Shown here in pieces: positions 1 through 64,000 of a stretch of DNA of 64,000 nt. Positions within the stretch are counted from its first letter, which is position 1. The number at the start of each line of letters is the position of its first letter. A program made the translations under genes and the position numbers. The DNA is taken from positions 1,972,106 through 2,036,105 of the forward strand of contig NW_002060950.1 in the NCBI RefSeq assembly GCF_000150275.1, written 5' to 3'. Under the pieces are notes generated by a model. The model did not search any database and was not told the origin of the DNA. It saw only the letters and a list, made by a program, of their open reading frames with translations. This stretch comes from Trichoplax adhaerens (Eukaryota > Animalia > Placozoa).

Positions 1-559
1 TTGTTTTACGTTATCCTTGTCACGAAGCTGGTTTGTGATAATTTGAAAAATTGATTTTTATATTACTAGATAATAGTATTACTTCTACGCTCAGGTAATT
101 TTAATGACAATTATATAATAGACTAAGTAAGATTTAAGGTATAACCATTCGTAGCGAGTTGTTTGCATATTTAAAGTTCATTTTACTAATATGAAATTTA
201 TTGTTATAATGTGATGCTGCATAACATACTAACGTTACTAATGGAGATGTAAATGAACTTCCACAGAGCTATCATAAAGAACTTGCTAGCTTGGTCAATG
301 TTTAAATATTTGGTTATAATAAACAGAAGTGCTTAGTTATTGCATGTTAAGCATGGTTTACTTGCCATTAAAAAATACCTTCCATTTTACTGCTAATTTT
401 ATTCATCAATCTGCAAATCAGATGATATTTCTGTTGCAAGAATATATTGCCATGTTATAAAATACCGTTTTATGATGTTTGTCGTTTACTATTTATTTTT
501 TTAACTATTTTTGATACATATTTCAAATCCGCTCTCATCAAGCTAAAGATTTTTACATT

Positions 560-1671
560 TTATACCACTCGATCTGTAAATGGATTAGTGTTCAACTAAA
601 TTATAATCCTTATATCATAAAGTATAGGTATTCATATATAATATTCTACTTCAATATTCTTTACTTCCTGTGATATATACCAATCACGAAATTCCAAATT
701 TTAGAAAAATAAGGGCTTTATTGAATCTTATACAAAGATTAACTACACAGCTCTACTCTAGCCGAATACTACTTCTAAAGACTTCTACAACGAACTAACA
801 GAATAATCTAAAGTTGCATGCTTTTATACTTTTCGTAGCATTCGCAGCTACAATCCGCATGGCAACCTTTTACCTTATTTTACACATAGTTAAATTATTC
901 TTAGTAAGACTATTCTACTGCGGACCATCATTAATCCAATATAGATACGACTACAGTACTTACGTAGACATTATTCACACCAGCCAAAGTACAATGAATT
1001 AACCATATCCTAATATATGATTTACAGTTCTATTTTTACCTATAGCCATATTAGTAACTCAACAGCTTACTGTATATAGTCATCTGTACTCTAGCATAGC
1101 GTCTCTACCACTACAGTCTATAGTTACAGCTACCAAATATCTCTTAGGATAAATATCTACCGTACATTATACTACACATGGCTAACGGTCTACAATCACA
1201 ATACTAAGTTACATTACACTTCCCTTCTTTAGTTATGACAATTCCGACTAATTCAATGAATTTATCCTCGTTACGCTTTAATAAAAGTAAAAGCCTATTG
1301 TTTCTTTTCCTGTAGGAGGTTCCATATCGAAATAAATTACTCTTAATGTAATCCAGATGTCCGCGGTAGCGGTTGGTATCAAAGACAAGATTCTTCTACA
1401 GTAAAAAAGTTGCAAATTATATAATCTTCAAATCGTTAGTATTAGTAAATGGTAAATTAATTACTAACCTACAGCAATCGGTGAAAATTTATCTCCATTC
1501 CGCGTAAGATCTAATATGGTTATAAAATATTTTTTCGTGAAGACAGTCGAGATCTGTCAATATCGATGTTTTTCTCAATGCAGGCCATTGTTAAGGCATC
1601 TACAAGATGCATTATTAGATAAATCATTTTCACTTGTCCAATGCAAGAATTAAAACGCAAACCTTGATCAT
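560..1671 (-). pseudogene. Decayed paralogue of the cytokine-like gene (relic A)
   Basis: Minus-strand translation gives three collinear matches. Exon-2-like TSILTDLDCLHEKI...IRSYAEWR*IFTDCCR (~1466-1570) vs intact GSVLDVLDIVNGQL...GKYLAEYRNSF...VTCCQ. Exon-3-like, after the acceptor at 1396-1397: KNLVF...KRNNRLLLLLKRNEDKFIEL vs KNLLEF...QNNTKLLLKIQYLLDKTKIL. Exon-4-like NPFTDR/WY at 562-586. In-frame stops present. Confidence 0.55.
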
Positions 1672-1893
1672 TCAACCTAATCATACGGAGTAAATATTAT
1701 CAGACTGGTCTATCCTTACTACGACAATCTATTGATATTGTTAAAATTACGAGGATTACAGTGTTACAAATAAGATTAATCTGTATCGTGATAGCGAAAT
1801 AAAATAATGTCTACTTTTTATCAGATATTTATTCGTGTCTTTCGAAGAGATTCATTACTGTATAGCAAAGCACACAGAGTTTGCATCGCAGTT

Positions 1894-1943
1894 NNNNNNN
1901 NNNNNNNNNNNNNNNNNNNNNNNNNNNNNNNNNNNNNNNNNNN
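1894..1943. other. Assembly gap (run of N)
   Basis: 50 consecutive N bases. Confidence 0.99.
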
Positions 1944-2699
1944 CAATGATTAATTCTATATATATGGGTCTTATCAATTAATTTTTTTGACAATTGAATA
2001 CGGTACTAACGCAGTTACAATTGTAAACGTTCGATATCAACTAAGAGTTATATTATAGATTTCATAAAGAAAATAATATTCTAATAGGATAGTTTACTGA
2101 TCTTAATACCCAATTTGTTCGTAATAAATAAGTTATTAATATGGTTCTATACCGTGTGATAAAAATAAAAAGCGGTAATAAATTAAATATTTTAGGAAGA
2201 TCAAGTTGTTTCCCTTAATTCCCCGTAACACATTGATTGATATTGAATAAAAACTTACTGAGCAAGAATGATATATCAGAATTATTTGCCTTAAAATATT
2301 CACTTTAATTTCGTGTTGAAAATTTACGACGGTAGTCAAAATTATTTTTCAGTTTCATCCTGACGAAAAGCAGGCGAAAATAATACATTCTGAGCTATTT
2401 TGAATAACTATAAGTATAATAGCTTCATTTCATATCAATAGCGAAATGAATAGGTTACAGGTATTGACATTAGACGTGGTATCTTGGATTTTAATCTCGA
2501 CTTTATAATCTCAAATTGTATCCATATTCTTACTAATAATTGATATCCTTATTGACGCACAATCTAATTTGTGGTTAAATCAGTTTGTTCGCTATCTGGT
2601 TTAAGAGTAAGAATAAGGCTAACAAAGTCCTATTATAAGACAGTCTTTTACGTCTAATGTACGATCCCTTAACTTCTATTTTAATCAAGTAATAAACTA

Positions 2700-3565
2700 G
2701 TATCTGTTAAACCCTTCTAAAATTATTCAAGTGACAGTATATTTGTTTGAGATCAATTATTGATATGGACGTCTATCGAAGATAAGCTACCAATAAGGAG
2801 TATTTCAATTCTTAAATTGAATTCATGATTCTTTTATCCACTGAGCCTTCAATGCCATTGTGATAAATTCATTTTTATTCTATAGTATATGTAGCATATA
2901 TAGACTTACCATGCAGCGTTACTATTTATAAAATCGCCAATATATATAATAATGTACTGTATATTAAGAGTTACAAGATGCATTTCCATTTTTCAAGTAC
3001 TTTTTAAATAGAGTACAACAATCAGGCAGATAAACAGCGGTTCAAAGTTTTAATGTATAATAATGATGATGTTACGGTATATTATTCCAACTTGAATTCA
3101 AAATTGAATGCAAGTTTATGGAAAATGTTTTAAGTACCTAATCAATATTGCATGTTAGAAATTACCATCAATAGAATAGCTAAAGACTAGGAAAAGTAGT
3201 TACAACAACTCATAATTACGAATTATGTCGATATAATCAAAAAGAAAGACTTGCTCTATACTTGTCAGTTATTATATCAGTAATATTAAGTATTAAAAAT
3301 GCAGAACGAAGGTCTAACAGGAATTAGTCAATGTCGTAAGAAAGGAAAGTAGAGCTAAAGTTTACGCGAGTTATTATCGTTATCAGCTATAATAGGTACT
3401 AAGTAGTCAATATGAGGAGAAATTCTTTGCTTCAATTCGAAGCTGTATTAGAAGAGTTTGGAACAAGTAGAATGGCGTCTTTAGGGATCTATCACGTTGA
3501 ATGTTCTGCTTGATTTCGTTTTAAGGCTTAAAGCTATCTATAATTGCCTGGAATACAATGCTAAA
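2700..3565 (-). pseudogene. Decayed paralogue of the cytokine-like gene (relic B)
   Basis: Minus strand: IVFQAII...RDRSL...QLR...DYL...DNDN (~3370-3560) is collinear with intact IIWNAIL...KDGSV...QLR...KYL...DNDN. LLYSI*KVLEKWK (~2983-3021) matches LLLKIQYLLDKTK. Stops and frameshifts present. Confidence 0.5.
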
Positions 3566-5009
3566 GTATAATACATAATCCGTAAAACACTATAAGTATG
3601 GCGGCATTTTGTTATTGTAAGTTGCGTTGCCTTGCTTAATCAATAACCCAAACTACAGCATTAGGGTAATAGGAATGTTATGGAAACAATGTTTGATAAC
3701 ATTTCAATGATTTTAATATCATCTTTTATGCAACGAGGAACACAATTAACGTCATAAGTACAACAACAATCAGCTGCATATTTTATTTTTAACTAAATGA
3801 AAGCTGCGTGTAATTGCCAATATGGATTACAGGTATGCATATTCATCTGCAACCGATTTCATCATTAATTAATCACAGTTATTATGCAATAGCCGTTGCT
3901 ATTTTGATAATATCACCTATTTAAACAATTCTAAGAAATTGTGGTTAATACTAATTTATTGGTTAACAAGCAATTCTATACCGTAATGTAAGATAATAAT
4001 TGTAAAACCAGGAATCCTTACGCATCAGACAGTAATTAAAATATCCTTAAGCAATTAAATATTATATGCGATTAGAAACAACTCGATTTTCATAGGATAC
4101 CAATGCCTTTGTTAAACCGTTGCTGGCTTTGATATAATACCAAATTTTATGAAACAGCTCATAGTTTAATTTAAAGCTACTCATTGATGCTAAAGTTCGG
4201 AAAGTAGTTTGAGCGTGTTCACTGGCAATAGGAATTTTAGTAGTGCAGTTGGCCAGTAACTGAAATCGGAAATTATTTTAGTATAAGATCTATATCAAAT
4301 CTATACAGCATCAAATGGACGTTCTTTAAGTAACAAATAATATTTGCTAGACGGAAGTTTGATTATAAATTCTTCCGATCCGAATTTTTAACCTAATACT
4401 CCGACATACAATCGAATGATGTTTCCATCTTAAACTTATAAAAATAAAGTATTGTACTATTTTTATTTAGCTGAAGATTATTTAATTTTTAAATTCGTTC
4501 CTTTTCCTGACTATTTAGGCTAATCAAGTTGTCTACGATGGAATACTTAAGGTGTAAAATTCATTCAAAAGATTTGATGATGGTTGTTGGGCTTACTAAT
4601 AAGAATTATCGCCGATGACATTATACTTACGCTTAATCCGGTACCTTTTGAGAAAAGGTAAGAAGATTGGGGAACAAATTGATTTACTTCCAAATGATAC
4701 TATAAGACATTGGAAAAATAGATCGTTATTCAAAGTATTGCAGTATAAGGATGGTCGCTTTTCTGGTAATTATTCGATACAATTCTTGTCGGATCTTACG
4801 TAGTTTTAATAGTTAATCTATGATATGGTCATTTTTCCATTAAATATTACGCAAGTTACAATTAAGTAAAATATAAGGAAATTAAAGTGGCAAATTGACA
4901 ATAGCTCTGTCACGGAATCGTGATTAAATTATAATTTAAGTCAAATTTGAAATAAAACTCTGATTACAAGTTCGAGAGCAGACAAAAGTTGTTGATACAG
5001 AGAGAAACT

Positions 5010-6050
5010 GATCATAGTAACAATCTTGTTTTAGTCAATTTTGTAATAAAAATCATCCTTACATGCTCGACCAGGAAATTAATTAGTTGACCAGTATTTT
5101 CGATTACTTTTTGCAATTGACATACATTATTTTCGTATGAGTTAACCACGGATAAGACTGATCGTAACTTTCCAAGCTGTTCGAAAACGATTGTTAGCAA
5201 AGGATAGCCCTAGATTTTTTTACACGTTTTGCATAAAGGAAGCCTTTTTTAATTGAAGAAAGCTTTTATATAATAACTAACTGTATAAATTGTATTATTC
5301 TATTAAAAAAGCGAAAGCATCTGTGTAAATTGCAAATACCGATTAGATGAATGATAAGGGAAAAGAGAAGAATTATTAGGCAGATTTGATAAACGAGCAC
5401 TAATGGGATTTAAGTATTGTGAATTACATTCGTTGTTGCCTAACCTTTTCTAGCTTTTCAGGAATATTAAGAAGCAACGAATTACAACTGAAATCCATCA
5501 CGTTATTGACTTTGTAAATTCTTCGATGGCATTGAACGGCAAGTTCGATTTCTTTACCAAGCTCACTAGTCAATTTGGTAACATAAACGGCAAATGATGC
5601 CGATTCACGAGCTTGCGATCTCGATGTAATAGTAAATCCATGCGCAAGGCAACATAAAGTGCACAAGGTAAAAATTGCTTCTGTAACGAGAATAGAATTC
5701 ATGAATAAATAATATGAAAAGGTGTTGACTTGAGTTTTACGTACCTAAGCATAATATTATCAATGCTTAGACAAGATTGCGATTTTTATTCTAAATAATA
5801 CGTTTATACAATGTGCCCTATCAATTCCTATATTGATCTAATTTAGCAGCTCATAGAAATGGTTACTAGCTCTTAAAGATCATGAAAGATAGAATGCAAT
5901 ATGATATAAGGTGGCGTCCTAGCACAATGGCCCGACTTGTATATCCAGTACTTGTTATCAAATGATTACAAGCTACTGTAACTTCTTTTTCAATAAAATC
6001 AGTCTTTATTAGCTTCTGTACTATATTTACGAGTTCAAAAGCATATTGAG
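5010..6050 (+). pseudogene. Possible distant decayed paralogue of the cytokine-like gene (relic C)
   Basis: Hydrophobic NLVLVNFVIKIILTC, then DRNFPSCSKTIVS. After the acceptor at ~5461: QRITTEIHHVIDF...NGKFDFFTKLTSQ vs LRLKKLVKNLLEF..NGKFQQFIMQ. Helix-D-like LVYPVLVIK*LQATV at ~5935-5980. Weak, by-eye alignment. Confidence 0.3.
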
Positions 6051-7329
6051 AGAAAGGTAGAACAGTTACTCTATTCAAATATCTTAATTAAGCTTGTAGC
6101 TTTTACTAATGAAAGATGCGGTGTTATGCAAATGAACAAAACATCTTAAGATATGGTAGATAAATTGCTAAATTAGTTAGCTTAAGCTGTAGAAGGCCTC
6201 GATTAGACAAGATATCATAGAGGATAGTATATTGTCTGTTTTCAGAACGAATTACCTTTAAGTATTCAATACAACTTTACTTATCTATTGTAAGTAACAG
6301 TGTGATAGAGAATATCTTCAAGAATTACGTCTTAGCAAAATCTTGTTGAACGTATTATATATAAGCGTACTGTAAATCTTTCTACTGTTCTATATTACTT
6401 GCATCTGCCGTTCGATTATACTGTAACTATGGATAAATTATCAAATGCCTTATAGAACTAGCGTAAAGTTGTAATATTTAGGAGACTAGAATTTGTAGAC
6501 TATACCTAAGTTTTAAGAATATTATGCCAATAACTGATTCTATCTCGCGCAGGTACGCTAGGCAGAATCGCTGGATGAATTTTGCTATCAGTCTTATATC
6601 AACGTAAGAATTTTTCCTGTCATAATGTATCGCATTTGGAAAGCAATGTAAAAATAAGATAGAAATTGAATATACTAGCCAAAAGATAACCTACTTTTAA
6701 ATGTATCCTTCATATCGTTGAAGTAAGTGGAGAAGATTTAAATCAATTTGACGGAGCTTGAACAAATGTATTTTTGTAGAATGAAATTCTCGATCGGCTT
6801 TAACTTCAAAGCATAAAATGTACTTTATAGAATTGTAAAAAGTTTTTCCTAAAGATAGCTGATTGATCTAATATTCTATTTGATATAGAAAAGGAACTGA
6901 AATGATGAAATGCGGAACGCAATCATCCTTTTATGCGCTAGCGAAATGAGAAGATGTGCGTAGGATTGCATAAAGGAACCTGAAGAATTGCTACAGTATC
7001 GTACTCATCCGCATAGCAGTTGAGAGAAACAAAAAGAATATTCGATAAGTGTAAAGCAGCATTATTGTAACAACCAATAATAGAATAGATAATTAAATTA
7101 CTGTAGATAGGTTTTAGATCTGCATCAAGTAAAAAAGAAAAGGATATCATATTAAATCTTATAGAAAATAAGTTATCTTTCTATTCAAATAACAACTTAT
7201 AGGACTGCTTAAAACATGCTTTGTTATCGCAAAATAAACATAATCACTATGACACAGTGAGTATATTGATTTTCTTCAATAGCACTCTCATTTTTTCCAC
7301 TCTCTCTCTCTGTAAAACATTGTCATCGA

Positions 7330-8255
7330 TATAATAGATTAGTTATGTCCTCATTGGATAATATCTTACATTGATGATTATCTTTATTGAATCAGTCCAA
7401 TATTGCTTAATTAACTGGTTATCCAGACTAATCTGATCAAATAATAGGACTCCATCCAAATTATCAGGATCAACTTTCGTCTTAAAATTACGTATGTTAC
7501 GCCAGAATTATTTACAATTTGACTGTAATGGTGCAATATTTTTTCCTAGGTAATTGATTCAATAAATAAATGTCAAGGGAATTGTTCCATTCCGTATATA
7601 TCTATTGAATTATGCCATCTATGATCGTATCTTAAAATGAAAGCGGCTGTTTCTTTTTGTTTTGAGTCGCATTTACAAAATAGTTTAATTTAGTTATGAC
7701 GTCAAATTAAATCATATGCATTAGTTTCACAGTGCGCGGCTCATGAACTTTTCCTTGATTAGTTAATTTGATAACGCATTATCTGGATTTTACATTAACA
7801 ATGCTATTCAGTCCATATCAGCGATTGTTTAAATTACGGGAAGAATTAGATAGGGAAACAATTTAAATGTCAATACTACGTGAGAATTGTTCATAATAAT
7901 TAGCGGCTTGTAATATACCCAAGTATATTACATGCAGCCATAATATAATTCTATTAGAGCGGAAAGAAAACTCTTCTTATGGTATACATCTTACTCATTG
8001 AAGCTGATGATTCAGTTCTGCTAAGTAGATTCAAATCGTTGATTTTTTTCTAAATCATTTAATTTTTCTTTATCTATTTGATTACGACAGTAACTTCTCA
8101 GGTCAACATTGGTAAAAGCGCTTTTGCTATTAAAATCTTACTACTACCGATAAGTTAGCAATAAACTAATAGTAGCTGTTTCTACTGCTAATTTGGGAAC
8201 ATTCCAGCTGAAAAATTTTAAAGCGGTTAAAACGAATCAATGCTGTCCATAATAA
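7330..8255 (-). pseudogene. Decayed paralogue of the cytokine-like gene (relic D)
   Basis: Minus-strand DNA tacttagcagaactgaatcatcagcttc (8000-8027) vs intact tacttagctgaatatcgcaacagcttc, followed by a GTAAG donor (7990-7994). Signal-like LLWTALI vs IIWNAIL. Exon-3-like LTNQGKVHE...KLMHMI*FDVITKLNY (~7680-7767) vs IMQGKVQNNTKLLLKIQYLLDKTKILY. Confidence 0.55.
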
Positions 8256-8999
8256 TTTAAATGTTATGCTATTCTAAAGGTATAATAAGTTTTCTATTTA
8301 TGCAAACCAATTAACTTGTTTATGAATTTAGAATTACCCATCGGAAGTAATAAAGGAAAGTAGAATGTTATCTTTCAATTTTAAACAGTTTAGTATATGA
8401 ATTAGTAGCCATCGTCATCAGGAACTGAATTTATCCCACTTTATAACCGTAATTCGTGCAAGTTTAGTCCAGTTCTAGTGTACGCGTATGTTTCTCTAAT
8501 TAGATCTTATTATCATTGCTACATCGGTATTGATTATTAGTGAGGCATGCTAAATTGTCAATTATGACTATAGTGCTCCGTATCGGCTTTATTAATATAT
8601 TATTATTAAATGAAAATTGAAATTTGTTTACAAATGGTAAAAATAGTTGGTGAATAAGGTTTACTTGTAACAATCGTTTGAACTTTGATTTCTAATCTGT
8701 ACTCATGTTTTATTAACAAAATTCAAAATATTTATACATTACCTACCTAATGTTTTAGCGAATATAATCGAATTGATTTAAATTAAAAAGTTAGTCACTA
8801 TCAAAGCGTTAATTTTGCTCTTAAAATGTATTGCTAAATGCTAATGTAGCCGTTTTAGATAATGTAACTTTCTCGTGTAAGTCAATATTCAGATCTAAGG
8901 GGTATAGATACCTTTTAGCTAATAATATATCTTGCGTCAGCTTTAATTATCTGCCCACTAGCACTTAGGTAGTGCCTTACATACTACCTATCAATATGA

Positions 9000-11900
9000 A
9001 ACATTTTGTAACTACGAATAAGAATTTTTTTAAAGAAGCATTTAAAATAATCCAGTTTTCGTGCTATTTAGTAGGAAACAGAAAATTATAGAATTTCATC
9101 AAATATGTTCGGTTAATATCTTCAGCTACAAAGAAAATAGCCTATAATTCTATATGTAGCAGGCGAAGAAAACATTCAATCTGAATTCATTTTCATACTC
9201 ATTCAAACAATGATAAAATACGACACATCGTACTGCTTATTTCAATATGATCTTTCAGCTTTGGCAGCTCTATTTTAGAGAGATTCTCAGTTTCAGCCGC
9301 GGTTGAAACGGTTAAATCTCTCCTACTGATTTCGCTAAATAAAATAGTAATTATATAATTTCATTTATACTCGATCAAGAATTTTCGATTACGCAATAAC
9401 CGAAATAGTTTACTATAAGACAATCCCTCAGATATTTCCTACAAGCAGCACATAATATTCGACAACAATGCTTATCGCAAGTAAAGCGAATTGTTATGCC
9501 AGAAATGGTAGCAACGTCATTAAGTTCATTTATTTGCCTACAATAGCATTCTTTGAAACTGTTTTTTGTAAATTATCTATTTATTTGAGTCATATATGTT
9601 AAGAAGTAAATGAGCGAACGTTATTTTCACAGCCGTAAATTAATTATCATCCCATTACACAATTTGATCATATTACTAATATCAAAGATATATAAGTACG
9701 CAACGCTATTTTAAATCCAACATCAACAATTATTTAAAAAAATCTATCGCACTTAACTTTATACATTACATTAACTGGATTAGCATCACGCATTTTAGCA
9801 TTCGCCGATTGTAATTTAAATAAGTACTGTATATCTTCAGTAAATTTAATTTTCAATACTTAAATTATTTAAAGTGAAGTTTATTTTAGCTACACTAGAT
9901 AAACTGGTGGGCACGTGACTACTCGTATATATCTCTATTCTATACAAAGCTTCGAATACAATCCAGGGCGACAATATAAGTTTACTATAATGCATTGATT
10001 AGTAAAAAAATTTATTATCATCTTTATTCTCAACAGCAATAGTAACCGTAATGTTGGCGACACACCCCGTATTTAAAATTTTCACCCATTTATGCAAAAT
10101 ATCATTCTATCTATTCTGCTTTCATTCATTATTCAGCGATATTCTGTGCCATCCTCTTACCAGTGAAATTTATGCTGTGTATTAGACCGAAGTAATTTCC
10201 AACTTGTATTTCAGAAAAGGTAGATATTTCAAATATCTAAATATAAAGATATTTTAGGAAGACATGGCGTAAAATTTATTAATAACAGAATGTAAAAGGT
10301 ATGCAAAAGTATCAGATTACTGTTACATGTTACATTATTTTCAAGCAGGCTATAGGATAAATATGGTAATTTACGAGGCAGTCTGGCAATATATTTACAC
10401 TAAAGGTAATACTGATTAAAAGTGTGGATAGCATGATTTTATAAACTCTTTAGTTTAAAATACGATACTGGAATGATTCATCTGTTTAAATTTGGCAATT
10501 TGAAAGTTTTATTTTATGTACAGTTGCTAAGAAATTCAAGCTGGTTGGAAAGCTGTATAAAATCAGGAAACAAAGATCTAGTAATTTATTCTTGACTTAG
10601 TGCTAATGGCTCGTTGTACATCAGCATGTACATATAAACTTGCTATGTTCAGGATCGGTTCTGAATACTAAGTATACAATCTAACTGTTATTGAAACTTG
10701 TTACCTTAGAAATTGATTTTCTTCTGCACTAAAATATGATAATGGTTAAAATTGCTTTTTTGTTAAATATAACGTAAATTTTTCATTCAAATTAAATTTT
10801 CTTCTCTACTAAACAATGATGGTTGAAATCTGTCTTTTTATTTAATATTTCGTAAATTTTCATTATCATACGGTTTAATAGCATCATTAGTTCTGCAGTT
10901 CTTTTACTTAAGCTTAAATGCAGTTCCACTCAAGTAAATCGTTACAGGTAGTTAGGGCTAGGGTTAGGTAGTGGAATACTTGTAGGCTAATAAGTAACGA
11001 AATAAATCTACTTACCACCTGATAGCAATAATATTATGATTATGTCAGGGAAATAAAAATATCTATAGCTATATCCTCATCAATAATGTCATCAAATTAG
11101 TTCATTTGCATCATTTGAAATAAATGGACGGTTACCCGTTTTATTCTTTGTGCACTATCAATGATTTAAAAATGCAGAATCGGATAGACCACAATTTGAT
11201 ATTTATACACAAGCGTCTTTAATACTGTTATTATCTAAATATAAACAAGGAATTTTGGCCAAGCTGCAAGATTTTTTTAAGTTAGGTATTACAGTAAAGT
11301 ATATATATCATGAGTATATTAAAATAATGATGAAATTTACGTAGTTGTTATTGGCTATTCCATTCTACTTATATAACGTTCATGGAGAGAATTAGCCATG
11401 AATATTCTACAATTCTACCATTTGATGAGCGATTACGAAACATCATAATTACCTAACCATAAAAGCTCTCAGCCTAATTTTCTCATATTTTTTAATTAGT
11501 TGGTTGCAGGAGACGTCAATGCGTTGTTAAGACATTTCTAAGGGATAAATTATACAGTTTTGTGTTACTTTCAGTATTAAATATGACTACTAACTCAAAA
11601 TTCCAAGATACTGAATTCAATCACTATTTTACAACATTTAATCTCATATAATTATCAGTCAACTATAATTTTAGAATAGTTTACTGAAGCAAAAACCTTA
11701 CCATTATCTACGATTTACCAACATCTAAACTCCTGGTAATAGTAATTCGCATAAAAGCCAAAATTCACTACAGAATATCACTTTTAAGATTTAAGTGATT
11801 AGCAAATTTCTCTATAGCGGGTAACTAGTTTCAATTACTATTTTAGTAATTTTTATATATAACAAAATTTAGTGTAGAATTCACTTAGCAATCTAAATCC

Positions 11901-12960
11901 TTGATATTTTTCCTTTAGTATGCTGATCACGTTTGTATATTTTAAAGATAGATATTGGTTGTTGATTTATTTATCTGTTTATTTAGTAAGTAAAGTTAAG
12001 AAAGTATAATTGGTTTAGATTAGCCCATTATCATAAATCATACCGGAACCTATTCAGCAATACAACAAATAATTCATTAATATTGCCGCTGAAATAAATT
12101 TATCTCCTTCGCTAGTATTATTGTAATCGTCGCAAACTAAATATCGTATTAGCTAACTATATATAGTGTCACTAAATATCATAGCTGAACAAAGATCAAA
12201 ACAGTAGTATTAAGTTATTCTGATGGCTTATATTTGTTAACAGTCTCATTCTTTCTTATTTATCGATTTAATATGATTATACAACACAATAATCCTATTG
12301 ATGCTGTTGTCTAGTAATCAAGTATTAATGTCGTACTGTTCATCCGTTTTCTTTCTTAAAGTCGTTATTCCAGACAATATAATGTCTATGTTATTAACAT
12401 TTTAATAAAAAGATTATTTACGGTAATATTAAATGTTCAGTTGTTATTACGTTGAATAGATCATCGGTGATGCACAGTTGACAATTTTAGATTGCTTAAA
12501 TGCACCATTTGATCACATTATTGATAGGGTGAAGCCATGTAAGAAAATACAAATATAATTATTAGTCTCTAGTCTTAAGACAGCAGATGAAGGCTTTCTT
12601 TTTTAAAACAGCTGCTTATCTATTTAATATTATTACCATGAAATTTCGAAATTTAGTTTTGTTTTATTAAAGGAAATATTCTAAAATTCTCCTACGCTTA
12701 TTTAATTTTATTATAGCTGTACATGATGGTTCGTTTTATATAATCAGCAATAGATAGGTAATGATTCCATACACTTACTTCAGCGCAATCATAATACTGG
12801 ATTAACGAATTAAAGTGGTAAAACGCTGCAAGAATATAAATTTGGCTATTTATGTAATCAAAACTGCATAGTCTATTTTAGATACTGCAATTGGTGAAGT
12901 TGCTGAGCTATAACCAATATAGTTTACAAGAATAAGCGCAATATCTCCAATACGGGTCCT
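9000..12960. pseudogene. Interval with up to four further faint cytokine-like relics
   Basis: ~9000-9340 (-): LNEYENEF vs LAEYRNSF. ~10090-10260 (+): IILSILLSF...VLDRSNFQL...ISKYKDIL vs VLDIVNGQL...LAEYRNSF. ~11065-11450 (+): LSKYKQ, PSCK, NILQF vs NLLEF. ~12760-12950 (+): KVVKRCKNI followed by a GT donor. Each is weak alone. Confidence 0.3.
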
Positions 12961-13769
12961 ATTGATTAGATATATATGTTATGTTATGTATATATATAGA
13001 TAAACATAATCATGTATTTCTGCACTTCTATAAGAGAGATATAATACAGTACCGGTACTATACCAAGAAGATGTTGATTTTTATTTGTCATGCTATAACA
13101 CGCTATTGGTGTGTTCGAAAGTAACATAAAAATGATTATATTAGTCTAAGCAATATCTGAAAGATAGAATTTGAACTTAATTTTATTTGCGATTGACCAT
13201 TATGCTTATTCAGTGAAAAATGAATTATCTCGTCTAAATAGCATAGCATACGACACGATAACTGGGATTGATGATAATTTTCTCATATTTTGCATGCAGT
13301 CAATTATACAGCTTATGAATGAAAAATATACCTGTAATTAACTAGAGTAACTAATTCATTCATAATACTATATATAGTATTTCATTTTGGTATTACACGT
13401 ATAGAAAAGAATATTTACTTCACAACGCAAATATCTCTAAAAAATTAACCAATTTTCAGAGTTCTAAGTAGCTGGTAAAATAAATGACTGGCAAGTATTT
13501 CTATTAATGCATCATATTTATCGTAATTTTTTATTTATTTTGCGACTGGTTTTCATTATATTCATACAGAACAATTGGCCAATCGGATAAATCTATTCTA
13601 TTATACGCAAGACGTAATACATATTAGTGAAATGTTTTCTTTAAGACTAAATTTATTTTTAATGGTGAAATAATGAACAAATACGAATTTTGCTTCAAAC
13701 TGAGTTAATATACGCGTATACATACTTATATTAGAAGTTCAGAGAGAAGAAATGACCTTATAAAGTTGG

Positions 13770-14460
13770 CGAATTAATATAATATTCTTTAATCAGTAGT
13801 TAGCCAATCTATCCTGCTATCATTGCACCTAATAGCTACTGCTGTCGCTTTGCTTGGTCATTAATCAGTAGATACCACCTAACTTCATCAGTAAAAGGAT
13901 TTATTTCTAACGATAGATATTTCTTTAGCTAGTTACGACTGATTATCTGTGGATTAATGGCAAAATTAGATATTATAGTCGGCAGAATTAATGTCTAACA
14001 CTTAATCTAAGCGGTAAAATTACACCCTTTATCAATGAATTCTATACTCTCATACCCATTTAAAGCATCAAAAGGTATCTTAGATTTGGCTACGATAGGG
14101 TTACACAACGTTATGTAATGTGTAGAGAGTGTCTCCAGGAAGTATCCTTCCTGTAGATATCAACGATTCCTTTCATGTGTATAAAAGAGAATATATGTTA
14201 GGAGAAACAATCAATTGGTTTAGCACAATTTTCTCTGAAGGGATCATAATATATTTAAAATTTCCGGCTTTAGTGTTTAAGTAAATACGGATGTGGCAAC
14301 TAGGTTCATTCTTAAAAGAAACCTTGCGGTTTTCTTCAATTTACATTGGCTTATGATAGTAGTTAATTCTTCAGTTATATGATTGCGAGGTATTTATTTT
14401 TGGTCTTTTGTCTCTACAAGTACGCTGAAGTAGATTAATGCAGGCTTATGATAGCAATTT
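13770..14460 (-). pseudogene. Decayed paralogue of the cytokine-like gene (relic G)
   Basis: After a minus-strand acceptor (tttgccattaatccacag): NPFTDEVRWYLLI...LLIKE (13872-13901 for the first motif) vs NFMDEWYYNL...LLLRE. The same NPFTD..WY motif occurs in relic A. A 47-codon open exon-like segment follows the acceptor near 14152. Confidence 0.45.
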
Positions 14461-14649
14461 ATGAGTAAAGAATATTTATTTGATTAATAAAACTAATATA
14501 ACCTCATCTTAATTTAAAATAAACTATCTATCTCCGAGGTATTATAAAAACAATTGGCTCAAGGAAAAAAAGTAAAGCATCAATTTAGAAGTGACCATCA
14601 AAAGCAGTTTAAACAAAATAATACCTTTGTATTATTAATGTATCACTAT

Positions 14650-15875
14650 TGCTGTTCGTTGAAATAACTTTTCAACTCTATGGATTCATTTTTCCACAAT
14701 TCCACTAATTTAGTTTTTTGATGAGGATAATCCACTACTATTAGTGTTAATAATTAATGTTGCTATGAATAGTATCTAATCTAAACATGATGAAATACCA
14801 AATGTTTAATGAATCCTAGAGATATGGTTAATTTTGGTTAAGAAGGTATATTCCTAGTTGGATCAGTGGTCAATCTTTTATTTAAAATTAAAAGGAACAA
14901 AAAGAAATTTTCTTTCAACTTTAAGCTGGCATCATCACCAGTGGTAATAGTGGTCTACTTGAAATTAACATAGTGACTTATATTCAACTCGACACGAATA
15001 CATGTAAAATATTAATCGATTTAAGTTATTACTTTAAACTAATCTATTAATTTTGCAAGCATTCAATATGATAAAAGCATACATTTGGGTCAGATTACTA
15101 CTTAGTGCGGCTTTATATTTCTAGTAGCTTCAGTTACCTTTAAATTTCTACATTTTAGTCCATGATATACGGCAATTGATATCGTATTTCTTTTTCGAAT
15201 GCTATACTTCGTACTATTGGAATAAAAATAACTATTTCCAGCCGCTAAATTCTGGTATATGATAGTTATAATTTTTATGAAGCAGAAATTATCAAGATGT
15301 TGTAATATTTCTAGCAATTTGAAATTCTCATCAATTCATATTAAATTAATTTTCCAGGTACACCTTTACCGAGAAGAATTAATTAATAGCCTTTATAATA
15401 ACGAAAACAATGATTATATCACTACTCGTAATGCTATAATTTGGAATTAGATTATATCTTTGATTCTTTGATAATTTCTTCCTTTTTCATTTAGTAATTA
15501 TATTAACAATTCTGTACGTACACAATGAATACTTTTGACGCAGCATTTTTTAACAACTTTTGGTACTAAGAGTGCATGAAACTAATTTATTCCTGAATAG
15601 CATCAAATATTTGTCAAGAGTTTGTTTTAAGCTAGGCGGAGCATCGATAGTAATAGGACAGCACTTGCGCAGTCAACTGAGCCTTATAGAGGTGAAAAAT
15701 ATTTATAGCAAAATTTCATGGATTACAATAATATTATCTGTTGGACCTTAATTATTAAATGAAATATAACACTGGTAATTATCTTTCATTGCTAACGATC
15801 ACTGTATTGTTAGCTATTCCTATCTAATTTCACAATTTTAAGCTGTTCAACTTTGCTTCAGGTTTTATTTCATAA
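14650..15875 (-). pseudogene. Decayed inverted paralogue of the cytokine-like gene, head-to-head with the intact copy (relic H)
   Basis: All four exons are traceable on the minus strand. Exon 1-like aaataaaacctgaagcaaagttg (~15850-15872). Exon 2: NIIVIHEILL*...KQTLDKYLMLFRNKL...KVVKKCC vs KTILIIWNAIL...QIIVGKYLAEYRNSF...EVTCC. Exon 3: IDENFKLLEILQHL vs VQNNTKLLLKIQYL. Exon 4 DNA tggtatttcatcatgtt...catagcaacatt vs tggtattataatctcgtc...gatagcaacttg. Confidence 0.65.
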
Positions 15876-16895
15876 TATCTCAAAATTAATAAAATAGATT
15901 GGGAAGTAGGTAATCACATGATAAATTCTAACTTAGCTTGATGATAGTATGGTTAATGAAAATCCTTGAAAAGAGGAAGTTCCTTACAACGAAGCATCAT
16001 TCAACGCTTGAATAAACTTCATGATTATTCCACCTGCATGCGGTATCAATTATGTATTAGATTGTCATTATTCCTAATTAATTTTGTCATTTTAATTTCT
16101 GAATATCTATTTTAAAGTTTTAATCCTTTTCCTGGCAACTGAAGTACTTAATAATTTTCTATTGCATCCTTATTATTATTTCTTTTCTATTATCAATCAA
16201 ATTGGTAGATAGCTACCAATTTTATTGAAAAGTGCGTGAGTGTATTATTACTTAAGTGATGATAGGCGTGGAGAATCTATCTGTAGTCAAAGTGACCATT
16301 CGCCTCTGGAATAAAGACTTAGAGTGAATCTTCCATGTGATTTGTGCAAACGTATCAAATTTATATTATAATGCTAATATTCTTAGTGTTATAGCAATCA
16401 TTTGCAACAGTATCATATTGCTGGTGAAAATTTTTTGATACATTTTTTAATGAGATTATATGAATACTTGAGTTAGGAAATAATTTTGAAATAGTTGATA
16501 GCTATTAACTCACATGTAAAACGCCAATTGATCTTAACTAAGATATAAATTTTAGAGAAAACTATTCTAAATTTAATTGAATTATTATTTGCAATGAATG
16601 AAAATTTAAACCATATCCTATAGTCCTTCCTTTACTGGAATAAATTACAATTTTAATTGCATATGCTTTATTATTTAAACTGAATAGATTAATTGGTACA
16701 CCATATGTTATTCGAATGCTACTACAAAAGCAAGTAAAGAATGCATAAAATATTTTCCGGTCAGTCGTTATGTCTGTAATTAAAGTTAATTGCATTTAGT
16801 ACTAATAATTTTATCCTAATGTTCTTTAAAAAATTCACTCCACACACAGACAATTAGCAAATCAAAATAAAAGTTCAAGGAGGGCAAAATATTTA

Positions 16896-16935
16896 CCAAT
16901 TAGCTAGATAATCGGCCAATAAATTTCTATATAAA
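16896..16935 (+). promoter_or_regulatory. Putative core promoter (CCAAT boxes + TATA box) of the cytokine-like gene
   Basis: CCAAT at 16896-16900 and 16916-16920; TATATAAA at 16928-16935, about 80 nt upstream of the ATG at 17014. The AT-rich background lowers specificity. Confidence 0.45.
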
Positions 16936-17013
16936 GGTTAACGAGGTGAGCTACCAAATCATTGTGACTTAGCCGTACTTTTGTTAACTTGAACTCAACA
17001 CTATTGGAATAAA

Positions 17014-18900
17014 ATGCCAGCCAAAGGTTTGTTTGTACTTTATCATTTGATACATTAACACGTCGTAAATTGTAAGTCGCCAAAGACCAGCTCAGCGTTA
17101 CTACTGCTTATTCGCCCTACGTTAAATTTCAAATTTCAGATCATGCTTAGTATTTTATTTTTCGATCTTAAGAGTTAGACATTTAATCATTGAATAGTCA
17201 AAAGCAGTTTTTGTTGAATATCTAATCTATAAAATAATCTCTTATAGCTAAAACTATCTTAATAATCTGGAATGCAATACTCGTTTGCTTTTGTTGGTAT
17301 TGCGGTGCTAAACCTGTTCAACCATCAACGAAAGATGGATCTGTCCTCGACGTCCTCGATATCGTCAATGGCCAACTACGTGACGTCCAAATTATTGTTG
17401 GCAAGTACTTAGCTGAATATCGCAACAGCTTCCCCAAAGACAACGATAACGAATTTGAGGTTACATGTTGCCAAAAAATTACAATCATATCGCATGATGC
17501 GCTGGTGAGTATCCTAAATCCAACTAAATATTCATTTTACTTTATTTTATCTTCGTTTTCATTTAAACAGCACTATCATGATCGGTTCTTCTGATAGATC
17601 ATGATTATTTAGTGGTAATCAATTAAATCTTATAAAATACTATCAATACATTCCAATGATACTTTTAATTGTGAATACACACTCTCTCTCTTACTAATTA
17701 TCATACTATACACGTGCAACCAATTTGTATTTTGGTACTGAATTTTACAATTACCAAATATTGCTCTTTAGTTTTGTCAGATATGATCCGTTAATTATGC
17801 CAAAAACGATGCTATAATCTCTGACAATATTGGCAATAAATTGTGCTGTACTATACATTATTATTTTTTCACCGTTGTTTCCTCTTTGTCTTAGTACAAC
17901 TACGTAAAATAACCACATAAAATACCATTATTATTTATTGTAAGAGTTTTCGCTAAGGCTATTTGACGACGCCTAATTCCAGAAATTATTGTAATAATTT
18001 TGTATCTTTGCTCTCTTTAATCTACAGTCTTCACCATGTCTACGATTGAAAAAGCTCGTCAAGAATTTATTAGAATTTTCACGCCCTAATGGAAAATTTC
18101 AGCAGTTTATTATGCAAGGCAAAGTGCAGAATAATACCAAATTATTGTTAAAAATTCAATATTTACTTGACAAGACGAAAATTCTATATGAGAATTTCCT
18201 CTACCTCGTAAGTCAGCTAAAATTTAAAAATAAACATTTATAACAGATTACTAGTGCATGATTGCAATACTACAGCTTACGAAGTTATACCGTAGATTTA
18301 AAAGTATAGTATCATATTAACTTGTAGGATTTGCTATTTCAAAATACTTAGCGTAACTTAACTAAAGACTAACTATTATAATAAAATTTTGCTTATACTT
18401 TACTTAGTTTAGCTTTGATCGGCGTTCAAATGTGAATAAAATATTTAGAAAGCTAGAAGTAAGTAAAACCGGTATCGTTCATTTTTGCTAATTAATCAAT
18501 GATTGTGTTAAGGAAAGAATTCATTGTCGTCTCTCAGTAAAAACCATAAATGTATTCATTTTAATTGAATCAATCAATATGGTTAAATATCAATGAAAAA
18601 ATGCCGCTATTTAAATACTAGCATTTATTAGTATGTCAAGAAAAAAATAAATCAATAACGTTATCGTTCTATATTTTTTCATCATAGACTACACAGCCAT
18701 CACTATCATCAAATAGTAATAATCAACCTAAAGACATAAATATAACGACAGCGCCTTCGATCGAAAATGATCAAAATTTTATGGATGAATGGTATTATAA
18801 TCTCGTCGATTATGATAGCAACTTGAACGCCATTTTTATAACATTGTTATTACTACGGGAAAGTGTCGTCACGGAAGGACGATTAGATTGTCGTCGATAG
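17014..18900 (+). CDS. Secreted 220-aa protein, predicted long-chain four-helix-bundle cytokine-like
   Basis: Exons 17014-17026, 17248-17504, 18028-18207 and 18688-18900 join in frame through GT-AG introns (phases 1,0,0). Protein: MPAKAKTILIIWNAILVCFCWYCGA|KPVQPSTKDGSVLDVLDIVNGQLRDVQIIVGKYLAEYRNSFPKDNDNEFEVTCCQKITIISHDALSSPCLRLKKLVKNLLEFSRPNGKFQQFIMQGKVQNNTKLLLKIQYLLDKTKILYENFLYLTTQPSLSSNSNNQPKDINITTAPSIENDQNFMDEWYYNLVDYDSNLNAIFITLLLLRESVVTEGRLDCRR. The gene model is well supported; the fold assignment is inference. Confidence 0.85.
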
Positions 18901-20399
18901 AAATTCATAAATAAATTCTTATTATTTATTTGCTATTTCTCTCTATCATTGTATAATAACCCATATTTCTAAAGATAATGTCAATACCGGCATATCCGTT
19001 TTATATCTAGATTACTATCTTTCAAACTATAAGCATGGATTACTTATGATAACGTATCGTCATTAAACTATGACTCTAAAAACTGTTAATAACAATATTC
19101 TTTGACAATAATGAATCGTTTATAACTTTTTGTAATATATAAAATAGATCTATATAGCTGGTATACACTCTTAGCAGTAATATTGTCAATAGTACCAGTT
19201 AACAACAAAAATAAGGAAATTTTGGTATATTATGATGTTGTCGTTCGAAGTTAACGTAAAATGATAGTAGATTGTGATGCAAGTAGAATTTGATACTAAT
19301 AATAGCTGTTTCCGTATGATCACTGTTTTACTTCAATTTATGGCTACGTTTAAAGTGTTAAATAACATCACATTATATTATCATTACATTGGAGTCTATC
19401 GTTGGCAGAAATTTTAGTAATGGCTTCCGACGATTTTATTACAGATTAGGATGATGTTTAGTCTTAGGAAAGTTGTTTCTTATCTTGATCATATAGCGAT
19501 ACACAAGAACAATTATCAATTAAGTAATTAATTTATTAATATTCTTGCGAAATAACGGTCATCAAAATACGATCCGTAGCCATACCTTTGTTTATGATGT
19601 AATTAATTATCTGTTAATTTTATAATAGAATTAATATAAAAATAGATAATTGCTCTTTACATCATACTGATATATTATGCTATCTTGGCAAGAATCTGAT
19701 GTTGAGCAATAATATGCCATTATATTGAAATCATACTACAGGTTGATCATTATTTTCTACTTAACAATTTCAACTTGTTAACTTGTTAAGGGAAATAATA
19801 CGGTCATAATCGGTATTGCTATACCTTATGACTAGCTCACAATTAAGATATGAAAGTTAACAGCTAAGCAATATCATTTAAATTTCTACATTCGTATTGA
19901 AGAAAAATAATCATAACTGGAATAAATATTCATATATGATGTCATTTTAAATCTTATTGTGAACAGACTATGAGTTATTATTATGCAGTAACATCGTTTG
20001 ACGAAGTGTGATCGTCTTGGTTTACTTTCTGGTTTGACGTAATATTTCTCTAGAAACGTAATAAATAAACGACATTTTCTTTATGTACAGGTAGAATCAC
20101 GTCAGAGCTTTTGAAGTAGTAGACAAATAGTTATAGAAACAAATAAAATGTCAACTAATGCGAAAAATTAAAATCTTATGCCATGAATAAGTTAATCTTA
20201 ATTTTTAGCAATAGCATCATCAATATCATTTCTGTAATGATTAATAAAAAGTATAAAAATACGATAGGAAACGATGTTCTATAAACGTAGCGAAAACTTT
20301 TAAAATCAGCAAAAGCTAGCAATGAAGTGATTTCCTTCCACAAAATATGTCAAATTGAATGTAAGGTATTGTATTCACATCGATATTAAGAGCATTAAC

Positions 20400-21170
20400 A
20401 AGAAGTTAGACGATATTTTAGGTCGATAAGTAAAGAGCTTATGGTAAAAATTAATATTTGTGCCACATCAGTAGTTGTTGATGAAGTAGTACTGACCAAA
20501 AGTACAACAACCAGTATTTATTATTGCTTATATAGCTTGATGAAATTACAGTTAATACAAGTCATCGTTTGTGTTTTTCACTACGGTATAATATACACAT
20601 CTACTTGTATATATGATATTGCTTCCTTTTTACGTAAATAAGGCACTAGTGCGATTAGTTAAACTTTGCTTAAAAGTAGAATTGTGATATTTTCATCGAT
20701 ACCAATATTTCAATCTTGTTATACGAGTACATACGGGCTAGTGCTTATTGAAGATGTTATTGATGCCCTGGATATTGTCAATATCGTTCAATTGTTATGC
20801 TGCAATTCGAAAAAAATTGTGTACGTTAACTTTAACATTGCACGTGCTCACTATATCTATGCAAATATGATAGTGACGGCCATATTTAGACCGCACCTAT
20901 TTATTTTGTTTTACAATCTTGGTAAATAGGGCTACAAATACGCTGGAATTTAGCTTAATTCAAATGATGATAAAGCATATGTAGATCCAAACACATTATT
21001 CTCCATACAAAATAAAGCATCTGGAGTGTTTAACATCAGCAATTAAGGCTTGTTATTGAGAGTTAATGTTTCACAGGCTCTTCCGTAAATATCCAAGTAT
21101 AACGTAGTTTATATTGAGCACCCAAAAGCATGTAAATATAAGATCGGATAGTGGCAATTGACTGCAATAG
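20400..21170 (-). pseudogene. Decayed paralogue of the cytokine-like gene (relic I), tail-to-tail with the intact copy
   Basis: Minus-strand cactatcatatttgcatagatata|gtgagc (~20846-20875) vs the intact exon-2 end tacaatcatatcgcatgatgcgctg|gtgagt. Exon-3-like GIDENITILLLSKV*L vs KVQNNTKLLLKIQYL. Exon-4-like FGQYYFINNY vs MDEWYYNLVDY. Confidence 0.5.
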
Positions 21171-21619
21171 TATCTATTTGTAGTTATAGATTGCAAGCAT
21201 ACGATAAGGGAAGATTTATTATAAGTTAATAAAGGACGAGAAATAAAGGTTCATTTTTATGTTTTTAATTGTCTTGATAAGTGAATATTCTTATATAATA
21301 TTTTAACTATTCATATTGCAACTTCATTCCATATTTCTTATTAGTTCATTTTTATTGGCAAGAATATGCATGTTATTTCAAAATTAGCGCTAAAATCAAT
21401 AATGCTCTACTGTACGAGGTATATTTGCAGTTGCGACCCTCCTATCATGTTTGACCATTTTTCTTACATAAAAAAATGCTGGCAATATTGCTGGCAGTTA
21501 CTTAGCATGTTTTCGTGAAGTTTATTCGCGCGTTTTACAGAATAGGTTATCAATGCGTTATTGATGTAGCGATAAATAACCCCTTGTAACCTTCTTTAAT
21601 TAATCAACAATTCTTAGCA

Positions 21620-21861
21620 TATCTTGACGTGGGATGAAACTTCTATTAGTACCGTATTGTGCATTATTATGCCAATAGCCATTGCAATACGCCCCCAGTC
21701 TACGATTTTTGCTGCAATACGTTGGCTATTGTTCAGCCAGGACTAAAATTTTATTATTGGGTCGGATGTTCGACTCAAGTCATATTGACCGATAAAACCT
21801 ACGGATACCATTTCCTACCTGGAATATAAAGAACCATATAGATTTGTAAATGAATTTAATG
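21620..21861 (+). pseudogene. Possible exon-2 relic of the cytokine-like family
   Basis: Signal-like ISTVLCIIMPIAIA-IRPQST (intact: CGA-KPVQPST), then frameshifted ISYLEYKEPY..VNEF ending at a GTGAGT donor (intact: GKYLAEYRNSF..DNEF). Confidence 0.3.
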
Positions 21862-23859
21862 GTGAGTAGATACTACAAAATTGCTTACGCTCTAATTGTA
21901 ACAGTGTTATGTTGCGCAAAAATTTAGTTTCTATCAAATATTTTGGGGTGTTTCTTAGGAAATGAACCCCATTTTTTCCAATTACAAAATATTATAAGTA
22001 ATTTCATAAATTAACATCCTTTGTTAAATTACTATGACTTTTTGAACCAGGTATTATACTTTAATTTACAGTACTATCGATAATGCACACAAGTAATCAT
22101 TTAAGGCCTATAATTACGTATCATTCATTATTATAAAAGTTAAATAATGATTATAATTATAATTACTAATCAAGATATTGACAACGTAATTAATGTAGTT
22201 GTGTAATTAGTACAATATTGCAATACTGTACAATATTTGATTTCTAGAATTTGAGTGATCAATTAAATTAAATGATAAAAATAAAATTTATAAATAAATA
22301 TTAATATAAAAAAAAATCTCTTTATTGGGACACTAACTGTTGTGCATTCAGGGATAATAGATACTTAAAAAAAAAATGCGGTTTTAACATTGCGTATAAT
22401 TACAGCATTGACTAGTACCCTATGCTGTACATTAGTGTACAGTAATTATATTGACGTTTGACGAATGTCCTGAGCGTCATATTAATCCGCTCAGGCAAAC
22501 CCTGACCTATGAAAGCAACTAGGCAGCCTATTAGTATCGTTTCAATCGAATAATGACAAGTACGGTAATGAGGCAGCCAAGAGCTACAGGAAGTTATCGC
22601 CTTCTAGTCATGCTAGCTTGTGCCCACAGAAACTTGAGAAATCCAAAAGAATTCGTAATTTCTGACACTGTGTACGAATGGACCAAAGCATACAATAGAC
22701 TGCCGGGTAATACATGGAAAACATTGTGCAGTAAGTATGCTCAAATACCGTATGAACATATTGACAATGGGTATAAAGATGAGCGATTCTCCTTCCGATG
22801 TCCACGAACACCATGCTCACCCACACCCAAGGACTTGCAGCAAATTAAGTTTTAATGCGTATTGTTTGCTTCTACTTTTCCATACTAAAATCCTCCTATG
22901 AAAATTATGCATTTTTTCCTACTTTACTGGTAGTGCTTATGTGCTAGCTAGTAGACTGGTACGTAGTGTATACTCAGTCAACCCAGCCCTTTCGCTATGA
23001 ATATATCCAGAAATGCAGCTGAAACGGCTGTGTATCTTCAATGCAATTGGCCAAATCTATTTGCTTTTTCTTAGGAAAATCTATCAAGGTTTTCGGTGTG
23101 CACCTGTCAAATCAAAGTCATCAGCTCCTACTCCCCTCGAATTACTTACATCTTTTACTTTCTGACGGTAACTTATCTACACGGGCGAAACTGCGGAATC
23201 GGCAAGACTAAATCTGTCAAGTACACACCGAAAATCTTAGTGTATAGCGTTAAAACTTGGCATATTTGCTTGGACAAGTCCCGTTTTATGAAGGTAAACA
23301 GCCCATTTTAGCGGCATACTCGTAGATGTCCCATGGAAAGGTTTGGTTCTAGTGTACACTAGAGCGTACAGTAGGGCGTTCCAGTAGTTATTAGTGATCC
23401 TATACTGTACACATTGCTGAAAGAGCTTATACGGAGCATCATACTGTCCATACTGGATTGTATCTACCAAGCTTAAATCCATATTAAGTCCATTTAACGC
23501 ATGCCCAAAGCGAATCGTGTACAGCTATGGATTACTAGAAATTCTACCAGACAACCTAGTGACAGTCAGGTCTACCGTCTAACTAGTGCAGATCGCAGAA
23601 TGATCACTCTTGGACGGACAGACATTTTTCTGCTTCATTTCGTCAAAATATTGTGCCAAACACTTTGATACAGTACAGTATGACACTACTTTTGTACCGT
23701 ATGCAGACGGTCGATTCTGAATTGAGTGATTTTTTCTAAAATTAAGTAATACTAGTGCAAACTCCCGTCGCTTTACTGACGGTTTACGATAATGTGCTCA
23801 TTTAACAGAGGTTCAGTAACTTTATACCGTACCGTGTAAGTTGATCTGGAAACAGAGTT

Positions 23860-24660
23860 ATACTGTACTGTATGTACTGTACTGTACAGTATAGAAAACA
23901 GACACGGAAGATGCGTACTACAGTACTGTACTGTACATTATACACTGTACACTGTACAGTAAGTACTGTAGTTATTGCTCGACATTATTAACGGCCTCAA
24001 TTGGCAAACGCACGTCCGTCCGAGGGAGTGATCAATCCAGGTCTTCTTCTAGTACCGTAGTCCAATGGACCGTCCGAGGGAGTGATCAATCCAGGCCTTC
24101 TTCTAGTAGTCCAATGGATCGCCTGATGGTACAGCAGAGAGCTGCATGTTTCATCATTTTCCTATAAAAAAGACACGGATTTCGGTATGCATACAGTACA
24201 CTGAGTACAGGGCGGGTGAAAAATTTGGACGTACTTTATATAGCTTTGTATGAGAATTGCATCCGAATTTATTTTCGCTGTTTTTTGATCATACTAAAGC
24301 TATTCCAAGAGATTTTAGCTGATGTCATTATCCAAGTTATCGATTGTGCGCAAAGAGAATGACCAATTGGTCAATGCAAACAGTAGTCAGTGTACTGTAG
24401 TGTCCTGTACAGTACTGTACAGTACAATACTGTATTACTAGGGTCTAACAAAGGTTTCATTGTGAAGAGAAAAACCAAAGTCTTTGTACTGTACAGTGTA
24501 CAGTACACTCTGCAAGTTTGCATGTGATCACGTCAGTACAGTACACTGTAGTCTCCAATTGTTTGTACTGTAGAGTTCATGTGCAGTTTTTTCTTCCTAC
24601 TTTTAAATTTAGTATGATCAGTACTGGATGCACAGTACTGTATATGGACTGTTCCTTCTG
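23860..24660. repeat. TACTG/CAGTA (TACTGTACAGTA palindrome)-rich simple-repeat tract
   Basis: Dense runs such as tactgtactgtatgtactgtactgtacagta (23861-23889), 23916-23972 and 24392-24435, in both orientations. The motif recurs at 25527-25583 and 26320-26477. Confidence 0.75.
24016..24118 (+). repeat. Tandem duplication, ~54-bp unit, 2 copies
   Basis: ccgtccgagggagtgatcaatccagg(t/c)cttcttctagta...gtccaatgga starts at 24016 and again at 24070. Confidence 0.9.
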
Positions 24661-25932
24661 TAGTAGTCCCTGGTATGGTGGCATGCCCAGTTACAACTAG
24701 TTGACCAGTATCACTATTTAAGTCAAAGATGTTCACAGTTCCGATCAGTTTTTCTCACTGTTTGGTACCATTGCGAGACCTTGAACGAGATTTTACATGT
24801 AAAGTGACGAAGGTAGGAAGGGAAAATTTTTCAATGTATACTACAGTACCGACTACGCATTCTATCCATGTATATGTAAATTAGATCCAAAATCCATTAT
24901 ACATTTGTACATTTACTCATGTGATTTTAGAAAGGATTACTTATTTTGATACATTTGGATAGTCTTGCAATGTTTATTGCCTATAATTTTGTGTATATTG
25001 ATGATAAATACGGAACTAGTCGGACTAGTGAAAGTCCTCGTCTTTTGATGATTGTTGTCATTTCTGTTCTATTCGGCCTCCGTCAGCAAGTTCGAAATAT
25101 AATTATTTATTGACTGCCATCACAGTGATGATTCGAAGTGCAGTAATAAGACAGGTCGATTATAGCTATCGATTGATAATCTGGTGCCTAGATATCTGAT
25201 AGCAACTTGGTGAAGCGAGAATTCTGGTTAAACTACCAATTTCTATATTCAAAGAATCAAAAATAAAACTAAAACGGTCGAGAACTTCGTAGCAAAAACA
25301 AAACTGTTTTTTGAAGGATATTAATCAGTAATTGCCTGGAATTGCGGGTCTGAAATGTCATTTAAGTGATTTTTAAAGTACCCATTTCTGCAATTTACTG
25401 TAAATTGACAGTATTCGCTAATCGTACTATAAGTTCAAGGACAGGTAATAGAGATACAATCTTGAGAAGCACAGTACTCCTGGTACAGTAGGAGGCTCAA
25501 TTCTCTTTCTTAACGCAAGCGATAGTGTACTGTACTGTACGCTAGCCACGTAACATTATTACAGTATACTGTACAGTACAGTAAATGTGAACAATTATTT
25601 CAGTGCACGGTAGCGTTAGCCATTGCTTTATTAATAACACACACTACTGTCAGCATTTAAAGTTAAGTTAGTCTAAGCATGGTTGATAAAGGGATCTTTA
25701 CTGCAGTCCTACATTGATTACTGTAGTACCTACTATATTCCGGCTAAACAGCAGCATGGAATGCACTACCGTACGGAAATGATGTTGCAATGAAACTTTT
25801 ACATAGACTACAATTGAAAGGGCCTCAAATGTCCTACTATACAGTACACTAGACAGTGCTGCCCAGTGGTATGTAGTAATAGTAGCTTGGTTTGTTGTGT
25901 GATTTAGGTTGAACAGTACAGTACTTGAAGGT

Positions 25933-26192
25933 GATTAAGTGACGGACTCTTGTTGGATCATATTGATTCCACTTTTTTCGGTAGTACCGCAAAAATGGCT
26001 ACATGTACAGTACATTAAAACAGTCCAAAAGAGTTTCTGGCTAACATAAAGTCTAAAATTGATTAAGCGGCGGACTCATGTTGGCCCACATTGATTCAAT
26101 TTTTTTCGGTAGTACCTGCAAAACGGCTATATGTACATACTGTAGAAGAGTTCAAAAGAGTTTCTGGCTACATAAAGTCTAAAATTGATTAA
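25933..26192 (+). repeat. Tandem duplication, ~128-bp unit, 2 diverged copies
   Basis: gattaag...cggactc.tgttgg...ttttttcggtagtacc...caaaagagtttctggcta.cataaagtctaaaatt starts at 25933 and again at 26061. Confidence 0.9.
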
Positions 26193-26710
26193 TTAATTAA
26201 AACTGTGGTTCGGTACCTAAGTTGAATATCTTGTGGAATACAGTAGACTGTACAGACGTGCCACGGCCATGAAAAGCCTTAACCCTTTTTTAAATTATAA
26301 AAAAAAATAGAGCTATAGTATGTACTGATAGTACTGGTACAGTATTTCACATACAGTAGTTAGTAAGGGCATTTTATTTTTTTTATTTGACTGTTGTACA
26401 CTGCACAGTACAGTACTTTGTACTGATAAATTAATATTATCCACCCGTCATACTGTACTGTACATGTCCCGTACTGTTTCGATGTGAAAAAAAAAAAAAA
26501 TAATATAAAATTTGAATTTTTGAATTTAAAGTGATTGTTTATAACAGAGTTCTATTTACTGTACTGTTCTAAACTTTAATCATCAACTCTGGCTATAGAA
26601 CGTTCTTTGATACTGAAATTTGAATAATAATAAATAAAATTGAATTGACGGCAATTTTTTTTGACGTTGTTTCTCAATGCTAGAAAAGAATTTATCGTAG
26701 TTCAGTAGAC

Positions 26711-28178
26711 ATGACGGAATTTCCTGCCCTCCACGTGTTCTTGCTAATGATCGCTGGATCTGTATTGCTAACCGCGTTGTGCCTCTTATGTGGCTGCTAT
26801 ATGCTAAAGTAAGACATGAAATTTTGGAGTTATACATAGCCTTTCGAGCGTTTAAATCTAACTCGCCGATTCTACTTTCAGTCTGAAGAAACATGGTAAG
26901 AAAGTTATGAACGCATCACTTGGCTATGAAGTGGTAGGTTTAGCTTCACTATTTACTGTGTACAGTATTATTGATCATTACGGTACAGTAAGACGAGGGT
27001 TTAATCGTGAAATTCCTATAGCGTAACTACGAAATAGCTCATAGTTAAATCCATGTTCAAATTGTTAGTATTATACGTTTCAGTATTATGTTTTTTCATA
27101 CTGTATCTGATTTTGCTAACGGTACAGTTCTCTAGCCCTAACTATTTTACATAAATCACTTCACACTTAAATCGTAAGCTACTGTGCTCTACGGTACATC
27201 GCAACCTCGTACTCGTGCGGTACAGTACAGTACAGTAATTAATAACCCGTGGAAGGTTCACGAGATAATAATGCAGTAGTACAGCATTATATTTAGGGGT
27301 TTAGGCAGTATTCTAGAAGTACAGTAGAACGCTTTCGATATTCTGTAGCAATATAATGACAACTACTGCACAATTGCAAGACAGCGTTTTAGTCTCGGGT
27401 CTTTCACAAACGCGATTCTATGCTGTTGATTTCACTGCTGAACGCTTTCAATTCTAAGTAATTCTGTTAACTGATAAATACGTGTGCGTAACTAAGCCCT
27501 GTTGAACTGTAGGCATGTAACTCAAAAGCTAATTTGTCATCGTTAGAGTCTATCAGGCTCATTTTTTCGGTGAACTAGTAAGCAAATGTTTAGCTAGCTT
27601 TTGTATTTGAGGTGGTTTTCCTCGCCAGGGACTATTACCCTTGCTATGGCATGCTCTGGGATATTAATAGTTACATCTCTCTCTATCACTAGATTAGCTA
27701 CAAGGAATCTGGCAAATGTCTAAATGTCGTAAGTACATTATAGTGTAACCGAATAAACGCTAACTTAGCTTGCTCATGCTTATTGAAACAACGTCAATTT
27801 GCCGTTATCGTATCTGCAAATTTATCATACGTATATAAGTATATATTAATTATTTCTGGTGGATTTTTAGAGCTGCCCAATATGCCTAGAAGATTTTAAG
27901 AAACGAAATACCATCGCCTATTGTAAATGTAGGCACGCATATCACGTATCGTAAGTTTGCCTCCTTATCTATTTATAATTTTCTAAGTTTTTACATGCCA
28001 TCGATTGGTGCCTTTCTTTCTGTTCAAATTTTACCTAAACCAGGTTGCTATTAATTGAATGCATTCAGTTGATATTGTGTGTTCTTTGGCTTTTTTCTGG
28101 TTTAGTTGTTTAACAACTTGGTTGAAGGTGAAAAATACCTGCCCCCTTTGCCAGCAAATGCCCATCGCTCACGTTTAA
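26711..28178 (+). CDS. RNF24/RNF122-like transmembrane RING-H2 E3 ubiquitin ligase (112 aa)
   Basis: Exons 26711-26808, 26882-26933, 27693-27728, 27871-27950 and 28106-28178 join in frame: MTEFPALHVFLLMIAGSVLLTALCLLCGCYMLNLKKHGKKVMNASLGYEVISYKESGKCLNVSCPICLEDFKKRNTIAYCKCRHAYHVSCLTTWLKVKNTCPLCQQMPIAHV. N-terminal TM helix ending in CxCY plus a complete C3H2C3 RING. An extra upstream exon is possible. Confidence 0.9.
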
Positions 28179-29482
28179 CAAGAAATTGTAGCGTAAAATC
28201 TCAGACTTGTACGAAACTGGACTCACAGAAACCCAAATAGTCGATGGCTTGACAATTTATACACAGCCCTAACGAGTGGCAATATGAAAATCAATGAACG
28301 ATATCAAAATACTGAGTATAGATATGCGGACAGCATATTATTTATACCAGGTCTATTTTATACACAGCTGCAGAGGAAGCGATCTGCAGACAATTGTTGA
28401 GCTACTGGCTCACGACATTAAAATTATAATGCTTGTATAATGATACGGTTATTACTGTACAGAATATAAATAAGAGTAAATGAGATACCACTGTACCGTA
28501 TACGTAATGTAATATCATGAATATTAAGCTAAATTAAATAATCTACTTACTAGTTGAACAATTCGAAGATATTGTTACTGTACACTAATTGCATAGTGCG
28601 ATATCCTAATTGTATTTATATAATAATTTCAATAACGCTTGGAATTAATTTGGAATGTTAATTTTCGTAGGTATACTGTACTGTACTGTATATCGCTATG
28701 AAATAAGCAATAAGATGTACATTTCGGAAATATATTATCATGTGACATGCGACATTAATGTAATTCTAAATCAATAGATATTCCGTCTTTTGTAAGAAAA
28801 TCTATTGATGATTTTTAAATTTTTTCTAATGAAAGAATCAGGATTTACTTTTCGATCTGATACCAATGGTAATTTTTGGCAAAATTACTGTAATATTACT
28901 TATACAATTTATTTATTAGTATATTGGATCCTGGAATCATAATGTTACAGTCTTACTATTCGATGATGTAGTAATTATAATGCAAGTGGCAAGATAGCCT
29001 GTTTCATAGCCTGAAAACAAAATAAATAAATCCAGTTGATAAAATAAGCTTACTGTGAATGATAGTACAAGCTATTTAGAATACAAGTTGGCACTACGCA
29101 CAGTCATGGGCTACTAAAATAGTCTCGTTGGATCATTTAGTAGTCCATGGTATCGCCCAGTGAAATGTGTGGTAGGTAGCCATAGCACGAAATCTTTCAT
29201 TATACGTATATATGTTGCGGCCAAAACCCGATATTCGGCCAATACGCTTATTAGCCGGTGCACGTATGATCCGCCTAATACTCGTATATGCCATACTCAT
29301 AGGCCATAGCTATGCAATGTACAGTACTGCATTGTACACTAGAGCGTTTCTGCATTATATACTTATGAGTGATTTTCCAATCGGGAATGGAATGCAATCT
29401 GGGCTAATTTTGAATTATGAAACATTTTTTCTCATGCTCAAGTGCAAGTTTTGAACTGCAGCAAGTATTGGAGTTTCTCGTT

Positions 29483-29531
29483 TACTCCCAACAATCCACA
29501 ATAAACAGAGTCGTGTCTTGGCTTTGCGGTG
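29483..29531 (+). repeat. Short dispersed repeat, second copy at 62190-62238
   Basis: tactcccaacaatccacaataaacagagtcgtgtcttggctttgcggtg closely matches tactcccaacaatccaccataagcagaattgcgtcttggtttgcagtg. Confidence 0.75.
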
Positions 29532-32500
29532 ATGCACTTTTCTCTGTGTTGCGTTAACTCTCTCTGCCGTGTATTTGACTAACTCAGAACAATATATAAA
29601 TGCCTCTTTTCTAAGATAACTCAGCCGTTACACGATGAAGGAAGCAAGGTCAATTTTTTGGGCTATAATTACTTGTTCGGGTGTAATCTATCTGCAGATT
29701 AAATTTGGTACTGTTCCTAGTGCACTCTACCTACTATTTCTACTCAATTAGTAGGACCCATTAAAAGCGAAATTTCCACTATTACTGTATACCAGACCTT
29801 AGCACAGTACTAGTACAGTAAAGATAAGGGCATGGCGTATTGGCAAGAATTTACTGCGTTTCTGATTTTACCTAGCGCCGTTGCTGCGAAGGTACCAACA
29901 GTGCAAATATCGACAGTAATGACAAACTTTAATAAATTGTCAATACCAGTACAGTGCTACCAGAGCACGATGAAGTAATTTATAAAATGTACGTACCTAC
30001 CTACTGAACGTGAGTTAAACTTATCAACCGTTCTGGTTTGCAATGTTGGTAATATACACTAATTTCGTACATCATCCTGAACAAGGACTACTATAGTTAA
30101 GATCTTTGATCTGACTCGCAGTGTAATAGGTGCATAGTTCCTATTATTATTTATTTACTATATTAGATACGATACAACTAAAGGTAGTACGGACTGCTAG
30201 ATCTCAAAGACAAAGTCTCCTCTTATGCCCCTCAGTCAGAGAGTCACAGACTCATCTTATGACACTATGGTATTATTATATATCCATCTTTGGAACTGGA
30301 TCAGCATTCGGTAATCCAATAATAATGACTCGAGGCAATTTACACAATCTGATGACGTAAAATAATTTCTAATGACGTTATATCGTGTATTATATCTACA
30401 CGGAATTGCATACGAGTACAGCTAATTAACTATTCATGATATGCCTAATTCTGATACGATATTTTATTAGAAGGCGCGATGAGTACAGTACGTAGAATTA
30501 TAGTTGTATCTTCTATACATACTTGCACCTTTAGCACCTTGAGAAACAGAATGAACTGAAAGTATGCAGTTTACTGTTTGACTGTACTAGATAGTAATTC
30601 AGGAATATGGTTTGTGCTGTAACTATTATTATAGTCAACAAGATCAGTAGATTTCCGTACAGATAGACGTTGCAGTCACTGAAAAGACTGTGAGATTAGA
30701 GTCTAATTACTCCAATACACAGTATTTGGCAGTTTCTGTTATCAACTAGTGCAACTCAGATCCCCTTGAAATGTGAGAGTAGACATAAGTTTAAAACGGA
30801 TTGTAGGGAGACGGCTTATTTGATTGATTGATCTATTGTACTGTACCGCCTAGCTTTTTGATATCAATAATATAGCCACCAAATAATCAAGAGCGAGCTT
30901 TCGATACCTCAATCCCTTAACTCTTAGTATTCAGAGATTGGCACTAGTACGCGTTACTTCATAGTCATAAACACTCTCTATTCAACATATGGTACACTAA
31001 TCTTCAACGTTTGATTCGATGTGAAGTAAAGCACTCTTATAGTACAGTATTTCGACTAATTGGTGGTGAATATCGTAAAGAATCTACTTTATCTATTTCT
31101 TATACAGTATACGAGTGTGTATATAAATTCAGCGCACTTATATTGACTACGAATTACTTTAACGTGAAAAAGGGCATGGCTCTTCAGAAGAATTACCCAG
31201 AAATACTTCTTGTAGCTTATTTAGCAATAGGTAAGTATCCAAAATTGTTCCTTTTGCCTAGTTGGAATATACGATAGAGCATTCCAATTGGAAATAGTGA
31301 TGAGTAAAATTTATCGATATGTTTACGCCAAAAAGATAAATATAGTCCTTCGTAATTAAACCCTATCAACATTTGCAAGTGAAAAATCTTTTAGTAGACT
31401 TACATTGTAATGACAGGATATTATTATCACCATCATTGCTATCTACGTACAGTATAATTTAAACTTCCAATTTATGTGAACGGGTAATTTTTTACTAGTA
31501 GTGATAATACTTGTAATACATGTCGGTCCTCGAGACACTAACGTAGAGTTTGCAACGCTACAATTGCAGTGTTGATTTAGAAACAGCTTTGGTGTAGTCT
31601 ATCGTTAATGACTGTTAGTAAATGATGTCTTCTTATTGCCCAATCCACGTCCCTACTCAATAAAACTATTGAATAAATTTCTGTTCATACTGTTGAATTA
31701 AATCAATAGCTATAAAATAACGAATTTTAGTATCCTTGTTACTCGCCCATTCTTAGCTTTCATGCTCACGCACGACATAGTAAAGTAGTGATAGAACTGC
31801 CGATTAATAAAAATGACTGTATGAGATCAATGTTAAGTAGACAATTAATTGCACCGTAAGATATACTCTCTGATAATTAATTAGTTGAGATTTAAGAATA
31901 TACGTTACCCGATCTTCGGATCTAAGATATTATTATCATCACTGTTGTATGTCCACACTAGTTAGTTATAGCGTTAACTGAAGCTACAGTATCCTATTCT
32001 GTTTGCCGAACACCATATAATCATATCGCAATAGATCATCGAACTAATGATATCGTTTAGCATATCTCGCTTATATGGATATTACTCATATCATTTGCTA
32101 TTAACGCAGTTTCGCCCAAATTTTTCAAAATATTTTTGTGTAATAATATCACGAAAGCTTTTTCCCGACCTTCGACCAGCAAGTGCAAAGATTCTGAGTG
32201 TGATAGATAGCGTTACTAGATGATGATGATCAGCTTATCGGTACCAAGTATTCCATATAGTAGAACTAGTACCTATATCATTAATTCTAACATGATTACA
32301 AACGGGTACATAATATAATTAATGAGTTCTCAATGCCAATTTAAAAAAAAAAACAATAATGAGAAGCTAATTGCAAATTATAAAGTCTTCCTTATCGGTA
32401 AGTATGTTATAACTGCTGGAAAAAAAATTTATGACTAATTATCGATCTTTCTTTAAATATTGTAATAGAAGCGCTGGATTGTAGGTGTAAGTCATTATTA

Positions 32501-34147
32501 CCGGAAATAAGATCAAAGGTCATAAATATTAACAGCTATTGTTAATAGGTGTAGTACTTGTATTTACTTACTAATAATTACGCATGTATGACGAACATTT
32601 TATTGCGCAAACTAAACTATATATATCATCCGATGAGGCATGAGATAGGTGTGGTTACGTTAGACGTATATTAAAAACAGAATTAAACGCAGTACCCTAT
32701 TGACGTAGTGAAGAACTTTCTTCTTATATACTTTAAAGCCACATAAATGTATTTATAATCGGGCGATCTCTGCTACCCACAGAGAAGCGAGAAAAGTCAA
32801 TACAGATATCAGACAGTAATTATGAGAATTGTCATTTCTACGATCGCTTACAATGGAATCTTAACAGTGCAAAGTTAATCCACTTTCAGCCTAACTAATT
32901 TGAGATGGACGGAATGTATAATTATATTAATTGTTAAGGCGCCTTGTGCAAAGCTGGAGGCTGAATAACATAAGTACAAGTGAGGGTAATACTGCTCTAA
33001 CAACTCGATAAAGAGTGAAGTCAGTTTTACATTTTATCTATGCGGATAATAAACATTCCGGAGCTGATTACTTACTCTGAAATTAATCATTTTTACGATT
33101 TCACCTCAATAGCTAAAACGAAAATTATAAAAGTTTTAATTGCCAGCTGACTTATACGATTATCTGATTATTATAAGATGACAGATTTGATTTCAAGAAT
33201 GTATTTTACTTATGTAACTGCATATTTAACGTTCCTAAATTAAAGTCAAGCTGTATTTCGCATAGAGGTACCTCTATTTTGTTTAGCCTTAAAGATAGAT
33301 AAATACTACTGTAGTAGGATATTGATATCTGAAATGAAATTATACCAATTACCTAGATGACAACCAATGTTATAGCTTTGATTTCCTGGTCTAAAACTTT
33401 TGTTTTCTACAATCTATCACAACGATGACAACATAGACGATTAATAATTATTCAGAGACTGGTACGACTATCATTTATTGTAAGGCATTACAGTTAATTT
33501 CTGAAGTCGCATATTGCGCCTACCTATTCAAACAATTAATGTCTTCAAACGGAAGTCATGTTGCGTTATAGCTTTTATAAGCATTGAAAACCTATATTTT
33601 GCAGTCATACTATTCAATATTGACAGGATGCTACAGAAAAATCGGTAAACATAAATATAGCTTCGAGTGATAAATTGAACATCTAAAGGATAAAAAAAAG
33701 GAGGGGATATAGTATCTGAACAATGTTGATGTATGATAATAGGAAGATATTGTATTGAATAAATAAGGACTTAAGATTGCCACAACCATCCTTTTATCTA
33801 TCAATCATGATTATCGTCACGAAATTAAACAATACGTACAAAGCTCGTCCTTCTAATTTCTTTTATTAACAGACATAATCTTGTATGAATATGCAATTAT
33901 CAACGTCTTCATTGATTTTTTGATTATGTTTAAAGTTTACGTACTATATTGTAAAATACAGTTTTATCCGACGACTACTAATATAAGCAATCATGCGTAT
34001 CCGATTAGTTAATTAAATAGGTAATCGGTACAGGCGAATATCGTTAACAAAAATTGCATTTCATCACAAATAGCAATCGATTTTGTCTTCTAAATCACAA
34101 GTGTGTGATACTTTTGCAAGTGATTTTAAATTTAATTACGTAACACC

Positions 34148-37100
34148 ATGATAAAATCTATCTTGTGGAAAGAATGTCTGACTTGTACCTTCCTGCATTT
34201 TTTAATCACCCTCCTAGCTTGCTTAACATTAACGGCAAGATGTGATAACACCATCGTGGCTAATATTGATGGGGAAACTATCAAAGGCAAAATAACGTTC
34301 AAACAATCAGCACCTTCATCATCCGTTAATATAAAAGTGTCATTAAATGGCCTAAACTCTACCGCAAGATGGGGAATAACATCAGGTTTCATCGACAACA
34401 ATGGAGATAATGATTGCAGTTCCTCTAACATTGGCTCTATTTATAATCCTCATCGGGTTCCATTAGGAGTTACTTGTGATATGCAAAATCAGCTCACAAC
34501 ATGTCCAGTCGGTAATTTAACTAGTAGATATGGTTTTATTCCTACTCATGGCCAAATAACATTTCAAGATACTTTACTTAATCTCAGCGGTAATTTATCA
34601 ATTGCTGGGCGAACTATGATCATTCAGGATAATAGTAAATGGCTCTGTGTTCGTCTGCTTGGGTCCGGTGTAGCAATTGTGATGTCTTCTAGAATGCATG
34701 GTCAGATTCAGGGTCGAGTTTTGTTTCACCAAGTTCAACCCATAACATCATCAAGTACATCTATAACTACATTATATTTGAGTTTAGCGGCACTGCATTC
34801 TTATGAAAATAACAGAGTTTACCAATGGCAAATTCGAGATACCTGTAATTCATCTGCTGCATATGCGCCTAACGGAGAACTTACTAGCAAACATGCCTAT
34901 CTAAGCGTTGATCCAACATTAACAAAGAATAAACTATTGATAAATGATCGCGATCTTCCATTAAATGGCAGTCGCTCCATTGAAGGAAAATATGTTGTTT
35001 TGTTTACTAATGACAGTAGCAAAACCATAAAGTCGTGTGGAATAGTTAAACGAATTCATCGGAAGATTCTCGAAGCCACTGTCAATAGTCAAGGAGTTAC
35101 AGGATCGATCAGACTTGAACAAAACTCTGAACTCGATCCTGTTCGCCTTCATGTAATGTTAAATAACTTGAATGGTCTAGCAACAACGTATGGTATTTAT
35201 CAGTATCCAGTAGGACTAAAACTTTCACCTACTGATAATCCTTGCCGAAGACTTGGCCAAATATATAATCCTACTAATATGAATATAAATCAACATTCCG
35301 CAATGAATCTATTACCTATTGGAGATTTGTCAGGAAAATTTGGAAATTTAACCAATCAATTAGGAGTTAATAGCAGTTTCTTGCATTACCAACTACAATT
35401 ATTTGGCGAATTTAGTGTTGTTGGACGCTCTATTGCCATCCGCTCTTCATCTGCAAATAGAGATTGGATCTGTTCAACTTTAAATTACCCTTCTCTACCA
35501 TTGATAAAAGCACAAGTTCGTCTGGTATTTCCTGTTGTAGGCAATATCATCTTTACACAGTATCGAGATGATCCGTACGCAGATACTAGTATATATATCA
35601 CCATTTCTCAATCTGGGCGAGATTCTCCTTCCGTAAATCATAACTGGCACGTTCATACTCAAGGTTATTTGACGGATACAATGTCAACAAGTGGTCGTTG
35701 TACTAGTGCCGCAGGTCATTATAACCCCTCCAATGTTAACATTTCGGCTAGCGACTATAAAGCTCGCTGTAAAGCAAATCCTATATTGTGTGAGCTAGGA
35801 GATTTATCTACACGCCAAGGTGGAATTAGTATAGGTGATCAAGTCAATCGTTACTATTATAATGATATTAATACACCATTAAGTGGTAAAAATTCTATTC
35901 TTGGTCGATCTGTGGTAGTTCATGCGAAGCAATATGGTGCTGGCCGGATTTCGTGCGGTAAAATAATGGAAATTGCAGTAGGTCACGCCACGGCTGACTT
36001 AAATCAATATGGAAAAATAAGTTTTCAGCAAGTTGATCCTGCTGCTATTACTATAGTGAACCTAAATTTAAAGAATTTAAACTCAGAAGTTAGCGCTAGC
36101 TATATTGGTAGCACTCCAAAATGTGATCCAATCGACATTTTTAACCCATTCCAGAAAGTATCTTCAGGTATCAAATCGTACAAATAAAAATATTTAACAG
36201 TGTTTAGAATCAACATTAAATTACTAGAATCATTCTTTAGGAAAGACTGATTTTATCATATGAATATGACAACTTTTTAAATACGTCCATCAATGTCATA
36301 TGGTTCTAAATAAATTAGAACATTCTATTGTTAATTTACTGTTTTTTCTATTTAACATAATTTATTTACAACGCTAAATTAAGGAACAATATAAAGTTTA
36401 ATACTTAATAATATCATGGGTATAGTCTATGCAAGCGTTAGTCGATACGATTTGCTTATACTGTATACTACCGCAATAATTCCGACATATCTACGGTATT
36501 ATATTGCACTAACATTACTTAGGACTGCCATTTAAGCTGTAAGGTATAGTATATGTGGACTTATAGTTTATTAAATAATATAACATTGCCTGCATTTAGT
36601 ATTATATAGTTAGAGTTTTCATCCCGTCTTTGTTTTATTATCCTTTAAGCCTAACTATTGTGTTTTGATCTTTCCCTTATGTAGCTATCGAAGGTAGCAC
36701 AAATGATCAGTATCCTGTCGGCAATCTTACTGGTAAACTTGGCATAAAATTAAATCATGCTTTGGTATTAATAGAAAAATTTCAAGATACCAATCTACCA
36801 TTGTTTGGTACGGAAAGTGTTATTGGAAGATCAGTGGCACTGATTGGTATAGCAAATGATAAGATAAAACAGTGTGCGACTTTACAACGTACACAGATAC
36901 CGGGTTCGTTTGTCGTAAGTGGAATCGCAATATTCAAGGGCCCGGCCGCGATTGGTAGTATTACTTTGGTAATATTGCAAATACTGTACAGCAACATTAC
37001 AGAATCAAACTACTTAATTTAAAATAAACTCTACTCATATGCCGTTTTATGACTTGGCTTTCACTATTAAGTTTCTATTAAGATTACCGAATATCATAAA

Positions 37101-39720
37101 TTAGATGTTATTTAAGCTGGAAGGCATAAATGGTTTATGTAACCGATGATTTTTATTCTATGCTAGAAAATAGATTTAACTAATTATTTTATTATTTACT
37201 GAATTATCGAAACGTACAGTATCATCTCTAGGTTATTGCAAACAGTCAGTTAGTAATAGTTGAAAAATGGGATAATATGCTTTCTTAAAATTATCGCAAT
37301 ATCTAGGAATTTTACAGCAGCTGATTTAAGTAGTGGTCATTTGACGCTGCTATACATTAGCTTAAAATTAGTGAATAATATCCATATAACAGATCAGCCA
37401 TTCTAATCAGATCAGATAATATCGTGCTACCTTAAATATACGTAATCAGCAAATCGAATGAATATGCTAGAAGACCATATACGTAATTACGATAATTCTT
37501 CGTCACCCATGTAATTTATAAATAGTGAAGATATCGTCGATATGGTATTAAATATGACTGATGCTACTGCTTTTCTTCGCTATTTTAGACCCAGACCATA
37601 TATTCTAAACGTTATGGGAGTAGCGAAACAACTATTTTCATCCAGATTCGACGAAATCAATCCTTACCAATTGTATGTACAAATAGTTGTAAGAGCAATC
37701 TACCAAATAGTTAATTGAATTCATTTTCAGCAATAATCGCATTAGATTAAAGCTTTCCATCTGAAAACCTATTTAATACTGCTTATAAAAACAACCAAAG
37801 AATACACGAATATCTAGGATGAAAAATTTATTTATCATTGCTTGATATCAATAGACTATTCAACATAATTGGCATGTCCATGAATCACCGGTTAATAATG
37901 ATGCTACTGCTAGCCAGGGTCGATGTGCAAGCACTGAAGGCCATTACAATCCCTTCATGGTTAACGTCACGGTATGACTGACAAATTTTTAAGCAAAAGT
38001 TGTACATCTTCTGAAGTAACAATTGTTAACTATGATAATATAGATTCTGAAAATATTAACAGTGTTTATCTAAAATTACTAATGAATATTAACCGAATAA
38101 ACTATTGATTTATAAAGTTTGATCTTATTGATAGTAATTTTTTGATGTAATCATTTAAGAAACCTGCATATACGCAACAATGCAATCGTGGCAATTATTT
38201 ACGTTGTGAGGTTGGCGATTCGAGTGGTAAATCCGAACAAATAAATATTACAGATAACTTTCAGTATCTGACTACGGACTCTTACCTACCTTTGAGTGGC
38301 GTCTATACAGGTAGCTAACTTAACAATGTAAAAATACATAGTTATACTTGTCTTTAATTTTTCACGTATTTAGCTTGAAACTTTAGATATCTAATCTTCC
38401 ATTCATACCGTGTAAATTTAATATTTTTAAACTGTATCAAGCGTCCGTCATCTTATCGACGGGAGCTTCATTTAACTTGGAGTAAAAATGCTCATAGTTC
38501 TGTATTATACACTTTAAAGGCTTAAGTTCAGTTACCATATTGTCCTGCATAACAAAATTTATTAGACTTGCTATCAGTCTTCATGCAGACTAAATCTAAT
38601 TTGTCCATACGTTAAATGTTTTACTAGGATATCATTATGATTTCATTTTCTAATAGTAAATTGTTGCCGATCTTTTAATACAATTAATGGGTTGTAGACT
38701 TTTTTTGCTTTCACTTAGAGCATTTAAGGAAGCCATTATAGTCCTAAATAGTTGAACTTAATTTTAAAAAATATTAGTTCTTGGGAGATCAATTGTAATC
38801 CATGCTGCAAATAGTGGCGGGGGCCGGATTGCTTGTGCTGATATTATCCCTCAAGTTGGGAATCATTCTGCTTTAATCACATTACCCAATACTGCATCCA
38901 AAAAATATAACACGTAAGTCAACTTGTAAGCCTATAGATTATACTGTATGTATATAAATGGATAGAAACGAATATTGCTATCATTTATTAATGTTGCATG
39001 TAATATTTTAAAGTATGGAAAATGATCAACATTAATTTAAGCTATGTTTTAATTGCATTATCTATCTACATTTAGTACAATTTTAAAGTCAATAATTAAA
39101 GCTATTGTGGGAAATGGTTACGACATTGTATATCCAACGTCAAGTTCTGGTAAAAAAGATTGCCAAGACGTGAAATTTTACCTTATAGGTTAGTGGCAGA
39201 ATATAACATTATTACGATTCTTCAAATTGAAATGTACTCGTTGAATTTTTTTCGTAAGTTTATTTTGATTTTGCGTGCATGATCTATTATAGAATTCGTA
39301 AAGTGGCATATTCGCTAATTGTGCCTGACTTAATGCGAGCGTATCATTAGATCAAGTCTATTACACTATTACAGTGTCATTATGACTATAACCGCTACTA
39401 ACCTAATGTGTTTTGTAATAAGGCTACAATGCTGCATCCAGGACATCATTAATCTATTCACTAATTCGAAGCAACTCAAGTCGACTTGGTGATTATATAC
39501 CTCTGCAAGTGTGCTCTGTCATAGGTTAGCTTAATCAGTAATATTGCTTACGATTGATGAATTTGAGTACGAAATCATTCCAGATTTTATTCCATTAATT
39601 AATCCTTACTCAATTTTGCTCTTATTAATCACACTCATAATAGGTTCCAGTCAAGCTCCTTTGCCTTCTCTACTTCTGATCTCAATTTTTTCTTTGTTAT
39701 GCAGTTTATTTGTTCATTAG
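34148..39720 (+). CDS. Multi-domain Cu/Zn-SOD-fold repeat protein (Rsod / Cu-only SOD repeat protein type), signal peptide + GPI-like tail, 1027 aa
   Basis: Exons 34148-36167, 36685-36968, 37589-37672, 37855-37971, 38160-38310, 38778-38913, 39076-39188, 39423-39524 and 39644-39720 total 3084 nt, in frame. About six SOD-fold repeats with YNP / G[DN]L[ST]G / L.G..S..GR[ST] motifs. Two have HNWHVH..GHYNP..GRS.V.H..GRI.C. C-terminus GSSQAPLPSLLLISIFSLLCSLFVH. Confidence 0.93.
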
Positions 39721-41183
39721 ATCTTTTTATTTATCGTAGTTAACAGATTCTTAGATCTATTGATAGCAACAGTTTTATGACGACTAGATATTTTTGTTTA
39801 CTTATTTTCCAAATATACTATTTCGGTTTATTTATTTAAGAATTTACGACGTGAATAGTAAAGATAATTACCGGCAATGAAAAATTTAGAATTAACATTT
39901 CTACCACAGCTTAAATCGATATGTGTTTCTCCTTTTTTAGTAATTATAATAATAATTTTAACTTAGTAGGAGACATTATCATTACTTAGTTCGATGTTGA
40001 TCCGATTAAGATTATCGTAATTCGTTTTCATAATTAATAAAAGTGATGAGGCCATAAGTGCAAACTTACTAAGCTAAGTAATTGCCCTATAACCTTATTA
40101 CGAATATTGTAGGTCTGATTTCATGTTAGCAGATAATTTAAAAATCATTTATAATAAAATATGATGTAGATTAGCAAAACGTTTTGTTGAAGATCGTAGT
40201 CAATATTTAATAGATTCAGTTTAATTGTCGTTTTAATCTGATCATGTTTTATTGTAATTGCCAAACTCGCATATTTATGCCTTACATTTTTCGAAATGGA
40301 TTAATTGAATAAAGTCGAGAGAGTGCAAAGAAACTATTTCCTATACCCGATTGCCTCTTTTCAGGCATTACTTAGGGACCAGTTCTAGAACGCATACCCG
40401 GATACGCTCAAATAACAATCTCAACGAGGATACAACACAGCTTAAAATTTAAGTGCCTATGCCTAACTAGATCCAAACTTCTACAGCGTAAATCAGGCAC
40501 AAGTACAAATTGCAGAAATAAATTCTAATGTGCAATGAAAGATTTTCCATTTTGTGAAATTTGATTAGACATTTTTTACCTCAAATACACAACGTTGGAA
40601 AGTACGGCACTGTATATCCAGTTGATAATATACTATACAATCATTAAATATTATTATCTAAACCTTCTTTAACATGTAAGTCTCGGAAGTTTATGGCGCG
40701 TGTTTTTAGTCAGCGGGTCCTTTTTTGCTATTATGCTAAAAATATGTATAAAATTATGGCTAAAGAATATTAGAACTCATTAAGGAAAAAAATTCAATAG
40801 CTACACGACCTTCCCATTATAATTTTTAACGACAGTTCGTGCCTTATCCAGATGGAATGCGTGATACTGCCCATTCTAAATGAATGAATTTATTAGTGCA
40901 AGCGTTCGTATGCAATGAAATCACTCTCTACATTGCACAGCAGGTAGTCTTATCCTAGGTTATATTTCTTTGAAATAAAGAAAAAGTCATTTAAAAACAA
41001 GGTCATCCATTCTCGTGGGGTTAAATGTACTTTTAAAATCTCAGCAGTTGAACAATGAATGATAAATAGTTAATTGTTGTATCTTACTGGTTGTCAATTC
41101 TTGTTATAGTTTTACATTTTATTAACATTTCAATAACCCTTCAAGAAGATTCCGTAGCTGCTGTATTTAAGTTACGGTAAAGG

Positions 41184-41191
41184 TATATAAA
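41184..41191 (+). promoter_or_regulatory. Putative TATA box of the oxidoreductase gene
   Basis: TATATAAA about 105 nt upstream of the ATG at 41297. Confidence 0.35.
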
Positions 41192-41296
41192 TAAGGCGAA
41201 TAATTGTAATTAAATTAAAAATTAAAGTTGGATTCAAAAAAATTTCAGCCATACGTATACATAAAAAAAGTTATCATCTCGTCATAAGAGGAAAAA

Positions 41297-42643
41297 ATGA
41301 AGTTTCAAGGTTCGGCGTATTTGTCAATACCAGGTAACGGAAAGCCACGATTTCAAGCTCCTTGCCTACACTATGAAAGTAATTATAATGTTCGGAAAGC
41401 CTATAAAAAATTATTAGATCAGTACGGCTTGGATCATATCAGTACTGTTCATGGCCGCAAAAGTAATAACGCAAGAAAAGAGTCTATTGCCATTATAGGA
41501 GGAGGTTGGTATGGTTGTCATTTAGCAAGGGCACTATCCATTAGAGGGTATCCAGTCCAAATTTTCGAAGCAAATGATGATCTTTTTCAGGGAGCCTCTG
41601 CACTGAATACTTTTCGATTACATAGAGGATTTCATTATCCTAGAAGTGTTACAACAAGACTGCAGTGCAAAGAGGGATTTGAAAAATTCGTTGAAGATTA
41701 TCCTGCTCTATCTAAAATGCAATCCTCTGCAATCTATGCTATCTCAAAAGATTTACCAACTAGTAATAAAGGTAAATCAGTCAAAGAAGGAATCAGATTC
41801 AACAAGTACAAAGAGATAATGGATGAGAGCGGCTTAAATTATAAAGATATCGAAGCGACTGATCTTATTAAGTATCAAAATATAGAAGGAATGGTAGATA
41901 CCAACGAAAGAACCATTTATGTAGATCTTCCTCGTGAGTATTTTAGATCAGTATTAACCGGCTTGGGTGTGGATATTTCTTACAATAGCAGAGTAATTTG
42001 TTTACAGAATAAAGACGATGGCAAGGTCGATGTATCGTATTATACTTTTGACAAGAAATCGATTGCTTCAGTTAAGAATCGTACAGAATCCTTTGATTAT
42101 GTCATCAATTGCACCTATAATACTTATAAGCCAATCAAGGATTTATCAGCAACGTATGAGAGTTGTATACAGTTGATTTATTCCTCGAAAGTAAAAAATG
42201 AGAGACCCTTTAGTTTTTCAATATTTGATGGTGAATTCCCATCCATTGATCCATTTGAATTTTATTTTAGACCACATGGGTCTTCTAGCAAGCAATTCTA
42301 TATTATGTCGCATGTTAAATTGACACCAATAAAAAAATATTCAACTTACTCTGAAGCTAGGCAGCATCAGTCCAGTCTATCAAAAGAAGAGATAGTTGGT
42401 CTTAAGGATGATTTTGAAAAAGCATTTCAGGATTATTTTCCTGACTTTTATCGGTACTTTTCTTACGAAGGTTATGCTTTATCGATAAAATCAAAGCCCA
42501 ACATACAGAAGAAATCAGAGGCAGACTTTCGTGGTGTTATAACTCGGCAAGAAGGTAATATTATACATGTTTTTTCTGGTAAAATTGATACCATATTTCA
42601 AGCCAAATGCGATGTTTTTAACATTTTAAAACGTAATCAATAA
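41297..42643 (+). CDS. Intronless FAD-dependent oxidoreductase (DAO-like superfamily), 448 aa
   Basis: Single ORF with Rossmann motif IAIIGGGWYGCHLA...VQIFE, then GASALNTFRLHRGFHYPRS, FDYVINCTY and C-terminal HVFSGKIDT. Confidence 0.9.
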   Translation: MKFQGSAYLSIPGNGKPRFQAPCLHYESNYNVRKAYKKLLDQYGLDHISTVHGRKSNNARKESIAIIGGGWYGCHLARALSIRGYPVQIFEANDDLFQGASALNTFRLHRGFHYPRSVTTRLQCKEGFEKFVEDYPALSKMQSSAIYAISKDLPTSNKGKSVKEGIRFNKYKEIMDESGLNYKDIEATDLIKYQNIEGMVDTNERTIYVDLPREYFRSVLTGLGVDISYNSRVICLQNKDDGKVDVSYYTFDKKSIASVKNRTESFDYVINCTYNTYKPIKDLSATYESCIQLIYSSKVKNERPFSFSIFDGEFPSIDPFEFYFRPHGSSSKQFYIMSHVKLTPIKKYSTYSEARQHQSSLSKEEIVGLKDDFEKAFQDYFPDFYRYFSYEGYALSIKSKPNIQKKSEADFRGVITRQEGNIIHVFSGKIDTIFQAKCDVFNILKRNQ

Positions 42644-44099
42644 AGGAGAAATTATTTTTCAGCGGTATCTAGAGCTTTTATCTAACACAAGTTATGTTAA
42701 ATTGCAAAGCGATAAAGTCATCAAACTTAGATTGTTCAAACCTCAGAGAAACGCTATGAGAAATTAAAATTAGCATTATTCACTTCATTTTGAGCTTTAA
42801 AGTTTTAACTAATAAATTTCGGTATAAATTATTATTCACTCTTAAATGGTAAAAATACTCTATGGATGGAAAAGATATGCCTAAATAAAAATGAACAAAA
42901 ATAAATGCCTCATAATGCCATGGTTACTTCAAGTACGTTACGGTAGTATTCATGAAAAAGCAATGACAGAATTAATGAAAGAAGATTTTGGGTTTTATTG
43001 AAAGCTTGGGCAGCTCCTGCGTCTCTTATATTAGATTGTTACGGTGTTGCCTTGTCCTTAGGATAGTTTAATAAGTACAGTAGTAGCTAGTATGGAGAAT
43101 ATCCATATTTGTAGTGCTAGGTAAGATAAGTAATGCCTTAACGTGGATGTTGTTTGTTATAGTTCATTACATATTTGATATGATTGTTATTGTGCGATAG
43201 ATAGCAGTAAAATGATTCAAGTTCACTTGATGATAGTTGAATTATGCAACCTACGAGCTTAGATTACGATTAAGTATGAGTAAGAGATTCAAAATATTTA
43301 CTGATAGAAAAGCTATGTAAGGAACATCTCAGTTCGAGATGTTTCTCCTAGTAAGATATAATAATACTGTTGTTGTTTACAAATTAGACGGTTCCTATAT
43401 AAACGGGAATATTTTGAGTTAAGTGGTGCTGTAAAAAGTTGTAGATGTTTCTTTGCTAATAAAAGTTTCATCTTTACAGTGTTTTGCTGTGTGTGTTTAA
43501 CGTTGAGTAAAAGGGCGTTCAAGTCAGTAGCTACTTCTAGACTTTTACTGTACGTTACCTTATCGCAGAAGTGAAATTGTGACATAGATGCAATTAAAAA
43601 CTAAAACTTTCTAAGGAAACGATTACGATTTGGCCTTATTATGAAGGGCAAAATATTTCAAATGAAAATATCATTAGTATTCATCTAATGTTAAGATTTA
43701 TATGCCGTTTGCCATGCAAATAGAATGATATCAAGTAAAATTTATCAGTCCATCTTTAAAACCTTGCGAGCTATACTATAAAAATTTATCAACAGCCATC
43801 TTGAAGGTAGTGATTCTGAAAGGTTTATGATGAAGGTTAATACAGGTGAGGATAATATATTTGTTAAGCCATTATTCTGCTCGTATACTGCTGATTCAGA
43901 AATTGTTGTATTAGCAAAACTGCTTGATCTTCATAAGCTACCAAAGCTAACTTGTGAGACGGTGTTGATTTAGCATAATGGAAAGATGTTTCTTGAATCC
44001 TTGGTAATAGTAGTATAAGTTTATAACAACAATTTCTATCCGTCAATCATTATTGTTTTTGATTTTTAAATAATGTGGATAATGACGTTCAATTTAATT

Positions 44100-47030
44100 A
44101 GTCTTATTTAGCAACCATTATCTTTCACCAATCAACGATGTCTGTATCAATGTCAACATTGATACAGAATTTTAATTTATATTCCATCAACTGTGGCATA
44201 GTTATACCACATATTCATAATTAGCAGCCATTTGGGTTAGAAATTAGCTATCTGATTAGTTAATTTTAATTAGAAGTACTCTGTATGGGTTCTTATTGTT
44301 ATTAAAATAAAAATAAAAATTTCGTCATTGCTAGCTCGTTTATATCATCTCCAATAGAGTAATACTTTAATATAGGAGTATTCTATATTCAGTTCCACAA
44401 TTTTGTGTTAAAATTCAGCGGCAGCCAAGTATATCGATGATATTCTCGTAATTACTTTCCGATATCGTCTTAGTTTGTTTAATGTTATCAAGAAGATGCA
44501 ATAACACCGTCCCAGCTAATACTAATATTAAAAGTAAAATAATATATGGACATCTAATACCTTCATCATCCATTAAAGCTATTTTATTTTGGGTATAGAT
44601 ACGGTCCAGGCTAATATCATTAGGTGGTCTATCGTCAGTGAAAAGAAAGAAAATAACATCAGATTTCTTCAATAATGACGGCGATAACAATTGTAGCTCC
44701 TTCAACATTGGCTATCTTTATGGCCATCATCGGTTTCTGTTAGGCATGACTTACAATTTACAAATCAGGCAATTAGGAAGTTTCGTCGTTAATGTAACCT
44801 GTCGACTCGGTTGTATTCCTATCTATAGCCAATGAAAATTTCATGATACATAAATTAATCCCAACAGTAAGTTGTCTAATGTTGCCATGCTATTTTTTTA
44901 TTAAAATAAAGATAATTGTTGTCTTTGTCTGCCTGTAAAATGGCTCTGATCCACATTTGCTTGCAATCATTCCACTGAAGGAAATGGATTCCTTCTATTC
45001 ATTAATGATCATAAAAATATAAGGTCGTAAGGAATAAATAATCAATTAATCATATCGATCTAAGTTTCTTCAAGTCATTATTAATCATTAAGGAGTTGCC
45101 GCATCAATTCCGTTCGCCTTCATGTACTATTGAACAACTTGTATAGCCTAGTAACGATATATGGCATTTACCAGTGTTCAGTAGGACTGAAATTTCACCA
45201 ATTGATAATTTCTGTTAAAGATATGCCAATGGCATAATCCTACTAAGGTGAAGATAAGGTAATTTTTCACATGGAACTCGCTACTTAATAGCAATAATTT
45301 CTTCGCATATATGCGTAATTGTAATTAATTAATAGTTTTACAATTTTCCATGTCATCAATTACAACTATTTGGCGAGTGTACTGTAGCTGAATGCTCTAC
45401 TTTTATTTATTCTTCATCTAAAAGCCATTTCCCTGCTAACAATAAGAGCACAAATTCGTCTAGTATTTCCTGCGATATAAACAGGGAATGTCTATTTTCA
45501 AGGTTATGTAACTGATATAGTAATCAACGGCTAGTCGTTATGACTCTAAAATAGTTTACTACCACCTGTCGAATGTTAATATTTTAGCCAGTCTCTATAA
45601 AGTTCGTTGTAAAGTAAGCATCTGTTACGTAAATGAGGAGAGTTATCAGCTCGATAAAGTGCGATTAATATTGGCGACGAAGTTAACTTTACTTTCATAT
45701 TGGCATATTTACGAATACATTATAAAATAGTGGGTATTTCATTTTACTCAATCTAGCGTAGTTTATGCAATGCATTACATTGTTAGCCGTACGTAGTATG
45801 GTCAAATATTATGAAATTCTAGTAGACCATAATAAAGCTAATTCAAAGCTATATAGTTGTCACAAAACAGCTTTGCAACAAGATAACGCAATATACGATC
45901 AATAAGTCAATTCCTTGAACCACGTATCAAGGAACGATATCTGCACTATCACAAACACTTTTGCTCTACTAGTAGACTACACAAAGACTTAAACGCCTCG
46001 TATTTTACGTTAAACACTAAGTTGGACAATTCTTCTTTATTTCACGATATACTGCATTTATGTACTATTCCTCAATAGTTCATGAGTCATAGTTAATACA
46101 ATTAACATTAGAATCATTTACTGAATTAGATATTAATTTTAGCTACTGCTTCCTTAATGCAGACAACAGTATTTACGAACATAGACATATAATGACTAAT
46201 ACAGAATAGTCAGATTACGATATGTCCTATCACGGAACATTTCCATGATAATTTACAGTCTACCATAAGTAAATTACAATCACAATGATTCGAACTGTAA
46301 GCAGATGATTTGCATTCCCTATTAGAACTATTAATTTCAGTATGTGTATAAGTGTCACTGTCATAAAAAGTCAGTGCTATATTAAAATACAGTATATCCA
46401 AATTAGAAGTTAACTAAATAAGGATAGTCTAATAGAATTTTCCTAACATTGATATTTCTACTGTAATACAGTATATAACACTGTAACAATAGCTTAATAA
46501 AAATTTCCTACCTTTAATCCGCCTTCTGTCATTTACAAAGTTTCCGGTCGAGCTTTTCTTTTATGATTTTTTATCTGCTTTATTCCTGGGTTTGGCAGCT
46601 TTTATGCTTATAAACTTATCAGGTCTTATATTACTCTTAATTATTAATAGCCTAGATAATTTCTGAGACTACTAGTAATGATTTAATTATGATAAAACTA
46701 GATTTATCCATTCTACTAATAAGCTAGGCTTCGTTTAAAAATCTTAGAGTTTGAAAATCTAAATCACTTACATCAATTCTGGAGGAATTACTATTTACCG
46801 CTGTTTTAATTTCATTAAGTATAACATTTCTCCTTTCATTGAATGGAATATTCTCGCTTGTAGGTGCGTGTGTGTTGTTGGTATTAACTTTCTGCTTTTA
46901 ACCTTTAAATTTTCGTAATTTGGTTCAATAATTATTAAAGTGATTGAGCCTGAGCATTAACTTGCAGTGATTACTGTACAACGTATGTCTGATTTCATGT
47001 TAGTAATTAACTTAAATTATTTGTCAATTT
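44100..47030 (+). pseudogene. Degenerate tandem duplicate of the SOD-repeat gene
   Basis: Collinear DNA matches: 44480-44820 to 34225-34550 (aagatgcaataacacc..., aataacatcagatttc...aacattggct); 45111-45200 to 35139-35230 (gttcgccttcatgta...cagtaggact); 45810-45830 to 35965-35990. Upstream 44270 matches 34000, and the 3' flank gtctgatttcatgttag at 46987 matches 40113. Many stops, frameshifts and large deletions. Confidence 0.88.
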
Positions 47031-49535
47031 CATGCTTTCCGTTCATTTGAATTATTATTATTTTTTAATAATGACAGGTAGACTAAAGGAATAGATTTGT
47101 CATACTACTGGTATGGAATATTTTACTTTGCGATAGTAAAGAAGTTTAAAAACGTAAAAGACATGTCGTTTAGCTGCTTTTGGGTACTGAATTAACTGGT
47201 CTAGCCAAAATTGTGTAATATAACCTTCAATATTATCGTTTTCAAGAATGGGGTAATCAAATAAACGCTTACAATACGAAAAAACCTTACTTTCCTATCT
47301 TCTAATTGCTGCTTTTAATCCTTCGAAAGTGACTTAGCGATATTTGTGTCCAGTGAAAAACTTATAGTTTGTATTGAAATTTCCTAAATTCCACAGTACG
47401 AATAGATTAAAAAGAATTTCCAGTAGTTACAGCCGCACTAATACGCCTAAATTCGACTTATGTCTATTTGCATAAGATAATTAGATCAAAACTTACGATG
47501 ATAAATGATATCAGGCGTAGAATACCAATACCATCACGGCGTTCTTGTACTTGCTGTGCCTGTTACTAAGAATATGGACTCAACTCGATTTATTAAATGA
47601 GAATATTACGTCCATGATACTATCTCGTGTAGCTACGTCGATTTGAGGTAAAGTGGATTGTACTCAACATTTGTGTGAAGACTGATTGCCATTAACGATA
47701 AATTTGGTAGTGTTACAATACTACGTTGCCGTAAATTATAAGAAATTATTGTTACTGACAGTGTTTCGGTGTTATAGTATAGCTGTTTTATAGATTATAG
47801 TACGGCGTGTCTACTGATTGTAAGCCTTTTACAAGGGTAGTTCTTACACGTTATAGTAGCGCTACTATATTCTTACTAGATCTTTCGGTAGATTAAGGTA
47901 GTAATCTGTAGAAGTAACTCAAAGTAAGTGCTTTAAGTTAGATTAGTAAACTTGTCAGGAAATAGTCGGTGACAGGTAGCGTACTTACACTTACTGAATA
48001 TCTGCAATTACTAGATATAAAATCAATATTCTAATTCAGTTACTACCATTAACGCTAGCAAATGTCCATTAAACCCTGCAAAAGCATGAAATTTTATCAT
48101 TCAGAAGCATACTATAATTGCATCATAACGTAAATGTCGAAGAACTTCATTAATACAAAATTTCTAAGCGTACAAAGCTTAGCCTTCTATATAACTACAA
48201 TCAAATTAAAGCGGCTGTTATTTTCCTCTTATAAGGTTGTCTATAGTATTACAACGTTTACGTTGTAAAAGAGTTCCAAAAGTTTCATACAAATTAGTGG
48301 TGAATACTAATAAAGGTAGCTATTGGTATATTTCTGTTATCATTCTATATTAATTCAAGTCATCTAAATAAGTATCGTACCGGTAGCATCACTAATGCAA
48401 AGGTAGATATGGTATATGCTCTTGCAACTTGTAAGCGGAATTATATCAAGCGTATATACTCACATTGCATTGTGGCTTGTACGATTTAAAATTGAGGTCA
48501 GCCTTAGTAGTTCACTTATTGCTATATTGAAGGTTTGTACTGCTCTCATTTAGCCTGGAAGATAGGAAATTGAACAAGTAATTAAAGTTATTATAAAACT
48601 AACTACGTACTCCAACCCTCTCTTTATGGATTAAAAAATGGCAGCTTATATCCTTGCGGCGTTCACATTTACAACGCAAATTACAAGATTTTAGAACAGC
48701 GAATTAATTATTATATATAGTACAATCCACTACAGTATTAACACGTAGAATTAACTAGTGTAAATAACACATTCGTGGAGCATTATAATTTTAATCGATC
48801 ATGATTATTATGTAACCTGCAAATATAGTAGGTTTTCAACTTACTCAATTCAGGTAATATCGAATTTAACGCGATGAAATAATAGAAATCTAAAATGTAC
48901 CATAAATATTACATGCTTTAATTAACTAATACTGTATATAGGAATAAATCGTATTAACGCGCAATCTAACAAATATAGCGTGGTCTATAATATGATAGGT
49001 TTACTACGGTAAGTATTTAGACGAAATGGTCAACTTGATATTGACATTAGGATTATTTATTGAATCCTGGTAGTTTAGATTCCTTATCATCGCATTAGGA
49101 TAACTTTATGATTTGAGATACTAATGGCTAAAGCAATGGGCAGTTTACCAGCAAGGGGTCTGAGAGTTTAAAATTAATGTAAACAACACTCTTTTATCTA
49201 GATATAAATTGTTACCGTACTTTTTATCCATATATTTGACCTGAAATTTGAGTATTCTATGGGCACTGATGCCATTTTTATTCGATCTTAGGAAGTAAAT
49301 ATGAACTTTGCACTTTAGTAGTTCCTCCAAATCATTATTGCTAGATCATTAGTTGTGATTGTAAGAAGTAGAATCGAAGGTTAAAAATAAAGCAAATTAT
49401 CCTGGTTGAGTCTACTCTTTGTGGGCTTAGTGTGCTTGAAATACATGAAGAATAACAGTCACTAAACTTGGTCTAGAAGGAAACCTATTGATACCATCAA
49501 TTGAAAATTCTGTGACTTACTTATTGTAAACTGGT

Positions 49536-52500
49536 ATGGCTGATTTATACACAGTTGATGAAGTAAAGTCTTGGAATAATCATCAAGTTATTGAATTTCT
49601 CTTTAAAGTAAGCTAACAGATATTAATATTAAACTTTAAAAATTTTCTGTTCGTGTTCATCGAAAATTTCTGCGTCTATATCATTTTTTATGACTATCAT
49701 ATTGATATTAGTCAAATAAATAGGCTCTTGAAAGTCATCTCACTTATAAAATTCGTGATAAATTAATACGGAATGATTTAATAAATATTAAGCGGCCTAA
49801 TAGAATTCATTGGTCTGATCGACATTAAAACCATGCACTGAAAATTTTCAGTAATACTTGAATAAATTATATTGAATAAAAGATAATTCTTCAGGAACAC
49901 GACAGTTGCAAATATTATAGATCGCGAAATACTGCTGTAGCATCGTAGTTACATCCAACAGGAATTTTCGATACGTACGCAGACCTATAAAAAGTTGAAA
50001 AAGCTCTGACTGCTTTCTTTTAACGCTCTTCAGTAATCTATCTGGTTCACTATACTATTCTTGCTAAATTATAAGATGATGTTAGCTTAAATCTGTGTTG
50101 ATGGCCTTCAGAAATCATTCGAATGTTTTATACTTAGCCGCCATCAACTAGTTTATGTGACCATAACCATGCTATAAACTAGCGTAAATATCTTCTAAAA
50201 AAGATGATTAAATAAGTTTTTAGGCGTAAAGTCTGTCACTAATCATTCTTGACCATTGAAATTAAGCTTTGGTGAAAAGGATACAGTATCGGATAAATGC
50301 ATTTCTTAAGATAATTATGATAAACAAAAAAGTGATATCATCATGGATAATCGATACATTGGTAGACACTTTATACTTTAAGTGTGCCATTTTGGTATAC
50401 CGATAGATATCCTTCAGACTATATTCACGGCTATAAAGTGACTTGACCAGTGTAAATTTTCAATCCGTGACTTTTGGTGTTTTTTTAATTTCTATTCCTG
50501 GTTTCTACTTTCGGATATAAAGATTTAATGATGTATATTACTAAGAATACACTACTCATCTTGCAAAAAAGTAAAAATTACAAGACAAAACAAATTTAGC
50601 CTTTTGTAGTCGGATTAAACATAAATGGGGAAAAACTTTAAGATTCTACACCAATTTTAAAACTTACCACCACGATAATGGCGTGTGAAAGTCGCCACAA
50701 TATTAAAGAATTTTTTATTCTCATCCACGACTCCAACTACATTAGAGTAACTCGCTTAATCGCGAAGCTTTCCAGCATCATTAATGATTTAATTGCATTA
50801 TCGGAAGCGTAATGGATTCCTACATGCTAATAGTTCTAGCGTAAAAATATTAATAATACCCTCATCAGTGATTTTTCGTATAGCATTAAAGTGGCAAGTA
50901 TCTGATTAAAAGATTCTGACTACATAATGTTAATGCTCCTTATTTCACTATTCAATTAGGTAACACTGGGTGAATTATAAACTATGTAGGGCAGACCGAT
51001 TTAACTACATTCGTCTCTAGTTTAATAGAAAACAGATATTACAACTGAAAAACTACTGCATAAAACATCAATCTAATTTAAAGCTAGCTATTTTTAAATA
51101 ATTTAGAGATTAAACTCACGTAGTAATGTTGTAGTACCAAATGTCATTCTAAGTCATAGAATATATGATAAAATCTCGCCATTTTCAAGCAGATTAATGA
51201 ATCGGTACACCGATTTTGTTGTTTTTTGAATAACACAGTATTATGCTATAGTACATCAAATTGTTACCTACTAGGTGGCTTATGATAATTACAGAGTTAC
51301 ATTAAGAAATGATTTAATGGTCGATGCGTATGTTAACTGTTCCAATTAAAATCTGGAGATAAAAGTATAAATTCACTAATTGGAATAATTGAGTCAATGT
51401 ATTAAATTATGAAAAGACAGGCGTTGAAAATGAGTAATGTAAAAATTAGACTTATGAATAAACTGACACGTTACAAATGAGTAGCAATATTCAATCTAAC
51501 AAAATTCTTAAGCCTTTCAGATCGCTTACGCTTGCCCTAACGACTAGGCAAATATGTACTGTCTACCTTATAAAGTAATACACAAGTGCAAATAAATAAT
51601 TTAAGTAAGTTAACTATATTAGAGGAAATTGTCTAAATCTTGATTTATTAATGTAGGCTATGTATTGATAACAAATACAATACAGTATGAACATAACACT
51701 AAGATTAATCTTTCTACGGTAGAATGAGTGAAAACCATTAATTATACTATTAAATTATACGCGAAATAGGAGAATAAGTTCTTTTTGCCTACAGATGAAT
51801 TACAGCTACACTAGAATTTACAGGTGAATATTGAGATGGAGAGTGATATGCGGATCTAGTAATTACAGTATATGTCAAGGGCTATATTATTTTCGTTAAT
51901 TAATCTCGGGCTATAATTAATATTTAACAATGATACTGATATAAATATCGCAACTTACATCTTTTTACTAACATAGTTGAGCAACTTGACCATGTATTGG
52001 CCTGCAATAGCTAATTTTTGTGGTTTTGAAATTCCGCGAATTTTTAAAGTATTAAATAAGCGCTGTGAGATTATTATCTGTTGAATTAAGCAGGTATATC
52101 TTTTTCTCCTAATAAGATTCTAATAAGATCATTATCTTATTGGACTCGATGATGTATCAATTGTGTACTTGTAAGATTAATTGAAATTTTATTTGTTAGG
52201 GGTGAATAAATCGCTATTATAATCGTGTATTTCTGTTCAAATGAAATTTACTTTAAAAAGTTTTAATTGAGTTGCATTTCATGGCACTTTAAGTGACATT
52301 AATTTTTAATATAGCTGAATTTCGATTACTTTTTATTGTAGCATCAATTTTTCGACTGCATAGGTCCTTTTAGGGATCATCACATTGATGGTAATGCGTT
52401 TATGGTAAGTGTGAGCGAAAGTATAAATTACTACCTATAATTTCTAGCCTATTCGATAGGGTTTTATGCTATTGCTTTTGAAAGTATAAGTATCTTGAAT

Positions 52501-55500
52501 GATACAGCAAACAAAACATCTTAAATCTGGATTTATAGACGTTAGATATGCCAACGCTGAAATACTTGGATATTTCTGATAAAAGCGCCAGGTACATAGA
52601 TTTCGCTGCACATTTTAGAAGGAATATCATACGAAATGCTTTAGGTTACGTATTAAATCCTATAATAATGACTTCGGGTGTAGTTAATACTTAAATCTAG
52701 TTAACGAGGAGAAGAAGAGTTGAGAGCTTCCGAAAACAGTTTTTATTATAATATTGCTCTAAAAAGAAATACGATTTCTCCATGTATTATACGTATGTTA
52801 AAAATTTGATATACATGCTATTATAAAGTTTAAATCCTTCATTTCTTTCAGGAATTTATCGACAATTGTAGCTTCGATTGCCATTGCAAAACCAGTTAAG
52901 CATGAATATGGACGAGAAAGTTTAATTAGTAAATTTTTGTAAGATCATAGTCGTCTTTCCGCTACTTTTGTATATAATTAGTTTGTGTGGATATATTCCT
53001 TTCATTTGACACTAAAAATGATTTTATAGTTCGGCTATTATTCATAAATCCAAGAAATCGAACGTAAATCGAAGTAAGTTTAGTCATTTAAGAATTTATA
53101 CTACTAAGATTGCATTGCACTCAAAAGTCGTAGATTCTGTTTCGTTATAATGTATGAATTATCGAAAACTTAACCAGACATTTTAATTTGAAATATGACT
53201 AAAAATCTTTAGTCATCATGCACTAAGAGATGTTCCTAAATTCATCACATAGAGTACAATAGTTATGCTATCACTGCAGTATTATTTGCTCAGTGAATTT
53301 CTGATATAAATTTGATTCGAATGAAAGATTGGCGATGTAATATGCCTATTAATAAAATGAATAATCTATTATTTACTCCACAGAAAGGGTTAAGAGCACA
53401 GAATTACCATCAGCAATTAGTGAATATGATCGAAATTCTATATCTTCAGCTCCCGGCGAGGTATTGTAATATGGATTCACATATTCACTGTTATTTCTCA
53501 TTGCTAGCTCGAATTGTTAGAAATAATAACTACGCTTCAAAGTAACATTAGAATATCAAACGGCAATTAATGAATACTTTTGAGAATTTTTAATAATATT
53601 CCTAGATTTCATGACTTTTTATTCAGCAAACTATGTCATCAAAAATGCTCAATTATAGAATCTTTAGTTCTATGTAGTGTAGATCAAATTTTATTGGTAT
53701 AATTTTTACCGAAATAAATTTAATGATACGCTTCAAATACAGGTACTTGAATTAAGTAATAGCGAAACGAACTCACTATATGAAGAAATTGATCAACCAG
53801 GTAATTACAATTTAATGTATCTTGTATTCCTCTACTTTTTATTGCACGATGTGGTTTATATTTTATTACTTTAATAACTCGTAATAAAGTAATTCATTAT
53901 GGTATCAATATCCGATCAATGTCAATTTTACTTACACTGATAAAATGCAAAGGAAAAATTGATCGTATTCAATAGCGGTATTTAATTTTTTGAAATTAAT
54001 CGATATATGAAGATAGTAAATATTTTTCTAGAGATCTATCGCTTATTCTTGAAGTGTAGCTCAGCATGGCATATGAAACACTATATATACGTGTATAAGT
54101 ACCTCTCAGTGTCGCAAAAAATGTGGCAGATAGCAATAAAATTGCTTTTGTGTGTTTTATTATGTTGCAATCGTGAAATATTTTTATAGAATCTTGCCTT
54201 TAATTGAATTAAATTTTATTAGTAAAACTACTGATGGTATTGCGTTAACATAATAAAATGTTACCGTTGAATGATTATTACATATAACAGCTGCTCTTTA
54301 ATGAGATCCTAAAATCTGTATACATCCAGCAATACTGATTCTACTTTGATTAAAGCATCGCATATGGACAGATATTTGTTATTTAAACTTTTAAATAAGT
54401 CATAATTTGCATTTGCAATTAAATTAAGCCTACAGAAAGTAAATTTACTACATTTAACTGATATTTCCATTCAATCATTTCCTATACAAGGCATATATTA
54501 CCTTTACATTTGTAATAACCTACTAACGTACTAAATTTACATTTCTTCTCTATAGGATAATACACTTAATGATTTTTGATATATGTACTCATGGTGTATG
54601 TTGCATGCAATTTTAAACTAGACATTATGGATACTTATACTGATTGCATAATTGTTTAGGTTTATTACTGCCATTTTAAATTGACTTATATTTGGTATTT
54701 TGTATTAATAGATGTTGAAGCTATTGAAGTCGACAGTCAACTTTACGATCAATTAGTATATAAATATCCGGAGGTAAAAGACGCAATATTAATAGTAAAA
54801 TATCGATGATTTATTCTGATTGATTCCATACTGGATGTTGCTAAAGGCTAGCCTTGATGGGCCAATTCAGCTAGAGATCGATGAATGTAAGTCCGTTGAT
54901 ATTACATTGGTTTAGTAAATTGAGCTAAAATCCTTATCATGTTTCTCACTTTTTTGAATAAGAGATACGAAACTTATTTATTCACAGATTTAGATTTTAT
55001 TAACCTTCATTAAATAATCTACCCAAGGATAACGTAACGATACCATTTTTATATAAAAATTAGCAACGACTTTAAACTTTATGCTACTTGCAATAATTTT
55101 AATTATTACTAAATAAAGTAGCAACATAGTAGTCATCTCATAATGTTCAATTGCATTTACTTATTGACAAATAGTATTTCACGATTTAGCTAGATTGCCA
55201 TTTTAGTATATACTGACCATCTAGTAGCAAAGAAACATTCTTATAGAGCACTTACGGTATACTGTATATCTATTGACAAATATGGCCTCAGAACATAACA
55301 AGATCGATACCGTAATGCGCTGTTACTTTAACTATAATCAGGAAATAAATGCTTAAAGTACACCTATTATCATAGCAATTCAAAGTGCACCTACTATATT
55401 TTCGAATAACAGATATTATGTCATGATTTAAATAGCTTTATACTGTACAGTACTATGTTATAATGCCTTGTGACTTTAATGCAACAAGCGGTAAAATTCC

Positions 55501-58500
55501 GTAGTGTATCTACTCTAATTTTCATTAACAGGCGCTACCGTACGATTTAACTAGATCGACACTGCAATGTCTTCATATTTTGAATAACTGGTGGCAATCT
55601 AACTCTTTACCTATGGTATCTGTCTACTGTACTGTCAAATATTACTCCATAATTTAATTAAATCAACATCATAGCGAGTAGTACTGTTAAGTAGCAACTT
55701 CTGAGCTATGGCTAAAGCTATTTCATCCTCTATTTTTTTTAAAAGATATGAAACATTTTGGCTTGACAATTATTTTTTCAGAAAATTACAAATATTACTA
55801 GATAAGGTAACTGATTCTATTTGTTATTTTCTACAGCGGATCTTGAACAGAATGTAATTATTCGGTCCAATAAAGGTAAAAATCAATTTAAAAGTCTGCA
55901 TGCCGTATATAGATAGATACTTATTAAAACTATATTATTATAGCATCAGTATGTTTATATTAAGAATCGCTTTATGTATGAGTCTAGTAGAAATTAATAG
56001 AGATTATTTGCCCAATATAGGATTTCTAACGATTTAAGAATGCGTATAATATTTGTTAATTATATTGACTGGTTGTGCAATTGCAGGTCATGATGCCAAA
56101 ATCAGACTTAGTACCATGGTAAGCATAATTTTTGAAATTAAAATTTTCTTATATGAAATTTAAAAAATACGAGTATATTTTCGGTGATGAATCAATGATA
56201 TCCCAGTAATTAATGGTGAAATATGTAGTCATAAGATGCGAACCGCTTTCATCTTACCATCGCTGCTGTTTTGCGTCAAGCTTTATTCAATAAAAGTTGT
56301 ATTGTAATACAATAAGATTTTTTTTATATGCAATGAAAGTCCAGTTATAAATTAGGAATAATATATCTCTTATAGGACAATACTAAGGACGAAGATGCCC
56401 ACATTTATTCGCAAATTCCTCAAGAATGTATGATATTAGTAGAGTTGTTGTATCGTGAAATTTTAATTTACCGCTGCAATTTACATATGCAGTAGAATTT
56501 TAATTTTTCGTAAAATTTTGCCATGCGTGATCATTAATATAAATATTATATTTCGAGATCAATTTCTTTATATTTGTACTTTTCTCCTTGATTACTGTCA
56601 AAACTGAATATTACTTCTTCTGACAACAGATGAACGCATGTCGCTGAAACCTAAATCATATCAGGTTAGGCTAACTATCAATCAGACACACGTTACATTA
56701 GCACCTTTTAGTGATATTTTGAATAATTATCTGCTTATTCTAACCCTCATTCGGATACATTTACACTTGTTCTAACGATTTAATCGGTGTTCCAACGTCT
56801 TCTGTTGATAAGGGATTACTAAAAAACTATTAGCACATTGTAAGATATCTATCTTTGTTTTGCATTAGATGACAAATTATTGAAATTGCGCTGATCTATA
56901 TGTCGTGATCAAAATTACATAAATATTTCCGCTTACTTTACTTTTATGGAGCGTTTTGAGGGCGAATAGTAGTAGAGATAAAACAGCAGTAACTTGTAGA
57001 ATGATTATTCTTGTAAAATCTAAAATTAATATTAGCATTTATTCTGCTAGTGATGATGTTTAATTACAGCGGACATTCAGTTTTTACAGCATGGGTCTCA
57101 ACTTTTTAAATCATGATAAAAATATACTGTTTAAAAATATATCGATACTATTTTTGAAAGGCGTCATACTTACTAGATGACCGTTCTTACGGTATTTCGT
57201 TACCGTTTTATTTGCAATGATAGTATAATATAGGCATATGCAATTTATTTATTAAGGCTAGTAAAAATAGCACTGGACGTAAAAGTTAATGCAAAAGATT
57301 AAGTGAAATTGAGGATAAAAAATTAATACTTTCTAGGACGATTATCTTTATGTGGTAGGAAATGAAGGTAAAGGTTAAATAAATTTAAAAAGAGTTGCGT
57401 CAAACCAATGCGATTTTTTCGCAACAAAAGCTGTAAAATTGTTATGGGATATGTGCCTATTTTAGATGTAAAAGCTACACAAAATTTAAATAAAGCTCAA
57501 TCTAATACATATGAGAATCATTCTGTCCAAGCGCTACAGGTAGAGAAAATTCTTGCAATATCTAAAAGTTTGTTCCAATACGGCTATCATAGCTTGATAT
57601 ATCACTTTCTAATTATTTACTTTTCCTTTGTTTCAGAACTTATCGGCGAAAATCTGTAAGTAGACAATTAATTTACTTACTCATATATTAATCATACGTA
57701 AAACTTAATCCTAAAATACTATCAACTTGTATATCCTTGATTTTAAGCCACTTTGATGATCTTTTATTAATAAGGACTCATTCGCTTAGCTCCAGCAACA
57801 GGTTATCTCAAGCAAGAAACTGGAAAGACTGCAGGAGGTGAAAGGAAGAAAAATCAAATTTTCAATGAGGTTATCAAGCCTAGTAAAGAAGCACCAAGAA
57901 GATTGAAGAAGAAAGCTACGGTGATTATCAAGCGAATGCAGAAATATGAACAACAGGTTGATGAAAATAAGTCCAACCTGGCAACTGCACAAGCTAAATC
58001 AATGGCTGGTTCACTTCATAACAGCCCACCGGCGAGAAAAACTCGCCAACTCACAGAGCAAGTAGACTCTAAGCTTGTCAAACCATTGCGACAACAGCTC
58101 ACTGGCCAGCTGGAGAAAAGATCTTCAGAGAAATCGGACGATGCTATATTTACCGATACAAGTAAAAGCAAAGCTAATCCAACTTTTGAGAAAGGACAAT
58201 CTAACCTTAACAAAAAAACTTTACCTGAAGTTGATCCTGGCCATCACAACGTGGCAAGTAGTCCATTTATACTAAAAGATCAGCGATTTGTAAATCAAAA
58301 TTACCCCAGTCGCGACGAAAAAGTCCCCAAACAAACAAATCAAGGCTTGGAGCTATTAAAAAACGCAAAATCTGCTATATCTCCATCATCAGCACTTGAT
58401 AATGTCATCAAAGCCAAAAGAAGCTAGACAGTCAAAGGATCGCCCCTAAGCGAGTAGCTAATTCTGATAATCTATCTAATTCACCTATAGTGGCATCACC

Positions 58501-60980
58501 AATTGCAGTATCTAAGAAGCCAGTAACAGGAAAGGTAAAAGCTCTAGCACAAAATCTTATTGGTAGTAGGGAAGAATTAAATCAAGCTACTAATATCCGG
58601 CAGCCAAGTGAGCAAACTAATAAATTGGGCTCAGCTTCGCCCCAATCATCACGGAAATTCATAACCACTACTTTTCAATCATCTAATCAAGAGCATTTCA
58701 CTCCAAAAAAAGCAGCATTTTCCCCTACAACTCATGCAACAAATGACAGTAAAATGTAGGTATAGAAGCAACACAAACTGTAAAACGATATTATATTTAG
58801 ATGAATTAGATATCATATAAATTATATTTCAATCTAGAATCAGGATCAGCCCTTTAATATTTTATTCTGGATTTGATTAATTTAATATGATAGAAATAAG
58901 AACAAGGCACGTCCGAAAGGGATTTATAAAGGTAGGTTGATTTTATTATTAATTGTAGCTCCATAAAGTTGATGACAAATCAAGTGTTGCGAATATGCTA
59001 TCAAACTATGTATTTGACAGGTGATTTTGATCGCTACAATGATGGAAATACTTCCAATACAGCAAAAGAAGGTCAAATATTTGATATTCACGTTGATCTT
59101 CGACTTATTATAAAAATAGTGGCAATTAGAGTCAATTTTGCAAAGTTAATATTCATGATGTAACAATTTTTAAATTAACTTCAGATTATGATGATATAAC
59201 CGAAGCTACGACAGATCCATCATCCGTTCATCATCATGGTAATTATAATCAATTTATTTAGATCTATACGGTATTTAGCGGTAAGTAAACATGAAAGCGT
59301 AGTAATATAGTATAGTTACTGCATAGTTTTCAATACTTTAGTGGTTTGCAATTTAGCAAACTTGGGCAGGACCTGTACTGTATTAGTAATATGACCATAA
59401 TATTCATCTACACGTATGTATATTGAGGATTTCTTAATGTCTTATTGCGTTTGCAGCTGATCTTGATGTACATAATCTATCGGAGGTAATCACCTTGTTA
59501 TAATCTAATAAATCGAGAAACTGCTTTTAAATCAAGCTATTTTTGATTTATTTTATACAGTTTTGAACTAATACGACGTAGTAAAATGTTCGAGGACAGC
59601 GTATAAATTTCTATAACTTAATCTCAACATATCTCTAATTTAATAAGCTACAGATAAATTTTGGCAATTGTTGTAAGTTTTCTTTATCGCTATTTTTTTT
59701 CTGAGAAGCTAGAAGATCATAGCTGGTATCATTCAAATTTAACGCGTCAAGAAGCTGAAGAAAAACTATCCAAATATATTAAGGTAGTTTTAGCATGGAA
59801 AGGAAAAGTATCCATGAGCTGTCATAGATCATAATACTGTTATATACCAGTTGTAATATGCTATCATTTCCCACATCAGTCATGAGCCTTTAACTATGCT
59901 CTATAAAAATCTCTATAAAGATAGAAAGATGCTTCAGAAATAGCATACTGTATTTTATATGGCCTTAAATACCTTAAGGCGAAAATCAAATCAACTTTGA
60001 ATTCATAAAAATACACTTTATGTCGATACAAAATGGTAAACTTAGAGCCTTTTGTATGCCCTTTTAAACCTCCACTGCTATCTTTTTAGAATGTTAGTAT
60101 ACGTAAGAATATCATATAATTAATTGCGTTTGAACTATCATAGATAAAGATAAAGGCTTACAAGCGCAGTTTGAAATTAGAAAGTGATAAATATATATAT
60201 TGCTGATTTAAGCTTATCGTAAATAATATCATTGGACTATTACGATTAAACGAAAGATCTTAAATTACATACCAGTGTCTTGGAGTAGACGTCATCAAGG
60301 CCAAGATTATTATGAGTGCATAGTTTACTTTTAAAATGAGTTGTGATGGTATACATTAAAAGGGATACTGTAGCGAAAGGGAAATTTCAACGTTGTTTCG
60401 CTCCGTTTAGAAGTAGAAAGTAATATCTTTGTATTGTACGATAGCTTAGATGAAATCCAAATGATGCACGAAATAGCCTTTACTTCAGTGTTTAATAGCG
60501 TAATCTTTTTCTGGTTGTTTAGATCTGCAGTCTTACTTTTGTACTATTCGTAGAAGCTATGCATTTTAGACTATATAATGATCTATCTAGTTTAACGGTA
60601 ACGATATCTATTCCTTCTAATTATATGGGTATGCTCATTAATTGAATAGAACGGAACATTTCTAGTACGCAATGGTCAGCAATCTAACAATTATGTACTA
60701 TCAATAATAGCAAAAAAGTCTGTTGCACATATAAGGTAAGTATATTACTGGAAGTCTGTTTTTATTTGCTACTTATTTAAAAACAAATAAAAAATGTCTA
60801 ATAAAAATAGCATAAAAATTGAATGCTGTGCCAAATGGTATTGTATTAGTACGATACTGAATATCAATTCATATTAATAAAATTGAACGGTTTTTATTTT
60901 CAACCACCTTGAAATTTAGAATTCTTTACAGACCGGAGGATGAAAAATATATTTTAGGAGAAAGGAAGCAACAAGAAATG
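49536..60980 (+). CDS. SLP-76/BLNK/CLNK-family adaptor (N-terminal SAM, Tyr-motif region, C-terminal SH2); 3' end not located
   Basis: SAM exons 49536-49607 (MADLYTVDEVKSWNNHQVIEFLFK), 52342-52404 (HQFFDCIGPFRDHHIDGNAFM), 52539-52591 and 52852-52938. Many small phase-compatible exons carry YEEI, YDQL, YSQI, YENH and YDDI. Large exon 57790-58755 with a frame break near 58410. SH2 exons 59709-59783 (WYHSNLTRQEAEEKL), 60650-60735 (NGTFLVRNG..YVLSI) and 60920-60980 (ILYRPEDEKYILG). Confidence 0.85.
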
Positions 60981-62189
60981 GTAATCTATCTAAAATTTCG
61001 ATAGGAAGAGATTACGTTACCAACATACTGTAGATTTACCGTAATAGGTTAAAATAAAGAAGTAGAAAATTTGATGGTCAATATTAATATGAATTCGTAT
61101 AAAAATGTTTCTTTTCAATGATTTACTTACCTGCGATGTCAATGGTTACCGTGATTGAAAATACTTTTATGGTAGCCTTTTAATTCAGTACCCGAATTGA
61201 TTGCATTCTATCATGCAGAACAAATGGTTTTAATGTCCGGCCATCAAGTATTTTTGACAAAATCATGTTCTTATTGAAACGACGGAAATTAAGTGAAGAC
61301 TATAGTTGTTTTCAAGTGAATGACGGAATGAAAACTAATAGATTAAGATAAGTTAGATCGCAATCTATATAGAACTAATTCCTTGCCAAAGTATCTATTT
61401 GCCTTAAAATGAAGAACAGAGTATTAGAAATTGTTTACGCTTGTAAATGAAGATATTCTTTACGGCCTTGATATGATTTTACTCAAGCTTATGGCTTAAG
61501 GTACAAGCATTAGCGACAATTTCTGTCATGTTTTTTTTAAATTAGATAGCATTGATAGACTTCTGCATAGGAAGAAATAAGTAACTTGATATTTTAAAAT
61601 TTGGTCTTGACCGGACACCTTGGGTTGTCAGAACTAGAAGATAATATTGTCTGTAATTGTGCGTACATAGTTAGCGCAGAAATCGATGATTGGCAGATAT
61701 ACATGTAAAGCTTAATATCATTGAAAATAATACAGTAATTATTCTATTTAATGCAAGTAAGATTGGCTAACCCTAATGTAAAGCTGTTATATCTTTTGTA
61801 TTGCCAAATAAATTTTTCATTTTTCAATATTGCGCTGGGGTTTACAGTGTAATCCATGGACTGTGGAAACATGGTTGGTCATTTGTAGTTTATGATCATG
61901 CTGACAGGTGTCCAAAAATTTTTACCAGAGGTCTGGGCTACACTGTTGGATTATAAAAGTATCTTATCGTCACTAAAGATGGATAGATACGGATAGCCCT
62001 TAGTAAAAGAGCCCATTGATGCAATAAAGTGAAGTTAAGCAAGAAATTCAAGTTTTACCATATCATTTTGGAGACATTGATCAAGGCCACGAGTGAAAAT
62101 AAATAAAATAAAATTATTCAATACTACACGTATATCAATCACTCAGCATGGATGACGATTTCACCACGTCTATGTTAGGGTTACTCATA

Positions 62190-62238
62190 TACTCCCAACA
62201 ATCCACCATAAGCAGAATTGCGTCTTGGTTTGCAGTGT
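62190..62238 (+). repeat. Short dispersed repeat, first copy at 29483-29531
   Basis: Direct sequence match to 29483-29531. Confidence 0.75.
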
Positions 62239-62643
62239 TTTATTTTTATTGATTACTCGTATATTGAGCGAACTGTAGACTTATCGACTAAGTAAGAACT
62301 GCAATGGAATGTATGTGACATGTGTCATGCACTCTTATCCCGTCTCCATTTTTCTCTGAGGCAATAGTGATTGACCATAGACGAAATCAAGCTTACCATG
62401 CAAATTACGGTACATTAGTCAGAGTATCTCCGCAGCTTCTTTGGGCTCAATTTTTAGAGTCGTTATTTAGAAATACTGAGACTAAAAAGCACCATATCCA
62501 AGCTATCAGATATGGCCGACGACCCGCAGTTTTAACTTGCTGTGAGTACATAAGCCAAGAGCTTAACTGCATTAATTTTTAACATCAGCAGCTAAAGTGA
62601 TACGAATATCAACCATTAATTATTATTATTTTCCTATTTTCTA

Positions 62644-63336
62644 TCTTATTGATATCAACGATATACTTTCAGTTGGCAAGGCTTTTGTAAGTACTTACTG
62701 TCTATTTCTGTTTTTAGGTTATTAATACTGTAGCTAGTTGGAAGATACTTTATAGCATAGCCATTGGTACAAGTGTTGAGTTGTTATTATTTTCTATCTT
62801 ATTGATATCAGCGATATACTTTCAGTTGGTACGGCTTTTGTAAGTACTTACGGGCTATTTCTGTTTTTAGGTTATTAATACTGTAGGTATTTGGAAGATA
62901 CTTTATAGCATAGTCATTGGTACAAGTGTTGTCTTATTGATATCAACAATATACTTTCAGTTGGTACGGCTTTTGTAAGTACTTACGGGCTATTTCTGTT
63001 TTTAGGTTATTAATACTGTATCTAGTTAGAAGATACTTTATAGCATAGCCATTGGTACAAGTGTTGTCTTATTGATATCAACAATAAAATATACTTTCAG
63101 TTGGTACGGCTTTTGTAAGTACTTACGGGCTATTTCTGTTTTAGGTTATTAATACTGTATCTAGTTAGAAGATACTATATAGCATAGCCATTGGTACAAG
63201 TGTTGTCTTATTGATATCAACAATATATTTTCAGTTGGTACGGCTTTTGTAAGTACTTACGGGCTATTTCTGTTTTTAGGTTATTAATACTGTAGGTAGT
63301 TGGAAGATACTTTATAGCATAGCCATTGGCACAAGT
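62644..63336 (+). repeat. Tandem repeat array, ~135-bp unit, 5 copies
   Basis: The unit start tcttattgatatca recurs at 62644, 62797, 62932, 63067 and 63206. The units are nearly identical over their whole length. Confidence 0.96.
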
Positions 63337-64000
63337 ATGGAGTTGATTAACACTCTTGCATGCTTACATAGTACTGCTCCAGCTTATGGAGTACATCATT
63401 CTCAGAGCGAGATTAGCCATGACAGCGGTATACTATAACAGAGTATTGGCCATTAATAAAATAGAATGGTAAAATCCTACTAGAAGGCATCGTATTTACA
63501 CCGTACTCCTGCGGTTGCTGGTCTAAATAGCCATTCTACAGGTACATCAATTAATTAATTATATTGCAATGAGGATTTTCATATCTGGATCGGCTACTCG
63601 AATTCATAGTAAAGAAAGTAAAATTCGATTTCAATTCGCTTGATTTTCTTTAAATTTTTATCTTTTTTTAGGTTCAAATCCTCATCCATTGAACTCTATT
63701 CTATGCCATTATTCGATTTTATACTCGATATTTGTGATTGTTTGCTATAGAAGCTTTGATGGAAGGCATTTTATCCTTCTACCTTATGATCTGAGACATG
63801 GCGCTGGATGAAAAGTCCAGGCGGCTGTAATAATACACCCTTGATGACCATACATGACCATCAAACTGTATACTGTACTTGTATCATGATAGGGATGAAA
63901 TCGCTGCAGTATGGCGCTTTCACTTCCTGCAGTATTGAGGTCGAAGACGCAATCACGTCACTGAGCGTTGAGTCATGACTTATTCTACTGTACAATACTG

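What the first reader, a model, noticed from the sequence alone, without database searches (positions are those of the whole stretch)
560..21861. The 22-kb 'gene desert' looks like a graveyard of about ten or more decayed paralogues of the cytokine-like gene
Seen: motifs of the intact gene recur in the right order, often next to remnant splice sites, every 1-2.5 kb on both strands. They include the signal segment, the helix-A end KYL..[YFW]R, the loop Cys (CC or PSC), exon-3 NLLEF/NGKF/QGKV/KLL..I.Y and exon-4 F.DE..WY. The strongest relics are at 0.56-1.67, 2.7-3.57, 7.3-8.26, 13.8-14.5, 14.65-15.9 and 20.4-21.2 kb (all minus); weaker ones are at 5.0-6.0, 9.0-9.3, 10.1, 11.1, 12.8 and 21.6 kb. 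Relics share motifs with each other that the intact gene lacks (NPFTD..WY at 562-586 and 13872-13901; KVVK.C at ~15540 and ~12811; PSC at 5172, 11260 and ~14300), which argues against chance. Inference: an old tandem birth-and-death cluster of secreted ligands, like vertebrate cytokine clusters, reduced here to one survivor. Related lineages may keep several functional members.
Basis: partly seen in the sequence, partly recalled or inferred. Interest (0 to 1): 0.88.

Follow-up and report, generated by a model that had tools for sequence, protein, structure and literature searches.

The report
No gene graveyard; one overlooked live gene
The supposed graveyard of about ten dead copies of a cytokine-like Trichoplax gene is chance motif matching in AT-rich spacer DNA, but the stretch does hold one overlooked, intact and expressed gene for a small secreted protein, which has a real sister gene just outside the window.

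Summary
The window is Trichoplax adhaerens DNA.

Many of the listed motif strings are present, but no test puts them above chance:
- Translated searches with gene A score no better than shuffled queries.
- A mild excess of weak hits is matched exactly by the reversed protein (296 vs 297), so it reflects composition.
- Control DNA gives an equally good nine-step collinear chain.
- Two places share a 5-residue word about 400 times by chance.
- Long-ORF counts, self-comparison and exon profiles find nothing further.

The region is not a desert. A spliced RNA contig defines gene B (6819-3110, minus; five exons; 222 aa; signal peptide). Gene B is a demonstrable paralogue (z 5.2) of TrispH2_011534 (gene Z), which lies 8-11.5 kb left of the window. 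B has the same exon phases (1,0,0,0) as A and similar exon sizes, but A shows no significant sequence link to B or Z.

So a small cluster of live, fast-evolving genes exists, separated by ordinary spacers of about 10 kb. The graveyard itself is unsupported. The scan noted a similar cytokine-like array on another piece of this genome (s1-733977).

The parts
6695..6819 (-). Gene B exon 1. The RNA contig starts at 6819. The ATG is at 6713-6711, followed by 19 coding bases (MKDTFK + 1 base) and a GT donor: a phase-1 intron.
   Evidence: Spliced contig of run X6, record 17; junction sequence and translation.
5445..5680 (-). Gene B exon 2 (236 nt). It holds the signal-peptide core AIFTLCTLCCLAHG, then a helical segment with two Cys. 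It has the strongest GC peak in the region outside gene A's exon 2.
5063..5209 (-). Gene B exon 3 (147 nt, 49 aa, phase 0 at both ends).
4631..4699 (-). Gene B exon 4 (69 nt, 23 aa, phase 0). The RNA strain has a one-base difference at 4632.
   Evidence: tables 5 and 5c.
3110..4259 (-). Gene B exon 5. It has 65 codons, a stop at 4064-4062, then about 950 nt of 3' UTR.
17014..18900 (+). Gene A = TRIADDRAFT_58653 / TrispH2_011536, 237 aa. Exons: 17014-17026, 17248-17504, 18028-18207, 18408-18458, 18688-18900.
   Evidence: Exons 1 to 4 are conserved in another placozoan (L004); L004 ends before exon 5.
16850..17013 (+). Conserved upstream block of gene A, up to 90% identical to the other placozoan, with CCAAT and TATAAA-like motifs. 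Probably the promoter.
15633..16700 (.). Three conserved non-coding blocks (15633-15699, 15965-16091, 16624-16700). The first coincides with the 'KYL' relic. It carries 1-nt indels and stops in both species, so it is not a conserved reading frame.
1894..1943 (.). Assembly gap. It is bridged by a DNA contig of run X1, and real letters are missing.
   Evidence: tables 5, 7, 8.
7200..16849 (.). Intergenic spacer between B and A. It holds the claimed relics at 7.3-8.26, 9.0-9.3, 10.1, 11.1, 12.8, 13.8-14.5 and 14.65-15.9 kb, with no support for any gene or pseudogene.
   Evidence: The Trichoplax sp. H2 annotation calls no gene in the matching 7.3-17 kb.

Best explanation
There is no detectable graveyard. 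The first 22 kb of the window hold two live genes of Trichoplax adhaerens, separated and flanked by ordinary AT-rich intergenic DNA (about 29% G+C).

Any six-frame translation of such DNA produces them in abundance, and with 44,000 codon positions they can always be strung into 'collinear' chains.

One of the claimed relics is really gene B (6819-3110, minus strand). It is a five-exon, spliced, expressed gene for a 222-aa protein with an N-terminal signal peptide and a predicted helical body.

Gene B arose by tandem duplication with gene Z (TrispH2_011534 orthologue, same strand, 8-11.5 kb left of the window). They share exon sizes, intron phases and significant sequence similarity.

Gene A (TRIADDRAFT_58653, plus strand) has the same architecture: a few codons in exon 1, a phase-1 intron, then phase-0 introns. 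Exon sizes are 85-90, 49-60, 17-23 and 65-70 aa. A may be a third, far more diverged member, but that is inferred and not shown.

What is shown: the statistics against relics, the structure and expression of B, and B-Z homology. What is inferred: secretion of B, a common origin of A with B/Z, and any signalling (ligand) function.
For: Against relics:
- tblastn of A against the masked window: the best hit (24 bits, E 0.18) lies in the control part at 53.5 kb.
- There is no DNA or translated self-similarity within 1-22 kb.
- Searching the window's own genome with A's exons finds only A itself; B's exons find B itself plus one weak outside hit, examined under Tried and rejected.
- Best HSP and best chain equal shuffled queries for both A and B.
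- The excess of weak HSPs (296 vs 241 +/- 17) is spread evenly over both strands and all positions. It comes from low-complexity query segments, and the reversed query reproduces it (297).
- A control region gives a chain of 130 bits, and its reversed query gives 124.
- ORFs of 70 or more codons: 7 observed, 7.3 expected.
- An exon-2 template scan finds A, B and only one unconvincing extra candidate, at 15138-15310 (-), with a poor donor.
- B/Z exon profiles hit only B and Z in 104 kb; everything else scores like the reversed database.
- Shared 5-mers are at the random level.
- There are no tandem repeats and no Rfam families.

Gene B:
- One 1728-nt contig has four GT-AG joints on the minus strand.
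- The frame is open across all joints and there is a signal-like N-terminus.

B-Z homology:
- Exon-anchored alignment gives z 5.2 with 0 of 1000 shuffles reaching it; the last exon alone gives z 5.6.

Annotation:
- The H2 locus tags 011534 (Z) and 011536 (A) leave one tag between them.
- H2 has no gene call in the stretches matching window -7.9 to +1.2 kb and 7.3-17 kb.
Against: Very old pseudogenes decay beyond detection, and this family evolves so fast that even intact A and B share no significant similarity (z 1.8). A negative alignment test therefore has limited power.

RNA was laid only on 1200-7199, so expression elsewhere in the 22 kb was not examined directly.

Some claimed relic places coincide with mild G+C peaks (1.04-1.23, 13.8-14.17, 15.53-15.69 and 21.4-21.85 kb). 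One coincides with a block conserved in another placozoan (15633-15699). I explain that block as regulatory DNA, but I have not shown this.
Confidence: 0.8

Rival explanations
1. A real but very old birth-and-death cluster. Some of the listed places (most plausibly 13.8-14.2 kb and 15.5-15.7 kb, minus strand) are true remains of paralogues of A, B or Z, now decayed below what sequence statistics can detect.
For: Tandem duplication did happen at this locus (B-Z). Family members diverge very fast (A-B z 1.8, A-Z not significant). There are mild G+C peaks at several relic places. The 13872-13901(-) stretch reads '...NPFTDEVRWY...' against A's 'NFMDEWYY' and B's 'FHKIWYY' in their last exons.
Against: No statistic separates these places from control or reversed-query noise. 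The frames are broken by stops every 20-30 codons. In the other placozoan, the 15.6-kb block has 1-nt indels and stops too.
Confidence: 0.12
2. The spacers hold further live genes with small exons (peptide genes or non-coding RNAs) that neither the ORF statistics nor the H2 annotation reveal. The reader's motifs partly reflect their exons.
For: Gene B was not found by my exon-wise database searches, whose length filter would have hidden a full-length record; it was found only through RNA. Conserved blocks exist at 15633-16700.
Against: The H2 annotation has no gene call in the stretch matching 7.3-17 kb. ORF counts are at the random level. The template scan gives only one unconvincing extra exon-2 candidate, at 15138-15310 (-). 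The conserved blocks lack a shared frame. There are no Rfam families.
Confidence: 0.08

Closest known systems
Vertebrate cytokine and chemokine gene clusters shaped by birth-and-death evolution, with pseudogenes among live copies
   Same: Neighbouring genes for small signal-peptide-bearing, helix-rich proteins that diverge very fast. At least one tandem duplication is shown (B-Z).
   Different: No pseudogene is detectable here. Three live genes sit about 10 kb apart, which is close to the genome's average gene spacing (my rough estimate from general knowledge of genome size and gene number). Membership in a cytokine family is not shown.
TRIADDRAFT_58653 (XP_002114623.1, UniProt B3S3A8; UniRef100 cluster name 'Interleukin-6') = TrispH2_011536
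   Same: This is gene A itself, identical over 237 aa. The protein-language-model neighbours are LIF, CNTF/cardiotrophin, GH/PRL, IL-6, G-CSF and IL-11 clusters at scores of 0.91-0.94.
   Different: There is no Pfam match and no sequence match in the PDB. The AlphaFold model is unusable at pLDDT 35. No paper in the searched library mentions it.
TrispH2_011534 (RDD36743.1), a hypothetical protein of Trichoplax sp. H2
   Same: Paralogue of gene B. Exon sizes are 54/22/64 aa against 49/23/65 aa, all introns are phase 0, and similarity is significant.
   Different: It lies outside the window. As annotated it starts at an internal Met without a signal peptide. An in-frame, conserved stretch upstream, behind a conserved acceptor site, suggests a missing first exon. 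It has no language-model neighbours.
Earlier scan finding s1-733977: a Trichoplax-only array of three intact and two decayed IL-6/IL-11-like secreted-protein genes on another contig
   Same: The same kind of object in the same genome: orphan, fast-evolving, clustered, cytokine-fold-like secreted proteins.
   Different: Searching the window's own genome with A's exons found only A itself; B's exons found B itself plus one weak hit on another contig that does not look like a gene. So no sequence link to that array is shown, and I did not examine it.

Membership tests
Array of decayed paralogues (pseudogenes) of gene A | Translated similarity to the parent gene above composition-matched controls | tested here: not met
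   The reversed query gives 297 weak hits against 296 for the real one.
Array of decayed paralogues (pseudogenes) of gene A | Collinear exon order within 1-2.5 kb, better than chance | tested here: not met
   The best chain is 112 bits against 106 +/- 10 for shuffles. Control DNA gives 130 bits.
Array of decayed paralogues (pseudogenes) of gene A | Relics resemble each other | tested here: not met
   tblastx self-comparison gives a best score of 29.5 bits, E 0.3. Shared 5-mer pairs: 401 against 383 +/- 28.
Array of decayed paralogues (pseudogenes) of gene A | Intact counterparts at syntenic places in related species | tested here: inconclusive
   Only 14795-18462 could be compared (L004). There is no open frame at the 14.65-15.9 kb relic.
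B/Z family (TrispH2_011534-like placozoan proteins) | Significant sequence similarity between members | tested here: met
   B-Z exon-anchored alignment gives z 5.2, with 0 of 1000 shuffles reaching it. For A, this is not met: A-B z 1.8, A-Z z -0.35, and the B/Z profiles do not hit A.
B/Z family (TrispH2_011534-like placozoan proteins) | Shared exon-intron layout: short exon 1 with a phase-1 intron, then three phase-0 introns and matching exon sizes | tested here: met
   Shown for B. Shown for Z exons 2-5, with a conserved phase-1-compatible acceptor. A has the same layout.
B/Z family (TrispH2_011534-like placozoan proteins) | Expression as spliced mRNA | tested here: met
Long-chain four-helix (class I, IL-6/LIF/GH-type) cytokines | Match to a family profile (Pfam IL6, LIF_OSM, CNTF, Hormone_1, GCSF, IL11) | tested here: not met
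   No Pfam family for A, the exons of B, or the first coding exon of Z at E up to 1, apart from two chance-level hits. No PDB sequence match for A or Z.
Long-chain four-helix (class I, IL-6/LIF/GH-type) cytokines | Up-up-down-down four-helix bundle fold | tested here: inconclusive
   The models of A (pLDDT 35) and Z (pLDDT 42) are all-helical but unusable. For A, language-model features point to this clan at 0.94 with 216 of 256 features shared. Z gets none. B could not be submitted because a joined sequence has no reference.
Long-chain four-helix (class I, IL-6/LIF/GH-type) cytokines | Five exons with intron phases 1,0,0,0, as I recall for GH, EPO, IL-6 and G-CSF genes (from memory; not confirmed in the papers searched) | tested here: met
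   A: coding exon lengths 13/257/180/51/213 nt. B: 19/236/147/69/198 nt. This is a lead, not proof: phase 1 next to signal peptides and phase 0 elsewhere are both common.
Long-chain four-helix (class I, IL-6/LIF/GH-type) cytokines | A cognate class I cytokine receptor in the same genome | not tested
   Not searched here. One paper reports the class I receptor CRLF3 absent from Placozoa (PMC6797617). An earlier scan note (s1-741771) reports a class-II-like receptor gene.

The most novel reading that the evidence does not exclude
Genes Z, B and A are one fast-evolving, placozoan-specific family of secreted long-chain four-helix cytokine-like ligands, arranged as a tandem cluster. This would place the IL-6/LIF/GH-type fold and its 1-0-0-0 gene structure before the split of placozoans from cnidarians and bilaterians.
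Probability: 0.12. Interest if true: 0.8.

Novelty: new member of a known kind. Interest (0 to 1): 0.3.

Why it matters
As stated, the finding would have been the first pseudogene-rich cytokine-type cluster in a non-bilaterian animal. It is not one, and it shows how readily collinear motif chains arise in AT-rich DNA.

Three modest but useful points remain:
- The apparent gene desert contains a live, expressed gene for a protein with a signal peptide. My database searches did not find it, and it probably corresponds to TrispH2_011535.
- That gene and TrispH2_011534 form a true tandem pair. They share their exon layout with TRIADDRAFT_58653, the one Trichoplax protein that both an automatic database name and a protein language model liken to IL-6-type cytokines.
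- This gives three candidate proteins and clear comparisons to test whether helical cytokine-like ligands exist in placozoans.

Tried and rejected
**Tests that found nothing**
- tblastn, tblastx and blastn of gene A and of the region against itself: nothing above noise.
- Chain statistics with fully shuffled, exon-wise shuffled and window-shuffled queries. They showed a region-specific excess of weak hits that looked like support, until the reversed query gave the same count.
- ORF-length statistics, a fine G+C profile and an exon-2 template scan. The scan recovers only A, B and one unconvincing ORF at 15138-15310.
- Searches of the window's own genome with the exons of A and B. These gave only self hits plus one 21.8-bit match on contig C1327 that does not look like a gene.
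- Pfam, PDB sequences, Rfam and tandem repeats: nothing.
- Literature: no paper on a placozoan helical cytokine or on these locus tags.

**Searches limited by the tools**
- The search for homologous proteins with B's exon-2 and exon-5 frames gave nothing. The length filter would hide a full-length 222-aa record, so this does not show that B is unannotated.
- AlphaFold on A alone gave pLDDT 35, and on Z with a shallow alignment pLDDT 42. Both are too poor for a fold search, so none was run.
- MAFFT misplaced B's exon fragments against Z, so only exon 5 was kept.
- The two H2 stretches fetched (L013, L017) stop at window positions 1171 and 7260. So they show neither the gap nor gene B.

**Joined sequences**
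- The spliced proteins of A and B were used only inside local scripts, built from the session's files.
- In the database tools, A and B were searched exon by exon by reference, and A also through its own database record P0001.
- The joined gene B protein was not sent to any search or fold tool.
Full report
**What the window is.** The window is AT-rich animal DNA. G+C is 28-32% across 1-22 kb, with one 50-N gap at 1894-1943. Earlier notes of this scan name the genome as Trichoplax. That is the length of the window's own contig.

**The intact gene (gene A).** The exons are 17014-17026, 17248-17504, 18028-18207 and 18688-18900, all with AG/GT borders. The database protein (237 aa) has one more exon of 51 nt, at 18408-18458.
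- A 3.7-kb contig from another placozoan (L004, from a marine metagenome) is colinear with window 14795-18462.
- It conserves exons 1 to 4 and the promoter.
- Gene A is therefore real and under constraint.

**Testing the graveyard by alignment.**
- tblastn of gene A against the window with the gene masked gives nothing. The best hit (24 bits, E 0.18) is at 53.5 kb, outside the region.
- blastn and tblastx of the region against itself find no related pair of places.
- The window's own genome, searched exon by exon, returns only gene A itself.
- Weak hits chained in query order on one strand give a best chain equal to that of shuffled queries. This holds for A and for gene B, described below.

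**An apparent excess that turned out to be composition.** One statistic did look positive. The 16.2 kb of background gave 296 weak hits to A, against 241 +/- 17 for shuffled queries. Three size- and composition-matched control regions showed no such excess. I followed this up.
- The excess is the same on both strands and in every kilobase.
- It comes from three K/L/I/N/Y-rich stretches of the query.
- The reversed protein, which cannot be homologous, gives 297 hits.
- So the excess reflects the local make-up of this DNA, not descent.

**How easily such chains arise.** A control region 13-15 kb left of the window gives a nine-step collinear chain with 'TIIIIL', 'PKYL*FYINS', 'TMCILKIQFI' and 'YYNIYD'. 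It scores 130 bits, better than anything in the region, and its reversed query scores 124.

**The individual motifs.** Many of the strings are present, but the argument that shared motifs rule out chance does not hold.
- The background contains 401 pairs of places that share an exact stop-free 5-residue word. Random sequence of the same make-up gives 383 +/- 28. A shared NPFTD is one of about 400 expected coincidences.
- KVVK.C occurs on opposite strands.
- PSC is as common in the control 42 kb as in the 22 kb.
- F.DE..WY is not the intact gene's own motif.
- Frames around the best places are cut by stops every 20-30 codons.

**What is really there: gene B.** I laid four runs on 1200-7199. One run (X6) holds a 1728-nt contig that lies on the minus strand in five pieces with four GT-AG introns. 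After adjusting two joints by one and two bases to the splice consensus, the exons are 6819-6695, 5680-5445, 5209-5063, 4699-4631 and 4259-3110.
- The frame is open from the ATG at 6713 to a stop at 4064-4062. That gives 222 aa.
- The protein starts MKDTFKKAIFTLCTLCCLAHG|FTITS, a typical signal peptide, and continues with helix-like sequence.
Its 3' UTR covers part of the 'strong relic' at 2.7-3.57 kb.
- The run is labelled only as 'RNA?', but four canonical splice joints show that the contig comes from spliced RNA.
- My database searches with two of its exons found nothing. Those searches cannot see a 222-aa record from a 71- or 106-aa query.

**A sister gene just outside the window (gene Z).** In the 40 kb left of the window, a 126-codon frame turned out to be the first coding exon of TrispH2_011534, a 207-aa hypothetical protein of Trichoplax sp. 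H2. It lies on the minus strand, 7.9-11.5 kb before the window's first base.
- Its exons are 67+, 54, 22 and 64 aa, with all introns in phase 0. Gene B's are 85, 49, 23 and 65 aa.
- They are true paralogues from a tandem duplication on the same strand.
- Upstream of its annotated ATG there is a conserved acceptor site, followed by an in-frame stretch that changes mostly synonymously or conservatively. This suggests a missed first exon with a phase-1 intron, as in B and A. That point is inference.

**Is gene A part of the same family?** A shares the layout: a few codons in exon 1, a phase-1 intron, then three phase-0 introns, with exons of 90, 60, 17 and 70 aa. Sequence does not tie it in.
- A-B gives z 1.8 (p 0.05), carried by the last exon (FMDEWYY against FHKIWYY).
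- I put a common origin at about even odds.

**No further members or relics.**
- Profiles of each B/Z exon, searched against all six-frame fragments of 104 kb (left flank plus window), hit only B and Z. Everything else scores like the reversed database.
- Frames of 70 or more codons outside A and B number 7, against 7.3 expected.
- A scan for exon-2-like frames (AG, phase 1, signal core, GT) recovers A, B and one unconvincing frame.
- In the H2 annotation the locus tags of Z (011534) and A (011536) leave exactly one tag between them.
- The fetched H2 stretches show no gene call in what matches window -7.9 to +1.2 kb and 7.3-17 kb.
- The missing tag therefore most likely is gene B. This is inference.
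- The 'desert' is thus two spacers of about 10-11 kb. That is near the genome's mean gene spacing, by my rough estimate from about 100 Mb and about 11,500 genes (general knowledge).

**The one relic that could be checked by synteny.** L004 aligns with 14795-17000 at about 54-62% identity, depending on the aligner. Four blocks stand out: 15633-15699, 15965-16091, 16624-16700 and the promoter at 16850-17013. Within it the two species differ by single-base indels, and both have stops in every frame. I read these blocks as regulatory DNA of gene A, not as exons or relics. That reading is inferred.

**The assembly gap.** A DNA contig of run X1 lies on both sides of 1894-1943. By its coordinates, about 113 of its letters fall between the flanks. 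A contig of run X5 runs 38 letters into the gap, and those letters match nothing after it. The two sides are therefore joined, with probably somewhat more than 50 letters missing. No claimed feature crosses the gap. The H2 stretches I could fetch stop short of it.

**What the genes might be.**
- Gene A has no Pfam family and no PDB sequence match.
- It carries the automatic UniRef name 'Interleukin-6'.
- In the ESM Atlas its nearest clusters by language-model features are LIF, cardiotrophin/CNTF, GH/PRL, IL-6, G-CSF and IL-11, at 0.91-0.94 with 200-216 of 256 features shared. The tool's own notes say shuffled proteins reach 0.9 in 4-10% of cases, so this is a lead only.
- Z gets no such neighbours.
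- AlphaFold models of A and Z are all-helical but far too uncertain to compare.
- The 1-0-0-0 phase pattern with a tiny first coding exon is what I recall for GH, EPO, IL-6 and G-CSF genes. That is from memory, and the papers I searched did not let me confirm it.
- No paper in the library mentions a placozoan helical cytokine or these genes.
- One paper reports the class I receptor CRLF3 absent from Placozoa (PMC6797617).

**Limits.**
- RNA was laid on 6 kb only.
- Spliced proteins were searched exon by exon by reference in the database tools. The joined proteins of A and B were used only inside local scripts, built from the session's files.
- The joined gene B protein was not sent to any search or fold tool. 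Its fold, its language-model neighbours and its identity with TrispH2_011535 are therefore untested.
- Very old pseudogenes can decay beyond any test. I leave about a one-in-eight chance that a few of the places are real remains.

**Verdict.** The graveyard is not supported. The region holds ordinary spacers and one overlooked live gene. This gene belongs to a small tandem family (B and Z), next to the cytokine-like gene A, which has the same architecture.

Noticed in passing
window 16850-17013: The stretch just upstream of gene A is up to 90% identical to another placozoan's and contains CCAAT and TATATAAAGG-like motifs about 60-110 bases before the ATG. It is a likely core promoter.
   Followed up: partly
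window 15633-15699, 15965-16091, 16624-16700: Three conserved non-coding blocks (78-85% identical over 60-base windows, against a background of about 54%) lie 0.3-1.4 kb upstream of gene A. They have no shared frame and no Rfam family. They are candidate enhancers.
   Followed up: partly
G000:C1407, 7.9-11.5 kb left of the window start (L011:1736-2113 and L009): The gene for TrispH2_011534 (gene Z) is probably mis-started in the H2 annotation. A conserved acceptor (ttatttcag) and a conserved in-frame stretch upstream of the annotated Met suggest a missing first exon and perhaps a signal peptide.
   Followed up: partly
left flank, window coordinates -12466..-11834 and -2121..-1493; also in L013 and L017: A dispersed repeat of about 550-630 bp has copies 92-97% alike on this contig and in the H2 contig. 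It was not identified.
   Followed up: no
window 8662/8665 and 11694/11695; left flank -7102/-7101 and -6261/-6011: Trichoplax sp. H2 is about 99.3% identical here but carries extra DNA at these points: about 150, 110, 950 and 170 (net -80) bases. In total it has about 1.18 kb more between the start codons of Z and A.
   Followed up: partly
window 1039-1229, 6857-7086, 13803-14175, 15532-15693, 16198-16358, 21382-21848: Mild G+C peaks (0.37-0.43 in 150-base windows, against a mean of 0.30) lie outside known exons. They are unexplained, apart from the likely promoter of B.
   Followed up: partly
window 17014-18900: UniRef100 names the product of gene A 'Interleukin-6' (B3S3A8_TRIAD), although Pfam finds no IL-6 domain. 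The basis of that automatic name is unknown to me.
   Followed up: partly

What the first reader, a model, noticed from the sequence alone, without database searches (positions are those of the whole stretch)
17014..18900. Candidate long-chain four-helix cytokine/hormone gene, largely missed by the ORF track, in an apparently non-bilaterian genome
Seen: a clean 4-exon model encoding a signal peptide and a ~195-aa mature chain with four amphipathic segments (A SVLDVLDIVNGQLRDVQIIVGKYLAEYRNSF; B PCLRLKKLVKNLLEFS; C TKLLLKIQYLLDKTKILYENFLYL; D NLNAIFITLLLLRESVVTEGRL). The A-B loop is long and contains CC, the B-C link is short, and the C-D loop is long and S/T/N/P-rich. There are four mature Cys, one near the C-terminus. 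Established: class-I helical cytokines (IL-6, IL-11, LIF, G-CSF, GH/prolactin) have up-up-down-down bundles with long AB and CD loops, and many have a tiny first exon ending in a phase-1 intron followed by phase-0 introns, the pattern seen here (1,0,0). Inference: this is a helical cytokine-like ligand. Such ligands are known mainly from vertebrates, with a few bilaterian cases such as Drosophila Unpaired, so one in an early-branching animal would be notable.
Basis: partly seen in the sequence, partly recalled or inferred. Interest (0 to 1): 0.92.

Follow-up and report, generated by a model that had tools for sequence, protein, structure and literature searches.

The report
Placozoan secreted IL-6/Unpaired-like helical protein gene
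A real, expressed, conserved gene of the simple animal Trichoplax encodes a secreted all-helical protein that looks like an IL-6/LIF/Unpaired-type cytokine, a ligand class not described outside bilaterian animals, but its 3-D fold and its receptor remain unproven.

Summary
Contigs from RNA-type runs of three studies confirm junctions 17026|17248 and 17504|18028. They splice 18207 to a 51-nt exon (18408-18458) and then to 18688. That gives 5 coding exons, intron phases 1,0,0,0, and 237 aa. The product is identical to the public Trichoplax adhaerens model XP_002114623.1 (TRIADDRAFT_58653). NCBI calls it uncharacterized; UniRef carries the automatic name "Interleukin-6".

- **Distribution:** single copy, found only in placozoans. 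It is under purifying selection (dN/dS about 0.14) and has a strongly conserved CCAAT/TATA promoter.
- **For a cytokine:** language-model features place it among LIF, CT-2, GH, IL-6, IL-11 and G-CSF clusters (0.94). With those families excluded, the only hits listed are arthropod Unpaired. The helix and loop plan also fits.
- **Against or missing:** no Pfam or PDB sequence match. Both AlphaFold2 models are unusable (pLDDT 43 and 35), so the up-up-down-down fold is untested. No JAK-specific or class-I receptor domains were detected; STAT is present.

My verdict is a probable helical-cytokine-like ligand (about 0.55). The scan earlier flagged a different IL-6-like gene cluster elsewhere in this genome (s1-733977). 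I found no paper that describes this gene.

The parts
16896..16935 (+). Core promoter: two CCAAT boxes (16896-16900, 16916-16920) and TATATAAA (16928-16935)
   Evidence: Read. The region 16850-17040 is 89% identical to the orthologous placozoan contig L003, against 57% for intron 2. RNA-type contigs start 26-36 nt downstream of the TATA box.
16961..17013 (+). 5' UTR (the transcript-derived contigs start at 16961 and 16971)
   Evidence: table 8 (X7 record 8, X8 record 10).
17014..17026 (+). Coding exon 1: ATG plus 10 nt, ending in a phase-1 GT donor
   Evidence: Junction 17026|17248 in X7 and X8. The same 13-nt exon and donor are conserved in L003 at 2271-2283.
17248..17504 (+). Coding exon 2: rest of the signal peptide, helix A (aa 37-64) and the AB loop with Cys78-Cys79
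   Evidence: It is 66% identical in L003 with the splice sites kept.
18028..18207 (+). Coding exon 3: Cys94, helix B (aa 93-123, kinked at P110-G112), short BC link, helix C (aa 127-150)
   Evidence: It is 79% identical in L003.
18408..18458 (+). It holds the end of helix C and a short helix at the start of the CD loop (aa 156-168).
   Evidence: Junctions 18207|18408 (X7, X8) and 18458|18688 (X8, X9) with GT..AG ends. It is present in public protein P0001.
18688..18900 (+). Coding exon 5: S/T/N/P-rich CD loop with N185 glycosylation sequon, helix D (aa 192-230), Cys235, stop TAG
18901..18985 (+). 3' UTR as far as the X9 contig reaches (AATAAA at 18910-18915)

Best explanation
This is a real, single-copy, transcribed Trichoplax adhaerens gene (TRIADDRAFT_58653) with five coding exons. 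It encodes a 237-aa precursor with a cleavable signal peptide; cleavage is inferred after Ala25. The mature product is an all-alpha glycoprotein of about 212 aa. It has four main helices in the order A, long loop, B, short link, C, long loop, D, which is the plan of long-chain class-I helical cytokines (IL-6, LIF, G-CSF, GH and insect Unpaired). The most likely function is a secreted intercellular signal. It would bind, through the faces of a four-helix bundle, a cell-surface receptor built of paired FN3 domains. Because no JAK was detected, it would signal through STAT (present) or another route by a non-canonical kinase. Shown here: the gene structure, transcription, conservation under purifying selection, helical secondary structure, and cytokine-like language-model features. 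Inferred: secretion, the bundle topology, the disulfides (AB-loop Cys78/79 to Cys94 and to C-terminal Cys235), receptor binding and signalling.
For: - **Transcription:** spliced contigs from three studies define all four junctions with GT..AG ends.
- **Public record:** the product is identical to the public 237-aa protein, and UniRef names it 'Interleukin-6'.
- **ESM Atlas features:** the first hit is a LIF cluster at 0.94 with 216 of 256 shared features. All ten best family-bearing hits share the four-helical cytokine clan.
- **Specificity control:** for the mature part alone, with ten cytokine Pfams excluded, the three hits listed are all arthropod Unpaired (0.84/173, 0.80, 0.77). No unrelated family was listed.
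- **Secondary structure:** two AF2 runs agree on helices 37-64, 93-108, 113-123, 127-150, 156-168 and 192-230, with loops of about 28, 3 and 41 residues.
- **Gene structure:** five coding exons, a 13-nt first coding exon and phases 1,0,0,0. From my own knowledge, this matches IL-6, G-CSF, GH and EPO genes.
- **Constraint:** an ortholog from another placozoan-like contig keeps exon 1 and the splice sites. dN/dS is 0.14 over the mature part of exons 2-3, and the promoter is 89% identical against 57% for an intron.
- **Loop features:** N-glycosylation sequons lie in the BC link and CD loop, and there are four mature Cys.
- **Pathway context:** two STAT loci are present in the genome. Tissue-factor / class-II-cytokine-receptor-like FN3 exons are also present.
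Against: - Pfam gave no hit at E<=10, including the IL6, LIF_OSM, CNTF, Hormone_1 and Unpaired families.
- PDB sequences gave no hit with either the single protein or a profile.
- The Atlas's own model (pTM 0.63) had no cytokine among its structural neighbours (TM <=0.45).
- Helix amphipathicity is not significant against shuffles.
- No JAK FERM_F1 or Jak1_Phl, IL6Ra-bind or EpoR_lig-bind domains were found in six-frame searches of the genome. These searches are weak for intron-split genes.
- There is no LIF-type FXXK motif at the start of helix D (motif from PMC9601804; sequence).
- Language-model similarity is a lead, not proof of homology.
Confidence: 0.55

Rival explanations
1. It is a placozoan-specific secreted helical protein with no evolutionary or functional relation to cytokines, for example a structural, antimicrobial, membrane-active or carrier protein. 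The language-model similarity would then reflect generic features: a signal peptide, about 220 aa, long helices and long low-complexity loops.
For: No sequence homolog exists outside placozoans in 1.84 billion representatives or in the word-indexed search. There is no Pfam or PDB match. The fold is unconfirmed. The Atlas structural neighbours are unrelated helical proteins. Trichoplax is known to make other orphan helical secretory proteins (PMC12013895). No canonical receptor or JAK was detected.
Against: When the vertebrate cytokine families are removed, the only hits listed are Unpaired, not generic helical secreted families. The exon number, the phases and the tiny first coding exon match the cytokine gene plan. 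An independent database pipeline also named it Interleukin-6.
Confidence: 0.3
2. It is a prohormone that is cut at dibasic sites (KK98, RR155, RK164, RR236) into smaller bioactive peptides. The helices would then be a precursor scaffold rather than a folded ligand.
For: Four dibasic sites are present. Placozoans signal largely through processed peptides (PMC10580291, bioRxiv 10.1101/360925; listed).
Against: There are no repeated peptide units and no Gly-dibasic amidation motifs. KK98 lies inside conserved helix B. Conservation is spread over whole helices A, B and C rather than over short peptides. The four Cys and the glycosylation sequons suggest a folded domain.
Confidence: 0.08
3. The N-terminal hydrophobic stretch (aa 7-23) is an uncleaved signal anchor. 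The protein would then be a type-II membrane or ER/Golgi-resident helical protein, not a diffusible ligand.
For: The hydrophobic core is about 17 residues long, at the upper end for cleaved signal peptides. It is preceded by a basic n-region. No signal-peptide predictor was available.
Against: Small residues at -3 and -1 (Cys-Gly-Ala, then Lys-Pro) are conserved in the ortholog while the hydrophobic core itself diverges. This is typical of cleaved signal peptides.
Confidence: 0.05

Closest known systems
IL-6 / LIF / G-CSF / CNTF family of long-chain class-I helical cytokines (Pfam IL6, LIF_OSM, CNTF, IL11, GCSF)
   Same: It is a secreted protein of about 210 aa. The helices run A, long loop, B, short link, C, long loop, D. 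Cysteines sit in the AB loop and at the C-terminus. The gene has five coding exons with a very short first coding exon and phases 1,0,0,0. These families are the nearest clusters by language-model features. UniRef's automatic name is Interleukin-6.
   Different: There is no detectable sequence or profile similarity. There is no FXXK site-III motif. The 3-D topology is unverified. The host genome shows no JAK-specific domain and no class-I cytokine-binding-module hit. It occurs in a non-bilaterian, where published surveys found no IL-6-family ligand (PMC13203501, PMC8226699).
Unpaired / Outstretched (Upd1-3; Pfam PF15972), the arthropod JAK/STAT ligands
   Same: They are invertebrate, fast-evolving, secreted glycosylated helical ligands with no sequence similarity to vertebrate cytokines. 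They are the only family listed once the vertebrate families are excluded (0.84, 173 shared features).
   Different: There is no Pfam Unpaired match. Upd clusters are about 400-585 aa long against 237 aa here. Upd acts through Domeless and Hopscotch (JAK), and neither kind of protein was detected here.
The Trichoplax IL-6/Unpaired-like gene array reported earlier by this scan (s1-733977)
   Same: It is in the same genome and received the same reading: orphan secreted proteins with a long-chain cytokine pattern and no known receptor.
   Different: It lies at a different locus. Exons 2, 3 and 5 of the present gene have no detectable paralog anywhere in the genome. Any relationship between the two is therefore beyond sequence detection. 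The earlier claim was not re-tested here.

Membership tests
Class-I long-chain helical cytokines (IL-6/LIF/G-CSF/GH superfamily) | Secretory signal peptide followed by a single globular chain of about 160-210 aa | tested here: met
   Tested by inspection only, since no SignalP was available. The N-terminus has a basic n-region and a 17-residue hydrophobic core. Small residues at -3 and -1 are conserved in the ortholog. The mature chain is about 212 aa.
Class-I long-chain helical cytokines (IL-6/LIF/G-CSF/GH superfamily) | Four main helices with long AB, short BC and long CD connections | tested here: met
   DSSP of two AF2 runs gives A 37-64, B 93-123 (kinked), C 127-150 and D 192-230, with loops of about 28, 3 and 41 residues. 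This is met at the secondary-structure level only.
Class-I long-chain helical cytokines (IL-6/LIF/G-CSF/GH superfamily) | Up-up-down-down four-helix-bundle topology in 3-D | tested here: inconclusive
Class-I long-chain helical cytokines (IL-6/LIF/G-CSF/GH superfamily) | Match to a family sequence profile (Pfam IL6, LIF_OSM, CNTF, IL11, GCSF, Hormone_1, EPO_TPO, Leptin) | tested here: not met
   hmmscan against Pfam-A found 0 families at E<=10 for the whole protein and for each exon. phmmer and hmmsearch against PDB sequences found 0 hits. The basis of UniRef's 'Interleukin-6' name could not be inspected.
Class-I long-chain helical cytokines (IL-6/LIF/G-CSF/GH superfamily) | Gene plan: very short first coding exon ending in phase 1, then phase-0 introns (five coding exons in IL-6, G-CSF, GH and EPO) | tested here: met
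   The coding exons are 13, 257, 180, 51 and 213 nt, giving phases 1,0,0,0, from transcript junctions. The family pattern itself is from my own knowledge; I could not find a paper for it in the library.
Class-I long-chain helical cytokines (IL-6/LIF/G-CSF/GH superfamily) | Cognate class-I receptor (cytokine-binding module with WSXWS) coupled to JAK | tested here: not met
   Six-frame Pfam searches of the whole genome found nothing for IL6Ra-bind, EpoR_lig-bind, JAK FERM_F1 or Jak1_Phl. Sensitivity is low for intron-split domains. STAT_alpha is present at two loci, and Tissue_fac-like FN3 exons are present.
LIF/OSM/CT-1 subgroup | FXXK site-III motif at the N-terminus of helix D (PMC9601804) | tested here: not met
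   No F-x-x-K occurs in residues 190-210 of P0001. An aromatic cluster (W202, Y203, Y204) sits there instead.
Unpaired (PF15972) | Match to the Unpaired profile | tested here: not met
   There is no Pfam hit. The only link is language-model feature similarity of 0.84 with 173 shared features.

The most novel reading that the evidence does not exclude
TRIADDRAFT_58653 is a true four-helix, IL-6/Unpaired-class cytokine of a non-bilaterian animal. Class-I-type helical cytokine ligands would then predate Bilateria and the canonical receptor-JAK module. In placozoans they would signal through an as yet unassigned paired-FN3 receptor, such as the tissue-factor/class-II-like receptors or a CRLF3-like protein, to STAT or another pathway.
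Probability: 0.4. Interest if true: 0.85.

Novelty: new member of a known kind. Interest (0 to 1): 0.62.

Why it matters
Published surveys place IL-6-family ligands only in vertebrates (PMC13203501, PMC8226699, PMC9601804), and outside vertebrates they cite Unpaired in insects. The origin of helical cytokines, and the native ligands of ancient orphan receptors such as CRLF3, remain open questions (PMC12026705, PMC8063046). A conserved, expressed helical-cytokine-like ligand in Placozoa would push this ligand class to before the placozoan-bilaterian split. Trichoplax has STAT, but no JAK or class-I receptor was detected in it here. The gene is also a concrete, clonable candidate for receptor fishing in a very simple animal.

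Tried and rejected
**Structure**
- It then gave two low-confidence models.
- Foldseek against the PDB and VIA-align wide on the better model returned only coiled-coil, BAR and designed-bundle noise. I count these as uninformative, not as evidence against the fold.

**Homolog searches**
- Nothing turned up beyond placozoans.
- P0003 and P0004 match only the hydrophobic signal region and were rejected as homologs.

**Paralogs**
- None was found in the genome for exons 2, 3 and 5.
- None was found in the window by relaxed tblastn. The 'graveyard of decayed paralogues' note (s1-752964) is therefore not supported at the sequence level.

**Other tests that led nowhere**
- A hydrophobic-moment test of amphipathicity was not significant.
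- The H1 and H2 strains are too close to be informative: 1 difference in 714 exon bases and 6 in 1173 intron bases.
- Cell-atlas papers and their held supplements do not mention the gene, and no paper holds its identifiers.

- Complex prediction was not used. The only receptor candidates available by reference are single FN3 exons, and I do not claim a binding pair.
The whole-protein work used the public protein P0001.
- Whole-protein searches of the partial L003 ortholog and of the second candidate gene at 4062-5702 were therefore left out. Those two were searched exon by exon only.
- The bacterial promoter scan is irrelevant to this eukaryote.

Full report
**Observation.** These are an ATG plus 10 nt (17014-17026) ending in a GT donor, then 17248-17504, 18028-18207 and 18688-18900, all open and flanked by AG/GT. 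A TATATAAA box (16928-16935) and two CCAAT boxes lie just upstream.

**Transcripts.** I laid contigs of four public runs on 16800-19300.
- X7 is an RNA library by its record. X8 and X9 have the size of transcriptome assemblies. The three come from three studies.
- They carry spliced contigs with GT..AG joints at 17026|17248, 17504|18028, 18207|18408 and 18458|18688.
Contigs cannot exclude a rare skipping isoform.
- Contigs start at 16961 and 16971, about 30 nt after the TATA box, and reach 18985.
- The gene therefore has five coding exons (13, 257, 180, 51 and 213 nt), phases 1,0,0,0, and encodes 237 aa.

**Identity and public status.**
- A phmmer search with exon 2 against 1.84 billion representatives returned a 237-aa protein that is 100% identical (P0001). 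Its sequence contains the extra exon.
- It is XP_002114623.1 / EDV22757.1, 'uncharacterized protein TRIADDRAFT_58653 [Trichoplax adhaerens]'. UniRef100_B3S3A8 carries the automatic name 'Interleukin-6'.
- Trichoplax sp. H2 has the same protein with one substitution, I186T (P0005).
- The genome is thus a placozoan, as earlier notes of this scan said. The gene model is already public.
- No paper in the library contains its identifiers. None pairs Trichoplax with helical cytokines or with an IL-6-like gene.

**Conservation.**
- The only other relative is an ORF on a 3.7-kb contig from a metagenome assembly (P0002, locus L003).
- That contig keeps the 13-nt first exon with its donor, and the acceptor and donor of exons 2 and 3. 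Exon 2 is 66% identical and exon 3 is 79% identical in protein. The contig ends before the last two exons.
- Over the mature part of exons 2-3, dN/dS is 0.14, with dS about 0.8.
- The promoter and 5' UTR are 89% identical, while intron 2 is 57% identical. Both the protein and its regulation are under constraint.
- Exons 2, 3 and 5 have no second copy in the 105.6-Mb genome. Relaxed tblastn finds no decayed copy in the window.

**Protein anatomy.**
- The N-terminus has a basic n-region and a 17-residue hydrophobic core. A Cys-Gly-Ala / Lys-Pro site is conserved in the ortholog.
- Two AlphaFold2 runs agree on the helices: A 37-64, a possible loop helix 71-86, B 93-108 plus 113-123 (kink at Pro110-Gly112), C 127-150, a short helix 156-168, and D 192-230.
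- The connections are therefore long (about 28 residues), short (3) and long (about 41, rich in S/T/N/P). This is the arrangement needed for an up-up-down-down bundle.
- Mature cysteines are at 78, 79, 94 and 235. Glycosylation sequons are at N125 and N185. Dibasic sites are at 98, 155, 164 and 236.
- A simple hydrophobic-moment test does not show significant amphipathicity (z 0.5-1.6).

**Family tests.** Three results are negative.
- Pfam finds nothing at E<=10 for the protein or its exons.
- PDB sequences give nothing with the protein or a profile.
- There is no FXXK motif at the head of helix D (motif from PMC9601804).

Two results are positive.
- In the ESM Atlas feature search, the nearest large clusters are LIF (0.94, 216 of 256 shared features), cardiotrophin-2-like, GH-like, IL-6-like (including a mollusc cluster), IL-11 and G-CSF-like. 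All ten best family-bearing hits share one clan. By the tool's own calibration, 170 or more shared features is seen in 9 of 10 same-family hits and in 1-2 of 10 chance or distant hits.
- As a specificity control I repeated the search with the mature part only, named clusters only, and ten cytokine Pfams excluded. The three hits listed were all arthropod Unpaired clusters (0.84, 0.80, 0.77), and nothing unrelated was listed.

This evidence does not depend on UniRef's name, which comes from a database pipeline whose basis I could not inspect.

**Fold.** The decisive test is inconclusive.
- With only four alignment rows, AF2 gave pLDDT 43.1 and pTM 0.33. As a single sequence it gave 35.3 and 0.21.
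- Foldseek and VIA-align on the better model returned only generic helical matches.
- The Atlas's own model is more confident (pTM 0.63), but it has no cytokine among its structural neighbours. The best by target length is a PsbQ four-helix bundle at TM 0.44.

**Pathway context.**
- Six-frame Pfam searches of the genome found two STAT loci (STAT_alpha, 38.9 and 30.4 bits). This agrees with STATdb (PMC4144846).
- They found no JAK FERM_F1, Jak1_Phl, IL6Ra-bind or EpoR_lig-bind domain. These searches are weak on intron-split domains, so this means 'not detected', not 'absent'.
- Tissue-factor / class-II-cytokine-receptor-like FN3 exons exist: L007 scores 27.6 bits against a cut-off of 27, and L008 and L009 are weaker.
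- The literature disagrees on whether placozoans have CRLF3. PMC6797617 says it is absent; PMC12026705 and PMC12409108 say it is present. CRLF3's native ligand is unknown.

**Mechanism and rivals.**
- The best-supported reading (0.55) is a secreted helical-cytokine-like ligand that acts on a paired-FN3 receptor, with STAT or another route downstream and without a canonical JAK.
- The rivals are an unrelated placozoan-specific secreted helical protein (0.30), a prohormone cut at dibasic sites (0.08), and a signal-anchored membrane protein (0.05).

**Novelty.**
- The gene model and an automatic 'Interleukin-6' label are already public, but I found no paper describing it. Surveys state that IL-6-family ligands are confined to vertebrates (PMC13203501; PMC8226699).
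- This scan has already reported a different Trichoplax cluster with an IL-6/IL-11-like model (s1-733977). The present gene shows no sequence relation to anything else in the genome.
- I file it as a probable new member of a known kind, not as a proven family member. One defining feature was not met (a profile match), one is inconclusive (topology), and the canonical receptor/JAK partners were not detected.

**Left out.**
The whole-protein work used the database protein P0001.
- The L003 ortholog and the second candidate gene were handled exon by exon, so whole-protein searches or folds of those two were not done.

Noticed in passing
window 4062-5702, minus strand: This looks like a second secreted helical-protein gene. 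Its exons are 5702-5445 (86 aa: signal peptide, helix, Cys-containing loop), 5176-5063 (38 aa) and 4259-4062 (65 aa plus stop). All are phase 0 with GT-AG ends, giving about 189 aa with four mature Cys. It has no Pfam hit, no paralog in the genome, no similarity to the main gene, and no database protein within the searchable length range. It was not checked against RNA, and the joined model was not searched.
   Followed up: partly
window 16850-17040 versus L003 2110-2300: The promoter and 5' UTR of the cytokine-like gene (two CCAAT boxes, the TATA box, the leader) are 89% identical between two placozoans. Their introns are about 57% identical and synonymous sites are near saturation. This suggests tight transcriptional control.
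   Followed up: yes
window 560-21861: An earlier first-reader note (s1-752964) calls this stretch a graveyard of ten or more decayed paralogues of the cytokine-like gene. Relaxed tblastn with every exon of both candidate genes finds no significant second match anywhere in the window.
   Followed up: partly
L007 1501-1770 (-), L008 1501-1764 (+), L009 1501-1704 (-): These are single FN3 exons elsewhere in the genome. They score better against Pfam Tissue_fac (class-II cytokine receptor / tissue factor D1) than against generic fn3 in two of three cases. There are also faint CRLF2-like_D2 hits. They are candidate paired-FN3 receptors.
   Followed up: partly
L005 1501-1725 (-), L006 1501-1716 (-): There are two separate STAT loci (STAT_alpha coiled-coil exon, 38.9 and 30.4 bits), while no JAK-specific domain was detected in the same genome.
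   Followed up: partly
literature (PMC6797617 versus PMC12026705 and PMC12409108): Papers contradict each other on whether Placozoa have the orphan cytokine receptor CRLF3. A proteome-level check in Trichoplax would settle it.
   Followed up: no
window 34148-36187 (+) and 41297-42643 (+): Two long intronless ORFs. One is a 679-aa secreted protein whose sequence motifs look to me like several Cu/Zn-superoxide-dismutase-like repeats. The other is a 448-aa protein that another note (s1-753036) calls a prokaryote-type FAD oxidoreductase. I saw both only in the ORF list.
   Followed up: no
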